A stretch of 64,000 nucleotides of DNA, from the NCBI RefSeq assembly GCF_964213995.1, contig NC_135804.1:93558001-93622000 (forward strand), written 5' to 3'. The translations under genes were made by a program, and so were the position numbers. This DNA is from Mustelus asterias. Its lineage: Eukaryota. Shown one piece after another: positions 1 through 64,000 of this stretch. The notes under the pieces are model-generated. The model was not told the origin of the DNA and made no database searches. It was given only the letters and a program-made list of their open reading frames with translations. Positions within the stretch are counted from its first letter, which is position 1, and each line of letters opens with the position of its first letter.

Positions 1-262
1 GGTGGATCATGAAGACGGACTTGATGGGAGGGGGTGCGACTCATGGGTCCTGATAGGGGGCAAGTCAGGGAACCCATCAGGAGGGCGCTGATGCCACTTG
101 TCAGGGAGAGGTTGGGGGAACATGCCAAAGAGAGGGCGGGGTCCTGATGTCCATGAAGGAGGAGGTCTTCCAGCGCATTCTGAGATTGGAGTGCCCTTGC
201 GAAATTGCAGCCCCCCCCCCCCGCCATCCCACCGGAACCCAGTGCAAGACTCTCAACATTGA

Positions 263-1725
263 GGGCCCGATTTTACCATTGCGTCGCGCCCGGAAGGGCA
301 AAGTTGGGTGTGAGGCCATTAACGTGATCTGCGCCCGCATCCATGCAGATTGCCACTTTACCGAACTCGGGAATGGCGGCGATTCGATTCGCGTCCAAAA
401 TGGGCGCAACGACCATTTAAATGCATTTGCATGCATTTAAATTGAATTAATGAACTGCCTATCCAACTTTATCAGCATTTCCCCCTTTACCACCACGTTT
501 GCCAATCCGGAACCGCGCCATAATGGACCTGCTAAATAAAAGTCTGAATCGGGCGCTCCAGCTTCTGAAGGGCACGTTCAGAGCTTCCAACGGCTCTGAC
601 TCAGATCAGTGGTTGGGGGGTGGGGGGGGGGGGGGGGAGGGAGGTGGGTCAGATCATTCTCTGGTTGGCGGGGGAGGAGGGGAGTGAGCCCAGATCGTTG
701 TCTGGTTGGGAGGAGAGGAGGAGGAGGCGGGTCAGATGTATCTCTGGCGGGGGCAGGGGGGTGGGGGGGAGGGGGAGAGGGCTGATCATTGTCTGGGGAT
801 GGGGAGGGAGGAGGAGGCGGGTCAGATATCCCTCTGGAGGGTGGGGGAGGGTGGGGGGGGAGTGAGGCTAGATCATTGTCTGGGGGGCGGGGTGGAGGAG
901 GGAGGCGGGTAAGATGTATCTCGGGGGGAGGGGGAGGCCCGATCGCTCACTGGTGGGGGGGCAGATGGATCTCTGGTGGGGGGGCAGATGGACCTCTGGT
1001 GGGGGGACAGATGGATCTCTGGTGGGGGGGGCAGATGGACCTCTGGTGGTGGGGGCAGATGGACTTCTGGTGGGCGGGGCAGATGGATCTCTGGTGGGGG
1101 GGCAGATGGATCTCTGGTGGGGGGGCAGATGGGTCTCTGGTGGGGGGGCAGATGGGTCTCTGGTGGGGGGGAGAGATGGATCTCTGCTGGGGGGGGGAGG
1201 GCAGATGGATCTCCGGTGGGGGGGGGCAGATGGATCTCCGGTGGTGGGGGCAGTTGGATCTCTGGTGGGGGGGGCAGATGGATCTCTGGTGGGGGGGGGG
1301 GGCATATGGATCTCTGGTGTGGGGGCAGGGGGGTTGGGGGCTCTGCTGCCACTCTGCGGGTGATCGGCGGGGAAGGAGGGCAGGGTGGAGATCGGTCTGG
1401 GTAGTGAGGGGGGGTGGATAAGGGGGACAATGATGTGTGTGGGGGCCATCGCTCTCGCTTTTTGCTTCCGGGCCGCTTTCTCCGCTTTCTGCGGCCCGGG
1501 AGCGATCTGACGCGCGCGCTTTTTCTATTTTATTTCTAACTGCGCATGCGCAGTTCAGAGCTCCGATCGTTTTGGCCGTGCTAAACCCCGCCCATAGCGC
1601 GAATGGGACTGGAGATGTTTTTTTCAGGCTGAGTGCGTATGGGGGCGCCTGAAAGCAGATTTCTAAGTCAGATCTGCATTACGCCCAGATTCAGCACTTA
1701 GAATGAAAATGGTAAAATCGGGCCC
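263..1725. mobile_element. Non-autonomous PIF/Harbinger-type DNA transposon
   Basis: Perfect 18-bp TIRs GGGCCCGATTTTACCATT (263-280) / AATGGTAAAATCGGGCCC (1708-1725); 3-bp TSD TGA (260-262, 1726-1728). Confidence 0.88.
945..1325. repeat. G-rich minisatellite, ~23-25 bp unit GGCAGATGGATCTCTGGTGGGGG, inside the Harbinger derivative
   Basis: About 15 tandem copies with variable G-run length. Confidence 0.9.
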
Positions 1726-3489
1726 TGAGTGTGGGAAGATTGTGGTGAGAGACTGATGCAGGCCATTGCATTATTCTTGCCGTTATGTCACTTTTTGGGG
1801 GGGAGAATGCCACCCATGCTATTGTACAGAGCTGCTTTTTGTATGCTGTGGCTTGCCATAATTATGTGATGTCTGAGGTAATCTTGTGCCATAGACATGT
1901 GACCTTTGGGGTCATCTTGAGTAAAACAAAGGCTTTGGACAGAAACCATTTTACCCACCACATGGAAGCTGATCTTAAACTGGGAATCCCAAATTACCTT
2001 CACAGGTCTTGAGCTAGTGAGGGGAAGAGTGAACCAGGATACATTCGGCACCAATGTTTTTTTAATGCAGTTATCCATTTTCCAAAAGTCTTTTCGAATT
2101 GACTTGGAAAATCCCAGCATCACCAGTTAAAACCTTGTTGTGTACATTTAATTTACATTCAAAGAGTACATTATATAAAATCAAATTTGACTTTGTTCAT
2201 TTTAAATCTAATGAAATTGAAGACCTGGTGCCCAATCTAAGAGCACTAGATAGGAAGAGTGAAAAGAAAGAGTGAGATAGATAGAGATAAAGATTGCAAA
2301 CAAACAATAGGGGAATGGAGAACAGCATGGGGTAAATGAGAGAAGTCGAGAAAAATAGAACAGGTACTGAATACCTGCAATATAGGGAAACAATAAAAGG
2401 AACAATTTTTCCATCTGCCATTTGTAGAAAATTTATAAAGGCATTCTTTATCTCTCCCTACTAAACCAGATAAACGGCATTGATAGACAAAGAAAATATA
2501 TAAAAGAGCTAAAATAAAATGGAGAAATAGAGAGAATGGAAAATGATGCATTGAAATAAGAAAAGCAAGCGAAATAGTACTTGACGTGCAGTTCTGTTCT
2601 CAATTCCACCTCCGAACCTTGCTTTCTTGTCTCTGTATTATGAAAAATAATCTTTTGAATTTTGCTTTCTTTTTCCTACTAAACTGCAAATATTCCTCCA
2701 TACTCATCCTTTACCAGAATCTCAAAACAACAGGGGTTAGATTTTTTTTTTAAACAGTGAGTGTCCCAACCCTATGTGTAAAATCCAGGGTCAAGCCCAC
2801 TTCCAGTTGGTGAAGCAGCCCCCCCAGCTATTAAGCGGCCAACCATTGCTGAATTGAATACTGTTGGCTCACATTACGAACATTAGGTAACCGTATAAAT
2901 TTCAAAGCAATCTGACAAATTCCACTGTAAATACGTGACCTGCAGTTTAAAATTAGCAGCAGGAGACAGAATCTGAATGCCATGTGCCTACAGCACAAAA
3001 TACTGGCGCTGATTTATGAACTACTGCTAATTGTCATGTTCTGAGCATGCTTAATAGCTTAAAAGTTCAAAGTTGAACGTTTAAAGCATGGAAATATAAA
3101 ACAAACAAATGTGTTTGTCCAAAGCTGGTGGACATTTTGCTTAAAGTAAACAACGATCTATAAAAGCTGACAAAAGACTGTGGCAAAGCACACTTCAAAA
3201 TGCCAACGGCACTTTGCTTTCTATTTGCTTTTTAAAGCTTTCAGTCTGATCCAGATTACTGACATGTAAAAACTACTGGAGTTCAAATTGTTTATGTTAT
3301 GCAGCATATCTATTTTTAAAATTAATACGGTTGCAATCACAAATGCAACAAATTATTAACTGGCCATTAATGAACACGAAGACCACTTGAGTGTTCCCCC
3401 AATCTGAGGATAATGAGCACAGCCTCAGGTGTGTTTATATAACATATCTTGGAAGCTGGCAAAATTGGAAAATGCATAGACGGTGCCAT

Positions 3490-3632
3490 AGGTGCATTGG
3501 CCATGCTAAATTCTCCCTCAGTGTACCCAAACAGGCGCCGGAGGGTGGCGACTAGGGGATTTTCTCAGTAACTTCATTGCAGTGTTAATGTAAGCCTACT
3601 TGTAACACTCAAAAATAAACTTTAAAACTTTA
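3490..3632 (+). mobile_element. 3' part of a tRNA-derived V-SINE-like element
   Basis: TAGGTGCATTGGCCATGCTAAATT...CAGTAACTTCATTGCAGTGTTAATGTAAGCCTAC...TAAACTTT tail, shared with copies at 29370, 52244 and 62112. Confidence 0.75.
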
Positions 3633-3957
3633 AGTAGTTTAATAGGCAAAATAATTTTTGTCAATGCATGTGGTGGGATATTTGGAACTTAATTTCCATA
3701 TCCTTCACATCCCCATTGTATTATTTCCTATATTTTCCCCTCAACTTTCTTCCCTGATGGCTCCAAGTTTTGTTGAGGTAAATTGCTATGGGCACTCCAC
3801 ACCCAAACCCAACCCACCCCCCCCCCTCTCCCTCCCCCCGCCCCCGTGAGGCCATCGGCTCTTGCTGAGCAACGCTAAACTCACAAATGCAGTCAGAGTG
3901 CGATATTCTGGAATAAATGACATTGGGCCGCCAAACAACAGTTGTTTCTAATTCTTA

Positions 3958-4215
<258 letters not shown>

Positions 4216-4539
4216 TTATATATAGATATATGTCAGATGTGCAGGCGAAGACAATCAACTTCCTGAACTGACAGACAGCAGTGTGGGCAGCAGAGATAAT
4301 TGGTTGATATTTTTGGGCTAATAAATTTAAAAGTACATTTTAATTAGTTGGCCATAATTCCACCCCCCCCCCCCCCCCCCCCAACTCCGGTGGACCTTCT
4401 GGCAGCGAAAGCAGCTCACTGTTGGCCGCCAGCAGAATCTTCTGATTCTACCCAAATCAATGGCTATTTGCACTGCCTTGCCGGCTGCACCAGCAGATAA
4501 CCTGCCATGGGGGGATAGGGGAGGGATCACATTCTGAGG

Positions 4540-5441
4540 ATCAGAAGACTAATTTTTATATGCTGGCAAATCTTTAAAAAAATTGCTCCCACAATCAAGG
4601 CTCAGCAGGAGCTCTCCCACCTCTTGTTTAGCAGGTTGGATTCAGCAGATGCGGGTTCAAGTCTCACTCACCTGTGGGCAGGGCTTAACACACCCAAAAT
4701 CCTGCAGTTCCAATCAGCATGCGCAGAAAAAATATGATAGAATGCGGCTCCCCTACCACATTGCTCCAGGGCCTGACAATGCCTCCCCCTAGCCCCCACA
4801 GACAGTGCCCCACCTCCACATTACTGACCCCCTTATCACCCACCCCCTATGCCACCCAGAATGATTGCAGGCCCCTCCCCACTCCTTCCCCCCACCAATC
4901 TCAGGCAGAGTGCCAGTGGACCCCCTCTTCCCGCTCACTGATCACAGGCAAAGTGGCAGTGGACCCCCCTTCCCCCTCACTGATCACAGGCACAGTGGCA
5001 GCGGGCCCCCTTCCCGCCCCCCGCCCCCCACTGATCTCAAGCAGAGAGCTGTCGGACCCACCTTTCCCCACCCCACTGATCTCAAGCAGTGAGCCGTCGG
5101 ACACTCAGCACTTACCTCCTCACTAACTGGAGCGCCCGAATCGGACTTTTGTGGAGCATGTCTGTTTCGCGCTGATTCTGGATGGGCAAACGCGGTGGTA
5201 AAGGGGGAAGTGCTGGTAAGGTTGGGCGTGCAGCCCATTAAGTCAATTTAAATGCATGCAAGTGCATTTAAATGGCTGCCGTGCCCATTTTGGACATGGT
5301 CCCGATCGCTGCCATTTTTGTGCCTTGGTAAAGGGGGAACTGGCATGGAGGTGGGCGCGGATCGCGCTACTCGCCGCACACCCAATTTTACCAAGCTTTT
5401 GCGACCGAAAATAGGCGCAACGCGATGCTAAAATCGGGCCC
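4540..5441 (-). mobile_element. Harbinger-type non-autonomous element related to 263-1725, opposite orientation, with ~43-bp internal tandem repeats
   Basis: Terminus TAAAATCGGGCCC at 5441; subterminal ATTTAAATGCATGCA motif shared with 415-440; repeats CACTGATC(A/T)CA(G/A)GCA at ~4900-5090; abuts a SINE 5' fragment (5442-5506). Left boundary uncertain. Confidence 0.65.
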
Positions 5442-6066
5442 AGTGACCCGAGCTGGGAATTGAACCCAGGTCCCTGCAGCAATGCTAACCACTGTGCCAC
5501 CGTGCCATCCATAAGGCCATTAGATAAGTAGTTGTAAAGAAAGATAAAAGGACAGAGAAAAGGGACAGAAACATTTACACAGAATTAATAGCTACAGTTG
5601 AAAAATTAGTACTGGGTTTGATTCGATGAGATAGTGATTGCCTTATGACATACATTTTCTTGATTCAACAATATTGATTTTTGAAATGGTGGAATCGGTG
5701 AAAAAGATGGATAAAAAATACCACTGAAGGTATTGGAGTAAAGAAAGGCAACAATGTTAACAAAATAAGCTTTTGTTGAAAGTTGCAATTATGATGTGCA
5801 ATATTGCTAATGCATGCATTCATTTAAATTCCTTTGTCCAGTATTTTCATGAAGGCCCATTAAGGGGATTAATGCCTTCATTAAAATCTCAGTCAGAGGA
5901 ATTTCATACACATTAGCGATTAATAAAGTACACCACAATTTCAACAACCTGGTGATTTTTTAAAAATGGTAGAAGCACATCAAGTCAGCACAAAGGAACA
6001 TGACAATTACACACAGAAATGCAGGTGATGGGAAATGATAATCAATCTAACAGGATCATAATTTAC

Positions 6067-6246
6067 ATGTTCCAAGAAGCAGGGCCCAATTTCACTCAAA
6101 TGAGGATCTTCCTTGTTGTACTGCTTCTCCAGGTCTCTGACGAAGCTCATTTGAAATCTATAAATGTCTTCGATATTTCCGAATATGACTTTCAGCTGTT
6201 CATCACTGAACATGTCTCTGCGTTTCTTGCATTGCCTAAGGTATCC
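6067..6246 (-). CDS. ARHGEF9: ARHGEF9 coding exon, DH (RhoGEF) domain (180 nt, phase 0/0)
   Basis: [60 protein letters not shown]; acceptor TTTAG|, donor CAT|GTAAAT. Confidence 0.97.
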
Positions 6247-6531
6247 CTAAAATAAGAACAAAATATGCATTTAGCTGCCTTTAGCAAACCTTACATGCGG
6301 TAGCAAACCTAATCACAATAATTAATCATGAATAAATCAAATATCCACTCTGTGTTAACATTTTTTTCTCATCCAAGTGCTTTCTCACAGAACGAATAAC
6401 ATTCAAGTAAAATATTTGTGGGGAGAGGTTAACAAATTAAACCTGATGTGGAGTTGCCGGTGTTGGACTGGGGTAGGCACAGTAAGTAGTCTCACAACAC
6501 CAGGTTAAAGTCCAACAGGTTTATTTGGTAG

Positions 6532-6566
6532 CACAAGCTTTCGGAGCGCCGCTCCTTCATCAGGTG
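6532..6566 (-). ncRNA. Minimal type I hammerhead ribozyme motif (PLE family A)
   Basis: cac-CTGATGA-a-GGAGC ggc GCTCC-GAAA-GC-T-T-gtg: conserved core, stem II, palindromic AGCT stem III, 3-bp stem I. Confidence 0.75.
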
Positions 6567-6569
6567 AGT

Positions 6570-6604
6570 CACCTGATGAAGGAGCGGTGCTCCGAAAGCT
6601 CGTG
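6570..6604 (+). ncRNA. Minimal type I hammerhead ribozyme motif (PLE family A)
   Basis: cac-CTGATGA-a-GGAGC ggt GCTCC-GAAA-GC-T-C-gtg. Confidence 0.75.
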
Positions 6605-8497
6605 CTACCAAATAAACCTGTTGGACTTTAACCTGGTGTTGTGAAATTAAACCTGATTTGCAGTAAATTGAATGGTAGCATAATAATCCATTTGCAAGTA
6701 TAGCATTTGCCTTGTAACTCAATCCTGTTCAGGGACAAATGAATTGTGCAATTTGAATGAAGTTATGGTTAGAGAAAGATTGAAATGTATTTAAATGCTG
6801 CTGTGTTTTGCATAACAGTAACTTAGGTCAGCCTAAAAGCTTCCAGTTGTCCTTTCCTCTGCTTTATCATCAGCTATAGAGACCAAAACACAGGCCATAA
6901 TTAACAAAGGAAATTTTCACAAAGGAATTTGCTGCTATCTATAGGAATTCTAAGGATGGGATAATGTTGGGCCCTCCAGCCATGGAAATAGATCCTAGGT
7001 ATCAAGAGCCATCTGGAGATGAGAAAAACTTCTAATAATCTAATACACCTCACACTCATACACCCTTGCTAGTGAAAAAAACAAATCATGAAACCCAATC
7101 AAAGCTTTTAAATCTCAAACAGTTGACCTCTTATGAAAAACAAATTTCTGTTCAGACCCACATCAAAGATACTTAATCCTTTAATAGCCTATTTACATGT
7201 TAATTACACTATGAACTCTGAACCTCCTGCTGAGATAATTATAGCTTTTGAAACTCATTGAAGCGTTTCTAATGCCCTCGGGTAAATATCAAAAAAGGCC
7301 TCCATTGAAACTGCATAACTAGATGGCAATGTTTATTTTTCTAACCATACCAGATGGCCTGCCAATCAAAGCTGTCCAGCAGAATAATATTTTTAACTCT
7401 TACTGTCAGCTTCAGCCTGTATTTTTTATGTTTAAAGAGTGGTGGATTTAAAACACTTAATATCCTGAAACTTAAACTTCATGACTGTTTAAGGCCTTTG
7501 CAACTGCCAAAGTGGGATTGAATTCAGCACTAAGTTTAAACGGCCTTGCTGAGTTCAAGTTTCTCTCCTGTGTGAATCATGTCCTGATCCTTTCCCCCAC
7601 TGGAAATGGGAATGGAAACTTCACAATAACATCTCTCTGCCATTTTTAAAGTTGATTCCCCAAACTTCCAGCCCAAAGTATCAAGCTTCAAACCCCAGTC
7701 TTAGCATGTCACTTTAAAATGGATTAATGTTTTTTTAAAAAGGGAGTGAGTTTTTCAGTCAATTTTCCCTTTTTAAAAATCATTACAAAAATAAATATGA
7801 TTTTAAAATTACCGGTTTTGTGATAGTAACAATCATATATATTAACCAAAACAAGACGCACACAATTTTGAACTAAAGGGTTATTGGATAGAAATCAACA
7901 TGTTCACTGGTTTTAAGGCCAAAATGTAGCAGTCCAAGTGCCATTATTATGAAGTCTGTTCAAACTGGGATTATTAATCCATGTGACTCATTGGCACACT
8001 GGTCCGTACTAACAGAGCCATCAGAAGAGTTGACTCATTTAAATTATATTGAAGGATGGAGTTGAGAGAGTTACAGAAAAAACACAAATCTCACCAATGT
8101 TTCAACTCTCAGGGGTAAAAACAGTCACTCCATCCATAATGTAATTGTGAAGTTAAAACATTCGCACTACAACCCAACTCCAGAAAGCATTTCAATTGCG
8201 ATGTTATTAGATCACTATACATGGACTTCAGTTTGCCGGAAGTTTACTTAAATGAGAATATGTTACCTTTTCAAGAGTAACCTGATGTTTTACTACACGG
8301 TAGTTTTAACCTCTGGTTGCAGACACATAAATTATTAATAATTAAATAGTCTGAAACTCTTGATGACATTTTGAAGAGTAGCACTGGCTGTTTCTAAGAA
8401 CAACTGTGAAGCAATTGCTACTTGTATTTCAAAGCTCTTCCATGTAATTTAAATGATCAGTATGATGGAATGTAATCTGTAGTTATGTTATTATTAC

Positions 8498-8689
8498 CTC
8501 ACAGATGTCCTTCAGATGTTTAATGTAGTGTCGTTCTGTGCTCATAATTTCATTGATGACATTTGCTCTCATTTGGTCTCGGTTCTGAACACTCCTGCCG
8601 AGGCACAGGCAGTCAGAGTTGGGGTCCAGATGCCCATTTTGAATCTCGCTACTGGCTTCATCTACAGTGTCTTCCTGGTTCACCCAAAG
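8498..8689 (-). CDS. ARHGEF9: ARHGEF9 coding exon, SH3-DH linker and start of DH domain (192 nt, phase 0/0)
   Basis: [64 protein letters not shown]; acceptor GGCAG|, donor GAG|GTAATA; continues the SH3 exon in frame. Confidence 0.97.
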
Positions 8690-9574
8690 CTGCCATTAAA
8701 TGAAGAAAAACAATGTGGATAAATTGACTGGCATCAAGTTCTTTTACTGTCTCTCATAGATCAGCTTGTTGATCATAGTTAACTAACTGTGGGGAGAAGT
8801 GCCCCAAGCAGTTAACTTGTAAGCGATTGTTACCTGCATATTCAGGACCAAGGCAGGATTTCTTGACAAAATGGTTATCATCACTGTGGGGTGCAAAGAT
8901 ACAATACAAAGCCTCTTTTGCTCTTCATTCCTGAAGGGGCTGATAAGCTGCCAAAGCAATCATCAGTCCACCAATACTTTGTTAAAATTATCATTCTTCA
9001 TGTGAATCTAGGCAATGAGTATCATTGTACAATTCATCTATAGAGGAGCATTATACTAAAACCCGAGTCTGCCATTGCCCAGTGCTCACACATTCTAGAT
9101 GCAATCATTGAATAGAAACCAGGAGCAGCAGCTCAGACAGATTTTTCAATCCTCAGTCTGGGACACACTGGAGGCAATTGTCATCTGCAGCTCCAGTCCA
9201 TGAATCTTGGTTTTGTGATCTGTATGGCTGCGTTATATGGCCTTTACTGACAGGGCCACAGAAATTGCTCTTGAAGATGCATTCCAAAGAAGTGAAACAA
9301 ACCATACAAACTATTCAATTAATTTTGACCCATTAAGCATCAGATCTATTGAGATGTGCACTGACCTTACTGAGATGAGCAGAAAAATTGTTGCAGTTCA
9401 CCCATGTGCTCTTTGAACATTTGCCATTGCCTGTTCACTGTCATCCCTTCAAGTAACATTTCCCAATCCACCTTAGTCGATTCGCGCCTCATACCATCAT
9501 AGTATCCTTTGTCCAGATTCAGGACCCCTGTCTCAGAATCAAGTAGTCACTCTCCATCTTGATGAAGAATTAAA

Positions 9575-10200
9575 ATATAGAAACTAGAGGCAGGAATAGG
9601 CCATTTGGCCCTTTGAGCCTGCTCTGCCATTCATTTTGATCATGGCTGATCGTCAAATTCAATATCATGATCCCCTTTACTCCTCATATTCCTTGATCCC
9701 TTTAACCTCAAAGACTATATCTAGTTTATTCATGAAATCAGGCAATGTTTTGGCCTCAACTACTTTCTGTGGCAGTGAATTCCACAGATTCACCACACTC
9801 TGGATGAAGAAATTTCTCCCCACCTCAGTTCTAAAAGGATTACCCCTTAGCCTCAAAATATGACCCTAGTTCTGGACTCCCCCATCATTGGGGACATTCT
9901 TTCTGAAACTACCCTGTCTAATGCTGTTAGAATTTTATAAGTTTCTACAAGATCCCCTCTCACTCTTCTAAACTCCAATGAATATAATCCTAACCGAATC
10001 AGTCTCTCCTCATAAGACAGACCTGCCATCCCAGGAATCAGCCTGGTAAACCTTCGCTGTACTCTCTCTATAGCAAGAACATCCTTCTTCAGATAAGGAC
10101 ACCAAATCTGCACACAAAACTCCAGGTGTGGCCTCAACAATGCCCTATACAGTTGCACCAAAAAATCCCTATCCCTATACGCAAATCCTCTCACTATGGT
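9575..10200 (-). mobile_element. CR1 LINE 3' fragment
   Basis: ORF 9853-10317 contains LYRALLRPHLEFCVQIWCPYLKKDVLAIERVQRRFTRLIPGM (CR1 ORF2 C-terminus); CR1 3' tail at ~9575-9620. Confidence 0.9.
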
Positions 10201-10862
10201 TCCCATCACGGGGACCAGACGTGATGGCCTCGCTGGCAGGACCGGAAACCATTGAAGCCATCCTGGGAGGTTGGAGGAAGAGAAAGGGTGCCACTCACTG
10301 CCAGCCTGGCAGTGCAAGACTGACAGTGCCCATCGTGCACCGGGCAGTGCCAGGGGGACAGGACCTGAAGGGACAGGCTAATTGGGAGGCGATTGCGCAC
10401 TCTGCAACCACGATCTGGGTGGGGGGGGGGGGGGGGGGGGGTTAGAGAGCTCTGCATCCTCTGCAACCAGCAATCAGCTGGTCCGTATGCAGGAGGGGTG
10501 GGGAAATTTTCCATGGTATCCCTTGATAGCGGGGAGATTTAGGGGTGAGGCATGCGAGGGTGAGGGAATGAAAAGCCCATGCAGTGGGGCAAATCGGCCC
10601 ATGTTGCGGGGGGGGTCAGATCAGTTGGGGGGATTGGTTTGGCCAACACAGAGATCTGAGCGTGTGCAATGGCACACTCTGAGACTATCTGCCGGCTTTT
10701 GGTGAGGTTCTCCCCCCCCCCCCGCTGGAAAACAGATTTGGCTTCATTTTTTTTAACAGAGTGAGGTAAGATTCTATTTTTAACTTGCCCAAATAAAACA
10801 CTGCGATTCTCTCCCATTTTCATGCTCGTTTGGCAGTTAGAAGTCTTTTGGTAAAATTGCCA
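10200..10862. mobile_element. GC-rich Harbinger-derivative remnant
   Basis: Ends TTGGTAAAATTGCC, resembling the terminus at 1710-1725; G-run-rich interior; no clean TSD. Confidence 0.45.
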
Positions 10863-11635
10863 TCATGCACTTTGGCAGGAAAAATAAAGGAGCTGAATAT
10901 TGTTTAAATGGAAAAAGACTGCAGAAAGCTGCAGCATAGAAAGTTTTAGGGGTCCTTGTGCATAAATCAAAAAAGCTAGCATGAAAGTTCAGCAGATAAT
11001 AAGGAAGGCAATAGGAATGCTGACCATTATTTCAAAGGAAATGGAGGATAAAATTAGGGAAGTCTTGCTAAAACTATGCAAGGCACTAGATTACACTACA
11101 TCTGGAATATTCTGAATAATTTTTGTCCCTTTATCTAAGGAAACATATACTGGCATTGGAGGCAATCCTGAGAACTTTCACTCAAGGGAGGTTAAGTGGG
11201 TTAGGTTGGGCCTGTGCTCATTGGAGTTTAGAAGAATGAGGGGCAACCTTGTTTAAACATCTAGGGTTCTGAGGCAGCTTGACAGGGTAAATGCTGAGAA
11301 GTTGCTTCCTTCCCCTTATGGGAGAGTCTAGGACCAGAGGGTATAATCTCAGAGTAAGGGGTCACCCATTTAAGACAGAGGTGAGGAAACATTTCTTCTC
11401 TCAGAGGACAGTGAATCTATGGCATTTTTATCCCAGGGGGCTGTAGAGGCTGGTTCATTAAGTATGTTCAAGACTGAGATAGACAGATTTTTAATCAGTA
11501 AGGGAATTGAGGATTATGGGGATAAGGTGGTAAAGTGAAGTTGAGGATTATCATACAAGATCAGTCATAATCTCGTTGAATGGCACAGCATCTTGATGGA
11601 CTGAATGGCCTACTTCTGCTTCTACATTTTATGGC
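10863..11635 (+). mobile_element. CR1 LINE 3' fragment (degenerate)
   Basis: CATGCACTTTGGCAGGAAAAAT through GAATGGCCTACTTCTGCT tail, collinear with other CR1 copies. Confidence 0.85.
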
Positions 11636-12419
11636 CTAAGTGGAGGAGTGGGAGCCCATGCCCACCAGGTAAGCCTGCTCTGGCTTCAGGTGGGAAATAT
11701 TGGGGATGTTTACATCACTATTTTTCTTTCTTGATTGGGGCATCCCCACAATAGTCTGTCAGCTCCCAATCTTTCACATCCTCCATGGTGCACACATGTT
11801 CCCTTTCCTCTGGACTTCCAAGTCAACACACCACCCAAGTCAACACACCATCCTATCCACTCCCACACATACCTTTGACTCAGAGGGAGGGTCAAGGGTT
11901 CTCTCAGAAGGTCTCTTGTTTCTGGAATTTTATTGTACAGAAAGCAGTGGAGGTTGGATCATTCAATATTCAAAGCTGAGTGAAACAGATTTTTGAAGTA
12001 AAGGAAGGTGGGTAAGAAAATGGAATTAAGACCACAACCAGTAATAGATCAGCCGTTTTGTATTGAACGATGGAGCAGACTCGATGGTCCAGTGGTTGAT
12101 TCCTCTTCAACTTCTGATGATTTTATGACCCACTGATGCGAAATGAATTAGAACAGGTAAGAAGTGTGGACAATATAGCAATCAAGATATAATAAGTTTC
12201 AAGACAAAGATTGAGATGGTCATAAGGTAATAAATTGGAAAAAGTTGATATTAAAGAGATGAGAATAGAAATAGGGAAATTAAATCAGAAAAAAACTGCA
12301 GACATAGAAATAGAACAGCAGAAGGAAACATTTCAAATGGTGATTATTGAAGTCCGGGAAAATATTTCCCACTAAAAAGCAATAACAAAGTAGCCAATAA
12401 CTACACATCATGGATGAAT

Positions 12420-14220
12420 AAAGAAATAAGGACAAAATTGAATCTAAAATAAAGTCATACACAAAGTACATAGACAACGAAGGAAAGGGTGACAAAAAGA
12501 AACTACAGAATCATTATGTAATCTAAAAAAAAAACTTAAATATTCTGAAGACACTTAAAAAGCAAAATAAAAGTCAGAATAGGGATAGGACCACTAAGGG
12601 ATTCATACAAAAAAAAACTTGCAGGTAATGACAGAAAGATTAAATTATTTTGTGTCAGAATTTAACAGAAAAGTTAATATGGTGTATATGACAATGGAAA
12701 AAACAAATTACGACATTTAAGATAGAAAAGGGAGAGCTAATTGATAAATTAATCACATTTCCAGAGGATAAAACCCTTGAACTGATGGATTGCATATTAA
12801 AATAAGTTAGGGGAGAGATAGCAGGAACACTGTTAGAAATATATAAAAGGTCATTTGAAGAATGGAAGAATGCCAGAAGACTGGCAGACAGCTAATGTGA
12901 TTCCTAAATATAAAAAGGGAGGTAGAACTAATCTAGGAACTATAGACCAATTAGTTTAACATCAGATGTAGGAAAGATAATGAAATCCTCAATGATGTAA
13001 TAGGAATATAACCGGAAAGTGAAAATGAGTAGTCAGCACAGATTCCGAAAGAGAAGGTAATATTCGACCAGCCTCACTGAATTCTTTGAAGAATATAAGT
13101 AGATAAGTACAAAATGTAGGTAATGGTAATACAATAGCGGTACCAAATTTTGGTTTGTCAAAATGCCTTTGATAATGTATCGCATAGTAGATTCGTGACA
13201 AAAGTCATAAGTATATGGAGTTTGGGAACACATAGCAGAATGGATAGTAAGCTGTCTATAAAACAGGAAAGAGAGCATTGGAGTAAAGGTAGTTACTTAG
13301 ATTCGCAAATGGTGGGATGTAACGTCCTATAAGAATTGGTGCTGGGGGACCACTGTTGTTCACGAATTAAATAAATAATTTGGACCCAGGAAATGGAAGT
13401 ACAATTTCAATGTTCACCAGATGACACTAAATTGGGGTGTATAATTATTACATGAAGGAAAGCAACAAAATATTAGTAAACTGGCAGAATGGGAGTAAAT
13501 TTGGCAAATTAACTTCAATATAAATAGGTGTGAGATAGTACATCTTTACAGGATGAATAAAGAGGCCACATGTTCCTTGGATAATCAGTATCTAAGTGGG
13601 TAGAGAAATAAAGGGATCTGGTGAACCCACACAAAAATCACTAAGTTGTGACACAGGTTAAAAGGAAACATAGTATTGAGGTTCATTTAAAAAGATAGAA
13701 TTGAAAAGCAGGAAAAAAAATGCTAAACTTGCACAGATCTCTGGTTAGGCCACACTTGGGAATATTGTGAATAGCTTTGGCCTCTATATTATCAAAAGGA
13801 TATAGACGACTGGATAATGTGCAAAAATGTTTTACTGGAATGATACCAGAAGTGAGTGGTTATGCCTATTGGAAAAGATGAAACAGGGCTGTGACCTGAA
13901 ACATTAACTCTGTTTCTCACTCCACAGATGTTGAGCATTTCTAGCATTTCTAGTATTTTCTATTTTTATTTCAGACTTCCACAGTATTTTGCTTTTGAGT
14001 AGGTTGCAGCATTTTCCTCCAGAATAAAAGACTGAAATTTGAGTAGATATGGGTTTTTAAAAATATGAATACATTTGGCAGGATAGACATAGAGAAGATC
14101 ATTTACTTTTGGATGAAGTCAGAACAAGGGATCATAAACATGAGATAGTCACCACAATTTCAATAAAGAATTCAGGAGAAACATTTTTACGCAGAGAATG
14201 GTTAGAATGTGGACCTCGCC
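12420..14220 (+). mobile_element. Old CR1 LINE ORF2 fragment, interrupted by a PLE pLTR remnant at ~13890-13996
   Basis: Degenerate RT motifs: GACTGGCAGACAGCTAATGTG (DWQTANV), AATGCCTTTGATAATGTATCGCAT (AFDxVxH), GATGACACTAAA (DDTK), AGGCCACACTTGG (RPHL). Confidence 0.8.
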
Positions 14221-14249
14221 ACTACAATCATAGAATGGTCACAGCCAAG

Positions 14250-14852
14250 TTTTAGGTGTCCAGATCACCAACAACCTGTCCTAGTCCCCCCATGCCGACA
14301 CTATAATTAAGAAAGCCCGCCAACGTCTCTACTTTCTCAGAAGACTAAGGAAATTTGGCATGACAGCTACGACTCTCACCAACTTTTACAGATGCACCAT
14401 AGAAAGCATTCTTTCTGGTTGTATCACAGCTTGGTATGCTCTGCCCAAGACCACAAGAAACTACAAAAGGTTGTGAATGTAGCCCAATCCATCACGCAAT
14501 CCAGCCTTCCATTCATTGACTCTGTCTACACTTCCCGCTGCCTCGGCAAAACAGCCAGCATAATTAAGGACCCCATGCATCCCGGACATTCTCTTTTCCA
14601 CCTTCTTCTGTCAGGAAAAAGATACAAAAGTCTGAGGTCATGTACCAACCAACTCAAGAACAGCTGTTTCCCTGCTACCGTCAGACTTTTGAATGGACCT
14701 ACCTTGCATTAAGTTGATCTTTCTCTGCACCTGAGCTATGACTGTAACACTACATTCTGCACTCTCTCATTTCCTTCTCTATGAATTGTACACTCTGTCT
14801 GTATAGCACTGTATGCTAATACATGTGACAATAATAAATTAAATCAAATCAA
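14250..14852 (+). mobile_element. Rex1/Babar-type LINE 3' fragment
   Basis: LGVQITNNLS...KKARQRLYFLRRLRKFGM...NFYRCTIESIL and RYKSLRSCTNQLKNSCFP; (AAATC)n tail; near-identical family member at 57085-57470. Confidence 0.8.
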
Positions 14853-15355
14853 AAGACAGAGGCCATTCAGCCCCTTCTGTGCATGCAGTGTTTTTGCAAG
14901 AGCAACTCATATGGTTCCACACCTCCACCTTTTCACTGAAGGCCTGCAAATGTTTTTCTAATCCAGAATAATTATCCAATTCCCTTTTGAAATCCATATT
15001 TGAATTTGCACCCAGCCCACTCTCAGACAATGCCTTCCAGATCCTAACCACCAATTGCATAAAACAAAGGTTTCCTCATGTTGCTTTTGCCAATCACCTT
15101 AAATCAGAATCCTCTGGTTCTTGATTCTGCAGTCAATGGGAGCAGTGACTCCCTATCTACTTTGTCCAGACCCCTCATGATTTTGAACAACTCTACCAAA
15201 TCCCTTTTCAACTCCCTCTTCTCTGAAGAGGAGAGCACCAGCTTTGCCGATCTAATCGAATAGCTGGAGTTCCTCATTCCTGGAACCATGCTCATAAATC
15301 CTTTCTGCATCCTCTTTTAATGCCTTCACATTCATCTTAAAGTTTTGTATCCAGA
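14853..15355 (-). mobile_element. CR1 LINE 3' fragment
   Basis: ORF 15104-15310 ELKRDLVELFKIMRGLDKVDRESLLPL...ESRTRG. Confidence 0.85.
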
Positions 15356-15357
15356 AT

Positions 15358-15672
15358 TAGAATCCATACAGTGCAGGAAGCAGAAGGACCCTAATGCTAA
15401 TTCGGCCCATCGAGTTTGCATCGACCCCCTTGAAAGAGCACTCTACCTAGGGCCACTCCCCGTCCCTATCCCCATGAACCCGCGCATTGATCATAGCCTA
15501 TCCACCTGCACAGCTTTGGACTGTGGGGGAAACTGGAGCACCCACAGGAAACCCACACAGACACGGGGAGAATGCGCAAATTCCAAACAGACAGTTTCCC
15601 AAGGCCAGAATCAAACCTAGGTCCCTGGTGCTGTGAGGCAGCAGTGCTAATCACTTTGCCACCGTGCCACCC
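15358..15672 (-). mobile_element. HE1/V-SINE-like tRNA-derived SINE
   Basis: Reverse complement of GGTGGCACGGTGGC...AGCACTGCTGCCTCACAG...GGGTGCTCCAGTTTCCCCCACAGTCCAAAG, with CR1-like tail. Confidence 0.85.
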
Positions 15673-16507
15673 TGGACAAACTGCTCACATTGAGGCTGAA
15701 TCAGTCTTTTTTGTGGGTTCACCATGACTTTTTGCAAGAAGCAGTTGAGACTGGGTAGGTGAAGAAAGATGGCAGGAGGCCTAAAAGACGGATTAGCACT
15801 AGCATGGAGCTACTCAACAAAATGGTCTGTTTCAGTACTGTAGAAACTTTGCTAAGGAAAGGTCATTATAACTAACAATCCCTCCTCTCACCAGAAAAAT
15901 CCAATTCTTTCTTGAGTCCATTCATACTATTTCAATGACTTTCACCGGCAATTTATTTCACAGCATTTTACAACTTTTAATGATTTTTCCTATATAATGT
16001 CTTTGGTTTGAAATACGAATGGTTGAAAATTATGCTATGTGGTATTAGTGTCAAACATTTTAACACGTCGTTTCGTTAGAAGTTAATACCTGTATTCGAT
16101 TAGCAGGACAAAGGAATTTTATATGAATGCATAAATACACTTATTACTATTTTATAACACAATGTAAATTCAAAGCAGCCTGGTGTTACTCATTAAACAT
16201 TGTACAATTGACAAGAGATCAGAGAGCCAGAGCGGTAAGCTCGAAGGGCTGAATGGCCCACTCACACCTCTAGTTTCTAAGTTTCTACGTTACCTTCCCA
16301 GCACCAGTATCTAATGCGCAAAGATTACTTTTGTGAAATATGTATCGTCAATTTTTGCTTGCACTATCTTACCTAGAAAAGCAGTATTAGAACTGCCTCC
16401 TGGCATCAACACTGCTCTTCACTTGACTTTTAATAGATTGTACCTATAAACCTTTATCCTGCAGTTGTAATTTAATTTAAAGTAATGCTACAGAATAATG
16501 CGTCAGT

Positions 16508-18010
16508 AGCAAAAATAGGAAGGCAGATTATTATTTGAATGGGTGTAAATTGAGAGAGGTGGATAGTCAGTATGACCTTGGTGTCTTCGTGCACCCGTCA
16601 CTGAAGGTAAGCACACAGGTACAGCAGGCAGTAAAGAAGGCAAATGGTATGTTGGACTTCACAGCAAGAGGATTTGAGTACAAGAATAAGGATGTTTACT
16701 GCAATTGTATAGGGCATCGTTGAGGCCACACATGGAGTATTGTGTGCAGTTTTGGTGTCCTTATCTGAGGAAGGATGTTCTTGCTATAGATGAAGTGCAA
16801 CGAAGGTTTACCAGGCTGATTCTTGGGATGTGTTAGAGGACTTCACTAATAACACTAATAAAGACTATTAGAACAGAGTAGATTAATTTAGAATAAGAAT
16901 CACAGACTGCTTTTCATATATTTTGCAGAGATACTGTCTGCATAAAAATACATATAACCACAGTTAGAGAATTTAAACATGTATTTTTGAAAGTGTATTA
17001 TTGAAGAGGCATACATCTTGGCTAATGGCACAGGGTTCTAGGGCATCATGGGAAATAGGCCAGTAAGGAAACCACATTCCTTATAACAATGCACTTATAA
17101 CTCTTACCAGCATGAGCACCAGACAGCTCAGTGAATGAGACATTCATTGATCAAGGACAAGCTAGTGATTCTAGACAGTTAATGAATAGGCTGAGTATAC
17201 TACCAGATAACAGTTAGGCCAGGTGGCCATGGGAAAGTCAGACAGAAACTGCTAGAACATATTGTTCCCATGCAGCCAGAGATTATCTGTAATTGGCCAA
17301 GGTATATGACACTTACTAATAATGATTGACCTGTACTAATAATGATTGGTTCATTTCCGACTGGGATGAGCCAGTGGGCGTGTAAACTGACTTTTGGAAG
17401 TTGTATAATTATATTGCCGATGTGATATAACTTTAAAGAAGAGTTGGATTTCACAGCTCTTCTCTCCCAGCGCGCATTGGTCAATAAAGAAGCATCTTTT
17501 ACCGGGATGCTGTAATCACGAGTCTTTGTATTAGCTAAAGTTACTCTAGATACTTAGCCTCTGAAAAAAAACCTATAGGATGGCAGGTCTGCCATATGAG
17601 TAGAGTTTAAATCAGTTAGGATGATATTCATTGGAGTTTGGAAGAGTGAGAAACATATAAACATATAAAATTCTAACAGGATTAGACAGGGTAGATTCAG
17701 AAAGAATGTTCCCAATGGTGGGGGAGTCCAGAACTAGGGGTCATAGTTTGAGGTTAAAGAGTACACCTTTCAGGACCGAGATGAAGAGAAATTTCTTCGC
17801 TCAGAGAGTAGTGAATGTATGGAATTCACTATCACAGAAAGTAGTTGAGGCAAAAATGTTGTGTGATTTTAAGAAGGAATTAGGTATAGCTCTTGGGGCT
17901 TTCGGGGTCAAGGGTTAGGGGGGAAGGCGGGGATCAGGGTATTGAATTTGATGATCATAATGAATGGCAGAGCAGGCTCAAAGGACCGAATGGCCTACTC
18001 CTACTTCTAA
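16508..18010 (+). mobile_element. CR1 LINE 3' fragment split by a solo LTR
   Basis: ORF pieces 16535-16723 and 17706-17918 are CR1 ORF2; the sequence rejoins at GGGATG|GCAGG across the insertion. Confidence 0.88.
16831..17577 (+). mobile_element. Solo LTR (747 bp)
   Basis: Starts TGTTAG, ends CCTATA (CA decayed to TA); 5-bp TSD GGATG (16826-16830, 17578-17582); TATA-like GATATAAC ~17424 and AATAAA ~17483. Confidence 0.75.
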
Positions 18011-18477
18011 TCTTTTCTCTTCCACTTGGTGTCTTAAATATTTCAATAAAATATCCTTTTATGTTTTTTAATGCTGTTAATGCTCAGCTTTTCTCATTTC
18101 CCCTAACAACTCAGTTCACTGACGCTACAAATCGGCATTGTGAATCTGTTTTCAATTTCCTCCCTTCATTGAAGTCACTGCCTTTTGCTGCTTTACAGTT
18201 TCAGGGCTGTTGCAACTCTTCCGTATCTTACTCAAATGACCATTATTCATGTGCAGAATGAGACAAGCAATTTCAGCACTATTGAACAGTAAGGACATTA
18301 CAATTGAATCTGATCCTGTCCTTGTCCAAAATGCATGCATGCATTTGCTAGCAGGGGTCACTGCCCAGTGACCTAGAACGGGAACTCCAGCTGTTTCTTT
18401 ATTTCCCATGCTCAGAGACACTTAGAGTCCCTGGCTGAGACCAGTTAACCCAAGTTATTATTCTACATAGACATTTA

Positions 18478-18875
18478 GTGGTGGCACCCTTGCCTCCGAG
18501 TCAGAAGGCTTTCAGTTCGTTAAACCCACTCCATAGATTCAGGCACAAAATCTAGGTTGACATTTCAAAACAGTACTGTTGGAGTGCTACACTGTCAGGG
18601 GTCCTGTCTTTCAGATAACATTAAACCATATCCTGGTCTCTCCTCTCAGATGGACATAAATTTAAATCTTACATGGTACCACAGTATTTCAAAAAAGAAA
18701 AATAAATTTCTCCTCTCAGCGAATGTCACTAATGCAACTTATCTGGTCATTAGCAGATTGCTGATTGTGGACCTTGCTGTGTGCATATGGACAGCTGCCT
18801 TGCCTACATTACAAGTGACAATCTTTTAAAAATACATTATTGATGGAAAGTAGTTTGGGGCATCCTGAGGTTGTT
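18478..18875 (+). mobile_element. Ancient DeuSINE/SacSINE-like element, followed by a CR1 tail fragment (18875-19100)
   Basis: GTGGTGGCACCCTTGCCTCCGAGTCAGAAGG head, CAGTACTG..GGAGTGCTACACTGTCAG..GTCTTTCAGAT core, TTTGGGGCATCCTGAGG tail. Confidence 0.65.
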
Positions 18876-19344
18876 AAACCGAGATGAGGAGGAATTTCTT
18901 CAGCCAGAAGGTGGTGAATCAGTGGAATTCATTGCCACAGAAGGCTGTGGAGCCCAGGTCATTGTGTATACAAGACAGAGATATATAGGTTGTGGAATGT
19001 GAAGGGGATCAAAGGTTATGGGGAAAAAGCAGGAGAATGGGGTTGAGAAATAGATCAGCCATGATGGAATGGCGGAGCAGACTCGAGGGGCGAATGGCCC
19101 ACTAAAGGCATTGTACAAATGCAAACTTTCTTTTATAAAGGTACGACTTTGCTGCAAACTGGATTTAATGACAAGTTCTCATCAGCTTCCAGAATTTTAA
19201 ATCTTGGATACACACAAAATTATAGTATTTGCATCTAATGGAGTCGAAAGGTAGCAACAAACAGGTACCCGCTCATTGATATTGTCTAATGTTTGAACAT
19301 TTATCTAGATTTCATATAGCTTATTCACAGGTCCATGTCCATGA

Positions 19345-19577
19345 TAAAAGCAAATTACTGCGGATGCTGGAATCTGAAACCAAATGAGAAAATGCTGGAA
19401 AACCTCAGCAGGTCTGGCAGCATCTGTAAGGGGAGAAAAGAGCTGAAGTTTCGAGTCCAAACGGCCCTTTGTCAAAGCTTTTGACAAAGGGTCGTCTGGG
19501 CTCAAAAGATCAGCTCTTTTCTCTCCTTACAGATGCTGCCAGACCCGCTGAGATTTTCCAGCATTTTCTCTTTTGGT
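19345..19577. mobile_element. Fold-back PLE mini-element, family B
   Basis: Inverted arms 19378-19476 / 19480-19578; 33-nt tail 19345-19377; TSD TCCATGTCCATGA (19332-19344, 19578-19590). Same pLTR as the GIY-YIG-linked copy ending at 36880. Confidence 0.88.
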
Positions 19578-21552
19578 TCCATGTCCATGACTTTGGCACC
19601 TATGAAGGAACTGCCTGTTTACATGGGATTCTCTCTGCTACAAAGGACTTCAAAGGGCATTGGCATATTATAAAACTCCAACTCATTCCTGTTGTAGGAT
19701 TTCCAAACTGTCGAACATTGTATTTCTTCAGTCTTCCCCATCTCTTACAATCTTCATACATTAAAATCCAAACATTGGTTTTTATCCATTGTGATTTATC
19801 TCAAATGTTGATAATGTACTGTATGGGATTTGACCCTACAGCTATACTTCTTAAATTAAGAAGAAGCACTGGAGAATTGTACTAAATCACTATCATTAGA
19901 GGACAATAAGAGGGGAATCTTCTCTAGAGGATGGTCCATGGCTGCAGCGGTAACCTTGAAGTTACCTCCAGCTATTTGCTGGGCTTCAGCCTTGTAGGCT
20001 GCCTGTCAGCAATGTCCTTGTGGCATCCCCAAGTGGTGAATTAATCGCCACCAACTGGTGACCCAATGCTGCCAGATGAATAAACAGTGTCAGCCTGACC
20101 ACCCCCCTCACCCCATACCCCCTACCCCAGCAAGATTGTGTGGCCATGGGAATGAGACCCCTACATACAACTTTCAAAAAATCCCCACCCTCCTGCTCCA
20201 AAGCAGCATCTGCATCTACTTTGTGAGTATCCTTTATCAGCTAATTCATGCAGATTGTCACCTAATTGAAATAGTAATCCTAATGGTGGTAGGACACATA
20301 AAACTCTGTAACTTTGCCCAGGTGGGCGAGCTGACACATAGGTCAATTATATTGCTCGTCCTCAAGGAGTGTAAACCTCCCCCTTTATACCAGCTGCTGG
20401 AATTCACTTCTGAGTTTCCCCAAGGGACCAGGACTTGCAGGTCTTTGGATATAGTCATATAACAATGAATCCTGGCAGAATGAACATAAATATATGTGCT
20501 GTCAGTATACACGTAAGATGCATCATAAGACTATTTGAAGCCTAATTTGGTACTCATCCTTAAAAATGAATCTCAATGGCACCAACCAAATGAATTGCTG
20601 TCTTCCTGACTTTCTTCGCTGTGAGTGAATTTTACTATTGCAATATTTCAACTTGCACTTGCTGGAGTCCTAGAGGCGTTTGGGCTGGGCATAGCTGAGG
20701 ACTGAACACAGGCTCCAGGTTAAATTATGAGTAACCTATTGATTACTGACCCAATAATTGTTTCAGCCCAAGAGTTCCACTAGCTAAGTCTCACCGTGTC
20801 AAATAAATCCATTAATTAAGGATAAAACTGAGTGAACGAGTCCATTAACCAGGGACGACTCAAATTAACTTAATTCACAAATCAGGGACCAAAGTAATTT
20901 ATTCTATTTGTACCTCAGCTGGGAATAACGCTTTGAAATTATGCTCAACATTTCTCTCGGGTATCAATCTCTCAACTACATGGTCTGTAATTACTTTTAT
21001 ATCATCTGATTCAAAATTCTCTGTGGCGTTTTACCTTGATGTGGAGATGCCGGTGTTATCTCCAAGAAGATCGCGCACATCGAATTCTTACCGCTTTTTA
21101 CTTTGCATCCTTTCTCATTTATACACTGACTGTTTTTTTAATTTAAATCCCAATGCTAAACATGACAAGGAGAGTTTATCGCCACATTTTCCCAGTGGCA
21201 CTTTGTCCACTGGAAAAATACTGTAATGCATGTCAATAATTACACAATGTTGGTCAATGTAATGGTTAATTTGCCTTTGCAGGGCAGAACCCTATGATCA
21301 ACCATTGCATTAAAATGCAATTACATTACAATAAACATCTAATAGTAACTTTTGAAGAAGCGAAAACATTTTATACTTACTTTTCAGATTGCTCCTGACT
21401 CCTCAGTAGACTTCCTTCAGTAATCATGAACTGTCCAAGGTGTTACATTTTTACACCTTCCAAAACCCACATTAACACATAAAAATAGGATACAAGAGGG
21501 AAACACAATTTTCCTATGGTCCTCACAACGAGCATCTCACCCTCGGAAGAGA

Positions 21553-21941
21553 TAGAAACATAGAATCTTCCCAGTGCATAAGGAGGCCATTTGGCCCATT
21601 GTGCTGTGGAATGTCAAATAGCCTCCTTCTACACTGTAGGGTGCTATGATTCTATGGTTCTATGAGCCTGCACCATCAACAATCCCCGTAACAGGCCTTA
21701 ACCCCGTAACCCCATGTATTTACCCTTCTAATCCCCCTGACACTAAGGGGCAATTTCGCATGGCCAATCAACCTAACTCGCACATCCTTGGACTGTGGGA
21801 GGAAACTGGAGCACCCGGAGGAAACCCATGCAGATACGGGGAGAATTTGCAAACTCCACACAGACAGTCACCCAAGGCCAGAATTGAACCCAGGGCCCTG
21901 GCACTGTGAGGCAGCAATGTTGACCACTGTGCCACCGTGCC
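21553..21941 (-). mobile_element. HE1/V-SINE-like SINE
   Basis: Full head-body-tail on the reverse strand, with a short opposite-orientation tail fragment at ~21610-21665. Confidence 0.85.
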
Positions 21942-22703
21942 GTCCAATGCATGTGCATTTTGCATCCAAGGCCTTCCTGACCCACCCAAAGGTCACACGA
22001 AGGTGGTGTGGGATCAGGAAGACAGAGGAAGTTTGTTTTCTCACAAAACAAAAGTAAGATGAGTGCTTTTCAATTTGATTCACACCTCAACCAGGGTCAC
22101 AAATGCAGCCCTGGAACTGTTCACAGTGCTCCATGTGTGGCCTAACCAAGGTTCTGTATCGGTTTAGCATAACTTCACTGCTTTTCAATTCTATCTCTCG
22201 ACAGATGAATCCTAGCATTGTGTTTACTGTCTTAATAACTGCATCACTGCTTTTAGTGTTCTATTTATCTGCACCCAGATCCCTCTGACTCTCTATTCCT
22301 CAACCCCATTTAGACACTATTTTCCAAAAAGTACATGGCCTCCTTTCTCTTCCTACCAAAATGTATTACTTCACCTATCTATATTGAAGTTAGTTTGCTG
22401 ATTGTATGCACAGGTGCCAGTACTTTGTTCAGATGGCCAATCTTTACATAAGAGACTAGACAGTGATTGCTAATGGGCTATTGAATCATTAACTATCACA
22501 TATCCAAATGTGACTGGCTCCTCATCTGATGTCCGCACATTAGCACTTTTCAGCAGAAGTCACAGTTTGGCAACCTTGGATTTCTGATTTATTCCTTTTC
22601 AGCTCAGAGCCATTGATGCTAATTGTAGCATCTCAACTACTGTTCCAGGTAAGATCACATCTTGTCTTGTGTGTACTGTTCACTGCTGCAGCAATGTCTT
22701 TAT

Positions 22704-22844
22704 TATTGAGCTTTGACAAAGGGTCATCTGGATTCGAAATGTCAGCTCTTTTCTCTCCTTACAGATGCCACCAGACCTGCTGAGATTTTCCAGCGTTTTC
22801 TCTTTTGGTTTCAGATTCCAGCATCTGCAGTAATTTGCTTTTAC
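22704..22844 (+). mobile_element. Solo PLE pLTR, family B, with tail
   Basis: Matches the 19480 arm plus the tail; TSD GCAATGTCTTTAT / GCAGTGTCTTTAT (22691-22703, 22845-22857). Confidence 0.85.
22709..22747 (+). ncRNA. Minimal hammerhead ribozyme motif, U3-A8 core variant (PLE family B)
   Basis: agct-TTGACAA-a-GGGTC atctg GATTC-GAAA-TG-T-C-agct; stem I AGCT/AGCT, GUC cleavage triplet. Confidence 0.65.
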
Positions 22845-22879
22845 GCAGTGTCTTTATCAATCATGTCACAGTGACTTAT

Positions 22880-23230
22880 TTTTTTATTCATTTGTTGGAT
22901 ATGGGCATTGCTGGCTGGCCAGCATTTATTGCCCATCCCTAGTTGCCTGAGGACAGTTGAGAGTGAGCCACATTGCTGTGGCTCTGGAGTCACATGTAGG
23001 CCAGACCAAGTAAGGATGATAGATTTCCTTCCCTAATGGACATTAATGAACCAGATGGGATTTTCTGACAATCGACAATGGTTTCATGGTCATCAGTAGA
23101 TTCTTAATTCCAGATATTTTTTATTGAATTCAAATTCCACTAAGTGCCGTGGCCAGATTCGAACCCGGGTCCCCAGATCATTAGCTGAGTTTCTTGATTA
23201 ATAGTCTAACGATAATACCGCTGGGCCACT
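22880..23230 (-). mobile_element. tRNA-derived SINE (different family, CR1-type tail)
   Basis: B-box GGGTTCGAATC on the reverse strand at ~23157-23167; tail GGGATGGGCAATAAATGCTGGCC followed by poly-A. Confidence 0.7.
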
Positions 23231-23872
23231 AGAATACAAAAAAACCCAGAGCAGTAAAAACACAATCTAGTCCACCAAGTACCTCTCCACTCAATGTGAC
23301 TGGCTCCTCAGAGCCCACGTTTCATATTTCTTCATACCCTTCCCTCCAACTCTCCCTGTTTCTCCACGATTTTGGACCCACTGGAATAGTTATTCTGCTT
23401 GTCTAGTGGAAAGCTGTACTTATTGGGAGTCCACAGAAAATTGAAGTCTTATGAAATGCTTACTTTCCCAACAGACTAAAGGTTAAATTGTCAGAAACTT
23501 TAAATACGTATCGAGAGAGCTGACCATCCAAATAAATTCAGATTTCAGATCTGGAGCCATAGAAATTAGAATCCAAACTTCACCTTTACAAAGGGATAAG
23601 AAATGGGGGAGGCTCCGTGAATGGTTGTATGTAAACTAAATGCTTCAGCATTAAGGGAATCAGGCATTCCACTGCATTGCTGGGTCAAAATACACATTAA
23701 TCCCAATGAGTATAAAGAATTGTGTGTATGGATTGGATTGCTATTCCCCTAATATCAACTGCAGTCATATTAAACTCTTAGCAGAAGTGTATATATATAT
23801 ATATATATAGATGTAAGATAAATGCATAGTGAGTACTTACATTATATGTGGAAATGCATGACTTTGAGAGTA

Positions 23873-25130
23873 AGCGAGTGGAATTTTCCATTTTTGAGAC
23901 AAAGTGCGGTGGCAGGTGGGTTTTGCGGCTTGTTTTCCGTTGGGTGGCAGGGTGGGAATTTATGGCCGACTTCACACTCAGAAGCTCAACAAATATGCAT
24001 TGGCGAGTAGCTCTCCAAATTGATTTGTCCGAGCTGCCATTACCCATTGGGGGCAAAGGCCCGGGTGCCATATTTAAATGCTGCCCAACCACACACATTC
24101 ACTCTCTCCAGCCCAGGTGGGTGGAGGACATGCCTTGATATGGCTGTGTCCAAGAAAAGGCTGCATTAAGATTCGGTTATGAACCCTGGAAACACTCATC
24201 CATGGAGTCTGCCAGCACTGGGATGTCCTCTACCCAAGGGATGGCTCCAGGAGGCCATCAGTCTCATTTTGCCAGCCTGGGAGGTAGCTACAAGGAAGGT
24301 CAGTTCATTAGGCACCTGCCCAAGAAACGCCATCCAGTGCATGAAAAGGATGAATGATCTAATTCGCTCCGCCAGGGTAAGGCAACCCTCAGCTCACTCC
24401 AAACTCACACTCCCATGACAGCATCATACAGTCAAAGGGTTACACTGCTCAGGGATTGCAGACAATATTAGTGGGGGACACACCAGCACTGATGGTCTCA
24501 GGAGCACTTTAACATCACCAGCATCTCATCTATCATGCTGCATTAACTCCGTTCCCAGCCTTACAGGGAAGAGCCCAGCACACAGTCGGCCTGCATTCTT
24601 CTCAACCTCTGCTGCATCTCTTCTCATCACATTCCACTCATTTGTTTTCATGCAAGCCAAGTGCCCACAACAAGAGGGAGGGTCAACATCTTGGAGCTGT
24701 TCAAATATGAGGAGGATGCCACTGAGTTGTCGGGCGAGGGCAGAGGTCATTCCTATGGGGAAGGTGACATCAGGCTCTCCCAGCCAATCAGTCTGGATGA
24801 CCCCTTCATGGGCTGATCACATCCTGACATTCCCAGTGATTTGACATGCAATGCTGCATTCAGCCTGTTCATGGACTAAGTCTAACCTCTCTCTTACAGC
24901 AGGTCCAGACAGACCAGCACAGATAAAATAAACTGCAGCCCTCAGGTCACCTCAGAGGAGGATGCTGAGGATTCATTTGAAAAAGAGCTGTCACCGTGTT
25001 CATCTGCACCCTCTACCAGCACAGAGACACACACCCCAGTTAGGTACGGTGTCACATCCTGAGGAACACCTCACCGACATGTCTCCCCAGCAGTCAGAGG
25101 TAGTGACAGCTCAGGTGTCTTCAAGTTGTA
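23873..25130 (+). pseudogene. Harbinger transposon fragment carrying a decayed Myb/SANT-like partner gene
   Basis: PAWEVATRKVSSLGTCPRNAIQCMKRMNDLIRSAR followed by donor AGG|GTAAGG (24377); downstream CACAACAAGAGGGA and AGCACAGAGACACAC segments match the minus-strand copy at 63240-63630. Confidence 0.7.
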
Positions 25131-25480
25131 CAACCCAATATGTACATCAGCGATCACAGGATGCCCTTTGGTCTGTTATCCATGCCAATTGGGGAAAGCA
25201 GATTAGAAGCTTTCATTGATGATCTGGCTCATATGCAGCAGCCGTGCCTCCTTAATGGTTGCCTACATTTTCCATTCTCACTTACATCTCTGTTAATGCT
25301 CAAATAGAGCAACTGTAATGTGAAGTCAATGACTCCTACAGCCTCTCGATAAAATGCACAAAAAGACAAGGGCTCCAATCGCACCTTCTCCAGGAGTCTT
25401 CCTCTTTTCTCTCAGCTCTGACTCCATTTCAACGTTGTGACTCTACACAATTTGAGGGTGCCTCTGAAAGGGCCCTGACT

Positions 25481-25835
25481 GGGTGGCATGGTAGCACAGT
25501 AGTTAGCACTGCTGCTTCACAGCTCCAGGGACCTGGGTTCGATTCCCGGCTTGGGTCACTGTCAGTGTGGAGTTTGCACATTCTCCTCGTGTCTGCGTCG
25601 GTGCTCCGGGTGCTCCGGGTGCTCCGGTTTCCTCCCACAGTCCAAAGATGTGCGGGTTAGGTTGATTGGTCATGCTAAAAAATTGCCCCTTAGTGTCCTG
25701 GGATGCGTAGGTTAGAGGGATTAGCGGGTAAATATGTAGGGATAAGGGGGTGGGGCCTGGGTGGGATTGAGGTTGGTGCAGATTCGATGGGCCAAATGGC
25801 CTCTTTCTGCACTGTAGGTTTTCTAAGATTCTATG
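25481..25835 (+). mobile_element. Full-length HE1/V-SINE-like SINE
   Basis: tRNA head (GGTAGCACAGTAGTTAGC, GGGTTCGATTCC), V-like core, tail GATGGGCCAAATGGCCTC...TTCTATGA. Confidence 0.9.
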
Positions 25836-26193
25836 AGTGCAGCTCTGGGCTACTCCCACACTGACTCAGAACTTTCCCAGCTTTGATTTCAAACTGAGCA
25901 CAAATTTCAGGCTTTCAAGATGGTGACCAGCTTTGACCATCCTCTGTCAGTGTTCAGGTCCCTTCAATTCTGGTGTGCAAGTAGCACTCCCTCCACTTAT
26001 TCTCCAGCCTTCCCCTGTAATCCTGGATCCCACTGTAATTGTGGTCGATGTTCCAACCCATCCATCTGAACCCCTCACTGATATTCCCATACCCAATGTT
26101 GACCTTACCCTTCCCCATCATGAGGCTGTGTGCAACATAGCCCCATGCACCCCTCACCTCCCGACACACCCTACATGAGTCTCTGTGTAATCT

Positions 26194-28240
26194 GTCAAGG
26201 CAAGGCTGGCAGAAGTAGGGAACCCTGGATGACTCGGGATATTGAGGCCCTGGTCAAGAAGAAGAAGGAGGCACATGACATGCATAGACAGCTGGGATCA
26301 AGTGAATCCCTTGAAGAGTATAAGGGGTGTAGGAGTAGAGTTAAGAGAGAAATCAGGAGGGCAAAAAGGGGACACAAAATTGTTTTGGCAGATAGGGCAA
26401 AGGAGAATCCAAAGAGCTTCTACAAATACATAAAGGGCAAAAGAGTAACAAGGGAGAGAGTAGGGCCTCTTAAGGATCAACAAGGACATCTATGTGCGGA
26501 TCCACAAGAGATGGGTGAAATCCTAAATGAATATTTCTCATCAGTATTTACGATTGAGAAAAGCATGGATGTTAGGGGAAATAAATAGTGATGTCTTGAG
26601 GAGTGTACATATTACAGAGAAAGAGGTGCTGGAAGTCTTAAAGCGCATCAAGTAGAAAAATCCCCAAGACCTGATGACGTGTATCCCAGGACGTTGTGGG
26701 AGGCTAGGGAGGAAATTGCGGGTCCCCAAACAGAGATATTTGAATCATCGATAGCCACAGGTGAATTGCCTGATGATTGGAGGGTGGCAAATGTTGTGCC
26801 TTTGTTTAAAAAGGGCTGCAGGGAAGAGCCTGGGAACTATAGGCCAGTGAGCCTCACATCTGTGGTGGATAAGTTGTTGGAAGGTATTTTGAAAGACATT
26901 AAGAGGCATTTAGAGATGCAAGGACTGATTAGGGACAGTCAGCATGGCTTTGTGAGTGGAAAATCATGTCTCACAAATTTGATTAAGTTTTTTGAAGAGG
27001 TAACCAAGAAGGTAGATGAGGGCAGTGCAGTTGATGTTGCCTAGACGGACTTTAGCAAGGCCTTTGACAAGGTACCGCATGGTAGGTTTTTGCATAAGGT
27101 TAAATTTCACGTGATCCAGGGTGAGGTAGCTAAATGGATACAAAATTGGCTTGACGACAGAAGCCAATGTGGTTGGAGAGGGTTGTTTTTCAAACTGGAG
27201 ACCTGTGACCAGTGGTGTGCCTCAGGGATCAGTGCTGGGCCCACTGTTATTTGTCATTTATATTAATGATTTGGATGAGAATATTGGAGGCATGGTTAGT
27301 AAGTTTGCAGATGACGCCAAGATTAGTAGCATAGTGGACAGTGAAGAAGGTTATCTCAGACTGCAACGGGAACTTGATCAATTGGGCCAGTGGGCTGACG
27401 AATGGCCAATGGAGTTTAATTTAGATAAATGCGAAGTGATGCATTTTGGTAGATTGAACCAGGGCAGGACTTCCTTAGTTAATGGTAGGGCGTTGGGGAG
27501 AGTTACAGAGCAAAGAGATCTAGGGGTACAGGTTCATAGCTCCTTGAAAGTGGAGTCACAGGTGGACAGAGTGGTGAAGAAGACATTCAGCATGCTTGGT
27601 TTCATAGGTCAGAACATTGAATACAGGAGTTGGGACATCTTGTTGAAGTTGTACGAGACATTGGTAAGGCCACACTTGGAATACTGTGTACAGTTCTGGT
27701 CACCCTATTATAGAAAAGATGTTATTAAACTAGAAAGAGTGCAGAAAAGATTTACTAGAATGCTACTGGGACTTGATGGATTGAGTTAAAAGGAGAGGCC
27801 GGATAGACTGGGACTTTTTTCTCTGGAGCGTAGGAGGCTGAGGGGTGACCTCATAGAGGTCTATAAAATAATGAGGGGCACAGATCAGCTAGATAGTCAA
27901 TATCTTTTCCCAAAGGTAGGGGAGTCTAAAACTAGAGGGCATAGGTTTAAGGTGAGAGGGGAGAGATACAAAAGTGTCCAGAGGGGCAATTTTTTCACAC
28001 AGAGAGTGGTAAGTGTCTGGAACAAGCTGCCAGAGATAGTAGTAGAGGCGGGTACAATTTTGTCTTTTAAAAAGCATTTAGACAGTTACATGGGTAAGAT
28101 GGGTATAGAAGGATATGGACCAAATGTGGGCAACTGGGAGTAGCTTAGGGCTTTAAAAAAAAGGGGCGGCATGGACAAGTTAGGCCGAAGGACCTGTTCC
28201 CATCTGTTTCCATACTGGAAACCTCTATGACTATGACTCT
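26194..28240 (+). mobile_element. 5'-truncated CR1 LINE (RT domain to 3' UTR), frameshifted
   Basis: DWRVANVVPLFKKG..PGNYRPVSLTSVV, QHGFVSGKSCLTNL, SGVPQGSVLGPLLF, KFADD, RPHLEYCVQFWSP; (CTATGA)n tail. Confidence 0.95.
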
Positions 28241-28351
28241 ATGTGCTAACACAAGCCCATCCTTCATATTCTGGAGTCTGCATGCACCCTCTCCCACTCA
28301 CACAGTTTTATTCCCATTCACCCTCTTCTGTGTCTGTGTTCTAGTCTTCCA

Positions 28352-28665
28352 TGGCACAGCGGCTGACACTGCTGCCTCACAGTGCCAGGGACCCGAGTTC
28401 AATTCTGACCTCACGTGACTGTGTGAAGTTTGCATATTTTCCCTGTGTCTGCTTGGGTTTCCTCTGGATGTTCTGGTGTCCTCCCACACTCCAAAGATGT
28501 GCGGGTTAGGTTGATTGGTCATGATAAATTGCCCCTTAGTGTCAGGGGGATTAGCAGGGTAAATACGTGGGGTTATGGGGATGGGAGCTGGGTGGGATTG
28601 TTGTCGATGCAGACTTGATGAGCCGAATGGTCTCCTTCTGCACTGTAAGCATTCTATCAATCTAT
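28352..28665 (+). mobile_element. HE1/V-SINE-like SINE
   Basis: Collinear with 25481-25835. Confidence 0.85.
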
Positions 28666-29369
28666 GTCGGGCTCCAGCTTTCCCACCCTGAGACTCCCCT
28701 CTGCCTGCCATCCTCACCACATCCCAACCCCCACCCCTTTCCAACCCCACCACAGCTCATTGTCTCATTCTTCCTTCCCACCACTCCCCCACCAATCACC
28801 CCACATTAGCAGATTGCCTCTGTGCCTTCATGAAATTTTCTACACGAATGCTATAATGCGCTAAAAGTGTCATGTTATTCAGCAAAGAAATCGCATCAAC
28901 ACCTCACGTACTTCATGTCAAGCTGCGACTCTACACAGCCAGGTAGGGTTAAGTACGGGGATAATGACTGATCTGCCTGTGAAGACTAGGTGCTGTGGTT
29001 CCCTCTGCGTGCGCACTAACATTTCTTCATTATGACAGTTTACTCAATATTTTTTCTTTAATTTTATACACAGAAGAAGAATTATCCCCTTGAGCAGCTT
29101 TACATCTGAGAATAAATTAGTGTCAAATCTCACTAGACAACTTGTCCTCTTACAATTGTCTCTCAAGTTGAGAAAAGCACAAAGATTAACAAGTTCTCAA
29201 TGAGTTTTCTTTTGCTATTTTATTAACATTTTGGTTCTTTATGAGCAGGAGGTCACTATTAGATGATAAGGCAGTTTTGAGGGAATTTACAAAATGAATA
29301 GCACGCTTTGAGATTCCACAATGCACCTTTCCCTTTACAGTATATACCCTCTGCAAAATTCAAATTTCT

Positions 29370-29655
29370 AAAGTTTAAAGCTTATTAGTGTCACAAGTAG
29401 GCTTACAATAACACTGCAATGAAGTTACTGTGAAAATCCCCTAATCGCCACACTCGGGTGCCTGTTCGGGTTCACTGAGAGAGAATTTAGCCTGGCCAAT
29501 GCACCTAATCAGCATGTCTTTAGGACTGTGGGAGGAAACCGGCGCACCCGGAGGAAACCCACGCAGACACGGGGAGGACGTGTAGACTCTGCAAAGACAG
29601 TCACCCAAGCCAGGAATCAGACCCAGGTCTCTGACACTGTGAGGCAGCAGGGCTA
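29370..29655 (-). mobile_element. V-SINE-like SINE (TAAACTTT-tail subfamily)
   Basis: Reverse complement of the 52244-52552 copy. Confidence 0.85.
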
Positions 29656-29689
29656 GCCTCACAAAGCTGTCTTTTGCCATTGACTCATT

Positions 29690-29834
29690 GGGCGGGATTT
29701 TACAACCCCGCTTGTTCCGAAACTGTAAGATCCCTCCAAGGTCAACAGACCATCCCATTGTCCACCCCTCGCCTACTCCGATTCCCGTTACCTGCTCTGT
29801 TCCCCATGGCAGGCGAGGCAGTAACTTTCCGGCC
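29690..29834. mobile_element. Small Harbinger-type MITE (145 bp)
   Basis: Ends GGGCGGGATTTT / TTTCCGGCC; 3-bp TSD ATT; related copy at 39157-39292. Confidence 0.7.
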
Positions 29835-31789
29835 ATTATATTAGTCTGTACGTCTGCGCTCTCATTTCTTGCGTAATGTCAATCAGCAGCATGTCTGATT
29901 TTTAATGATTCCATTTTAAGAGTTTTGTTTCTCATTAAAATAATCAGATTCATGATCAGCAACAGCATGCCCAGGTTTGTGTTACAGATGGTGAAATCGG
30001 GAGCTGTTTTTAGTCCATAACCGATATGTGTTGTACAAAAACTTGGCAGCTTGTTAGCAAGGGATGACCATAAAATCAGTCCTAAGCTACTGTTGGCAAC
30101 TTTGAAATGCTTTCTTAAAGTGAGTAATGTTGTTATAACAATTACAAATGCTGTTACTTGTTCTGTCAACTTGGAACGGCCTTTATCAATATTACAATAT
30201 TTACATCTTTCTTTTCCTATTAATTTCCTTGCCAAACCATCCTTTCTCCCCAACTCCTTGTTATGGTGCTATTCCACTTATCAACAATGAGCCATCTGCA
30301 AAAAAGTGTCCATTTTTTTGCAGACAGCTAGGCTGTGATTTTGCGACTGCGCCGTGCTCGGTGCAGAACTCATTTGAATGGAATGGGGCCAGAAAATCAC
30401 GAACAAGTGATTTAGTGCGTTCTGTGCTGGCACCAAACCTCGTTAGTATTTTCCCACCGACTGCTCCCAGTACGTAATCTGGTTCCCCTCCAGTAAGATC
30501 AAGAACCAGAGCAGCAAAGTTAAATGAGCATTTAAATATGCAGGGCATGATCTTATAACCTGTCCCACCTGTTGTTCGGCAAGGCAAAGCAGAACGATCA
30601 GGCGAGGGGCAAAAAAATCAGAAACGTGGCTGGTTTCACACCTCCCCTGATCGTCCTGGCCCCGCTTTGCCGGCAAAATCAACTTTGCACCCAGAAAGGC
30701 TATGGGGCAAGTGGGGGGAGACCCCGGCACAGGGAATGATCAGCTGTGGGGGGGTGGGGGTGGGGGGGGGGGGGGGGGGGTGCAAAGCCGGCATATGGCG
30801 GGGTCGGTGGCCCCAATGTCCATGGGCTGGGTGGGAGCGATGGCAGGAGATCTCCCAGTGCACTGGGAGATCAGGGTGCCTGCGCAATGACACTCAGCAG
30901 CTGGCTTCACCACTCCTCCCCCCCCCCTCCCCCTCCCCCCACATACTGGCAGTGACCTCAGCAGGGCACTGCCAATGTCAGAGATGGATGAGGCACTCTG
31001 CTACCTGCCCATATCTAAGGTAAGCAGGAAGGTACAACCCAACCCTATGTTGGCAGGTGAGCTGCAGCTCGTATCCAGAGTCAGCCCTCTGCCAGTGACT
31101 GTCACATCTGATGAGACCATGATGATTGAGGAGTGCCCAGCCTTGGCACTGGATTCTCCCACCCAGACAGGGTCCACACATGCTCCAGCCACTAGGGGGC
31201 AGTCGCCAGGATCATCAATGCTGACATGACATCAAGAGTCAGCAGCCTGCCACCAAAACAGCTGCCAGCGGTGAGGGCTGGTAGGGTGGGAGTGCGGGGA
31301 GAAGGGAGTGCACCAAAATTTAGAACTCCCAAGTGAAAATTTAAGTCACAATGATAACAGGGTCTCACAAGTGTATCATATTTCCTTGGCAGGTGTGCAC
31401 TGGTTCATTTGTATCTTTTCCTTCTTATAAAAATGTTACATTATGTACAACGGCCGAGTGTGCTTTGTGCAACTGACAGGGAAGAGACCTGTCACACTGC
31501 AATGTTTATTTTTGAGATCAGGACTTGATTGAAGGGTGACAGGAGAGCCTCATCAGCAACATTCAGTAAGGTTAAATTTCCCTTGTCATCACCTTGACTC
31601 CTTGCTTAGGATTCCTAATTGAAAGTCCTCTGAATCAGGGCATCCCTGGTCTCCCTGCAAGCCAATGAGCATTCTCACATTGGGCTATTGCTCTTCACAC
31701 TAGGCTCCTCAGGTTCTTCCTCAGACTCAGCATTTGAATCATCCTCTGTGTCCTGTCGAGCAGGATTAATGTCTTCATCATCCAATGGG

Positions 31790-33210
31790 CCCTTGACAGA
31801 GTAAGATTGTATGTGTCATATACAGTGGACAACAACAAGGGAAAAAGTGCTCAGGAGGATATTGAAGCGATCCCCCTGAGCAGTCCAGGCAGTGAAACCT
31901 CATTCTAAGTAGGCATATGGTCCTCTCAATTGTGGAGGCATGACTGCAGTTGTAGATCTTGATGTGGAGATGCCGGCGTTGGACTGGGGTAAACACAGTA
32001 AGAAGTTTAACAACACCAGGTTAAAGTCCAACAGGTTTATTTGGTAGCAAAAGCCACACAAGCTTTCGAAGCTCTAAGCCCCTTCTTCAGGTGAGTGGGA
32101 ATTCTGTTCACAAACAGAGTTTATAAAGACACAGACTCAATTTACATGAATAATGGTTGGAATGCGAATACTTACAACTAATCAAGTCTTTAAGAAACAA
32201 AACAATGGGAGTGGAGAGAGCATCAAGACAGGCTAAAAAGATGTGTATTGTCTCCAGACAAGACAGCCAGTGAAACTCTGCAGGTCCACGCAACTGTGGG
32301 CGTTACAAATAGTGTGACATGAACCCAATATCCCGGTTGAGGCCGTCCGCGTGTGTGCGGAACTTGGCTATCAGTTTCTGCTCAGCGACTCTGCGCTGTC
32401 GTGTGTCGCAAAGGCCGCCTTGGAGAACGCTTACCCGAATATCAGAGGCCGAATGCCCGTGATATTTCGCTGAGCAGAAACTGATAGCCAAGTTCCGCAC
32501 ACACGCGGACGGCCTCAACCGGGATATTGGGTTCATGTCACACTATTTGTAACGCCCACAGTTGCGTGGACCTGCAGAGTTTCACTGGCTGTCTTGTCTG
32601 GAGACAATACACATCTTTTTAGCCTGTCTTGATGCTCTCTCCACTCCCATTGTTTTGTTTCTTAAAGACTTGATTAGTTGTAAGTATTCGCATTCCAACC
32701 ATTATTCATGTAAATTGAGTCTGTGTCTTTATAAACTCTGTTTGTGAACAGAATTCCCACTCACCTGAAGAAGGGGCTTAGAGCTTCGAAAGCTTGTGTG
32801 GCTTTTGCTACCAAATAAACCTGTTGGACTTTAACCTGGTGTTGTTAAACTTCTTACTGTTGTAGATCTTCCCAGCTGCAGTCTTGGGTCTCTCAGTGGT
32901 GTCATCAGCCACCTTTTCAGTGGATAACCTTTGCCCCCAAGGAGTCAGCCACCCAAGTGAACTGGAGCAGTGAAGAACCAGGGACCAGGGAATGAAGAAG
33001 GATGTAGGCATCATAGCAGCTTATATAAACCTGGCACAAGCCTGCATTATCTGACACTTGTAGTCACACAATCTGGACATCGTAAACAGAAAGGGCCTCC
33101 ACTTTCTCACATGCATGCAGTCAATGGCTCTTTGGATGCAGAGAAATCCTGTAATTGCAGTGAAGCCTCTGACTCACTCTGCCTGGTTAGCTTCATTCGT
33201 CCTGAAGCTA
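31790..33210 (-). pseudogene. Harbinger DDE transposase remnant interrupted by a PLE palindrome
   Basis: GFLCIQRAIDCMHV, VQIVCDYKCQIMQACAR, LGGKGYPLKRWLMTPLRDP and, after the insertion, YNCSHASTIERTICLLRMRFHCLDCSGGSLQYPPE: HARBI1-like motifs with frameshifts. Confidence 0.85.
31961..32860. mobile_element. 5'-truncated PLE (family A) with inverted duplication: 394-bp arms, 78-bp spacer, 34-nt tail
   Basis: Arms 31995-32388 / 32467-32860; GIY-YIG C-terminus HSASDIRVSVLQGGLCDTRQRRVAEQKLIAKFRTHADGLNRDIGFMSHYL; HHR motifs 32057-32093(-) and 32762-32798(+); TSD GTTGTAGATCTT (31949-31960, 32859-32870). Confidence 0.93.
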
Positions 33211-33934
33211 CTGACCCATGAACACTGCCTGTACGCTCTACCTGTTGTGTAATGGTGCCTTCTCCAGACCATTCAGCCTTGCACTTCCTGCTGGCCCTGC
33301 ATCCCTTTAGGCTCCTCTTCTCGTTCCATTGGTCTGATTCTGGGACACTGCCTGTGGGCAACTCTCCCTTCTGGCTTCTCCTCCTCTTCTGAGGAGATCC
33401 CTTCAGCAGAATACACAATCCACATTTTTGTGCAGATGGTTGCACAAGTTCCTGGATTGAAGGGACCGCTTGACAGGAAGCCTCTGCAAACGCTGAAAAA
33501 TCAGGGAGTCCTCCAGAACACCCAAAAAAGTGCCAGATACCATCTGTAAACCAATTCCAAACAACTCACAGCAGAACTGCTAACTACTCACCTTACCAAT
33601 ATCCTGGGCATCTTTTATCCCAGCTTGGGTACAGAGGGCATGAAAAACATGAAGGCCGAGTGGCCCTTGCGTCGAGTGTAAATATAAATGGGCCACTCAA
33701 AATTGCTGACAATTGCTCCTTAAATGGGTTTAACTGGCCCTTTGGCTGCTGGCCGGCACAGTTTCGATATTCAAGCATGCCTGCCAACTGAGATATCGTT
33801 AGCCTGCACAAAGGAATCAGGACCTCCTCCTGACATCATCGCGCCCCATTGCGCACTTGCTCATATCAGCTGTGGCCCGCTTCGCGAGCGCAAAATCCTG
33901 GCCATGGATTCTGGATAGTGAAGGAAAGTTATTC

Positions 33935-35067
33935 GGCCCCGATTCTCCCGTCCTGATGCGCACGTTCTTTGGCGTGTCGGCCATTTCGCGGGATTCGAGC
34001 ACGCGTTCCTGACGCATGCGCATCTCCCACAGCCAGAGAGCAGGCACAGTCATGCTGGAAACCAGCAGGAAAATGGGTAAGTGATTTAAATCTGTTTTTA
34101 ATGTGTCTTAAGTATGATTATCGGGCCCGGCATGGAATTCTCTGGGCCCGATAGCATCTCCCACCTCGCCAGGAGTATTTCACTCCGGCGAGGTTTAGAG
34201 TAGCTACCTCCTTGCGGGGAACTAGCGGGAGACCCCGCCGGAGTGAAGGGGGCAATTGGGACCCCCCAGGTGGTCGGGTGGCGGGGGGCGGTGTCCCCGG
34301 GCATGGGCACAGTGGCAGTGCCAGCCTGTGCCCTCTGGCCCTTGCCCAGGGGGCACCTTGGCACTGCCCAATGCCTGGTGGGCAGTGCCAAGGGGGCAGG
34401 GCCTAGAGGGAGGGGCCTAGAGATGGAACCTGGGGTGGGGCCTGGGGTGAGGCCAATGGGGTGGGGCCTTTTGCAGGTGGGGCCAAGGGGTGATCAGTGG
34501 GGGTGGGGGATCCAGCTGCCACTCTGCAGCTAGTAAGCGATCGGGGTGAGCTGGGGGAGGGGGGTTGGTCTGCCTCCCAAGGGGGTTTGCTCTGCCTCCC
34601 GTGGGGGGGTTCTGCCTCCTGGGCGGGCAGGTGGGTCAGTGGGGGGGATCTGCTGGGGGGGGGGGTATCATCACTGCTGGGGGGAGAGGGTGGGCTGGAG
34701 ATTGAGGTGCTCCGGGACAGGGGGGTTGGGGTTGGCCTGGGAATGCTGTGCGGGCCGCAATTGGGCCGTGGGGGGGAGGGGGGAGGGTCGGGGGCGTGGC
34801 AGCACTGTGAAGGTCCCGGGCTGGCCAGCGATCGAGCTGGCCAGAAAACTGCAGTCTGCGCATGCGCAGAGTTCCGGAACTGTCAGACTCTGGGGTGAAT
34901 ACGCCCCGCATCCCGAGCTTTTAATGATATTCCCGATTGTGACCTCTGCAGTGCACAGAGTGTGGGAGATTTGAGTCTGAACTCCCACTGAAAAAACAAT
35001 CGTGATTTACACCATTTTTCTTGCCAATTCAGCACTTAGAATTTTCTTGGGGGGGAGAATCGGGTCC
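33935..35067. mobile_element. Non-autonomous Harbinger-type element
   Basis: TIRs GGCCCCGATTCTCCC / GGGAGAATCGGGTCC (14/15); flanks TTC/ATC; subterminal TGCGCATGCGCAG and CAGCACTTAGAAT shared with 263-1725. Confidence 0.8.
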
Positions 35068-35107
35068 ATCTCATTGTTCACTAATTTTAACAAAAGAAAT
35101 CATCAAG

Positions 35108-35606
35108 TCATAGAATCCCTACAGTGCAGAAGGAGGCCATTTGGCCCATTGAGTCTGCACTGACCCCAATCCCACCTAGGCCCTATTCCCATGACCCTAC
35201 ATATTAATTACCCCTGCCAATCCCCGACACTAAGGGGCAATTTATCATGACCAATCCACCTAACCCGCACATCTTTGGACTGTGGGAGGAAACCGGAGCA
35301 CCCGAAGGAAACCCACACAGGCACAGGGAGACCTGAGGCTGGAGTTTCCCCTATTTTATCCCACCTTGCCTTACTTTTTCTCCCCCTTTGCTTCCCCTTT
35401 CCCCCTTTTTCTCAATTTTACCTCTGTCCCACCCATTTCCCCCATCCCCTCCGAACCTTCATCTGTCACAGCTTACCCTCTGATTTCAACTTCTCTGGCA
35501 TTTGGCCATTCACATCCTTTATTCTCTCTGTGGCCTGCTATTAGCAGTCCCTGGATCCCTGGTGCTGTGAGACAGCAGTGCTAACCACTGTGCCACCGTG
35601 CTGCCC
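35108..35606 (-). mobile_element. HE1/V-SINE-like SINE containing a 203-bp foreign insertion (35345-35547)
   Basis: SINE tail/body 35108-35344 and head 35548-35606 flank a PLE 3'UTR segment. Confidence 0.85.
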
Positions 35607-36242
35607 CAGAGACAATAGAGACAATTATAGTCCGGGCATCTTTACAAAGGCCAATTAAGTCAACACAGATCAGGGATCAAGTTTGAGACATAGCTGCTTA
35701 ATGCCTAAACCAGACACCTTGGGAGCGGACCTCCACTTTTCTCACACATTTCATCAGATTGACCCTGTAATTTTTGATTCAGTTGGGATCTGCGGATGCT
35801 TATAGCTTTGTTACAACCTTCAGAGTTTTAAAATTCAATCTTGGCATCATCTCACTCTACTTCCTGATTTATGCTTTGAATTTTCAAAAATAATTATTCT
35901 CTTCTGTAAAATTTTGAAAGCCAATTTTATTCAGGTCCACAAAAGGAAAGGTTCATCTTTAAGAAAAAAAGTCATTTGATAAATCTATATTTTATTCCAT
36001 TTAGTCCAGGGAATTTGAAATGCATCAGTTTAATTTCCTCTTGTAACGTTCTGCTTAACCATTCACATTTCAGCTGAACAAACACCTTCAAACAGGGGGA
36101 TTTCATTCATTCAGCTGTGCATTATAAGAGAAAATTAAATCCAACAGAGAGATAATCTCTTCTCTCATATGAAAAGTTCACGCCCCACAAAGTAAAATAC
36201 ATTCCCCCGTCCCAGCTATTAGACCATTTAAAAAAATCATTA

Positions 36243-36880
36243 GCCCACTTGTCTGTCCTTGGCCTGCTACAATATTCCAGTGATGCTCAACGCAAACTGG
36301 AGGACCAGCATCTCATCTTCTGGCTCGGCACGTTACAGCCTTCCAGTCTCAACATCGAATTCAACAACTTCAGATGATTAGCCCTACTCCACTCAAACCC
36401 CTTTGTTTTCATTTTATTTAATTTTGAACTGTTCTGTACCTTTTATTTCTTTATTGTCTTTCTTTATTTTCCTTTTTCTCCCTTGCCACTCTTTCCCCTA
36501 TTTTATCCCACCTTGCCTTACTTTTTCTCCCCCTTTGCTTCCCCTTTCCCCTTTTTCTCAATTTTACCTCTCTCCCACCCATCTCCCCCATCCCCTCCGA
36601 ACCTTCATCTGTCACAGATTACCCTCTGATTTCAACTTCTCTGCCGTTTGGCCATTCACATCCTTTATTCTCTCTGTGGACTGCTATTAGCAGCCTTTCC
36701 CCTTGTTTTTGTGGCTATGACTCATCCTTAATTCCCTCACCCTGCAGTATAAATATCTCCCACTTTCTGTGCCTTTAAGCTTTGACAAAGGGTCATCTGG
36801 ACTCAAAACATCAGCTCTTTTCTGTCCTTACAGATGCTGCCAGACCCGCTGAGATTTTCCAGCATTTTCTCTTTTGGTTT
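36243..36880 (+). mobile_element. 5'-truncated PLE (family B): GIY-YIG C-terminus, 3'UTR and pLTR
   Basis: 36243-36377 encodes AHLSVLGLLQYSSDAQRKLEDQHLIFWLGTLQPSSLNIEFNNFR*; decayed HHR at 36778-36816; ends at TTTTGGTTT without the tail. Confidence 0.85.
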
Positions 36881-37654
36881 ATAAATCAGATTAATTGTTG
36901 TATTCAAACAACGAGTATAATCAAATTAAATATGATGGCAAATATGGCGACAAAGTATCATACACTCACTTGCTTTCGAGCATCTTGGGACTCCACTAAA
37001 TACTCACCGATATAGGAAATTTTCTGAAGCTGTTTCTAAATCTCATTAATAGGTAAAGCATCCTTTCCGTAACATTTAATTTGTAACAATGCTGAAATAC
37101 AACTACGTCTGATGTAACTGCTGTATAACTCTCTAATTAACACAGCATGTTTAGTTACAGAATAAAACTATCCCATCAAATTTATCAAACTCAAGAAATT
37201 CTCCTGATAGTTTTCTATTTCTATAGCAGCCATTTATTTTGTAAGCAAGATTGCCAATTTAGCAATCTATTATAGGCAGTTTTGTTGTGCGCATTCATAC
37301 CTTAAAACACATTTCAAATTATCCTTAAAAACACATTTCAAATTATCCTATCAGTCTGGGTTGGACTTGAGATGAAAGACTGGTGATGAATCCACTTAGC
37401 CCAGTATCTACTGCAGCAACCATGCAAAATAGCTCTCCGAGACTACTTCTTTATGATAGTACATTATTATTCAGTATTGTACATTTTCCTTCCTAGGGAT
37501 CATTTATCTACATCTCTTGATCTGCAAGACAACTACAAGGTTGAAATTTTTTGGTCTTTGCTTCCATTTTCAAGATGTATATAGAATCATAGGATCCATA
37601 GAGTGCAGAACCAGGCCATTCAGCCCATCAAGCCTGCACAGACAACAATCCCAA

Positions 37655-38502
37655 ACAAACCCTCACACTCACACAAACACTCACACTCACCCTCTCTCTC
37701 ACACACACACACACTCACCCTCTCTCTCACACATACACTCACCCTCTCTCTCACACACACTCACCCTCTCTCTCACACACACACTCACCCTTTCTCTCAC
37801 ACACACACTCACCCTCTCTCTCACACACACACTCACCCTCTCTCTCACACACACACACTCACCCTCTCTCTCACACGCACACTCACCCTCACACACACAC
37901 TCACCCTTTCTCTCACACACACACTCACCCTCTCTCTCACACAGACTCACCCTCTCTCTCTCGCACACACTCACCCTCTCTCTCACACACACACTCACCC
38001 TTTCTCTCACACATACACTCACCCTCTCTCTCACACACACTCACCCTCTCTCTCACACACACGCTCACCCTCTCTCTCACACACACACTCACCCTCTCTC
38101 TCACACACACTCCCTCTCTCACACACACTCACCTTCTCTCTCACACACACTCACCCTCTTTCACACACACACTCACCCTCTCTCACATACACTCACTCCC
38201 TCTCTCACACACACTCACCCTCTCTCACACACACACTCACCCTCTCTCTCACACACACACTCACCCTCTCTCACACACACTCCCTCTCTCACACACACTC
38301 ACCTTCTCTCTCACACACACTCACCCTCTTTCACACACACACTCACCCTCTCTCACATACACTCACTCCCTCTCTCACACACACTCACCCTCTCTCTCAC
38401 ACACACACTCACCCTCTCTCACATACACTGACTCCCTCTCTCACACACACTCACCCTCTCTTTCACACACACACTCACCCTCTCTCTCATACACACACTC
38501 AC
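37655..38502. repeat. CA/CT minisatellite (~20-24 bp unit CACACACTCACCCTCTCTCT) embedded in a minus-strand SINE (37580-38638)
   Basis: Tandem units; SINE tail on the left (ATAGAATCATAGG..GGCCATTCAGCCCATC) and SINE body on the right (TATTTACCCTGCTA..CACATCTTTGGACTGTGG). Confidence 0.9.
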
Positions 38503-39094
38503 AAGGTATTTACCCTGCTAGTCCTTCATTTAGCATAGCCAATTCCCGCTGCACATCTTTGGACTGTGGAAGGAAACCGGAGCACCTGGAGGAAACCCAC
38601 GCAGACATGGGGAGAACGTGCAAACTCCATACAGGCAGTATACTGTAGACTGTATTTAGAACATATGGAAATAAACACTGTCGCATACTGTTAACTGAAT
38701 TTGCATTATCTAGCCCCAAACATTCATATCCAAATGGGTCTTCAGATGTAACAACCTCACTGAATTACATTGAATGAACCTTTCAGTTCTCTGTTGCGCA
38801 ATAGCCACTGACACCCAAAAGGAAATCACAAAGGCAACCTGCGCACTGCATCTGGTGATAGGCATCCATTTGTGACCACCTTTTACATTAGCAAAAATAA
38901 TAAAGTTTTGGAATAGCCGACAACTTAATTTGTTTTCACTCTTCGAATCTGTGGAGAATTGATATCGACTGCTTCTAATCACTGGACAATATATTAAACA
39001 ACAAAATAACTCAATGAAATAAACCTCGTCACCCATCACCAAAGAGAAATTTCCATCAGGTGCACAAGAGTTGAGGGCAAGGAGAATTTAATAG

Positions 39095-39945
39095 AAAGAT
39101 CATTTAGATCTGAAACGTTAACTGTTTCTCTGTCCGTAGATGCTGCCAGACATGCTGGGCGGGATTTTATGGCCTCGCTCGGGCGAGACCGAGGTCAACA
39201 GAGATTTCCGTTGTCGGAGCCTCGCCCATGCTGACTCCCTGGCGGGGGGGGGGGGGGGGGGGGGGGGCGGGGGGGGTGGCAGAGTTCCGGCCACTGAGTT
39301 TTTCCAGCATTTTCTGTTATTTCAGATTTCAAGCATTCGCAGTATTTTGGTTTCATCTGATAAATTTGTCATATTTCCTTTGCCCCTGACCTATCCCTGT
39401 TCTTCTATTCCACCCCACTTCCTCCACCCCCTTTCTAACTATATAATTCTGCGCATTTTTTGCTCCAATTCTGTGGGAGGATCAGTTAGACCCGAAACAT
39501 TAACTCTGTTTCGCTCCACGGATGCTGCCAGACCTGCTGAGTGTATCCAGCATTTTCTGTTTTTATTTCAGATTCCCAGCATCCGCGGTGTTTTGCTTTT
39601 ACATAAACAAAGAGCATTGGTCTTCACTGCCCATGTACGCTGCCACAGGAATGCAACTGGAAAACCTCAACATTTGATTAGCTTTAAAGACACAGCCATC
39701 ATTTTGTATCATGACAATACAGATTTGCTATTTTCAGACCTTAGCTTTCAGAGATAAAAACTGAAATTATACAGCATCTGTGGACACAAAAGAAAGGCTA
39801 AATTTTGAGGTTTAGATCCTCCATCAGAATTGACAAAATATCACCACCCAAAGATATTTTCTTTTAAAAAAAATAGTACTTTCTCTCTTTACAGATTTCC
39901 AGCATATCTGTTCTTATTTCACGGTTTCAACATTCGCAGTATTTT
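39095..39945. mobile_element. Cluster of older PLE pLTR remnants (39095-39345 +, 39470-39601 +, 39755-39830 -, 39830-39945 +) with a Harbinger MITE at 39157-39292
   Basis: GAAAC(G/A)TTAACT..GATGCTGCCAGAC..CCAGCATTTTCTG..TTTCAGATT..CAGCAT..GCAGTATTTT motifs related to family B; MITE ends GGGCGGGATTTT / TTCCGGCC, flanks GCT/ACT. Confidence 0.7.
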
Positions 39946-40011
39946 CTCCGTTTCTCTTTTAGATTTTCACTTCTGTTCACAAAATGTCAGTCTGTGCCAC
40001 TGTGCTGGTTA

Positions 40012-40302
<291 letters not shown>

Positions 40303-42107
40303 TTAAGGTTATTATCATCACAAATGAATATAAGCCATCTCGCACACAATCTCTGGTATATGATCACACTCTATTTGGCAGTTGATTGACTGGATAATTA
40401 TACGATGTATGATTGCATAAAGTTGACAAAATGTGAATAGAACCCAACAGAGGAGAAGAAAATTACTGCCAAGAAAGAGACTCCTTTTGTGAAAAAGACA
40501 ACCAACTAAAAATGGCTGAGACACTCAACAAAAAAAAATTGTTTAGTACATTTCCTTAGAAAGGAATCTAGAATGAGGGAAGCTAAACTGTGCAGGCAGG
40601 AATGTAATTATACTCAGAGCAGAGGTGGCAATACACAATACTCTGTATTGAAGAAGCTAATCTCAGTTTGGTTATTAATGAAGGCACTCCAGTTGGTCGC
40701 CCTGATGAGAAAGGGGAAAAATGAAAAAGGTCACTGCTCCCAATTCTTGTCCGATGAAAGAGTGTGTATGTAAATACCTGCCACGTGTAAATAACCTGTC
40801 AGGGTTCAACGTGAATAACAACCATTTAAGTGAGGTATTGGAGAGTGACTAGCTTCCCAGCAAGGAGTCAATGCCTCAGCTGAAGAGAAGGGAAGGGAGA
40901 ATGAGTAAAATGTCATCTAAAAGAAAGCGGATGAATGCAAAAATAGACAATGAAGTATGAGCGGTTCGTATCACCTAACCCAAATGGATAAACTGATCAA
41001 ATCTTTAACTTAGCCAGAATTATCTAATTCCTTTTTGGATGAGAGATTTTAGTCAGTGCATTAGCTGCCAGTCTATTCCAAACGTCAAAGATTAAACTGA
41101 CCAACATCTGCTGCTTGGAGGTTCCTGCAGCTTCCAGTCCTTTGGTGCTGTCTGTTCAATTTGCACAGCAAAACTACAGTCTCAATTTTCTCCATTACTT
41201 TTAAATCTTAGACCATACCCACTGCTAATCTTTAATTCTAAAAAAATCTTCCATTCTTCGAGCAGCTCAAAGGGCTTCTGACTTCGCAAGATTTTCAAAC
41301 CGGAAAGCTTTTAATGAAAACAATGACACTGAAATACATTTGTGCCTAAAAACAGACAGACAGACAGGGATTGCGAGGATTGATCCCTGCTCCTGAATGA
41401 GTTGGTGCGTGTAATATTGGACTTGGGTCTCATTAACTTAGAGCCAGTGAGCTGTGAACACCAAACAAACATTGCCAGGGTGCCCACTGAATGACTCAGA
41501 AATTGGGCTTCTATAATGCCAGCTGCCGTCACGGTGGTTGGGAGGATAGCAGTGAGCGGGCGGATGGGTAGCGTTGGCTGTGATTAAGAGGATGCCTCGC
41601 ATTCACGGTGACTGGGGAAGTTTGGGGTCAAGTTCATCGTTATGAGGATAGGGTGTGACCAACTGCAGTCTGAATGACTTGAATGTGGAGCTGGAAGGAG
41701 TAGTGTGCTGCTCCTCCATCCTCAGTACATTCTAAACCAGGCTCGTCCAACTTTTTCCCACTGGGGGCGGGGGGGCGAATACATACATTTTTCTCATGCT
41801 GTCAGGTGGGGGAGGGACAAAATGAGCAAATTCTGGAAAAGTAAAGTTCCACAACATTAAACATGAATTCCAAAGGAAAATGCTGATGTATGAAAAGAGA
41901 TAACTTGCTGAGCAAAAAAAAGTCACACCAATAAATTGATAATCAAAAAATGGGTAATAAATAAAGATGAGTGTGAAAGAGAGAGTGTGTGTGTCCAGCT
42001 CACTCCCAGTCCCAGGGTGTTCACTCACTGACCCTCTGAAGGAGCCTGTTAGTGTGACGGGTGGGGATAATAATAATAACCCTGAGACTGGGAATCTTTC
42101 TCTTACA

Positions 42108-45100
42108 AACACACACACTCACCCTCTCTCCCACACTCACCCTCTCCCTCACACACACTCACCCCCTCTCACACACACTCACCCCCTCTCACACACACTC
42201 ACCATCTCTCTCATACACACACTCACCCTCTCTCACACACACTCACCATCTCTCTCACACACACATTCACCCTCTCTCACTCACACACTGACCCTCTCTC
42301 TCACACAAACTCACCCTCTTCTCACACACACACTCACCCTCTCTCTCACACACACACTCACCTCTCTCTCACACACACATTCACCCTCTCCTCACACACA
42401 CAGACTGACCTCTCTCACACACAACCTCACCACTCTCTCACACACACCCCCTCACACCACAACACCCCACACACACCTCACCCTCACACACACACCACCC
42501 CTCACCCCACACACACCACCCTCCTCTCACACACACTCATTCACCCTCTCTCACACACACCCCCCTCTCTCACACACACTCACCCTCTCTCTCACACACT
42601 CCCCTCCTCACACACACACCCTCTCTCTCACACACACTCACCCCTCTCTCACACTCACCCCTCTCTCACACACACACTCCACCCTCCCCCTCCTCACACC
42701 CACACTCACCCTCTCTCTCTCTCACACACTCACCCTCTCTCACACACACCTCACCCTCTCCACACACACTCACCCCTCCTCTCACACACACTCCACCCTC
42801 CTCTCACACACACCTCACCCCCTCACCCTCACACCTCTCCCTCACACTCACCCTCTCTCACACACACACTCACCCTCTCTCACATCACACACCTCACCCT
42901 CTCTCACACACACATCACCCCTCCACACACACACTCACCCTCACTCTCACACTCACCCTCTCTCTCACACAGACATTCACCCTCTCTCTCACACACTCCC
43001 CCTCTCTCTCACACACACCCACCCTCTCTCACACACACTCACCCTCTCTCACACACACACCCCTCTCTCACACACACACTCACCATCTCTCTCACACACA
43101 CACTCACCCCTCTCTCTCACACTCACACTCACCCTCTCCCTCACACTCACACTCACACTCACCCTCTCTCTCACACACACACTCGCCCTCTCTCTTACAC
43201 TTACACTCACCCTCTCTCTCACACACACACACACCCTCTCACACACACACTCACCTTCTCTCTCACACACACTCACCCTCTCTCACACTCACACTCACCC
43301 TCTCTCAGAAACACTCACCCTCTCTCTCACACACACACTCATCCCCTCTCTCTCACACTCACACTCACCCTCTCTCTCACACACACACTCTCCCTCCTCT
43401 CTCACACACTCACCCTCTCTCTCACACACACTCATCCTCTCTCACACACACACTCTCCTTCTCTCTCACACACACACTCACCCCCTCTCACACACACACA
43501 CCACCTCTCACACACACACCTCACCCCCTCTCACACACACACACCTCCTCTCACACACACACTCACCCCCTCTCACACACACACACCTCCTCTCACACAC
43601 ACTCACCCCCTCTCACACACAAACACTCTCTCTCTCACACACACTCACCCTCTCTCTCTCCCACACTCACCCTCTCTCTCACACACTCACCCTCTCTCGC
43701 ACACTCACACTCACCCTTTCTCTCACACACACTCACCCTCTCTCTCACACTCACACGCACCATCTCTCACACACACTCATCCCCTCTCTCTCACACTCAC
43801 ACTCACCATCTCTCTCACACACACGCTCACCCCCTCTCTCTCACACTCACACTCACCCTCTCTCTCACACACACACTCACCCTCTCTCTCACATACACAC
43901 TCACCCTCTCTCTCACACACACATCACCCTCTCACACACACACTCACCTTCTCTCTCACACTCACCCTCTCTCTCACACAGACATTCACCCTCTCTCTCA
44001 CACACTCCCCTCTCTCTCACACACACTCACCCTCTCTCCCACACTCACCCTCTCCCTCACACACACTCACCCCCTCTCACACACACTCACCCCCTCTCAC
44101 ACACACTCACCATCTCTCTCATACACACACTCACCCTCTCTCACACACACTCACCATCTCTCTCACACACACATTCACCTCTCTCACTCACACACTGACC
44201 CTCTCTCTCACACAAACTCACCCTCTCTCTCACACACACACTCACTCTCTCTCACACACACTCACCCTCTCTCTCACACACACATTCACCCTCTCTCACT
44301 CACCACACTGACCCTCTCTCACACNNNNNNNNNNNNNNNNNNNNNNNNNNNNNNNNNNNNNNNNNNNNNNNNNNNNNNNNNNNNNNNNNNNNNNNNNNNN
44401 NNNNNNNNNNNNNNNNNNNNNNNNNNNNNNNNNNNNNNNNNNNNNNNNNNNNNNNNNNNNNNNNNNNNNNNNNNNNNNNNNNNNNNNNNNNNNNNNNNNN
44501 NNNNNNNNNNNNNNNNNNNNNNNNACACACACTCACCCTTTCACACACAAACACTCACCCTCTCTCTCTCCCACACACTCACCCTCTCTCACACACACAC
44601 TCACCCTCTCTCACACACACTCTCCCTCTCTCTCGCACACACTCACCCTCTCCTCACACACACACTCACCCTCTCTCACACACACACACTCACCCCCTCT
44701 CACACACACACACTCACCCTCTCCCTCACACAAACACCCACCCTCCTCTCACACACACCACCCCTCTCTCACACACACACACTCACCCTTTCACACACAC
44801 ACACTCACCCTCTCCCTCACACAAACACCCCCTCTCTCTCTCACACACACACCCACCCTCTCTCTCACACACACACACTCACCCTTTCACACACACACAC
44901 ACTCACCCTCTTTCTCACATACACACTCGCCCTCTCTCACAAACACTCACCCCATCTCTCACACACACACTCTCCCCTCTCTCACACACACACCCACCCT
45001 CTCTCTCACACACACACACTCACCCTTTCACACACACACACTACCCCATCTCTCACACACACACTCTCCCTCTCTCACACACACACCCACCCTCTCTCTC

Positions 45101-46407
45101 ACACACACACACTCACCCTTTCACACACACACACTCACCCTCTTTCTCACATACACACTCGCCCTCTCTCTCACAAACACTCACCCCATCTCTCACACAC
45201 ACACTCTCCCTCTCTCTCACACACACTCTCCCTCTCTCTCGCACACACTCACCCTCTCTCTCACACACACACACTCTCTCTCACACACTCCCCCTCTCTC
45301 TCGCACACACTCACCCTCTCTCTCACACACACACACTCTCTCTCACACACTCACCCCATCTCTCACACACACACTCTCCCTCTCTCTCACACACACTCTC
45401 CCTCTCTCTCGCACACACTCACCCTCTCTCTCACACACACTCACCCTCTCTCTCACACACACTCACCCTCTCTCTCACACACACTCACCCCTCTCTCACA
45501 CACACACACTCACCCTCTCTCTCCCACACACTCACCCTCTCTCTCCCACACACTCACCCTCTCTCTCACACACACACTCACCCTGTCTCTCACACACACT
45601 CACCCTCTCTCTCACAGACACTCACTCTCTCTCTCACACACACACTCACCCTCTCTCTCACACACACACTCACCCTGTCTCTCACACACACACTCACCCT
45701 GTCTCTCACACACACTCACCCTCTCTCTCACACACACACTCACCCTGTCTCTTACACACACTCACCCTCTCTCTCACATTCACTCTCTCTCACACACACA
45801 CACTCACCCTCTCTCTCACACACACTCACCCTGTCTCTCACACACACTCATCCTCTCTCTCACAGACACTCACTCTCTCTCACACACACACAGTCACCCT
45901 CTCTCTCGCACACACACACAAACACTCTCTCTCTCACACACACTCACCCTCTCTCTCTCACACACTCACCCTCTTTCTCACACACATGTACACAGCACTC
46001 TGTCTCTCACACACACACATTCAAACAGTCTTCTGTCTGACACACTCCGCCCTCTATCTCTCTCACACACAGACACAGAGCCCTCTGTTTCTTTCAGGCA
46101 CACACACACTGACAGCCCTCTATCCCTTACACACAGCCCTCTATCTTTCTCTCTCCACACACACCCACACGCACATCCAGCCTTCTGTCTCTTTCCGATG
46201 CACACACACACGCAGACAGCTCTCTGTCTCACACACACAGCCCTCTATCTCTCCCACTCTCTCTCTCTCACACACACACACACCCACAGCCCTCTGTGTC
46301 TGTCTCTCTCTCTTTCTCACACACACACACGCGCGCATACAGCCCTCTGTCTCTTTCAGGTGCACACACATACAGACAACCCCCTGTCCCTCACACACAA
46401 CCCTCTA

Positions 46408-46438
<31 letters not shown>

Positions 46439-46524
46439 GACACAGACTCACACACCCCTCATTCTCTTTCAGGTGCACATACACACATACAGACAACTCT
46501 CTGTCTCTCACACACAGCCCTCTG

Positions 46525-46560
<36 letters not shown>

Positions 46561-46562
46561 AG

Positions 46563-46595
<33 letters not shown>
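42108..46595. repeat. Large CA/CT minisatellite array (CACACTCACCCTCTCTCT-type), grading into ACAGCCCTCT variants after ~45990
   Basis: Direct inspection; spans the assembly gap. Confidence 0.95.
44325..44524. other. Assembly gap (200 N)
   Basis: Run of exactly 200 N, probably a fixed-size scaffolding gap. Confidence 0.99.
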
Positions 46596-46872
46596 TGATG
46601 CGCAATTGATTCACACGGGAGGCTAGGACGTACCCGGGAATAAAGGCATTTATTCAAACAAGATTGGAGCACACTACTTAACAATACTATCCCAGACTAA
46701 GGGCTACTAGGAAGTAGCTGTGACCTTTATACTCCTGTAAGAAGGCGGAGCCGAACGGAGTGTACCACATAAACAATAATAACAGGTGGAACACCCAAAC
46801 CCTAACCCCAACAGTAACAAGAGTAACATATGTACAAGTACCCATAGTGGTAACCATCTATGGTTCACCACA
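46596..46872 (-). mobile_element. Short solo LTR (277 bp) inserted in (CA)n
   Basis: TG...CA termini with TGATG/CACCACA near-inverted ends; CACAC on both sides; TATAAA (~46726) and AATAAA (~46648) on the minus strand. Confidence 0.75.
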
Positions 46873-47354
46873 CACACACAGCCCTCTCTCTCACACACAC
46901 ACGTATACACCTCAGTAACAGTGAACATTAGGTCAATCACATACTTGGATTGGATATTTACAGTAATAATGATGTAAGTAATCCACTTGATGGGTGCTCA
47001 TGCTCCAGTATTGCTATGACAAATTAGAATATGCTATAACAGACCATCGCCATTGAAAATCCACCTACTGCGTGGTTCAGGGACTCTGTATTTGTGTAAG
47101 CCACTCACTCTCACTCTCCCCTTTCACTTTCACCCCCTCTCACTCCTCTGGCTTCACACTCATTCACCCACACTCACTCATTCACCCACACTCACTCATT
47201 CACCCACACTCACTCATTCACCCACACTCACTCACCCCTCTATAATACAACCTGGGTTAGATTTGATGAGAGTGAGAGAGAGCCCTGGAGTGAAGCCTGA
47301 TGCCTAGCGATGCCCGGACACAGTTGCTCATGGAGGGGAGGGCTGAGAGCCAGG

Positions 47355-47955
47355 AGAAGTTGTGAAGAACTAGACGAATGCAGCGAGTGTGAGGTGCTAC
47401 ACTTTGGGAAGATTAATTTGACAAGGATATATTCAATGACTGGCATGACACTGGAAAGTCCTGCGGAACAAAGGGATCTTGGTGCGTTTGTCCCCAGATC
47501 TCTGAACATTTATTTAAGTTATGAAGAGAGATTAGATAGACTTTAGTTTTCTTCATTGGAGCAGAGAAGACTAAGGGGTGACCTGATCAAGTTGTACAAG
47601 ATTATGAGGGGCAAGGACAGGGTAGATAGGGAGCAGCAATTCCCCTTAGTTGAAGGATAGGTCACAAGGGGACACAGGCTCAAGGTGAGGGGCAGGAGAT
47701 TCAGGGTGGATGTGAGGAAAATCCTTTTTACCCAGAGGGTGGTGACAGTCTGCAATGCGCTGCCCGGAAGGGTGGTGGAGGCGAGTTGCTTCACATCCTT
47801 TAAAAAGTATCTGGATGAACACTTGGCACATCACAACATTCAAGACTATGGGCCAAGTGCTAGTAGATGGCGTTGGATAGGTAGGTCAGGTGTTTCTCAC
47901 ATGTCAGTGCAGACTCGATGGGCCAAAGGGCCTCTTCTGTACTGTGAGATTCTGA
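47355..47955 (+). mobile_element. CR1 LINE 3' fragment with HE1-type tail
   Basis: CEVLHFGKIN, SYEERLDRL, FTQRVVTVCNALPGRVVEA; tail GCAGACTCGATGGGCC..CTGTACTGT shared with the SINEs. Confidence 0.85.
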
Positions 47956-49577
47956 GAGAACCTGTGGAAAGTGGCTGGAGCCATGGGAAATTGGGGTGAG
48001 CGGAGGCACCACAGGCTCCAAAATCTCTCTTTCCCCTTTCTCTCCACATACTCCCAGTTGCCAGTTCACTGCTCCTCCAACCACAACCTGCTTCTCTCCC
48101 ATGTTTGCTGCTGATTAGCAAACATCGGAGAGAACCAGGCTGTGATTGGAAAAACAGTCCGCTGCAGAAACCTTCAAACTCACTGAGCTATCTTAGCAGC
48201 ATCTTCAACAATTGCTTCACCAGCCACAATGCGGCCCCCAGGCTGTGGGTTAGACAAGCTTGATCTAATCATTAACATTGTTGGCTGCAGCCTGCAATGC
48301 TCCTTTTTTCGCCTACACCTTTATGTCAGGCGGTGACGTTCCAGCTTGTAATAAGCATGTGCTTCAAGTCCACCATATTACCAACTTAAGTGCCAGTATG
48401 GGTCAAAGCAATAGGTGCAGAGCTGTGCAATATTCTTGGCCAATGGCGAGAAGTGGGCTGGTCCATAAAATGGCTTATTCTCCAGTGGTAGCACAAGAAA
48501 CTTTCCTTGCAGTAGAGGAAGGGTTCTTTCTTTTAGCTGTGATTGCTGAAGCCCTGACGAGCAGCGTGGAAAGGAATGAGAGGAAATGGTCACCATTTTG
48601 AATGTTACCTGCATGACAACATATCCAGGACCACTGCAGAAAAATGTTCAACGGCATTAATGAATAATAGTTTATTGGGATAAGAAAGAAAGTTCTCGTA
48701 TAGAATGCTTTCTCTCAAGTCTACATGTCTCCCATGTCTTTTACTAATGTGCTTTTCATTTTCAAGTATTGCTGCAATCTCCGTAGAGACTAATATCTTT
48801 TAAAGAGATTCAAACTTCCAGCTATTTTCTGGAGGTATGACATGACAAGATTTCATATTTTAAAACTTTTACTGGAACATACGACTAGTAAAACACTACT
48901 GACCAAGTACTATTTTCTTTTTGTTGGCAGCTCATACTTTAAATTACAGAAAGGAACATTCCTTTTATATTTATCACCCATCACACTCTCCATGGAATTA
49001 CAGTCCTTTTAACAAACAGGCTACAATTGCTCTCGGCTTCCAATGGGTTTGCCTACCCCATTTCAACAAGTAGTAACTTCACGTGACCATCCAAGGATTT
49101 TCCTCCATTTTGGGAGAGTTTCTTAAATCCACCATTAGCAGTAAAGCCTATTCTGATCATTCTTCTTCCTCTTGGTCATGCCAGGATGAATCTCCTAGAA
49201 TCCTTAAATGGCTGCAGGAAATGTCGCCTCATCTAGAGACTCTCTCTCTCCTGCAATCGGCTGTGGTTGCTTGTAAAGCCAATTAACCGCTTCTCTCTGG
49301 TTAGAACTGCTGTCGGTCTGAGATGTACGTTGATTTGTAGGGAAAACTGTAACCTGATTTGTAGGGAAACCTGTAACCTGATCTCAAGAATAGCTTTCTC
49401 TACCCTACTTCCCATGGTAATGTGAAACACATTAACCTTGGATCGGGGTAGAAATGCCAATTGCTATTCTTGATCCCAATTCCCTTTCATCCTAGAAGCA
49501 AATGAGCAGCTTATAACACAACTGTTCACAACTCAGTATCTTCAACATCTGTCTAGGACTTCAAGAGACTCCCCTAG

Positions 49578-50668
49578 TGTCAGAAAAACCTAATAAATTG
49601 TAATATTTTTCTGTCATATTTTTTTGGTTGTTAAAGCAAGGGATAGAGTGACTGTATGAATCGAAGCTGTGGGTTTGATATGGTGATGAGCCCAGAAATA
49701 CTTAAAACAGAACATAAGATACCTTTGTAGAATATTTACAAACAGGAGTAGATTTGATTGGGTTGTTGTGGTACAAAGGAGAAGATACGCAGGGTGGAAA
49801 AGACAGGTGTCATAGGTAAAGTATGGATAGAGTGAGTTTACTTTTCTTTTAATTTCTAAGAGTTAAAGTACAGAAATGAAGTTCATCAATTTCGAGAGAG
49901 AGCATTTCTAAAGAGACAATGGAGAGATCAAAGGGAAATAATTTATTTTAAGGAGAAAGTGAATCTTCTTAGATCTCATCAGACAGCAGGAATGACTGGT
50001 CAAACTCACAAAGTAAGAACTTTAACAACACCAGGTTAAAGTCCAACAGGTTTATTTGGTAGCAAAAGCCACACAAGCTTTCGGAGCTCCAAGCCCCTTC
50101 TTCAGGTGAGGGGCTTGGAGCTCCGAAAGCTTGTGTGGCTTTTGCTACCAAATAAACCTGTTGGACTTTAACCTGGTGTTGTTAAACTTCTTACTGTGTT
50201 TACCCCAGTCCAACGCCGGCATCTCCACATCAAAACTCACAAAGCCAGAGCTGTTAACTTAGCTGTTGTTAACCTCAGAGGGAAACCACAACAGAGAATT
50301 AAAGGCACTGTGTGGTAAAAATTATTAGACTTTTATAGATCTTAAAATCTATAATGATTTGCTGAACAGATAGGGGGGAGATTAGCTTTGAAAGTAGCTA
50401 AATTAAGATTGTGTGGAATTGTCCTAAAGTATTAGTACTGTGTGAAGCCATTGTGGTGTTTTCAGTGTAATTCTATGTTCTGTTCTATTTCTTAATAAAC
50501 ATTTAGTTTACTATAAAATAATCACAAGTAGTCAGGGACATCATTTCTGGACTTCAACACCACTCCTCATACTATACAAATTGCAAAACAAATGTGAAGA
50601 CAGTTGGCTTCAACTTCCCCTTCTGGGATTTGAGCAGCTCAGTATATACCACCAGCCATGTCTTAACA
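49578..50668 (+). mobile_element. Probable solo LTR hosting a PLE palindrome
   Basis: Ends TCTTAACA; AATAAA ~50494; candidate start TGTCAG with flanks CTAG/CCAG. 5' boundary uncertain. Confidence 0.4.
50012..50232. mobile_element. Fold-back PLE mini-element, family A
   Basis: Arms 50012-50098 / 50109-50195, 10-nt spacer, 37-nt tail 50196-50232; TSD AAACTCACAAAG (50002-50013, 50233-50244); intact HHR motif 50072-50108(-). Confidence 0.9.
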
Positions 50669-51914
50669 CCAGAGAGTGCTATCATTGTCTGCCAGCATAA
50701 ATACCTTGCACCTTCTTCTCAGTAAAGCAATCAAAGCCTTCCTTTGATCTCGGATAATAAACCGGGTTTCCTGTCAGGCAAACGCCAGAAAAGTCACATG
50801 GTCCCTTTATTTATTCTCAATTTAAAATGACAATCCCAAAATATAGTAATCTTCTAAATTTCATTGTTGTAACAGTACTTCCTGGTGGTGTCTTGTTGTT
50901 GAATTCTGTAAGTTGTATAGCATGCGTTAATATCGGAGGCTTATTCAAGCTGTATTACAGTACACTCCCTGATTTGTCTGATCATCTGACACTCTGCTTT
51001 ATTTTGCCAATCATATGCACAATGATGATATTCCTAGATGGGTACACATCGCATTATACCAATGCTTAGCAGGTGCACTGTAGAGGGGTCATGAGTTAGA
51101 GAGATGAGGAGAGCAATCTTGTTCCCCAGATGCCAATTTTCACATTTTCTTCTTGGGTCAAATGATGGCAACATTATAAATTTTCTTATAATAAAGGAAT
51201 CATGCCTGCTGCCTGGGGAGTCAGCATTGGCCTGCCTGGTCCTGTGTAGGTTAACGGAGTGAATGCTCTTGCAATTAATGAATTCAGTGCATGTGCGCAA
51301 TATGTGTACAATCAATGATGCCTTGCATTTTCAGGAATCCTGCAATTTCAAAAACAATTGTTAACAGTTGGCCACAAAGAATGTGATGAAATAGCTTATC
51401 TTGTTAAATAATGTATCGTACCCGCTTGCTTCCATATTTCTGCACTCCTGACTACTGATGTCCCCTGTAGCTACCTGGGATATTTCATTAAATGCCAGGG
51501 CTGAAGTAGCCTTAACAGCATAGATGCTTCAGCATGCAGTATAATTCTATCACCACCCTAATGAACCCTAGCACATGCGAGGGATGTCCAATATTTTGAA
51601 GTTGCAAGACTGATATATGTGTCAAGTGTGATATGCAATAATCTGAGCAGCAGACATAAACAGGCTTTTTTTCGAGGCACAAATAAGCCAAATCCACATA
51701 CAGGAAAAAAAAACAAAAGGCCCATATAGAAAAAGAAAATACTGCGATCCCTTCCCACTCTCCTCTTTCCCTGCACCTCCACCTCCTTTCCTGCACCCTC
51801 ATCTTCCCTCCCAAAGGTGGGTTTATTTTCTCTCCTGTTTTTATTCTTTCTCTGTCTTTGTGCCTTTCTATCTCTCTCTCTCTTTCCTCTTCTATTCCCA
51901 GTTTCTCTTACCTT

Positions 51915-52034
51915 TAAGAAGTCTAACAACACCAGGTTAAAGTCCAACAGGTTTATTTGGTAGCAAAAGCCACTCGCTTTCGGAACAGGCTGTTCCTTCA
52001 TCAGGTGGGTGGGAGTTCTGATCACAAACTACCA
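51915..52034 (-). mobile_element. Solo PLE pLTR, family A, tail-less
   Basis: TSD TCTCTTACCTTTA (51904-51916, 52035-52047); HHR-like motif 51971-52007. Confidence 0.85.
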
Positions 52035-52243
52035 TCTCTTACCTTTAGCCCTTCTCTCTCTGATTCTTTCTTTGCTCTTCTCTCAATTTCCCTCAAATCC
52101 TTTCACATTGCAATACATCATTCAGAAGATTCCACTACCCATACATGACACCACTTCAAAAGATGCATGTGCAATGAAGACCAAAGAGATTTGTTTGGGG
52201 CAAAAGAGGATGTGAGGACATACTTTGGTTCTTTAAAGCTGAG

Positions 52244-52552
52244 GCGGTATGGTGGCACAGTGGTTCGCACTGCTGCCTCACAGCGCCAGAGACTTAGGCT
52301 TGATTCCTGGTTTGGGTCACCGTTCGTGTGGAGTCTGCACGTTCTCTCCGTGTCTGTGTGGGTTTTCTCCAGGTACTCCGGTTTCCTCCCATAGTCTGAA
52401 AGGCGTGCTGGTTAGGTGCATTGGCCATGCTAAATTCTTCCTCAGTGTACCCGAACAGGCACCGGAGTGTGGCAACTAGGGGATTTTGACTGTAACTTCA
52501 TTGCAGTGTTAATGTAAGCCTATTTGTGACACCAATAGATAAACTTTAACTT
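52244..52552 (+). mobile_element. Full-length V-SINE-like SINE (TAAACTTT tail)
   Basis: tRNA head GGTGGCACAGTGGTTCGC, V-like core, GAACAGGCACCGGAGTGTGGC tail. Confidence 0.88.
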
Positions 52553-52969
52553 AAATTGCTGGACTTGGAAATTAAAGAAATGTTGTCCTGATGGCTCAAA
52601 ATCCACCACCGCAGCCTTAATTGAGCCAAGGAACATTTCATAGGTATTGTAGACACTGAATTCAGCACCATCAACAAATGAAAAGTAGTCACTCAAAGTA
52701 TTAAAGTAGCTCACAGGACATATTTAGCCAAAGGATTTCTTGGATATCACAGGACACTGAAAAGTCAATGTAAGCTCACATTTGCCTTCATAGATGGTCA
52801 CAATTTTTGTCTGCTGTAATCTGACATGTCTGGCTTCACTTGCTTTCTCCTCCTATTCCAAACAGTATAAACATAAAGAGTGATTTCCGAGGGAATAACC
52901 ACTTCCTCAATTTAATAGCTTGCCACAAGGAACCCCAGCAAACTGCCAAAATCAACAAAACCAACAACA

Positions 52970-55760
52970 ATGTATCGCTGCATTAGACCTTTAACAGAAT
53001 GAAATGGCCAAAGGTGCTTCACGAGATGTAAAAAGAAATGACAGCAAGCTACATAAAGTGACATTAGTCAAAATGACCAAAAACTTGATCTAAGAGATAG
53101 ATTTTAAGGAGTGCTTAAAGCAGGGAAGCGTAGTACAGAGATGGAAAGGTGTAGGAGGGAATTCCTGAGCTTGAGGCCCAGACAACTGAAGGCACAGCCA
53201 TTAATGATGGAGCAAGATAATTGGGAATGCACAAGAGGCCAGAGTCAGATATCTCAAGGGGTTGTGGGGATCTAGTGATAGGAAGTGGGAGGGCATGAAG
53301 AGATTTGAAAAGGATAAGATCGAGAGCCAGTGTATTTCAGTGAGAACAGGGGAGATTGAAGAAAGGGATTTGTTGTGAATTAAGACAAGGGAAGCAGAGT
53401 TCACATGGGAAGCCAGCCAGCAGTGCGAAGGAATCATCAAGTCTAGAAGTAACAAATGCAGGTTGATGGGGTTGAAGGCCGATAAATCCCTAGGGCCTGA
53501 TAATCTACATCCCAGAGGACTTGAGAAAGTAATCCTAGAAATAATGGATACATCGGAGGTCATCTTCCAAGATTCCTGGAACAGTTCGTACAGATTGGAA
53601 GGTAGCAAATGTAACCCCACTATGTAAAAAGGGAGGTAAAGAGAAAACAGGAATTACAGACCAGTCAGCCTGATGTTGGTAGTGGGGAGAATTCTGGAGT
53701 CCATTATCAAGGATTTTATAGCAGAGCACTTGGAAAACAGTGGAAGAATCAGACAGAGTCAGCATGGATTTACAAAAGGGAAATCATGCTTGATAAATCT
53801 ACTGGAATTCTTCGAGGGTGTAACTAATAGACTTGATGAAGGGGAACCAGTGAATGTGGTTTGTTTAGACTTTCAGAAGGCTTTCAACAAAGTTCCACAT
53901 AAGAGATTAGCATGTAAAATTAATGCACATGGTACTGAGATTGACTGAAAACTGGTTAGCAGACAAGAAACAAAGAGCAGGAATAAACTGGTAATTTTTC
54001 GAACGGCAAACAGTGACTAGTGGGGTACCACAGGGATTTGTGCTAGGTCTCCAGCTATTCACAATATATATTAATGGTTTAGATGAGGGAACGAAGTGCA
54101 ATATCTTCAAATTTGCAGATGACACAAAGCTGGATGGGAGGGTGAGCTGTGAGGAGAATGCTTCAGTGTGATTTGTCCAAGCTGAGTGAGTGGTCAAATG
54201 CATGGCAGATGCAGTATAATGTGGATAAATGTGAGGTTATCCACTTTGATACCAAAAACAGGAACGCAGATTATTATCTGAATTGCTATAAATTAAGAGA
54301 GGGGAATGTGCAACGAGATCTGGAGGTCCTCGTACATCAGTCGCTTAAGGTAAGCATGCAGGTGCAGTAGGTGGTAAAGAAGGCAAATGTATGTTGGCCT
54401 TCATAGCGAGAGGATTCGAGTACAGAAGCAGAGATGTCTTGCTGTAATTATACAGGGTCTTGATGAGGCCACACTTGGAATGTTGTGTGCAGTTTTGTCT
54501 CCTTATCTAAGGAAGGATGTTCTTGCTGTAGAGGGAGCACAGAGAAGGTTTACCAGACTGATTCCTGGGATAGCGGGACTGACTTTTGAGATCGAGTCGG
54601 TTAGGATTACATTCACTGGAGTTCAGAAGAATGAGGGGGGATCTCATAGAAACCTATAAAATTCTAACAGGACTAGGCGTGGTAGATGCATGAAGGATGT
54701 TCCTGATGATTGGATTTCCAGAACCAGGGGTCATAGTCTAAAGATACGGGGTAAACCTTTTAGGATTGAGATGACGAGAAATTTCTTCATCCAGGGAATG
54801 GTCAGCCTGTGGAATTTGCTACCACAGAAAGCAGTTGAATTCAAAACACTATGTTTTCAAGGAGTTAGATATAGTTCTTGGGGCAAAGGGAGTCAAAGGT
54901 TAGGGGGAAGGCAGGATCAGGAGTTGGGTAATTAGTTATGATCATAATGAATGGTGGAGTAGGCTCAAAGGGCCAAGTGGACTACTCCTGCTCCTATTTT
55001 ATATGTTTCCATGAAGGTTTCCTCAGCAGATGAGCTGAGACAGGGCAAAGTTAATCGTTGTTATGGAGGCTGAAATAGACAGTCTTACTGATGGCAGGAA
55101 TACAAGGTTGGAAAATAAACAGATATTAGTTCACATAAGGAGATATTGGCTTCAGTCTTCTCAATATTTAACAGAGTAAATTTTTGCTCATCCAGCCAGA
55201 TAAGCAGCTTGACAATTTAGCAACAGTGGAGGAATTGAAGAGGTGATCGTGTTGTCAATGCATATGTGAAAATTATCGTGCTTTTGGATAATGCCTCCAA
55301 GGGGCAGCATGGAGTTGAGAAATAGGAGGGGGCCAAGGATTAATCCTTGCAGAACGCCAAAGGTAACAGCATAGGAATAGGAACAGGAGCCACTACAACT
55401 GAGTCTCTGGCTGTGCTAGCTGGATAGGAATGGAACTGGGTGAGAGCAATCCCACCCATCTGTAGGACAATGGAGAACGGTTGGCGGAGGATGGTGTGGT
55501 TAACCATGTCAAAAGTTGCAGACAGGCTGAAGAAAGACGAAGAGGGGAAGTCTAGCTTAGACACAGTAACATAGGATATCAATTGTGACTTTGGTAAGAG
55601 CTATTTTGATACTGTGGCAGAAACCTGATTTGAGTTATTCAAATATGCAGATCCAGGAAAGATGGGAATGGATTTGGGGTGCAACATATTGAAGAATTTA
55701 AGATTGAAAAGGGAGTTGAGATTAGGGACAGTAGTTTGCAAGGACAGATGTGTCAAAGGG
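52970..55760 (-). mobile_element. Old L2-clade LINE fragment split by a CR1
   Basis: ORF 55340-55582 SLSATFDMVNHTILRQ..GGIALTQFHSY (L2 RT LSAAFDTVDH-like); ISPVLTEIHWL at ~53330. Confidence 0.7.
53462..55010 (+). mobile_element. 5'-truncated CR1 LINE nested in the L2
   Basis: QSQHGFTKGKSCLINLLEFFE, LDFQKAFNKVPHKRL, KFADDTK; flanks ATGCAGGTT / ATGAAGGTT. Confidence 0.9.
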
Positions 55761-55767
55761 ATGATGA

Positions 55768-56295
55768 CATAGAAACATAGAAAGTATTGAGCAGGAGTAG
55801 GCCATTCGGCCCCTTGGGCCTGCTCCATAATTCAATACGATTGAGGCTTATCCTCTATCTCAATCTATACTCCCGCCCTCTCCCCATACCCCTTGACTAC
55901 TTTAGTGCCTATAAATCAATCTATTTCCTTCTTAAATATATTCAGCGACTTGGCCTCCTCTTGTGGTAGAGAGTTCCACAGGTTCACCACCCCAAGGGAA
56001 GAAGTTTCTCGTCACCTCATCCATACGAGCTCAGTCCATATCTTGAGACAGTGACACCTTCTTCTAGGCCTCCCAGCCAAGGGGAAAAACATCCCAGCAT
56101 CCATTCTGACCAGCCCTGCCACAATTTGATATGTTTCAATAAGATCCTCTCTCATTCTTCTAAACTCCAGTGAAAACAGGCCTAATCGACCTAATCGCTC
56201 CTCGTACAACAATCCTGCCATCCCAGGAATCAGTCTGCTGAAACTTTGCTGTACTCCCTTTATATCTTTTCTTTGATAAGGAGAACAAAACTGCT
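55768..56295 (-). mobile_element. CR1 LINE 3' fragment
   Basis: MAGLLYEERLGRLGLFSLEFRRMREDLIETY; (CATAGAAA)n tail. Confidence 0.85.
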
Positions 56296-57084
56296 TGTGT
56301 GCGAGTACCCCAGAATTTCATGGTCTGGAGCTTGTAAGACCCTGCTGGAATACTCCCTTGGAGTCACACTAACAGTCACCCTAACAGTGTGCTGATGTTA
56401 GGGTGATGGGCAAGGCGCTTCTAGATGGCCACACTTGAAAATGTAACAGATGAAATGACATGTGACTGGACATGAAGGATCTGCATGTGGGGTCCTGATA
56501 CCAGCCCCTGAGGTGCCGTGCTCATTTCATTTGCTGTACTCTGACCTGTTGTTGCAGTAAAGATACTGACATCCACAAGGCTGGAGATGGAGTATCTTTG
56601 CAAACAGTGAATATCAGCTGTGTGGACACTCCTGATGGTTGCAATCGGCAGACTTCAGCACCTGAAGTTTCCTATGGAAATCTCTCAACGGACCACATCT
56701 GACAGCAAATATAACCAGGTGGCCAACATTTAAAACTTTAACTCACATCACAAGGCAATGAAGTCTCCTCCCATGCAGCCTTGCCATCCTTCATAATGTC
56801 CTCCCGGGTCACTGAGTGACTCCCAGGGTGACCCTTTATGTAAGGCCTGAGTCATGAAAAGCCCAACTCCTAAATTGGTCCTACCTCCTGCATCCAAAGA
56901 GTTTCTGGGGTCGGCTGGCCTGACATCAGCCCTGCACAAGCCTCCCAGCTCCTGAGGCTCTTTAACCCGAAGTGGGAGTACCAAGTTGGAAATGTTCCCA
57001 CACGAAGGCTGAAACTTCAGCCCTCTATTTTCTTTGTAAAGTGGAATGTTGCCTATATAATCAATGACAACATATAATTTTAAA

Positions 57085-57470
57085 TTTGTTTTGATTTATT
57101 GTCACATGTATTAGTATACAGTGAAAAGTATGGTTCCTTGCATGCTCTACAGACAAAGCACATAATTCATAGAGAAGGAAAGGAGAGAGTGCAGAATGTA
57201 ATGTTGCAGTCATAGCTAGGGTGTAGAGAAAGATCAACTTAATGCAAGGTAAGTTCATTCAAAAGTCTGACAGCAGCAGGGAAGAAGCTGTTCTTGAGTC
57301 GGTTGGTACGTGATCTCAGACTTTTGTATTTTTTTCCCGACAGAAGAAGGTGGAAGAGAGAATGTCCGGGGTGGGTGGGGTCCTTAATTATGCTGGCTGC
57401 TTTGCCGAGGCAGTGGGAAGTGTAGACAGAGTCAATGGATGGGAGGCTGGTTTGCGTGATGGATTGAGCT
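57085..57470 (-). mobile_element. Rex1/Babar-type LINE 3' fragment
   Basis: AQSITQTSLPSIDSVYTSHCLGKAASIIKDPTHPGHSLFHLL; same family as 14250-14852. Confidence 0.8.
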
Positions 57471-58289
57471 TCAAGCAAGTTACAAACAGGAGGACCCTCA
57501 GCCCCTTGTCGTTCTACATCCAGAAAAAATTGGAAACTGGGGTGGGTGAGAAATGCAGAAATGGGAGAGAAAATGCCAACTGCAGATCCATCATGGTGGA
57601 AGGAAAAGCGCAATTTGAAACCTGGCTGTTTTTCTACAAGCCATGCCAGCCTCCTTTCACATTCAGATTAATGCAGGATTTTCATCAGTGTAGATCCCAA
57701 GGTAAAACATTCCAGGGCTTACTGTGCATGTGTTGGCCCAGCATCAGATTGTCTTCCTTACATCAATCACCTGCACTGTCAGAATCTCCAAAGGTATGCC
57801 CAGTCTTACCACTTTGTGTGGTGTTATTTAAATAGCAGCAGCAACCAAACGTTGTGAAGGAAAATACTGGAAGAAATAAAATGTGCAAAATTGATGGCCA
57901 GGATTTTCTGTTCCTGTTTGTATGGGGCGTGTTTGGCAATGGGAGCGGAAAATGTCACAGTGGAGTGATAGCTTGCTGCGATCGCCCACCATCCCTGTCA
58001 GTGGTGGGTCATGCTTCCGGGAATCTTATTAAAATACATTAGCATCTCATTAACGCCAGTATCATACTCTCCATCACCAAACCCATCCACAGCAGCAGGA
58101 TGTCAGAATCACCACTAGTTTCAAAAGACGAGTACCTGGCAAGCAGACCTCGGAGCAGAGGATGGGGGTAAGCGCAGCGCTCACAGAGCAGCTGTGTGTG
58201 TTCAGTGGGGAGAAGGGTTTCTGGGTTTGAATTGAGGCTTGATTCTGAGGGTTCCACGATTTGAATCTGGCGTACTGGGATAAGACTCG

Positions 58290-58845
58290 GGAGACTGGGG
58301 ATTTGACTCGAAGGGAGACCGGGCCAAGGCCTGAAGGGAGACCGGGGCAAGGCCCGAAGGAAGACCAGGCCAAGGCCCGAAGGGAGACCACGGCAAGGCC
58401 TGAAGGGAGACCAGGGCAAGGCCCGAAGGGAGATTTGGGTAAGGCTCGAAGAGAAACTGGGGTAAGGCTCGAAGGGAGACCGGGGCAAGGCCTGAAGGGA
58501 GACCGGGCCAAGGCTCGAAGGGAGACCGGGGATTTGACTTGAAGGGAGACCGGGTCAAGGCTCGAAGGGAGATCGGAGATTTGACTTGAAGGGAGACTGG
58601 GGTAAGGCTCGAAGGGAGACCGGGTAAGGCCCGAAGGGAGACAGGGGCAAGGCCCGAAGGGAGACCGGGGCAAAGCCTGAAGGGAGAATGGGCCAAGGCC
58701 CGAAGGGAGACCGGGGTAAGGCTCAAAGGGAGACTAGGCCAAGGCTCGAAGAGAGGCCAAGGATTTGACTTGAAGGGAGACTGGGGTAAGGCTCGAAGGG
58801 AGACCAGGGTAAGGCTCAAAGGGAGATTGGGGTAAAATTGGAAGG
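58290..58845. repeat. 23-bp GC-rich minisatellite CGAAGGGAGACCGGGGCAAGGCY
   Basis: About 24 tandem copies with recurrent GATTTGACT and GGGTAAGGCT variants. Confidence 0.92.
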
Positions 58846-59949
58846 GTGCCAAGGGGTTGACTCCAGGGTACCACGAGTCTGACTGCAGCTTACTGAGGGC
58901 TGACTCCAGGGTACTAGGGACCTACTTGGGTGAGACCCAGGGGTTTGATTGTCAAGTGTGAAAACTTCTTGAGGATGCCTTCTGCTGCCGGGCTATGGAC
59001 TTCTTATAAGGGTCTCACATAGGGAAGCCTGGAGCAATGCCTTGGGTGGCGGTGAGTCATCATGGATTGACAGTTCCACTCAAATATTGGGGGGGTGGGG
59101 CAGTCTGGGGTGCGCATCTGGGGTGCGCGTCTGGATGTTGCCAAAGACGAGACTGATTGAAAGACCTGTCAGTGATCAGTACCCTGTCACAGCTGAGACA
59201 GTTCAGCCATAACTCAATTGACATGCCTGGAATCAAACTACTCACTCAATTATGCCCACTCAAGCACCACTTAAGTGTATGAGTGCTACTGATCACTACT
59301 CAGCACTTAACACTGATGCATTGGCTTCCAAAATCGATGACTGCCATGGTGTGCCTACACCATTGCCTGACTGGGCAAGCAATGAATATCACATTAGAGT
59401 GTTGGCAATGGTACACTACCCGAGAAGAGCTCCTAATCCTTGGTTGTGTGCTGAGGTGCAGAGTAACAAGTGCCCCCCATAGATCCGGTTGAGCTCAAGG
59501 CCTTGGAGAGAATCTTAGGACAAATGCCTGTGCCTGAGGTGAGAGCTCAGGATGCAGTATAGAGAGGCCAAAGCTGTGCCACTCAGCCATGTGGTGTGGG
59601 ACAGGGTGGTCTGGGATGTTGCAAAAGCAGAATGCAAAGTAAGGACAGGGCATCAATGTTGTGACCAGGACATGAGTCAGTGTGGGCTTTGAGAGGCAGT
59701 TTCAGATGATGAATGGACAAAGAGTGGTTCTCAGCAGACAAATGCTACCTGCCAAGTCTCGCTCTTCTACGCTGCAGTGAGGAGACTGTCAGGGATATGG
59801 AGCCTGGTAATCTCGCTGTCATTTTTCTTGCATATAGGCAGGAGAGAAGAGGAGGAAAATGTTAACAGAGGCGCCTGACTCACCAAAGGCAGGAACAGAA
59901 CCATGAAGAGGAAGAGGTTGCAGGGCCTTCTTCACATGCCGAGGATGAG

Positions 59950-60800
59950 AGAGCTGTCATTCGTAGACACCTGACTAGACCCAAGGTCTACAGATGGTGC
60001 CTGACATACCTCGAGATGTCTGGGAACCAGTGTCGCCAAAGACTATGCATGTCCAAGGAACTGGTTGGCCACATCTGCCACTTTCTGCAGGATTTGGCAC
60101 CATGGGAATTGGGGAGCATCCTCTGCCAGTATCTCCCAAAGTTACTGTGGTGTACATTTTTTACACCAGTGGCTCCTTTCAGGACTCCACAGGTGACCTC
60201 TGCAGGATTTCACAAGTCTCCGCACAAATGCATACAAGTGGTCATGGACACAATCTTCACGAGAACACACAACTTTGTCTGTTTTGACAGGGATCAGACC
60301 AAACCACAATGCAAGAATGATGGGATTTACACAGATCTCTGGTTTTCTGTCAGTGCAGGGTGCAATCAACTGCTCTCGCGTGGCACTCAGAACTCCATGG
60401 CATCAAGCAGTTAACTATGTGAACCGCAAGGGCTTCCACTTACTGAGTGTTCAGTTGACCTGAGACCATGATAAATGCATGCTGCAGGTATGTGCTCAAA
60501 TCCCTGGGAATATGCAGGACTCCTACATTCTGAGCTGCTTTCAAATCCCTGACATGTTTCAGAGTCCACGGAGACTGTAGGATTGGCTTCTTGGGGACAA
60601 GGGCTACAAACTGAGGATATGGCGGATGATGCCTGTGCAGAGGCCACAGAGCGCAGCTAAGACAAGGTACAGTGTGGCTGATGCTGCAACTCGCACTTTG
60701 GTGAAGCAGAACATAGGGGTGCTGAAGATGAGGTTTTGATGCTTGGACCTGTCTAGTGGAGCCCTTCAACTCAATCTGTAGAAGGTGTTATGCTTCATAG
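59950..60800 (+). pseudogene. Harbinger DDE transposase pseudogene
   Basis: MSGNQCRQRLCMSKE, FYTSGSFQDSTGDLCRISQ, SGFLSVQGAINCSRVAL, YVNRKGFH, PGNMQDSYIL, WLLGDKGY, IGVLKMRF*CLDLSSGALQ; multiple frameshifts and stops. Confidence 0.9.
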
Positions 60801-61171
60801 GTGATAAGAACATCCAGTGTGGACATCCCATTACCTTCACATGAGCAGTGCTCTCCCGCCTGACAGATGACATGGCATACACTCTCTCTGATAAGGCTCC
60901 TGTCATGGGGACATAGCGGATGCCCATAGTCCCTACATTGCAGGAGGATAGTGGTAGATCCTCACTTCTGTGAGCTTCTGTGAATGTTCGACTCCTGTCT
61001 GGCTGATGGCAGCTCGCTTGCTTTCAATGATGAGAGTCATAACTTGGCAATACAACGGGAAAAGTTTAACCACAGCATCCTTCTTGAGCTGCAACCTTGA
61101 GATTCTGCATCACTGAAGCTGGGGATATATGGGGTAGGGGGAGGCATCTCAAAGGTGCTGAGAACACATAT

Positions 61172-61990
61172 GGACAGATGAAGTTTAATTTAGATAAATG
61201 CAAGGTGATACATTTTGGTAGATTGAACCAGGGCAGGACTTACTCAGTTAATGGTAGGGCGTTGGGGAGAGTTACAGAACAAAGAGATCTAGAGGTACAT
61301 GTTCATAGCTCCTTGAAAGTGGAGTCACAGGTGGACAGAGTGGCGAAGAAAGCATTCGGCATGCTTGGTTTCATAGGTCAGAACATTGAATGCAGGAGTT
61401 GGGACGTCTTGTTGAAGTTGTACAAGACATTGGTAAGGCCACACTTGGAATACTGTGTACAGCTCTGCTCACCCTATTATAGAAAGGATATTATTAAACT
61501 AGAAAGAGAGCAGAAGAGATTTACTAGGATGTTACTGGGACTTGATGGATTGAGTTATTAGGAGGGTCTGGATAGACTGGGACTTTTTTGTCTGGAGCGT
61601 AGAAGGCTGAGGGGTGATCTTATAGAGGTCTGCAAAATAATGAGGGGCACAGATCAGCTAGATAGTCAATATCTTTTCCCAAAGGGAGGGGAGTCTAAAA
61701 CTAGAGGGCATATGTTTAAGGTGAGAGGGGAGAGATACAAAAGTGTCCAGAGGGGCAATTTTTTCACACAGAGGTTGATGAGTGTCTGGAACAAGCTGCC
61801 AGAGGTAGTAGTAGAGGCGGGTACAATTTTGTCTTTTAAAAAGCATTTAGACAGTTACATGGGTACGATGGGTATCGAGGGATATGGGCTAAATGCGGGC
61901 AATTGGGATTACTTTAGAGGTTTTAAAAAAGGGGCAGCATGGACAAGTTGGACCGAGGGCCTGTTTCCATGCTGTAAACCTCTATGACGG
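61172..61990 (+). mobile_element. CR1 LINE 3' fragment, same subfamily as 26194-28240
   Basis: ORFs 61097-61561 and 61640-61987 nearly identical to 27151-27789 and 27871-28143. Confidence 0.93.
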
Positions 61991-62111
61991 ACAATGACTG
62001 GAATGAGTGACGTTGGCCCTTTACTATGCGCGAGACATCCTCATTACTTACAAGGCAGGCATGTGTTCAGTCACTATGAAGGAATGCCACCAATGGTGCT
62101 GCATCTCCGGC

Positions 62112-62262
62112 TGCTCCAGTTTCCTCCCACATTCTGAAAGACGTGCTGGTTAGGTACATTGACCCGAACAGGCGCCGGACGGTGGCAACTGGGGGAATTT
62201 CACAGTAACTTCATTGCAGCGTTAATGTAAGCCTTACTTGTGACTAATAAATAAACTTTTAC
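62112..62262 (+). mobile_element. V-SINE-like 3' fragment
   Basis: GCTCCAGTTTCCTCCCAC..GAACAGGCGCCGG..TAATAAATAAACTTT. Confidence 0.8.
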
Positions 62263-62449
62263 TTCAATGTGGAAACCTTGCACAAAGCACAGGAAGGAAG
62301 CCCTGCACTGAGCACCTGACTTTATAATGTGCAGGAATCAGGTTTTCACTTCTGAATTACAGGAACACAGCTCATCAGAACAAGGGGCCATAGAAAGGGT
62401 GCAATTAGTGGGAGTTTATTTACAGAGGTGAATGTTATGTACAAGTGCT

Positions 62450-64000
62450 CAGCATCCATGCCCACGCTGTGCAACTAGAGCTTCTTAACCTTTCTAACCC
62501 TGCTGCTACATCTTGGTGCATCCCTTTCATCAGCAACGGAGGTGGATGAATGTTTGCCAGGCTCTGTTGCAATGATCTTCTCAGACATCTTTTGTAGAAC
62601 CAAGACTTCTTTCAGAGTCTTGCTGTGTGACTGTACTACCATCCTCGGCCTGGTGGGCTGATGCTGATGTGGGTACAGGAAGAGGGGATTTGGATGGGTG
62701 AGACACTCCCAGAGTTAGTTGGGTGTATGGCCCCAGGGTGTGTACTTGCTGATTCTCCTCTCCATGGATGTCGAAGGGCCCATGGCTTCCTCCTTGGGAT
62801 TAAGGAGCAGCTGGAGTGAGCTCAAGAAGCCCCGTTCTCCTCTGGCATTGGCACTGATGGATCGTAGCATGTATCTGCACCATGGAGTGCATGTTTTGCA
62901 GCAGTGCAGGACAAAAGTCTTGCACTATGGTCTCCATGGCAGCCAACTCCCTCGCTGTGTTGACCTCTTTGTGTTAGAGTGCCAGTAGACATAAGGTGGA
63001 CAAGTCTCCTCCATGGAGCCTTTCAATCCGAGTAGTGTGCCAGACATCCCTTCCTGATTTTCCTTCCTTGCTGTTGAAGCTTCAGTAAGTGAGGCATGAC
63101 CAAGTCCAGAGGCTCGTCATTTAACTGTGACTCGGCGGATTCCTGACCTCCAGCAATCCTCCGAGTTCCCGCTCTCTGGGATGTCCCTGCCCCCGCCTGC
63201 TCTGGATCAGACAGATTGTGACCCCAAGGGTGCTCTAAAACTGGGTACCATGAAGGTGTGTCTCTGTGCTGGTGGAGAGTGTGGGTGAGTGCTGTGATGG
63301 CTCTTCCATTTTGGGCTCTGTGAATCCCTCTTCTGCTTTGCTCTCAGGGCTGGTGTGAGGCTGGTGGACCCACTCAGCTGCTTCCCAGTTGTGTCTCTGA
63401 AAGAAAGGAGAGGTCATTAGTGCATGACAGGGGCCTGAGAAACAGAAGAGATGTCACAGCATTGTTGTCTGAGGAATGGTGCCATGCTGGAACCTCATCA
63501 CTGACCTCACCATCAGCACCTCTTCCTCGGCCAGCTGAATGGCTCTGTCATCAACGTCCATGAGGATCTGCAGCTCTGGCATCCCTCCACCCATCTGTGA
63601 TCCTTCCCTCTTGTTGTGAGCCAACTTGTCCTGTATGAAGACAGACAGAGAGTGTAAGTGGGACGCGTGCCAGGATAGATGATAAAGATGCCTGACGTGT
63701 GTGGATGATGAGTGGGAGCAGTGAGGTGATGAGGAGACAACCCACAGGGGAGATGAAGATGTGTGTGTGGGAGAGTTAGTGGTGCTGCTTCTTCAGCTGG
63801 TAGTGAGAGAGATCCTTGCGGATGTGGAATGGTGTTTGAGTGTGTGTTAATGATGAGAAATAATGAGAGGAGTAACTTACCTTAAATGCTGGAAGAGGAT
63901 GAATGATCTCCTCCATTCTGCCAGGGCGTTAGCGCTGACAACCACTTTAACCGCCTCCCATGCTGGGTTAGTGATCTGCAGGTCTTTGCCCAAAGCATGG
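62450..64000 (-). pseudogene. Harbinger Myb/SANT-like partner gene remnant with introns
   Basis: ITNPAWEAVKVVVSANAL; donor AAG|GTAAGT (~63880); acceptor ACAG| at 63630 opening DKLAHNKREGSQMGGGMPELQIL; acceptor TTTCAG| at 63396. Left boundary approximate. Confidence 0.7.

Follow-up and report, generated by a model that had tools for sequence, protein, structure and literature searches.

Inverted stumps of two Penelope-like element families in Mustelus asterias: likely origin by priming from both target ends, with short arms that probably end at the RNA start

The palindromic, hammerhead-bearing insertions in a 64,000-nt stretch of Mustelus asterias DNA (hereafter the window) are best read as 5'-truncated, head-to-head insertions of two endonuclease-bearing Penelope-like elements (PLEs), likely made anew by twin priming, with the short ones likely ending at the start of the RNA. 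We put the probability of this reading at roughly 0.65. The assignment to PLEs and the division into two families, here A and B, had been proposed in an earlier note on this DNA and are supported by an RT-endonuclease ORF, by hammerheads in the terminal repeats (pLTRs) and by the layout of tail and target-site duplication (TSD). The family-A ORF has 892 aa in L164 and matches Pfam RVT_1 (E 8e-10). Pfam returned no endonuclease match on this ORF and nothing on short protein fragments; an endonuclease motif, VVYLIRC...YIGET...R...H, is visible by eye in the proteins of both families, which are 33% identical in alignment. Between RT and endonuclease the alignment of both proteins also reads C-x4-C-x2-C, a Zn-finger-like motif, and such a motif in this place is a stated feature of Neptune clade PLEs (PMC8557442). 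The features of EN+ PLEs were thus found together: a single ORF with RT followed by GIY-YIG (the endonuclease by eye), a hammerhead in the pLTR, and a tail at one end with an inverted 5'-truncated copy inside a TSD. In family A the tail ends at the ATG of the 892-aa ORF, and 23 of 34 tails run on into it.

All four palindromic insertions that the earlier note had reported in the window (6445, 19345, 31961 and 50012) are present in the sequence with their tails and TSDs of 12-14 bp, and the tails, given there as 47, 33, 34 and 37 nt, came to about 48, 35, 35 and 35 nt on re-measurement, an agreement within a few nt. Arm positions are counted from the hammerhead core base C3 in family A and U3 in family B, and the inverted insertions carry no strand of their own. 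The first, of family A, spans 6434..6657 with a 14-bp TSD (6434-6447 and 6644-6657); its tailed antisense arm (6444-6569, to -6) meets a tailless sense arm (6569-6644, -4 to +78) at GTG-AGT-CAC, the central G at 6568 and the centre at -6/-4, and the descriptor search places minimal hammerheads with C3 at 6563 (minus) and 6573 (plus). The second, of family B, spans 19332..19590 (13-bp TSD, 19332-19344 and 19578-19590), with a tailed antisense arm at 19345-19479 (to -4), a tailless sense arm from 19480 to about 19577, a centre at -4/-1, and degenerate hammerhead remnants of U3-A8 type at 19475 (minus) and 19481 (plus). A young family-A insertion at 50002..50244 (12-bp TSD, 50002-50013 and 50233-50244) carries its tail on the right: its tailless antisense arm reaches about -4 (C3 at 50105, minus), its tailed sense arm (50109-50232) starts at +7 without the catalytic core, and its centre lies at about -4/+7. 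The description of the short insertions as double hammerheads holds for 6445, which has two complete motifs, but not for 50012, whose right arm lacks the CUGANGA core, nor for 19345, where neither arm passes the descriptor.

The remaining insertion, a young one of family A at 31949..32870 (12-bp TSD, 31949-31960 and 32859-32870), is much longer. Its tailed antisense arm (31960-32462, to -372) and tailless sense arm (32467-32860, from -298) are separated by a 4-nt filler and are 100% identical across 394 nt; the centre, at -372/-298, falls within the endonuclease-coding 3' end, far upstream of the ribozyme. The last 52 codons of the family-A ORF, its C-terminal end in the GIY-YIG region, lie at 32306..32461 on the minus strand and match the end of the L164 ORF. 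On the plus strand, TATAAA at 32730 (-35 from C3) precedes a transcription start predicted, from spacing and the extra G described below, at A 32759 (-6), with mirror copies on the minus strand (TATA 32120-32125, predicted start 32096). A minimal type-I hammerhead (cac-CUGAAGA-stem II-GAA-AGCU-U, predicted cut, gug) occupies 32759..32801 on the plus strand, with C3 at 32765. The sole sequencing run spanning the flank of 31961 carries the insertion, and this run may be the source sample. Across the four insertions, the tailed arm reaches out to +126..+130 and the other arm to +78..+97.

Solo stumps occur as well. The family-B pLTR at 22704, noted earlier as opening 5 nt ahead of a hammerhead, does so: the tailed stump (22708-22843, plus strand, within 22691..22857, 13-bp TSD with one mismatch) starts G-AGCT, the G lying five bases before U3 (22713). 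A tailless family-A stump at 51904..52047 (minus strand) covers 51915-52029 (-25 to +88) with a 5-nt filler and a 13-bp TSD (51904-51916 and 52035-52047), and a longer tailless family-B copy (36243..36880, plus strand, from -535) has TATAAAT at 36748, that is -34 from U3 (36782). The minimal-hammerhead descriptor matched 54 times in a 1.464-Mb sample of the genome and 0, 0 and 0 times in three shuffles, and hammerhead stem I covaries between subfamilies (CAC/GTG to CAT/ATG). An Rfam scan matched no hammerhead family, and its miRNA matches, all below gathering scores, reflect the hairpins; the resemblance to microRNA precursors is weak.

The same sample holds 107 family-A arms and 32 family-A inverted pairs, one of 33 being excluded because neighbouring insertions had been wrongly joined in it (arm identity 83%, TSD absent). 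TSDs of at least 10 bp flank 30 of the 32 pairs, against 0 of 96 mismatched-flank controls, and the duplication measures 10-17 bp, mostly 12-14. In every pair one arm is tailed and the other shorter (one case is ambiguous, its shorter arm reaching +111), and the outer end of the second arm sits about 35 nt upstream of the tail end, near +90. By extrapolation from these 32 pairs, the genome would contain about 80,000 family-A pairs. Towards the centre, the tailless arm is the one with the longer 5' extent in 20 of 32 pairs, and in 16 the difference exceeds 10 nt. The two arms are nearly always of the same subfamily, with even private variants in common, so that they would come from one template or locus or have been homogenised later; their 5' extents are correlated (Spearman 0.64, n=32). 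Both observations run against twin priming, and the correlation is expected of fold-back, not of two independent truncations. The arms differ in subfamily type at 4 of 46 centre loci (by eye), and at C3 block 134027 one TSD encloses a tail arm of 17 nt and a tailless arm of 100 nt that have no sequence in common.

Fold-back would account for the correlated arm lengths and the private variants. In this scheme a single cDNA comes to a halt, in many cases at the RNA 5' end, loops onto itself and is extended on its own sequence, and later asymmetric deletion of the unstable centre blurs the symmetry. If the cDNA ended in GTGAGTC, one G-C pair could hold a 3-nt loop shut and so give the commonest centre. 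Self-priming is also how inverted PLE junctions have been explained in print, in that case on an antisense template (PMC3846280). However, fold-back of the tailed strand would fix the polarity of the centre, and among 31 copies with the same centre the tail lies to the left in 15, to the right in 12, on neither side in 3 and on both in 1. The longer 5' reach of the tailless arm, the pairs without common sequence or with different subfamilies, and a tailless outer end fixed near +90, with no evident stop there for a copying enzyme, are further difficulties. The origin by turning back that the earlier note had favoured is consequently unlikely in our view.

The centres themselves are diverse. 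There are 2,082 centres in the genome fitting GGTG-N(0-12)-CACC, and the 27-nt centre of 6445 occurs 327 times as an exact match, which might suggest that master palindromes are copied as complete units and that the short palindromes so form a non-autonomous family able to spread by itself, like MITEs or retrozymes. But the commonest form accounts for only 12 of the first 50 such centres; it is combined with arms of at least four subfamilies, the tail being left or right, and most of the 32 sampled pairs have a centre of their own. Moreover, the hammerheads lie on opposite strands, and the arms of a transcript would be expected to pair with each other. The suggestion of such a class, raised in the earlier note, is hence highly improbable. 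Mixed polarity (15:12) and a tailless arm that often reaches further 5' argue against simple fold-back and against a self-propagating class alike, and favour twin priming with end-joining. Among known categories, MITEs were rejected, because centres vary, the ends are asymmetric owing to the tail, the tail stands on either side of the same centre, and the arms derive from the terminal repeat of an element that encodes RT, not from the ends of a DNA transposon. Non-LTR retrozymes were rejected as well: there are no same-strand tandem units, the motifs stand on opposite strands, and two complete ones occur only in 6445 of the three short insertions.

Regarding the places where arms end, the excess at the 5' edge of the ribozyme that had been noticed from the window is borne out in both families. 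In family A 20 of the 66 ends within -100..+60 fall at -10..-1 (20 of all 107 arms), and in family B 16 of 35 do so when 46 of 92 arms below 85% identity are left out (21 of 75 in range with all 92). The word "ribozyme-bounded" suits the turn-around only in part: centres are enriched at this edge, but in an independent list of 35 (36 entries, one +/+ pair taken out by hand) 16 lie upstream of -100, about half being far upstream and so not bounded, and 9 at +11..+60. The earlier note had set the cleavage site aside as the marker of these ends, but ends are in excess at that site too, though more weakly (13 of 100 rows, by eye).

The edge has a second property, in that it lies 30 nt downstream of a TATA box (TATAAA at -35 in family A and -34 in family B). 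Among the first 100 of 6,151 matches, read by eye, the base before family-A ends at -6 is G in 74, A in 11 and T in 15, while in a control of ends at -5 (first 100 of 3,536 matches, by eye) it is G in 31, C in 28 and T in 41 (Fisher p 1.5e-9). The G is still found in 37 of 55 rows, by eye, once the 45 explained by the opposite arm or by read-through mutation are removed. An untemplated 5' G has been taken in L1 as a sign of cap copying (PMC9341517). The edge at a TATA-spaced site and the position-specific extra G point, for family A, to run-off at a capped transcription start and not to a ribozyme stop, and the RNA start may be placed, on this spacing and this base, at the first base of the hammerhead. 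The family-B rows, 100 at the single position tested, have no such excess of G (A 52, of which 30 are one exact palindrome, C 31, G 17), which tells against twin priming with run-off. There is also a shoulder of ends at -30..-11 (15 of 107), upstream of the proposed start at A(-6) and against it; 8 of the 16 ends at -40..-11 belong to a TATA-less subfamily (Fisher p 0.17). Stops at a splice site or branch point were considered and set aside, the strong donor found at the edge being antisense.

The earlier note had instead made the folded hammerhead itself the agent that stops or turns reverse transcription at its 5' edge. Ends do peak there in both families, and the family-B peak, having no extra G, shows no sign of a cap. 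Yet the enzyme arrives from the 3' side of the ribozyme, where a structural block would be expected, and not past the whole motif; in 36 of 107 family-A arms the sequence continues for more than 100 nt beyond the edge; folded as a monomer, the motif shows no unusual stability (z 0.26 and -0.55 in A, -2.09 in B); and the edge fits the TATA spacing, with a position-specific G in family A. We judge a causal role of the ribozyme in stopping the enzyme to be very unlikely. That the ends cluster at the hammerhead would reflect its place as the first structure in the transcript.

Under twin priming, a staggered cut would leave two free 3' ends at the target, as the duplication suggests, and each would prime a separate cDNA, using one of two internal start sites to which the outer ends of the arms point. 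From a start in the upstream pLTR the enzyme would reach the capped 5' end after 100-135 nt and run off, leaving a strong-stop-like cDNA, and priming in the downstream pLTR would yield the long arms, with stops at variable places; some templates, a minority, may have the ribozyme cut as their 5' end. Microhomology-mediated end joining would then unite the two cDNAs at their 3' ends, in keeping with the microhomologies and short fillers at the centres. Two cDNAs ending GAGTC would form four pairs with a G-G mismatch in the middle, and the commonest centre would result from this in one polarity or the other. A more speculative and rather doubtful extension is that twin priming is obligate, a dimeric RT-endonuclease holding two segments of pLTR RNA, whose hammerheads pair with each other by their self-complementary AGCU/ACGU, and extending both target ends at once from different starts. 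If so, the hammerhead would be primarily a 5'-terminal RNA dimerisation signal, like the retroviral kissing loop, and the short palindromes would be paired strong-stop cDNAs fossilised tens of thousands of times.

The origin of inverted, one-tailed PLE insertions is called unresolved in the available part of PMC8557442, and our literature search, with most subscription papers and supplements outside its coverage, found no explanation of PLE inversions by twin priming or by a start site. The layout of inverted pLTR, one-sided tail and TSD is already published for PLEs; what is new here is the evidence of the extra G and of centre polarity. With tens of thousands of such junctions, this genome offers three readouts: whether ends at -6 carry the extra G, how the commonest centre is oriented with respect to the tail, and which of the two arms extends further. 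They favour priming from both target ends and an RNA start at the first base of the hammerhead. In annotation, the palindromes should be listed under PLEs, as stumps, and the labels MITE, retrozyme and microRNA precursor avoided.

In L1, twin priming begins at the poly(A) and reverse-transcribes two stretches of one RNA that do not overlap, whereas here both cDNAs would copy the same region from two fixed internal starts. Likewise in L1, both sides of the break prime cDNA, and the inverted product lies in one TSD with a microhomology joint (Ostertag and Kazazian 2001, via PMC2246262). As far as the accessible parts of the sources go, published EN+ PLE insertions (PMC3846280, PMC8557442) similarly have a head-to-head inverted 5'-truncated copy, a one-sided tail of 30-40 bp, a TSD, palindromic junctions, and a TATA box with an initiator-like motif in the pLTR; here, in contrast, both arms are often only 100-135 nt, and where self-priming was proposed (PMC3846280) our data favour two primings. 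The protein of the Anolis Poseidon element PAc cuts and extends both strands in vitro and uses two internal initiation sites, about 100-130 nt behind the hammerhead, that delimit the tail, much as is proposed here; hammerhead cleavage is dispensable, a dimer is predicted, no RNA reads ending at the cleavage site were found, and the ORF starts inside the hammerhead, unlike in family A, where it starts at the tail end (PMC11167929). The accessible part of that paper offers no account of inverted insertions and no mapped RNA start. Metazoan PLE hammerheads are likewise minimal type-I motifs, palindromic over 15.2-16.2 bases, and include the U3-A8 core variant of family B; hammerhead pairs 100-700 bp apart on opposite strands were noted earlier in Schistosoma, with no mechanism given in the accessible part of that report (PMC4209133). 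Non-LTR retrozymes are also non-coding, hammerhead-bearing and pLTR-derived, but they are same-strand tandem units, whereas the palindromes here consist of two units on opposite strands, are flanked by TSDs and show nothing to suggest a separate lineage (10.64898/2026.07.22.740005).

The four head-to-head insertions stand at the positions given by the earlier note (6445, 19345, 31961 and 50012), each within a direct repeat of 12-14 bp. Counting on the element sense strand, with the hammerhead's leading catalytic-core base (C3 or U3) as 0 and with arm ends mapped by BLAST to an accuracy of about 3 nt, an arm to -6 meets an arm from -4 at the centre of 6445, -4 meets -1 in 19345, about -4 meets +7 in 50012, and -372 meets -298 in 31961. 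The turn-around proposed at the ribozyme edge is thus seen in the first three and not in 31961; among the short insertions, two complete hammerhead motifs occur in 6445 only. Judged from sequence, the hammerheads are genuine motifs of the minimal type-I class, with 54 descriptor matches in 1.464 Mb versus 0 in each of three shuffles and with stem I covariation between subfamilies. The window also holds a LINE-type RT fragment (27151-27789, +), which we take to be CR1-like, long low-complexity CA-rich stretches that give spurious ORFs (37517-38538, 41967-44198 and 45986-46609), and 200 N.

An ORF terminates within the long arm of 31961, and a genome search with its last 52 codons recovered intact relatives, of which locus L164 has an 892-aa ORF carrying an RT domain, with a C-x4-C-x2-C linker and GIY-YIG motifs recognisable by eye. 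In family B the protein is organised likewise and is 33% identical to that of family A; A and B are two endonuclease-bearing families of Penelope-like elements (PLEs). The linker feature by itself suggests that both are Neptune-like, a linker of this type being described for Neptune in PMC8557442. The family-A tail ends at the ATG of the ORF in L164, and 23 of 34 tails continue into the ORF's ATG. In L163, a near-full-length copy, the upstream terminal repeat (pLTR; 6017-6267) is 81% and the downstream one (2784-3286) 99.6% identical to the reference, so a single transcript could carry two pLTR types. A fragment of family-A tail lies within a family-B pLTR at L182 2739-2803.

Our sample of 1.464 Mb, comprising the window, the 200 kb that follow it and six further 200-kb blocks taken at round-number coordinates on other contigs, contains 107 family-A and 92 family-B arms. 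Leaving out one mispairing, there are 32 family-A head-to-head pairs, which extrapolates to about 80,000 in the genome of 3.68 Gb. All 32 combine a tailed arm (+115 to +130) with a shorter one (+78 to +101, apart from an ambiguous case at +111), 30 have a target-site duplication (TSD) of 10-17 bp versus 0 of 96 controls, and nine are at most 300 bp with both cores. Other arrangements were also observed: family-A copies with L1-style internal inversions (approximately sample blocks C2 11050-12125, C6 33153-34394 and C6 81910-83416), in which an antisense ORF piece adjoins the sense arm's 5' end with little or no overlap; a family-B insertion with an RT thumb-region piece between arms starting at -5 and -1 (L067 391-960); and a tail in direct orientation ahead of a tailless arm within one TSD (C6 5683-5851).

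Among the 107 family-A arms, 36 5' ends fall below -100, 5 at -100 to -31, 15 at -30 to -11, 20 at -10 to -1, 26 at 0 to +60 and 5 beyond +60. The window -10 to -1, picked post hoc, takes 20 of the 66 ends that lie from -100 to +60 (binomial p 2e-9), and 16 of 35 in family B (arms of at least 85% identity; 46 of 92 used); subtracting by hand the arms of the 64,000-nt window leaves 17/61 and 13/32. Such an excess favours the edge as a turn-around point, but in a separate set of 35 pairs 16 centres lie upstream of -100, with 4 at -100 to -11, 6 at -10 to +10 and 9 at +11 to +60: the edge is a hot spot for ends and no boundary. Nor is the claim supported that the cleavage site, predicted before +29, is not a stop point. 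Among the first 100 listed matches in the subfamilies searched, counted by eye, 13 end at +28 to +30 (p about 0.006), 11 at +21 to +27, 4 at +31 to +33, and 9 at +34 via AT microhomology; an interrupted palindrome there could inflate the cleavage-site excess.

The young A subfamily has TATAAA at -35, and B1 and B2 have TATAAAT at -34; TATA-like words occupy the same place in most older A subfamilies, none being found there in CCAT. Given standard TATA spacing, transcription would begin at roughly -6 in family A and -4 in family B. A genome search gave 6,151 matches for family-A ends at -6, preceded in the first 100 listed by G 74, A 11 and T 15, versus G 31, C 28 and T 41 in a control ending one base downstream (3,536 matches; Fisher p 1.5e-9; counts by eye from listed rows on one contig). 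Without 45 rows explained by the opposite arm or by read-through mutation, G precedes 37 of 55, about 28-30% being expected. In L1, an untemplated 5' G is read as reverse-transcribed cap (PMC9341517). The extra G was not seen in family B (A 52, C 31, G 17 in the first 100 listed of 4,249 matches), a negative but weak test, since a single perfect AGCT-centred palindrome accounts for 30 rows and the C at that position is a variant of a subfamily. As a separate matter, family-A antisense reads CAG-GTGAGT, a perfect splice-donor word, at the predicted start (6561-6569 and 32088-32096, +), and family-B sense has acceptor-like pyrimidine tract-CAG words near +48 and +101; these might possibly be cryptic splice sites for host genes.

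The earlier note had suggested a possible PLE-mobilised, MITE/retrozyme-like class. One 27-nt centre has 327 genomic copies, and the young subfamily also has it. In 31 identical-centre loci (the first 30 listed and that of the window), however, the tail lies left in 15 and right in 12, is missing from 3 and is present on both sides in 1, with arms from at least four subfamily types, which argues against a master palindrome that would transmit one arrangement. Edge-centred palindromes number 2,082; among the first 50 listed, the form with that 27-nt centre accounts for 12 beside many others, and spacers of 0-2 nt are absent. The other centres often carry short fillers that copy nearby sequence. 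The data support formation of palindromes at each insertion. A MITE/retrozyme class was rejected after failing membership tests. Three same-strand hammerhead-region matches spaced at 158 nt (G000:C1:15480211-15480569) are a candidate tandem, retrozyme-like array of family-A pLTR.

Fold-back of a tailed cDNA would fix the polarity of the centre, which is mixed (15:12), and cannot yield a tailless arm extending further 5', although the tailless arm is the longer at the 5' side in 20 of 32 pairs (the tailed in 9); later centre deletions could mimic this asymmetry. Moreover, arms share no sequence in one insertion and, by eye, differ in subfamily type in 4 of 46 centre loci. What speaks for fold-back and against twin priming is that arm extents are correlated (Spearman 0.64) and private variants are usually common to both arms. 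These observations could be reconciled with two primings if a dimer coupled the synthesis, either on both pLTRs of one transcript or with sister transcripts as templates. If two cDNAs end in GTGAGT followed by a C copied from the cap, they would anneal via GAGTC with a central G-G mismatch, whose repair in either direction would give the common centre in both polarities.

In the literature searched, largely open-access main texts, no explanation of PLE inversions by twin priming or by an RNA start site was found. The junction statistics make the mechanism directly testable. The palindromes are real and are ordinary PLE products. The anole PLE protein, a predicted dimer, cuts and extends both strands, has two start sites bounding the tail and can dispense with hammerhead cleavage (PMC11167929); the combination of an inverted pLTR with a tail on one side and a TSD has already been described for PLEs (PMC3846280, PMC8557442), and opposite-strand hammerhead pairs have been seen in Schistosoma (PMC4209133).

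Follow-up and report, generated by a model that had tools for sequence, protein, structure and literature searches.

Whether the hammerhead motifs of Penelope-like elements (PLEs) are selected for catalysis or ride along with the element is a background question in the accessible parts of two earlier accounts (PMC8557442 and PMC11167929). It is raised here by a stretch of the Mustelus asterias genome (NC_135804.1, 93,558,001 to 93,622,000, forward strand; 64,000 nt, called the window) in which hammerhead-like motifs have the core UUGACAA. The original prediction held that this core has a compensatory U3-A8 pair in place of C3-G8 throughout one repeat family, family B, and that the double change indicates selection on catalysis. 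We followed these claims in the window and in searches over the 3.68-Gb genome. The window contains four family B copies, at 22709-22747 (+), 19441-19479 (-), 19480-19515 (+), and 36778-36816 (+), all with the layout of stem I AGCU, the UUGACAA core, an extra A, a 5-bp stem II, GAAA or AAAA, a 4-nt palindrome, C, and AGCU. As described at the outset, U3, A8, and the UC cleavage site (U16.1-C17) were present in four of four, and GAAA was found in two, 22709 and 19441(-); the others have AAAA, a CpG-type loss of G12. In the family A copies of the window, the core is CUGAUGA or CUGAAGA, in agreement with the CUGA(U/A)GA first reported for them. The contrast between the families was thus read correctly, but family A is distant and a poor comparator, and the proper one is the sister subfamily B2 described below.

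A 30-nt family pattern with at most 3 mismatches had 2 matches in the window versus 0 in 100 shuffles, and a general hammerhead descriptor had 48 kept matches (151 before pattern-selected loci were removed) versus 0 in three block shuffles. An Rfam scan of the window with E values up to 1 returned no hammerhead family for the family A or B copies; its output consisted of miRNA-type matches on inverted repeats, all far below the gathering score, and these were rejected. Standard published descriptors use '^cuganga' and would miss a U3-A8 family, as had been foreseen.

The copy at 22709..22747 (+) is a minimal type I hammerhead motif of subfamily B1 (defined below) that reads, in order, AGCU, UUGACAA, A, GGGUC, AUCUG, GAUUC, GAA, AUGU, C, and AGCU. 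Stem I lies at 22709-22712/22744-22747, U3 at 22713, A8 at 22718, the extra A at 22720, stem II at 22721-22735, GAA at 22736-22738, the stem III palindrome, decayed to AUGU, at 22739-22742, and C17 at 22743; the predicted cut falls between 22743 and 22744. The entire short insertion, 22709..22843 (+), runs from ribozyme base +1 to the distal 3' end cluster (+135) and has neither promoter nor ORF. Lacking a promoter, and with its stem II weakened and its palindrome decayed, this copy is a relic, a decayed 135-nt fragment. Two more B1 copies form an inverted pair centered on the 5' strand of stem I. The long arm, 19343..19479 (-), carries the hammerhead at 19441-19479 with U3-A8, GAAA, a single stem II mismatch, and a palindrome altered to ACUU; the short arm, 19480..19581 (+), has U3-A8, has lost G12, and ends at the proximal 3' cluster.

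The fourth copy, 36243-36880, starts within the end of an ORF. The C-terminal 44 codons of the element ORF (the endonuclease end, 5' truncated) lie at 36243..36374 (+), and this ORF end by itself gave no Pfam match; the 3' pLTR, including ribozyme and tail, follows at 36375..36880 (+). Within the pLTR, the TATAAATA box at 36748..36755 (+) has its first T 30 nt 5' of the ribozyme first base, which puts the predicted transcription start at 36778. The B1 hammerhead there, 36778..36816 (+), has U3-A8, and both of its CpGs have decayed (G12 lost, palindrome ACAU). Elsewhere in the window, 39440-39601 (+) and 39294-39357 hold a fifth, older family B relative with a core decayed to CUGUGGG, stem II GGAUC/GACCC, a tail as in family B, and a TATA-like box upstream. 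A 203-nt piece at 35345-35547, 96.6% identical to pLTR 36492-36693 and located some 1.1 kb upstream of it within a different repeat, is a local duplication. Long CA/CT-rich and 23- to 24-nt tandem arrays occupy 37530-38400, 42100-46600, 58270-58850, and 600-1340, and the window includes 200 N bases.

What kind of element carries the motif is indicated by a locus (L128) with a 414-aa stop-free stretch, in which RT motifs and a VYCIRC...LYIGE endonuclease motif were read by eye; Pfam RVT_1 matched it at an E value of 0.0024, under the curated cut-off. Its RT and endonuclease are joined by the linker CNRRRCSTC (CX4CxxC). A CX2-5CxxC linker at this point is given as a Neptune feature, found also in Nematis and Naiad, in the accessible part of PMC8557442. 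Judged by its sequence, the element is an endonuclease-positive PLE of the Neptune type, with the clade assigned from the linker alone. Among the best 30 RT-region matches, 16 had a same-strand ribozyme downstream in the locus, 12 of them shown as UUGACAA. The 5' end is kept in two loci (L339 and L340), each with a pLTR, TATA, a U3-A8 ribozyme, a UTR, an ATG at +172, and a broken ORF. U3-A8 ribozymes therefore occur on both sides of the RT and endonuclease ORF, in 5' pLTR copies and in 3' copies; none of 30 long copies had both ribozymes in direct orientation or an intact ORF. In a sample of 75 arms, the 3' ends formed two clusters about 35 nt apart, at about +97 to +107 and at +133 to +136, which is the PLE tail signature.

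A non-LTR retrozyme, that is, a tandem hammerhead satellite, was rejected since the copies lie scattered, are truncated or inverted, and are linked to ORF sequence. We also considered and rejected an intron in the 5' UTR: a polypyrimidine-AG stands directly before the ATG, but no convincing donor was seen. At L339:4200-4235 and L340:4070-4105, a branch-point-like sequence, a polypyrimidine tract, and CAG adjoin the ORF ATG, and the tail of this element has two further pyrimidine-AG tracts; a 5' UTR intron as in Drosophila Penelope is possible.

Covariation of positions 3 and 8 was examined next. A 33-nt pattern that left positions 3, 7, and 8 and two loop bases free had 3,785 matches genome-wide, a set biased to less decayed copies because the pattern requires two intact CpGs. 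The states were U3-A8 in 2,422, C3-G8 in 884, C3-A8 in 288, U3-G8 in 84, and others in 107, giving an odds ratio of about 88 for 3-8 concordance. There are two sister subfamilies, B1 with U3-A8 and B2 with C3-G8. When 96 loci were assigned to B1 or B2 by tail bases alone, all 20 U3-A8 loci fell in B1 and all 25 C3-G8 loci in B2; the mixed states were distributed as 23 B2 and 2 B1 for C3-A8, 15 B1 and 10 B2 for U3-G8, and one G3-G8 locus in B2. The claim that U3-A8 extends throughout family B was therefore too wide, in that B2 has the same stem II and tail but C3-G8.

Most C3-A8 copies are accounted for by the CpG at C7-G8 of B2, where G8A is found in 20% of copies. On the B1 background, U3-G8 stood at about 1.6% and C3-A8 at no more than about 2.2%, which agrees with the 3.5% and 2.0% transition rates of the tail. 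Over the whole genome, C3-G8 on the full B1 background was observed once versus about 0.9 expected from decay, and U3-A8 on the full B2 background 9 times versus about 9 expected, with four of the nine in one duplicated cluster. Where a mixed-state copy had a second (inverted) arm, the partner arm had the subfamily base in 9 of 10 cases. Because mixed states appear only at decay-level rates, U3-A8 is the state of the source element and not CpG decay. Independent variation of the two positions had been named as what would speak against the original prediction; instead, they covary between subfamilies both in the genome-wide counts and in the tail classification.

These data also bear on the idea that A8 is post-insertion CpG decay of CUGACGA, that U3 is ordinary decay, and that the pair is an artefact of having four copies to look at. 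C7-G8 is indeed a CpG and decays in this way in B2. However, tail-selected B1 copies covering the core were U3-A8 in 49 of 55 and C3-G8 in 0 of 55, and the reciprocal UUGAUGA on the B1 loop had 9 matches versus 2,422 for U3-A8. The U3-A8 counts rule this idea out, and we give it almost no credence. An older related family, C, used as the outgroup, has C3-G8 in 19 of 25 copies, C3-A8 in 4, G3-G8 in 2, and U3 in none; therefore, the U3-A8 swap is derived. B1 is also the less diverged subfamily (3.2%, 34/37 rows, versus 5.8%, 55/59 rows, for B2). In family A, we found 37 scattered U3-A8 matches that make up no subfamily and hence no second origin, so a single origin is all that was found in this genome.

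No source subfamily with C3-A8 or U3-G8 was found. A U3-G8 wobble intermediate subfamily was rejected: 41 of the 84 U3-G8 matches lie on the B1 loop, and that share of B1 is below the tail A-to-G rate. Nine of the 41 are further decayed, with tail divergence of 3.8% versus 2.9%, and a small older U3-G8 intermediate may have existed. Four near-identical B1/B2 chimeric inverted copies (L284-L287; G000:C8, 8.64-8.89 Mb) probably go back to the segmental duplication of a single recombined insertion. Another group of loci (L260, L261, L263, and L266-L268) combines C3-G8 and C17-A1.1 on the B2 background; the B2 loop is found in 8 matches, where decay would give about 1 to 2, so these copies may form a minor sub-branch of B2.

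Sampling of 60 fixed places (599.8 kb) found 4 ribozyme-bearing B1 copies, which corresponds to about 25,000 in the genome (95% interval, 6,700 to 63,000), and a 32-nt tail motif had 9,267 exact genome matches. Both figures bear out the high copy number first proposed; vertebrate ribozyme motifs are thus undercounted by tens of thousands with CUGANGA descriptors and with Rfam.

To compare the subfamilies, we used majority sequences from 64 B1 and 20 B2 copies. Within the ribozyme, 6 of 39 sites differ (3, 8, two loop bases, N17 as C/U, and 1.1 as U-A/U-G), none of them disruptively, while 21 of the 39 non-TATA bases just upstream differ. Six of 39 has a P value of 8e-7 under the upstream rate and of 0.17, i.e., unremarkable, under the ORF divergence of about 23%. 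In 16 hand-picked copies of B1, B2, and C (13 distinct; three families are few independent events), pairing was kept in 96% of cells and reached at best 47% when slid. Two-sided changes were found at stem I 2.2-1.2, at stem II 10.1-11.1, and at the 3-8 pair. U4, G5, A6, A9, A13, A14, A15.1, and U16.1 are invariant in the three families, where N7, loop 2, and N17 vary, and G12 is absent solely in decayed copies. The B1 majority sequence has the minimal type I core (U3-A8, GAAA, and UC), covarying stems, the extra nucleotide between 9 and 10.1, and G10.1-C11.1, and its stem III region is the palindrome ACGU, which is dimer compatible. Monomer folding energy was not unusual against shuffles (z of -1.2 to +0.3) and does not discriminate. 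Given the conserved core, the covarying helices, and the literature on U3-A8 function, constraint on the active fold is likely.

Two other accounts of the swap have to be set against these comparisons. In one, U3 and A8 would be unrelated transitions in a single successful master whose ribozyme was dead or weakened, with the pairing due to chance. The swap is a single event, G8A is favored by its CpG, and two transitions tend to yield a Y-R pair in any case. Against this, the remaining nine bases of the core and every helix are intact next to the 21 of 39 flank changes, neither mixed state has a source subfamily, and the same swap recurs in Schistosoma PLEs and elsewhere; we regard this account as improbable. 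In the other, the region would be protein coding and C3U and G8A would be tolerated as synonymous changes of Leu and Thr codons. Both are synonymous in the open frame ALTKG, but B1 and B2 otherwise differ there mostly by nonsynonymous changes, the first plausible ORF ATG (+172) belongs to a different frame and is preceded by a single ATG (+57), and loop 2 of family C varies in length by 1 to 3 nt, all of which makes a coding explanation scarcely credible.

The interpretation first given is upheld in part: constraint on the fold is likely, but reading selection on catalysis from the double change alone was too strong. That change is modest evidence because it is one evolutionary event and G8A falls in a mutable CpG, and the conservation of the entire core with covarying stems is the better evidence. 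The B1/B2 pair, with a core base-pair swap and thousands of copies that separate source state from decay, provides clean comparative support for constraint.

Folding predictions suggest what the swap may have done. With C3-G8, the B1 core segment would read CUGACG and could pair in full with CGUCAG, which spans the cut site, in a 6-bp misfold. On the B1 background, the misfold is predicted to lie below the hammerhead-compatible fold by 5.1 kcal/mol for C3-G8 and by 1.5 kcal/mol for U3-A8; in this monomer prediction, the fold compatible with a hammerhead is only a minor conformation. Relative to C3-G8, which would form this perfect duplex with the C17-A1.1 of B1, U3-A8 is thus predicted to weaken the misfold.

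To place the ribozyme on the transcript, we examined the promoter and the ends of copies. TATAAA stands 30 nt before the ribozyme first base in both B1 and B2, although 13 of the 24 spacer sites differ between them. With patterns that leave out TATA, 40 of the 42 TATAAA matches of the B1 set were at the 30-nt offset, as were those of at least 12 true B2 copies (the B1 and B2 pattern sets overlap). The 5' ends came from the sample of 75 arms, which is tail selected and covers 68 loci from the first 100 of the 9,267 tail matches, at the start of contig C1. Nineteen arms began at +1, 40 within -5 to +5, 16 further upstream, and 19 at +6 or later, some of these late starts being indel artefacts; a single arm of the 75 began at the cut site, +36. 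We infer that transcription starts at the ribozyme first base, 30 nt after the TATA box. The cluster at +1 and the near absence of ends at the cut site mean that most templates were likely uncut transcripts, although the palindrome AGCU at +1 may itself favor junctions there, which counts against a run-off reading.

Taken together, these results point to the motif probably being a minimal type I hammerhead of PLE subfamily B1 whose source carried U3-A8, with the swap kept for self-cleavage and with uncut RNA as the main template. The need of the ribozyme to remain capable of self-cleavage likely explains why the swap was kept. In this scenario, G8A would have come first, probably by deamination of the C7-G8 CpG, and C3U would then have restored the pair. 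The transcript would begin at +1 with the ribozyme as its first 39 nt. Since the monomer lacks stem III, two ribozymes would have to pair, through the ACGU palindrome, between the 5' and 3' pLTRs of one transcript or between two RNAs, probably with help from the element protein. A cut after C35 would remove a capped 35 nt. Reverse transcription would act mainly on uncut RNA, starting at +100 or +135 and running off at the capped +1, and would leave short and inverted copies such as 22709; the individual copies now in the genome are decaying relics. Cleavage would then serve RNA fate (processing, translation, or turnover) and most likely not formation of the template 5' end.

The same ends could instead indicate that a hammerhead-like fold was kept for a noncatalytic role, such as protein binding, a downstream promoter element, or an RT run-off signal, with negligible cleavage in vivo. 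Most copies start at +1 with the motif uncut, minimal metazoan hammerheads are weak cleavers, and, in the accessible part of the anole study (PMC11167929), ribozyme mutants left in vitro insertion unimpaired and the data contained no RNA ending at the cut site. We nevertheless consider this role unlikely: the unpaired core bases are those that never vary across B1, B2, and C, the 3-8 pair belongs to the active conformation in the text available from PMC3088659, and the anole PLE ribozyme cleaves with protein, again per PMC11167929. Returning to self-cleavage as the preferred reading, a more specific version is possible but doubtful, namely that the hammerhead is a protein-triggered decapping or fate switch on a TATA-driven transcript, with uncut RNA copied and cut RNA diverted and with C3U, G8A, U17C, and A1.1 having coevolved against the misfold. 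If it is true, comparing B1 with B2 offers a natural experiment, already in place, on the purpose of PLE ribozymes; in any event, the contrast between the sister subfamilies and the map of 5' ends make PLE ribozyme function directly testable.

The U3-A8 variant itself is already known from Schistosoma PLEs and from natural hammerheads. Cervera and De la Pena (2014) described about 1,300 U3-A8 minimal hammerheads in Schistosoma PLEs (Cercyon) with a dedicated descriptor (PMC4209133). As far as that text goes, B1 resembles S. mansoni Cercyon in the swap, the pLTR location, the extra nucleotide 9/10.1, G10.1-C11.1, the palindromic 15.2-16.2, the mostly single and truncated copies, and being missed by a CUGANGA descriptor. 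Unlike Cercyon, B1 is of the Neptune type, resides in a vertebrate-size genome, is one homogeneous subfamily with a C3-G8 sister, and has a shorter stem II (5 bp). Perreault et al. (2011) reported that natural hammerheads covary from C3-G8 to U3-A8 and cited such pairs as active in vitro (PMC3088659); in its section on U3-A8, the variant is tied neither to PLEs nor to the minimal, stem-III-less fold, unlike B1.

For the Anolis Poseidon element PAc, the accessible text of Frangieh et al. (2024; PMC11167929) states that single mutants at 3 or 8 abolish cleavage and that the double mutant partly rescues it, that the tail is set by two sites at which RT starts, that RT copies mainly uncut RNA, that the ribozyme depends on protein, and that ribozyme mutants are without effect on PLE insertion in vitro. 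B1 shares with PAc a minimal PLE hammerhead, two 3' end clusters, and the uncut-template reading, and its 5'-end pile-up at the ribozyme first base instead of the cut site is genomic support for that in vitro result. PAc differs in having C3-G8 and an ORF start inside stem II, whereas the B1 ribozyme lies in the 5' UTR, upstream of the ATG at +172. Naiad PLEs thrive without canonical hammerheads according to the part of PMC8557442 that treats them, which counts against a needed role for the ribozyme.

TATA plus Inr is described for pLTRs of the rotifer Adineta vaga (PMC3846280) and a TATA-less internal promoter for Drosophila Penelope (PMC2377424). These PLEs and B1 have in common, within the accessible portions of both papers, a promoter in the pLTR and inverted 5' junctions with palindromes; a start site at the ribozyme first base with copy 5' ends mapped there is absent from those portions. 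What is new here is the TATA box that precedes the ribozyme start by 30 nt in both subfamilies, together with the 5'-end map. Within the full-text literature (most subscription journals and Repbase/Dfam entries lie outside it), we found neither the B1 family, nor a shark U3-A8 family, nor copy ends mapped to the ribozyme first base. A preprint (bioRxiv 10.64898/2026.07.22.740005) covers, in its available part, one chondrichthyan genome, and its supplements may bear on the novelty of the family.

Family A gave several further observations. A CX4CxxC linker also occurs in an ORF fragment of this family in L128, and a label of Poseidon was therefore dropped. By descriptor scan of random regions (L130-L189), family A comprises several subfamilies with N7 as A, C, G, or U and N17 as A, C, or U, the scan excluding G17 by design; one variant, CUGACGA with N17 as A, has near-identical copies. 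Window 31947-32860 is a very young family A insertion with 394-nt inverted arms that are 100% complementary; its hammerheads, at 32089(-) and 32765(+), have the canonical core CUGAAGA. At window 32731-32764 and at many other loci, the core adjoins an initiator-like motif, CCACTCAC, that follows a TATA-like stretch at a distance of about 30 nt. Short inverted family A copies center at the CCACTCAC motif, and promoter-ribozyme coupling may be general.
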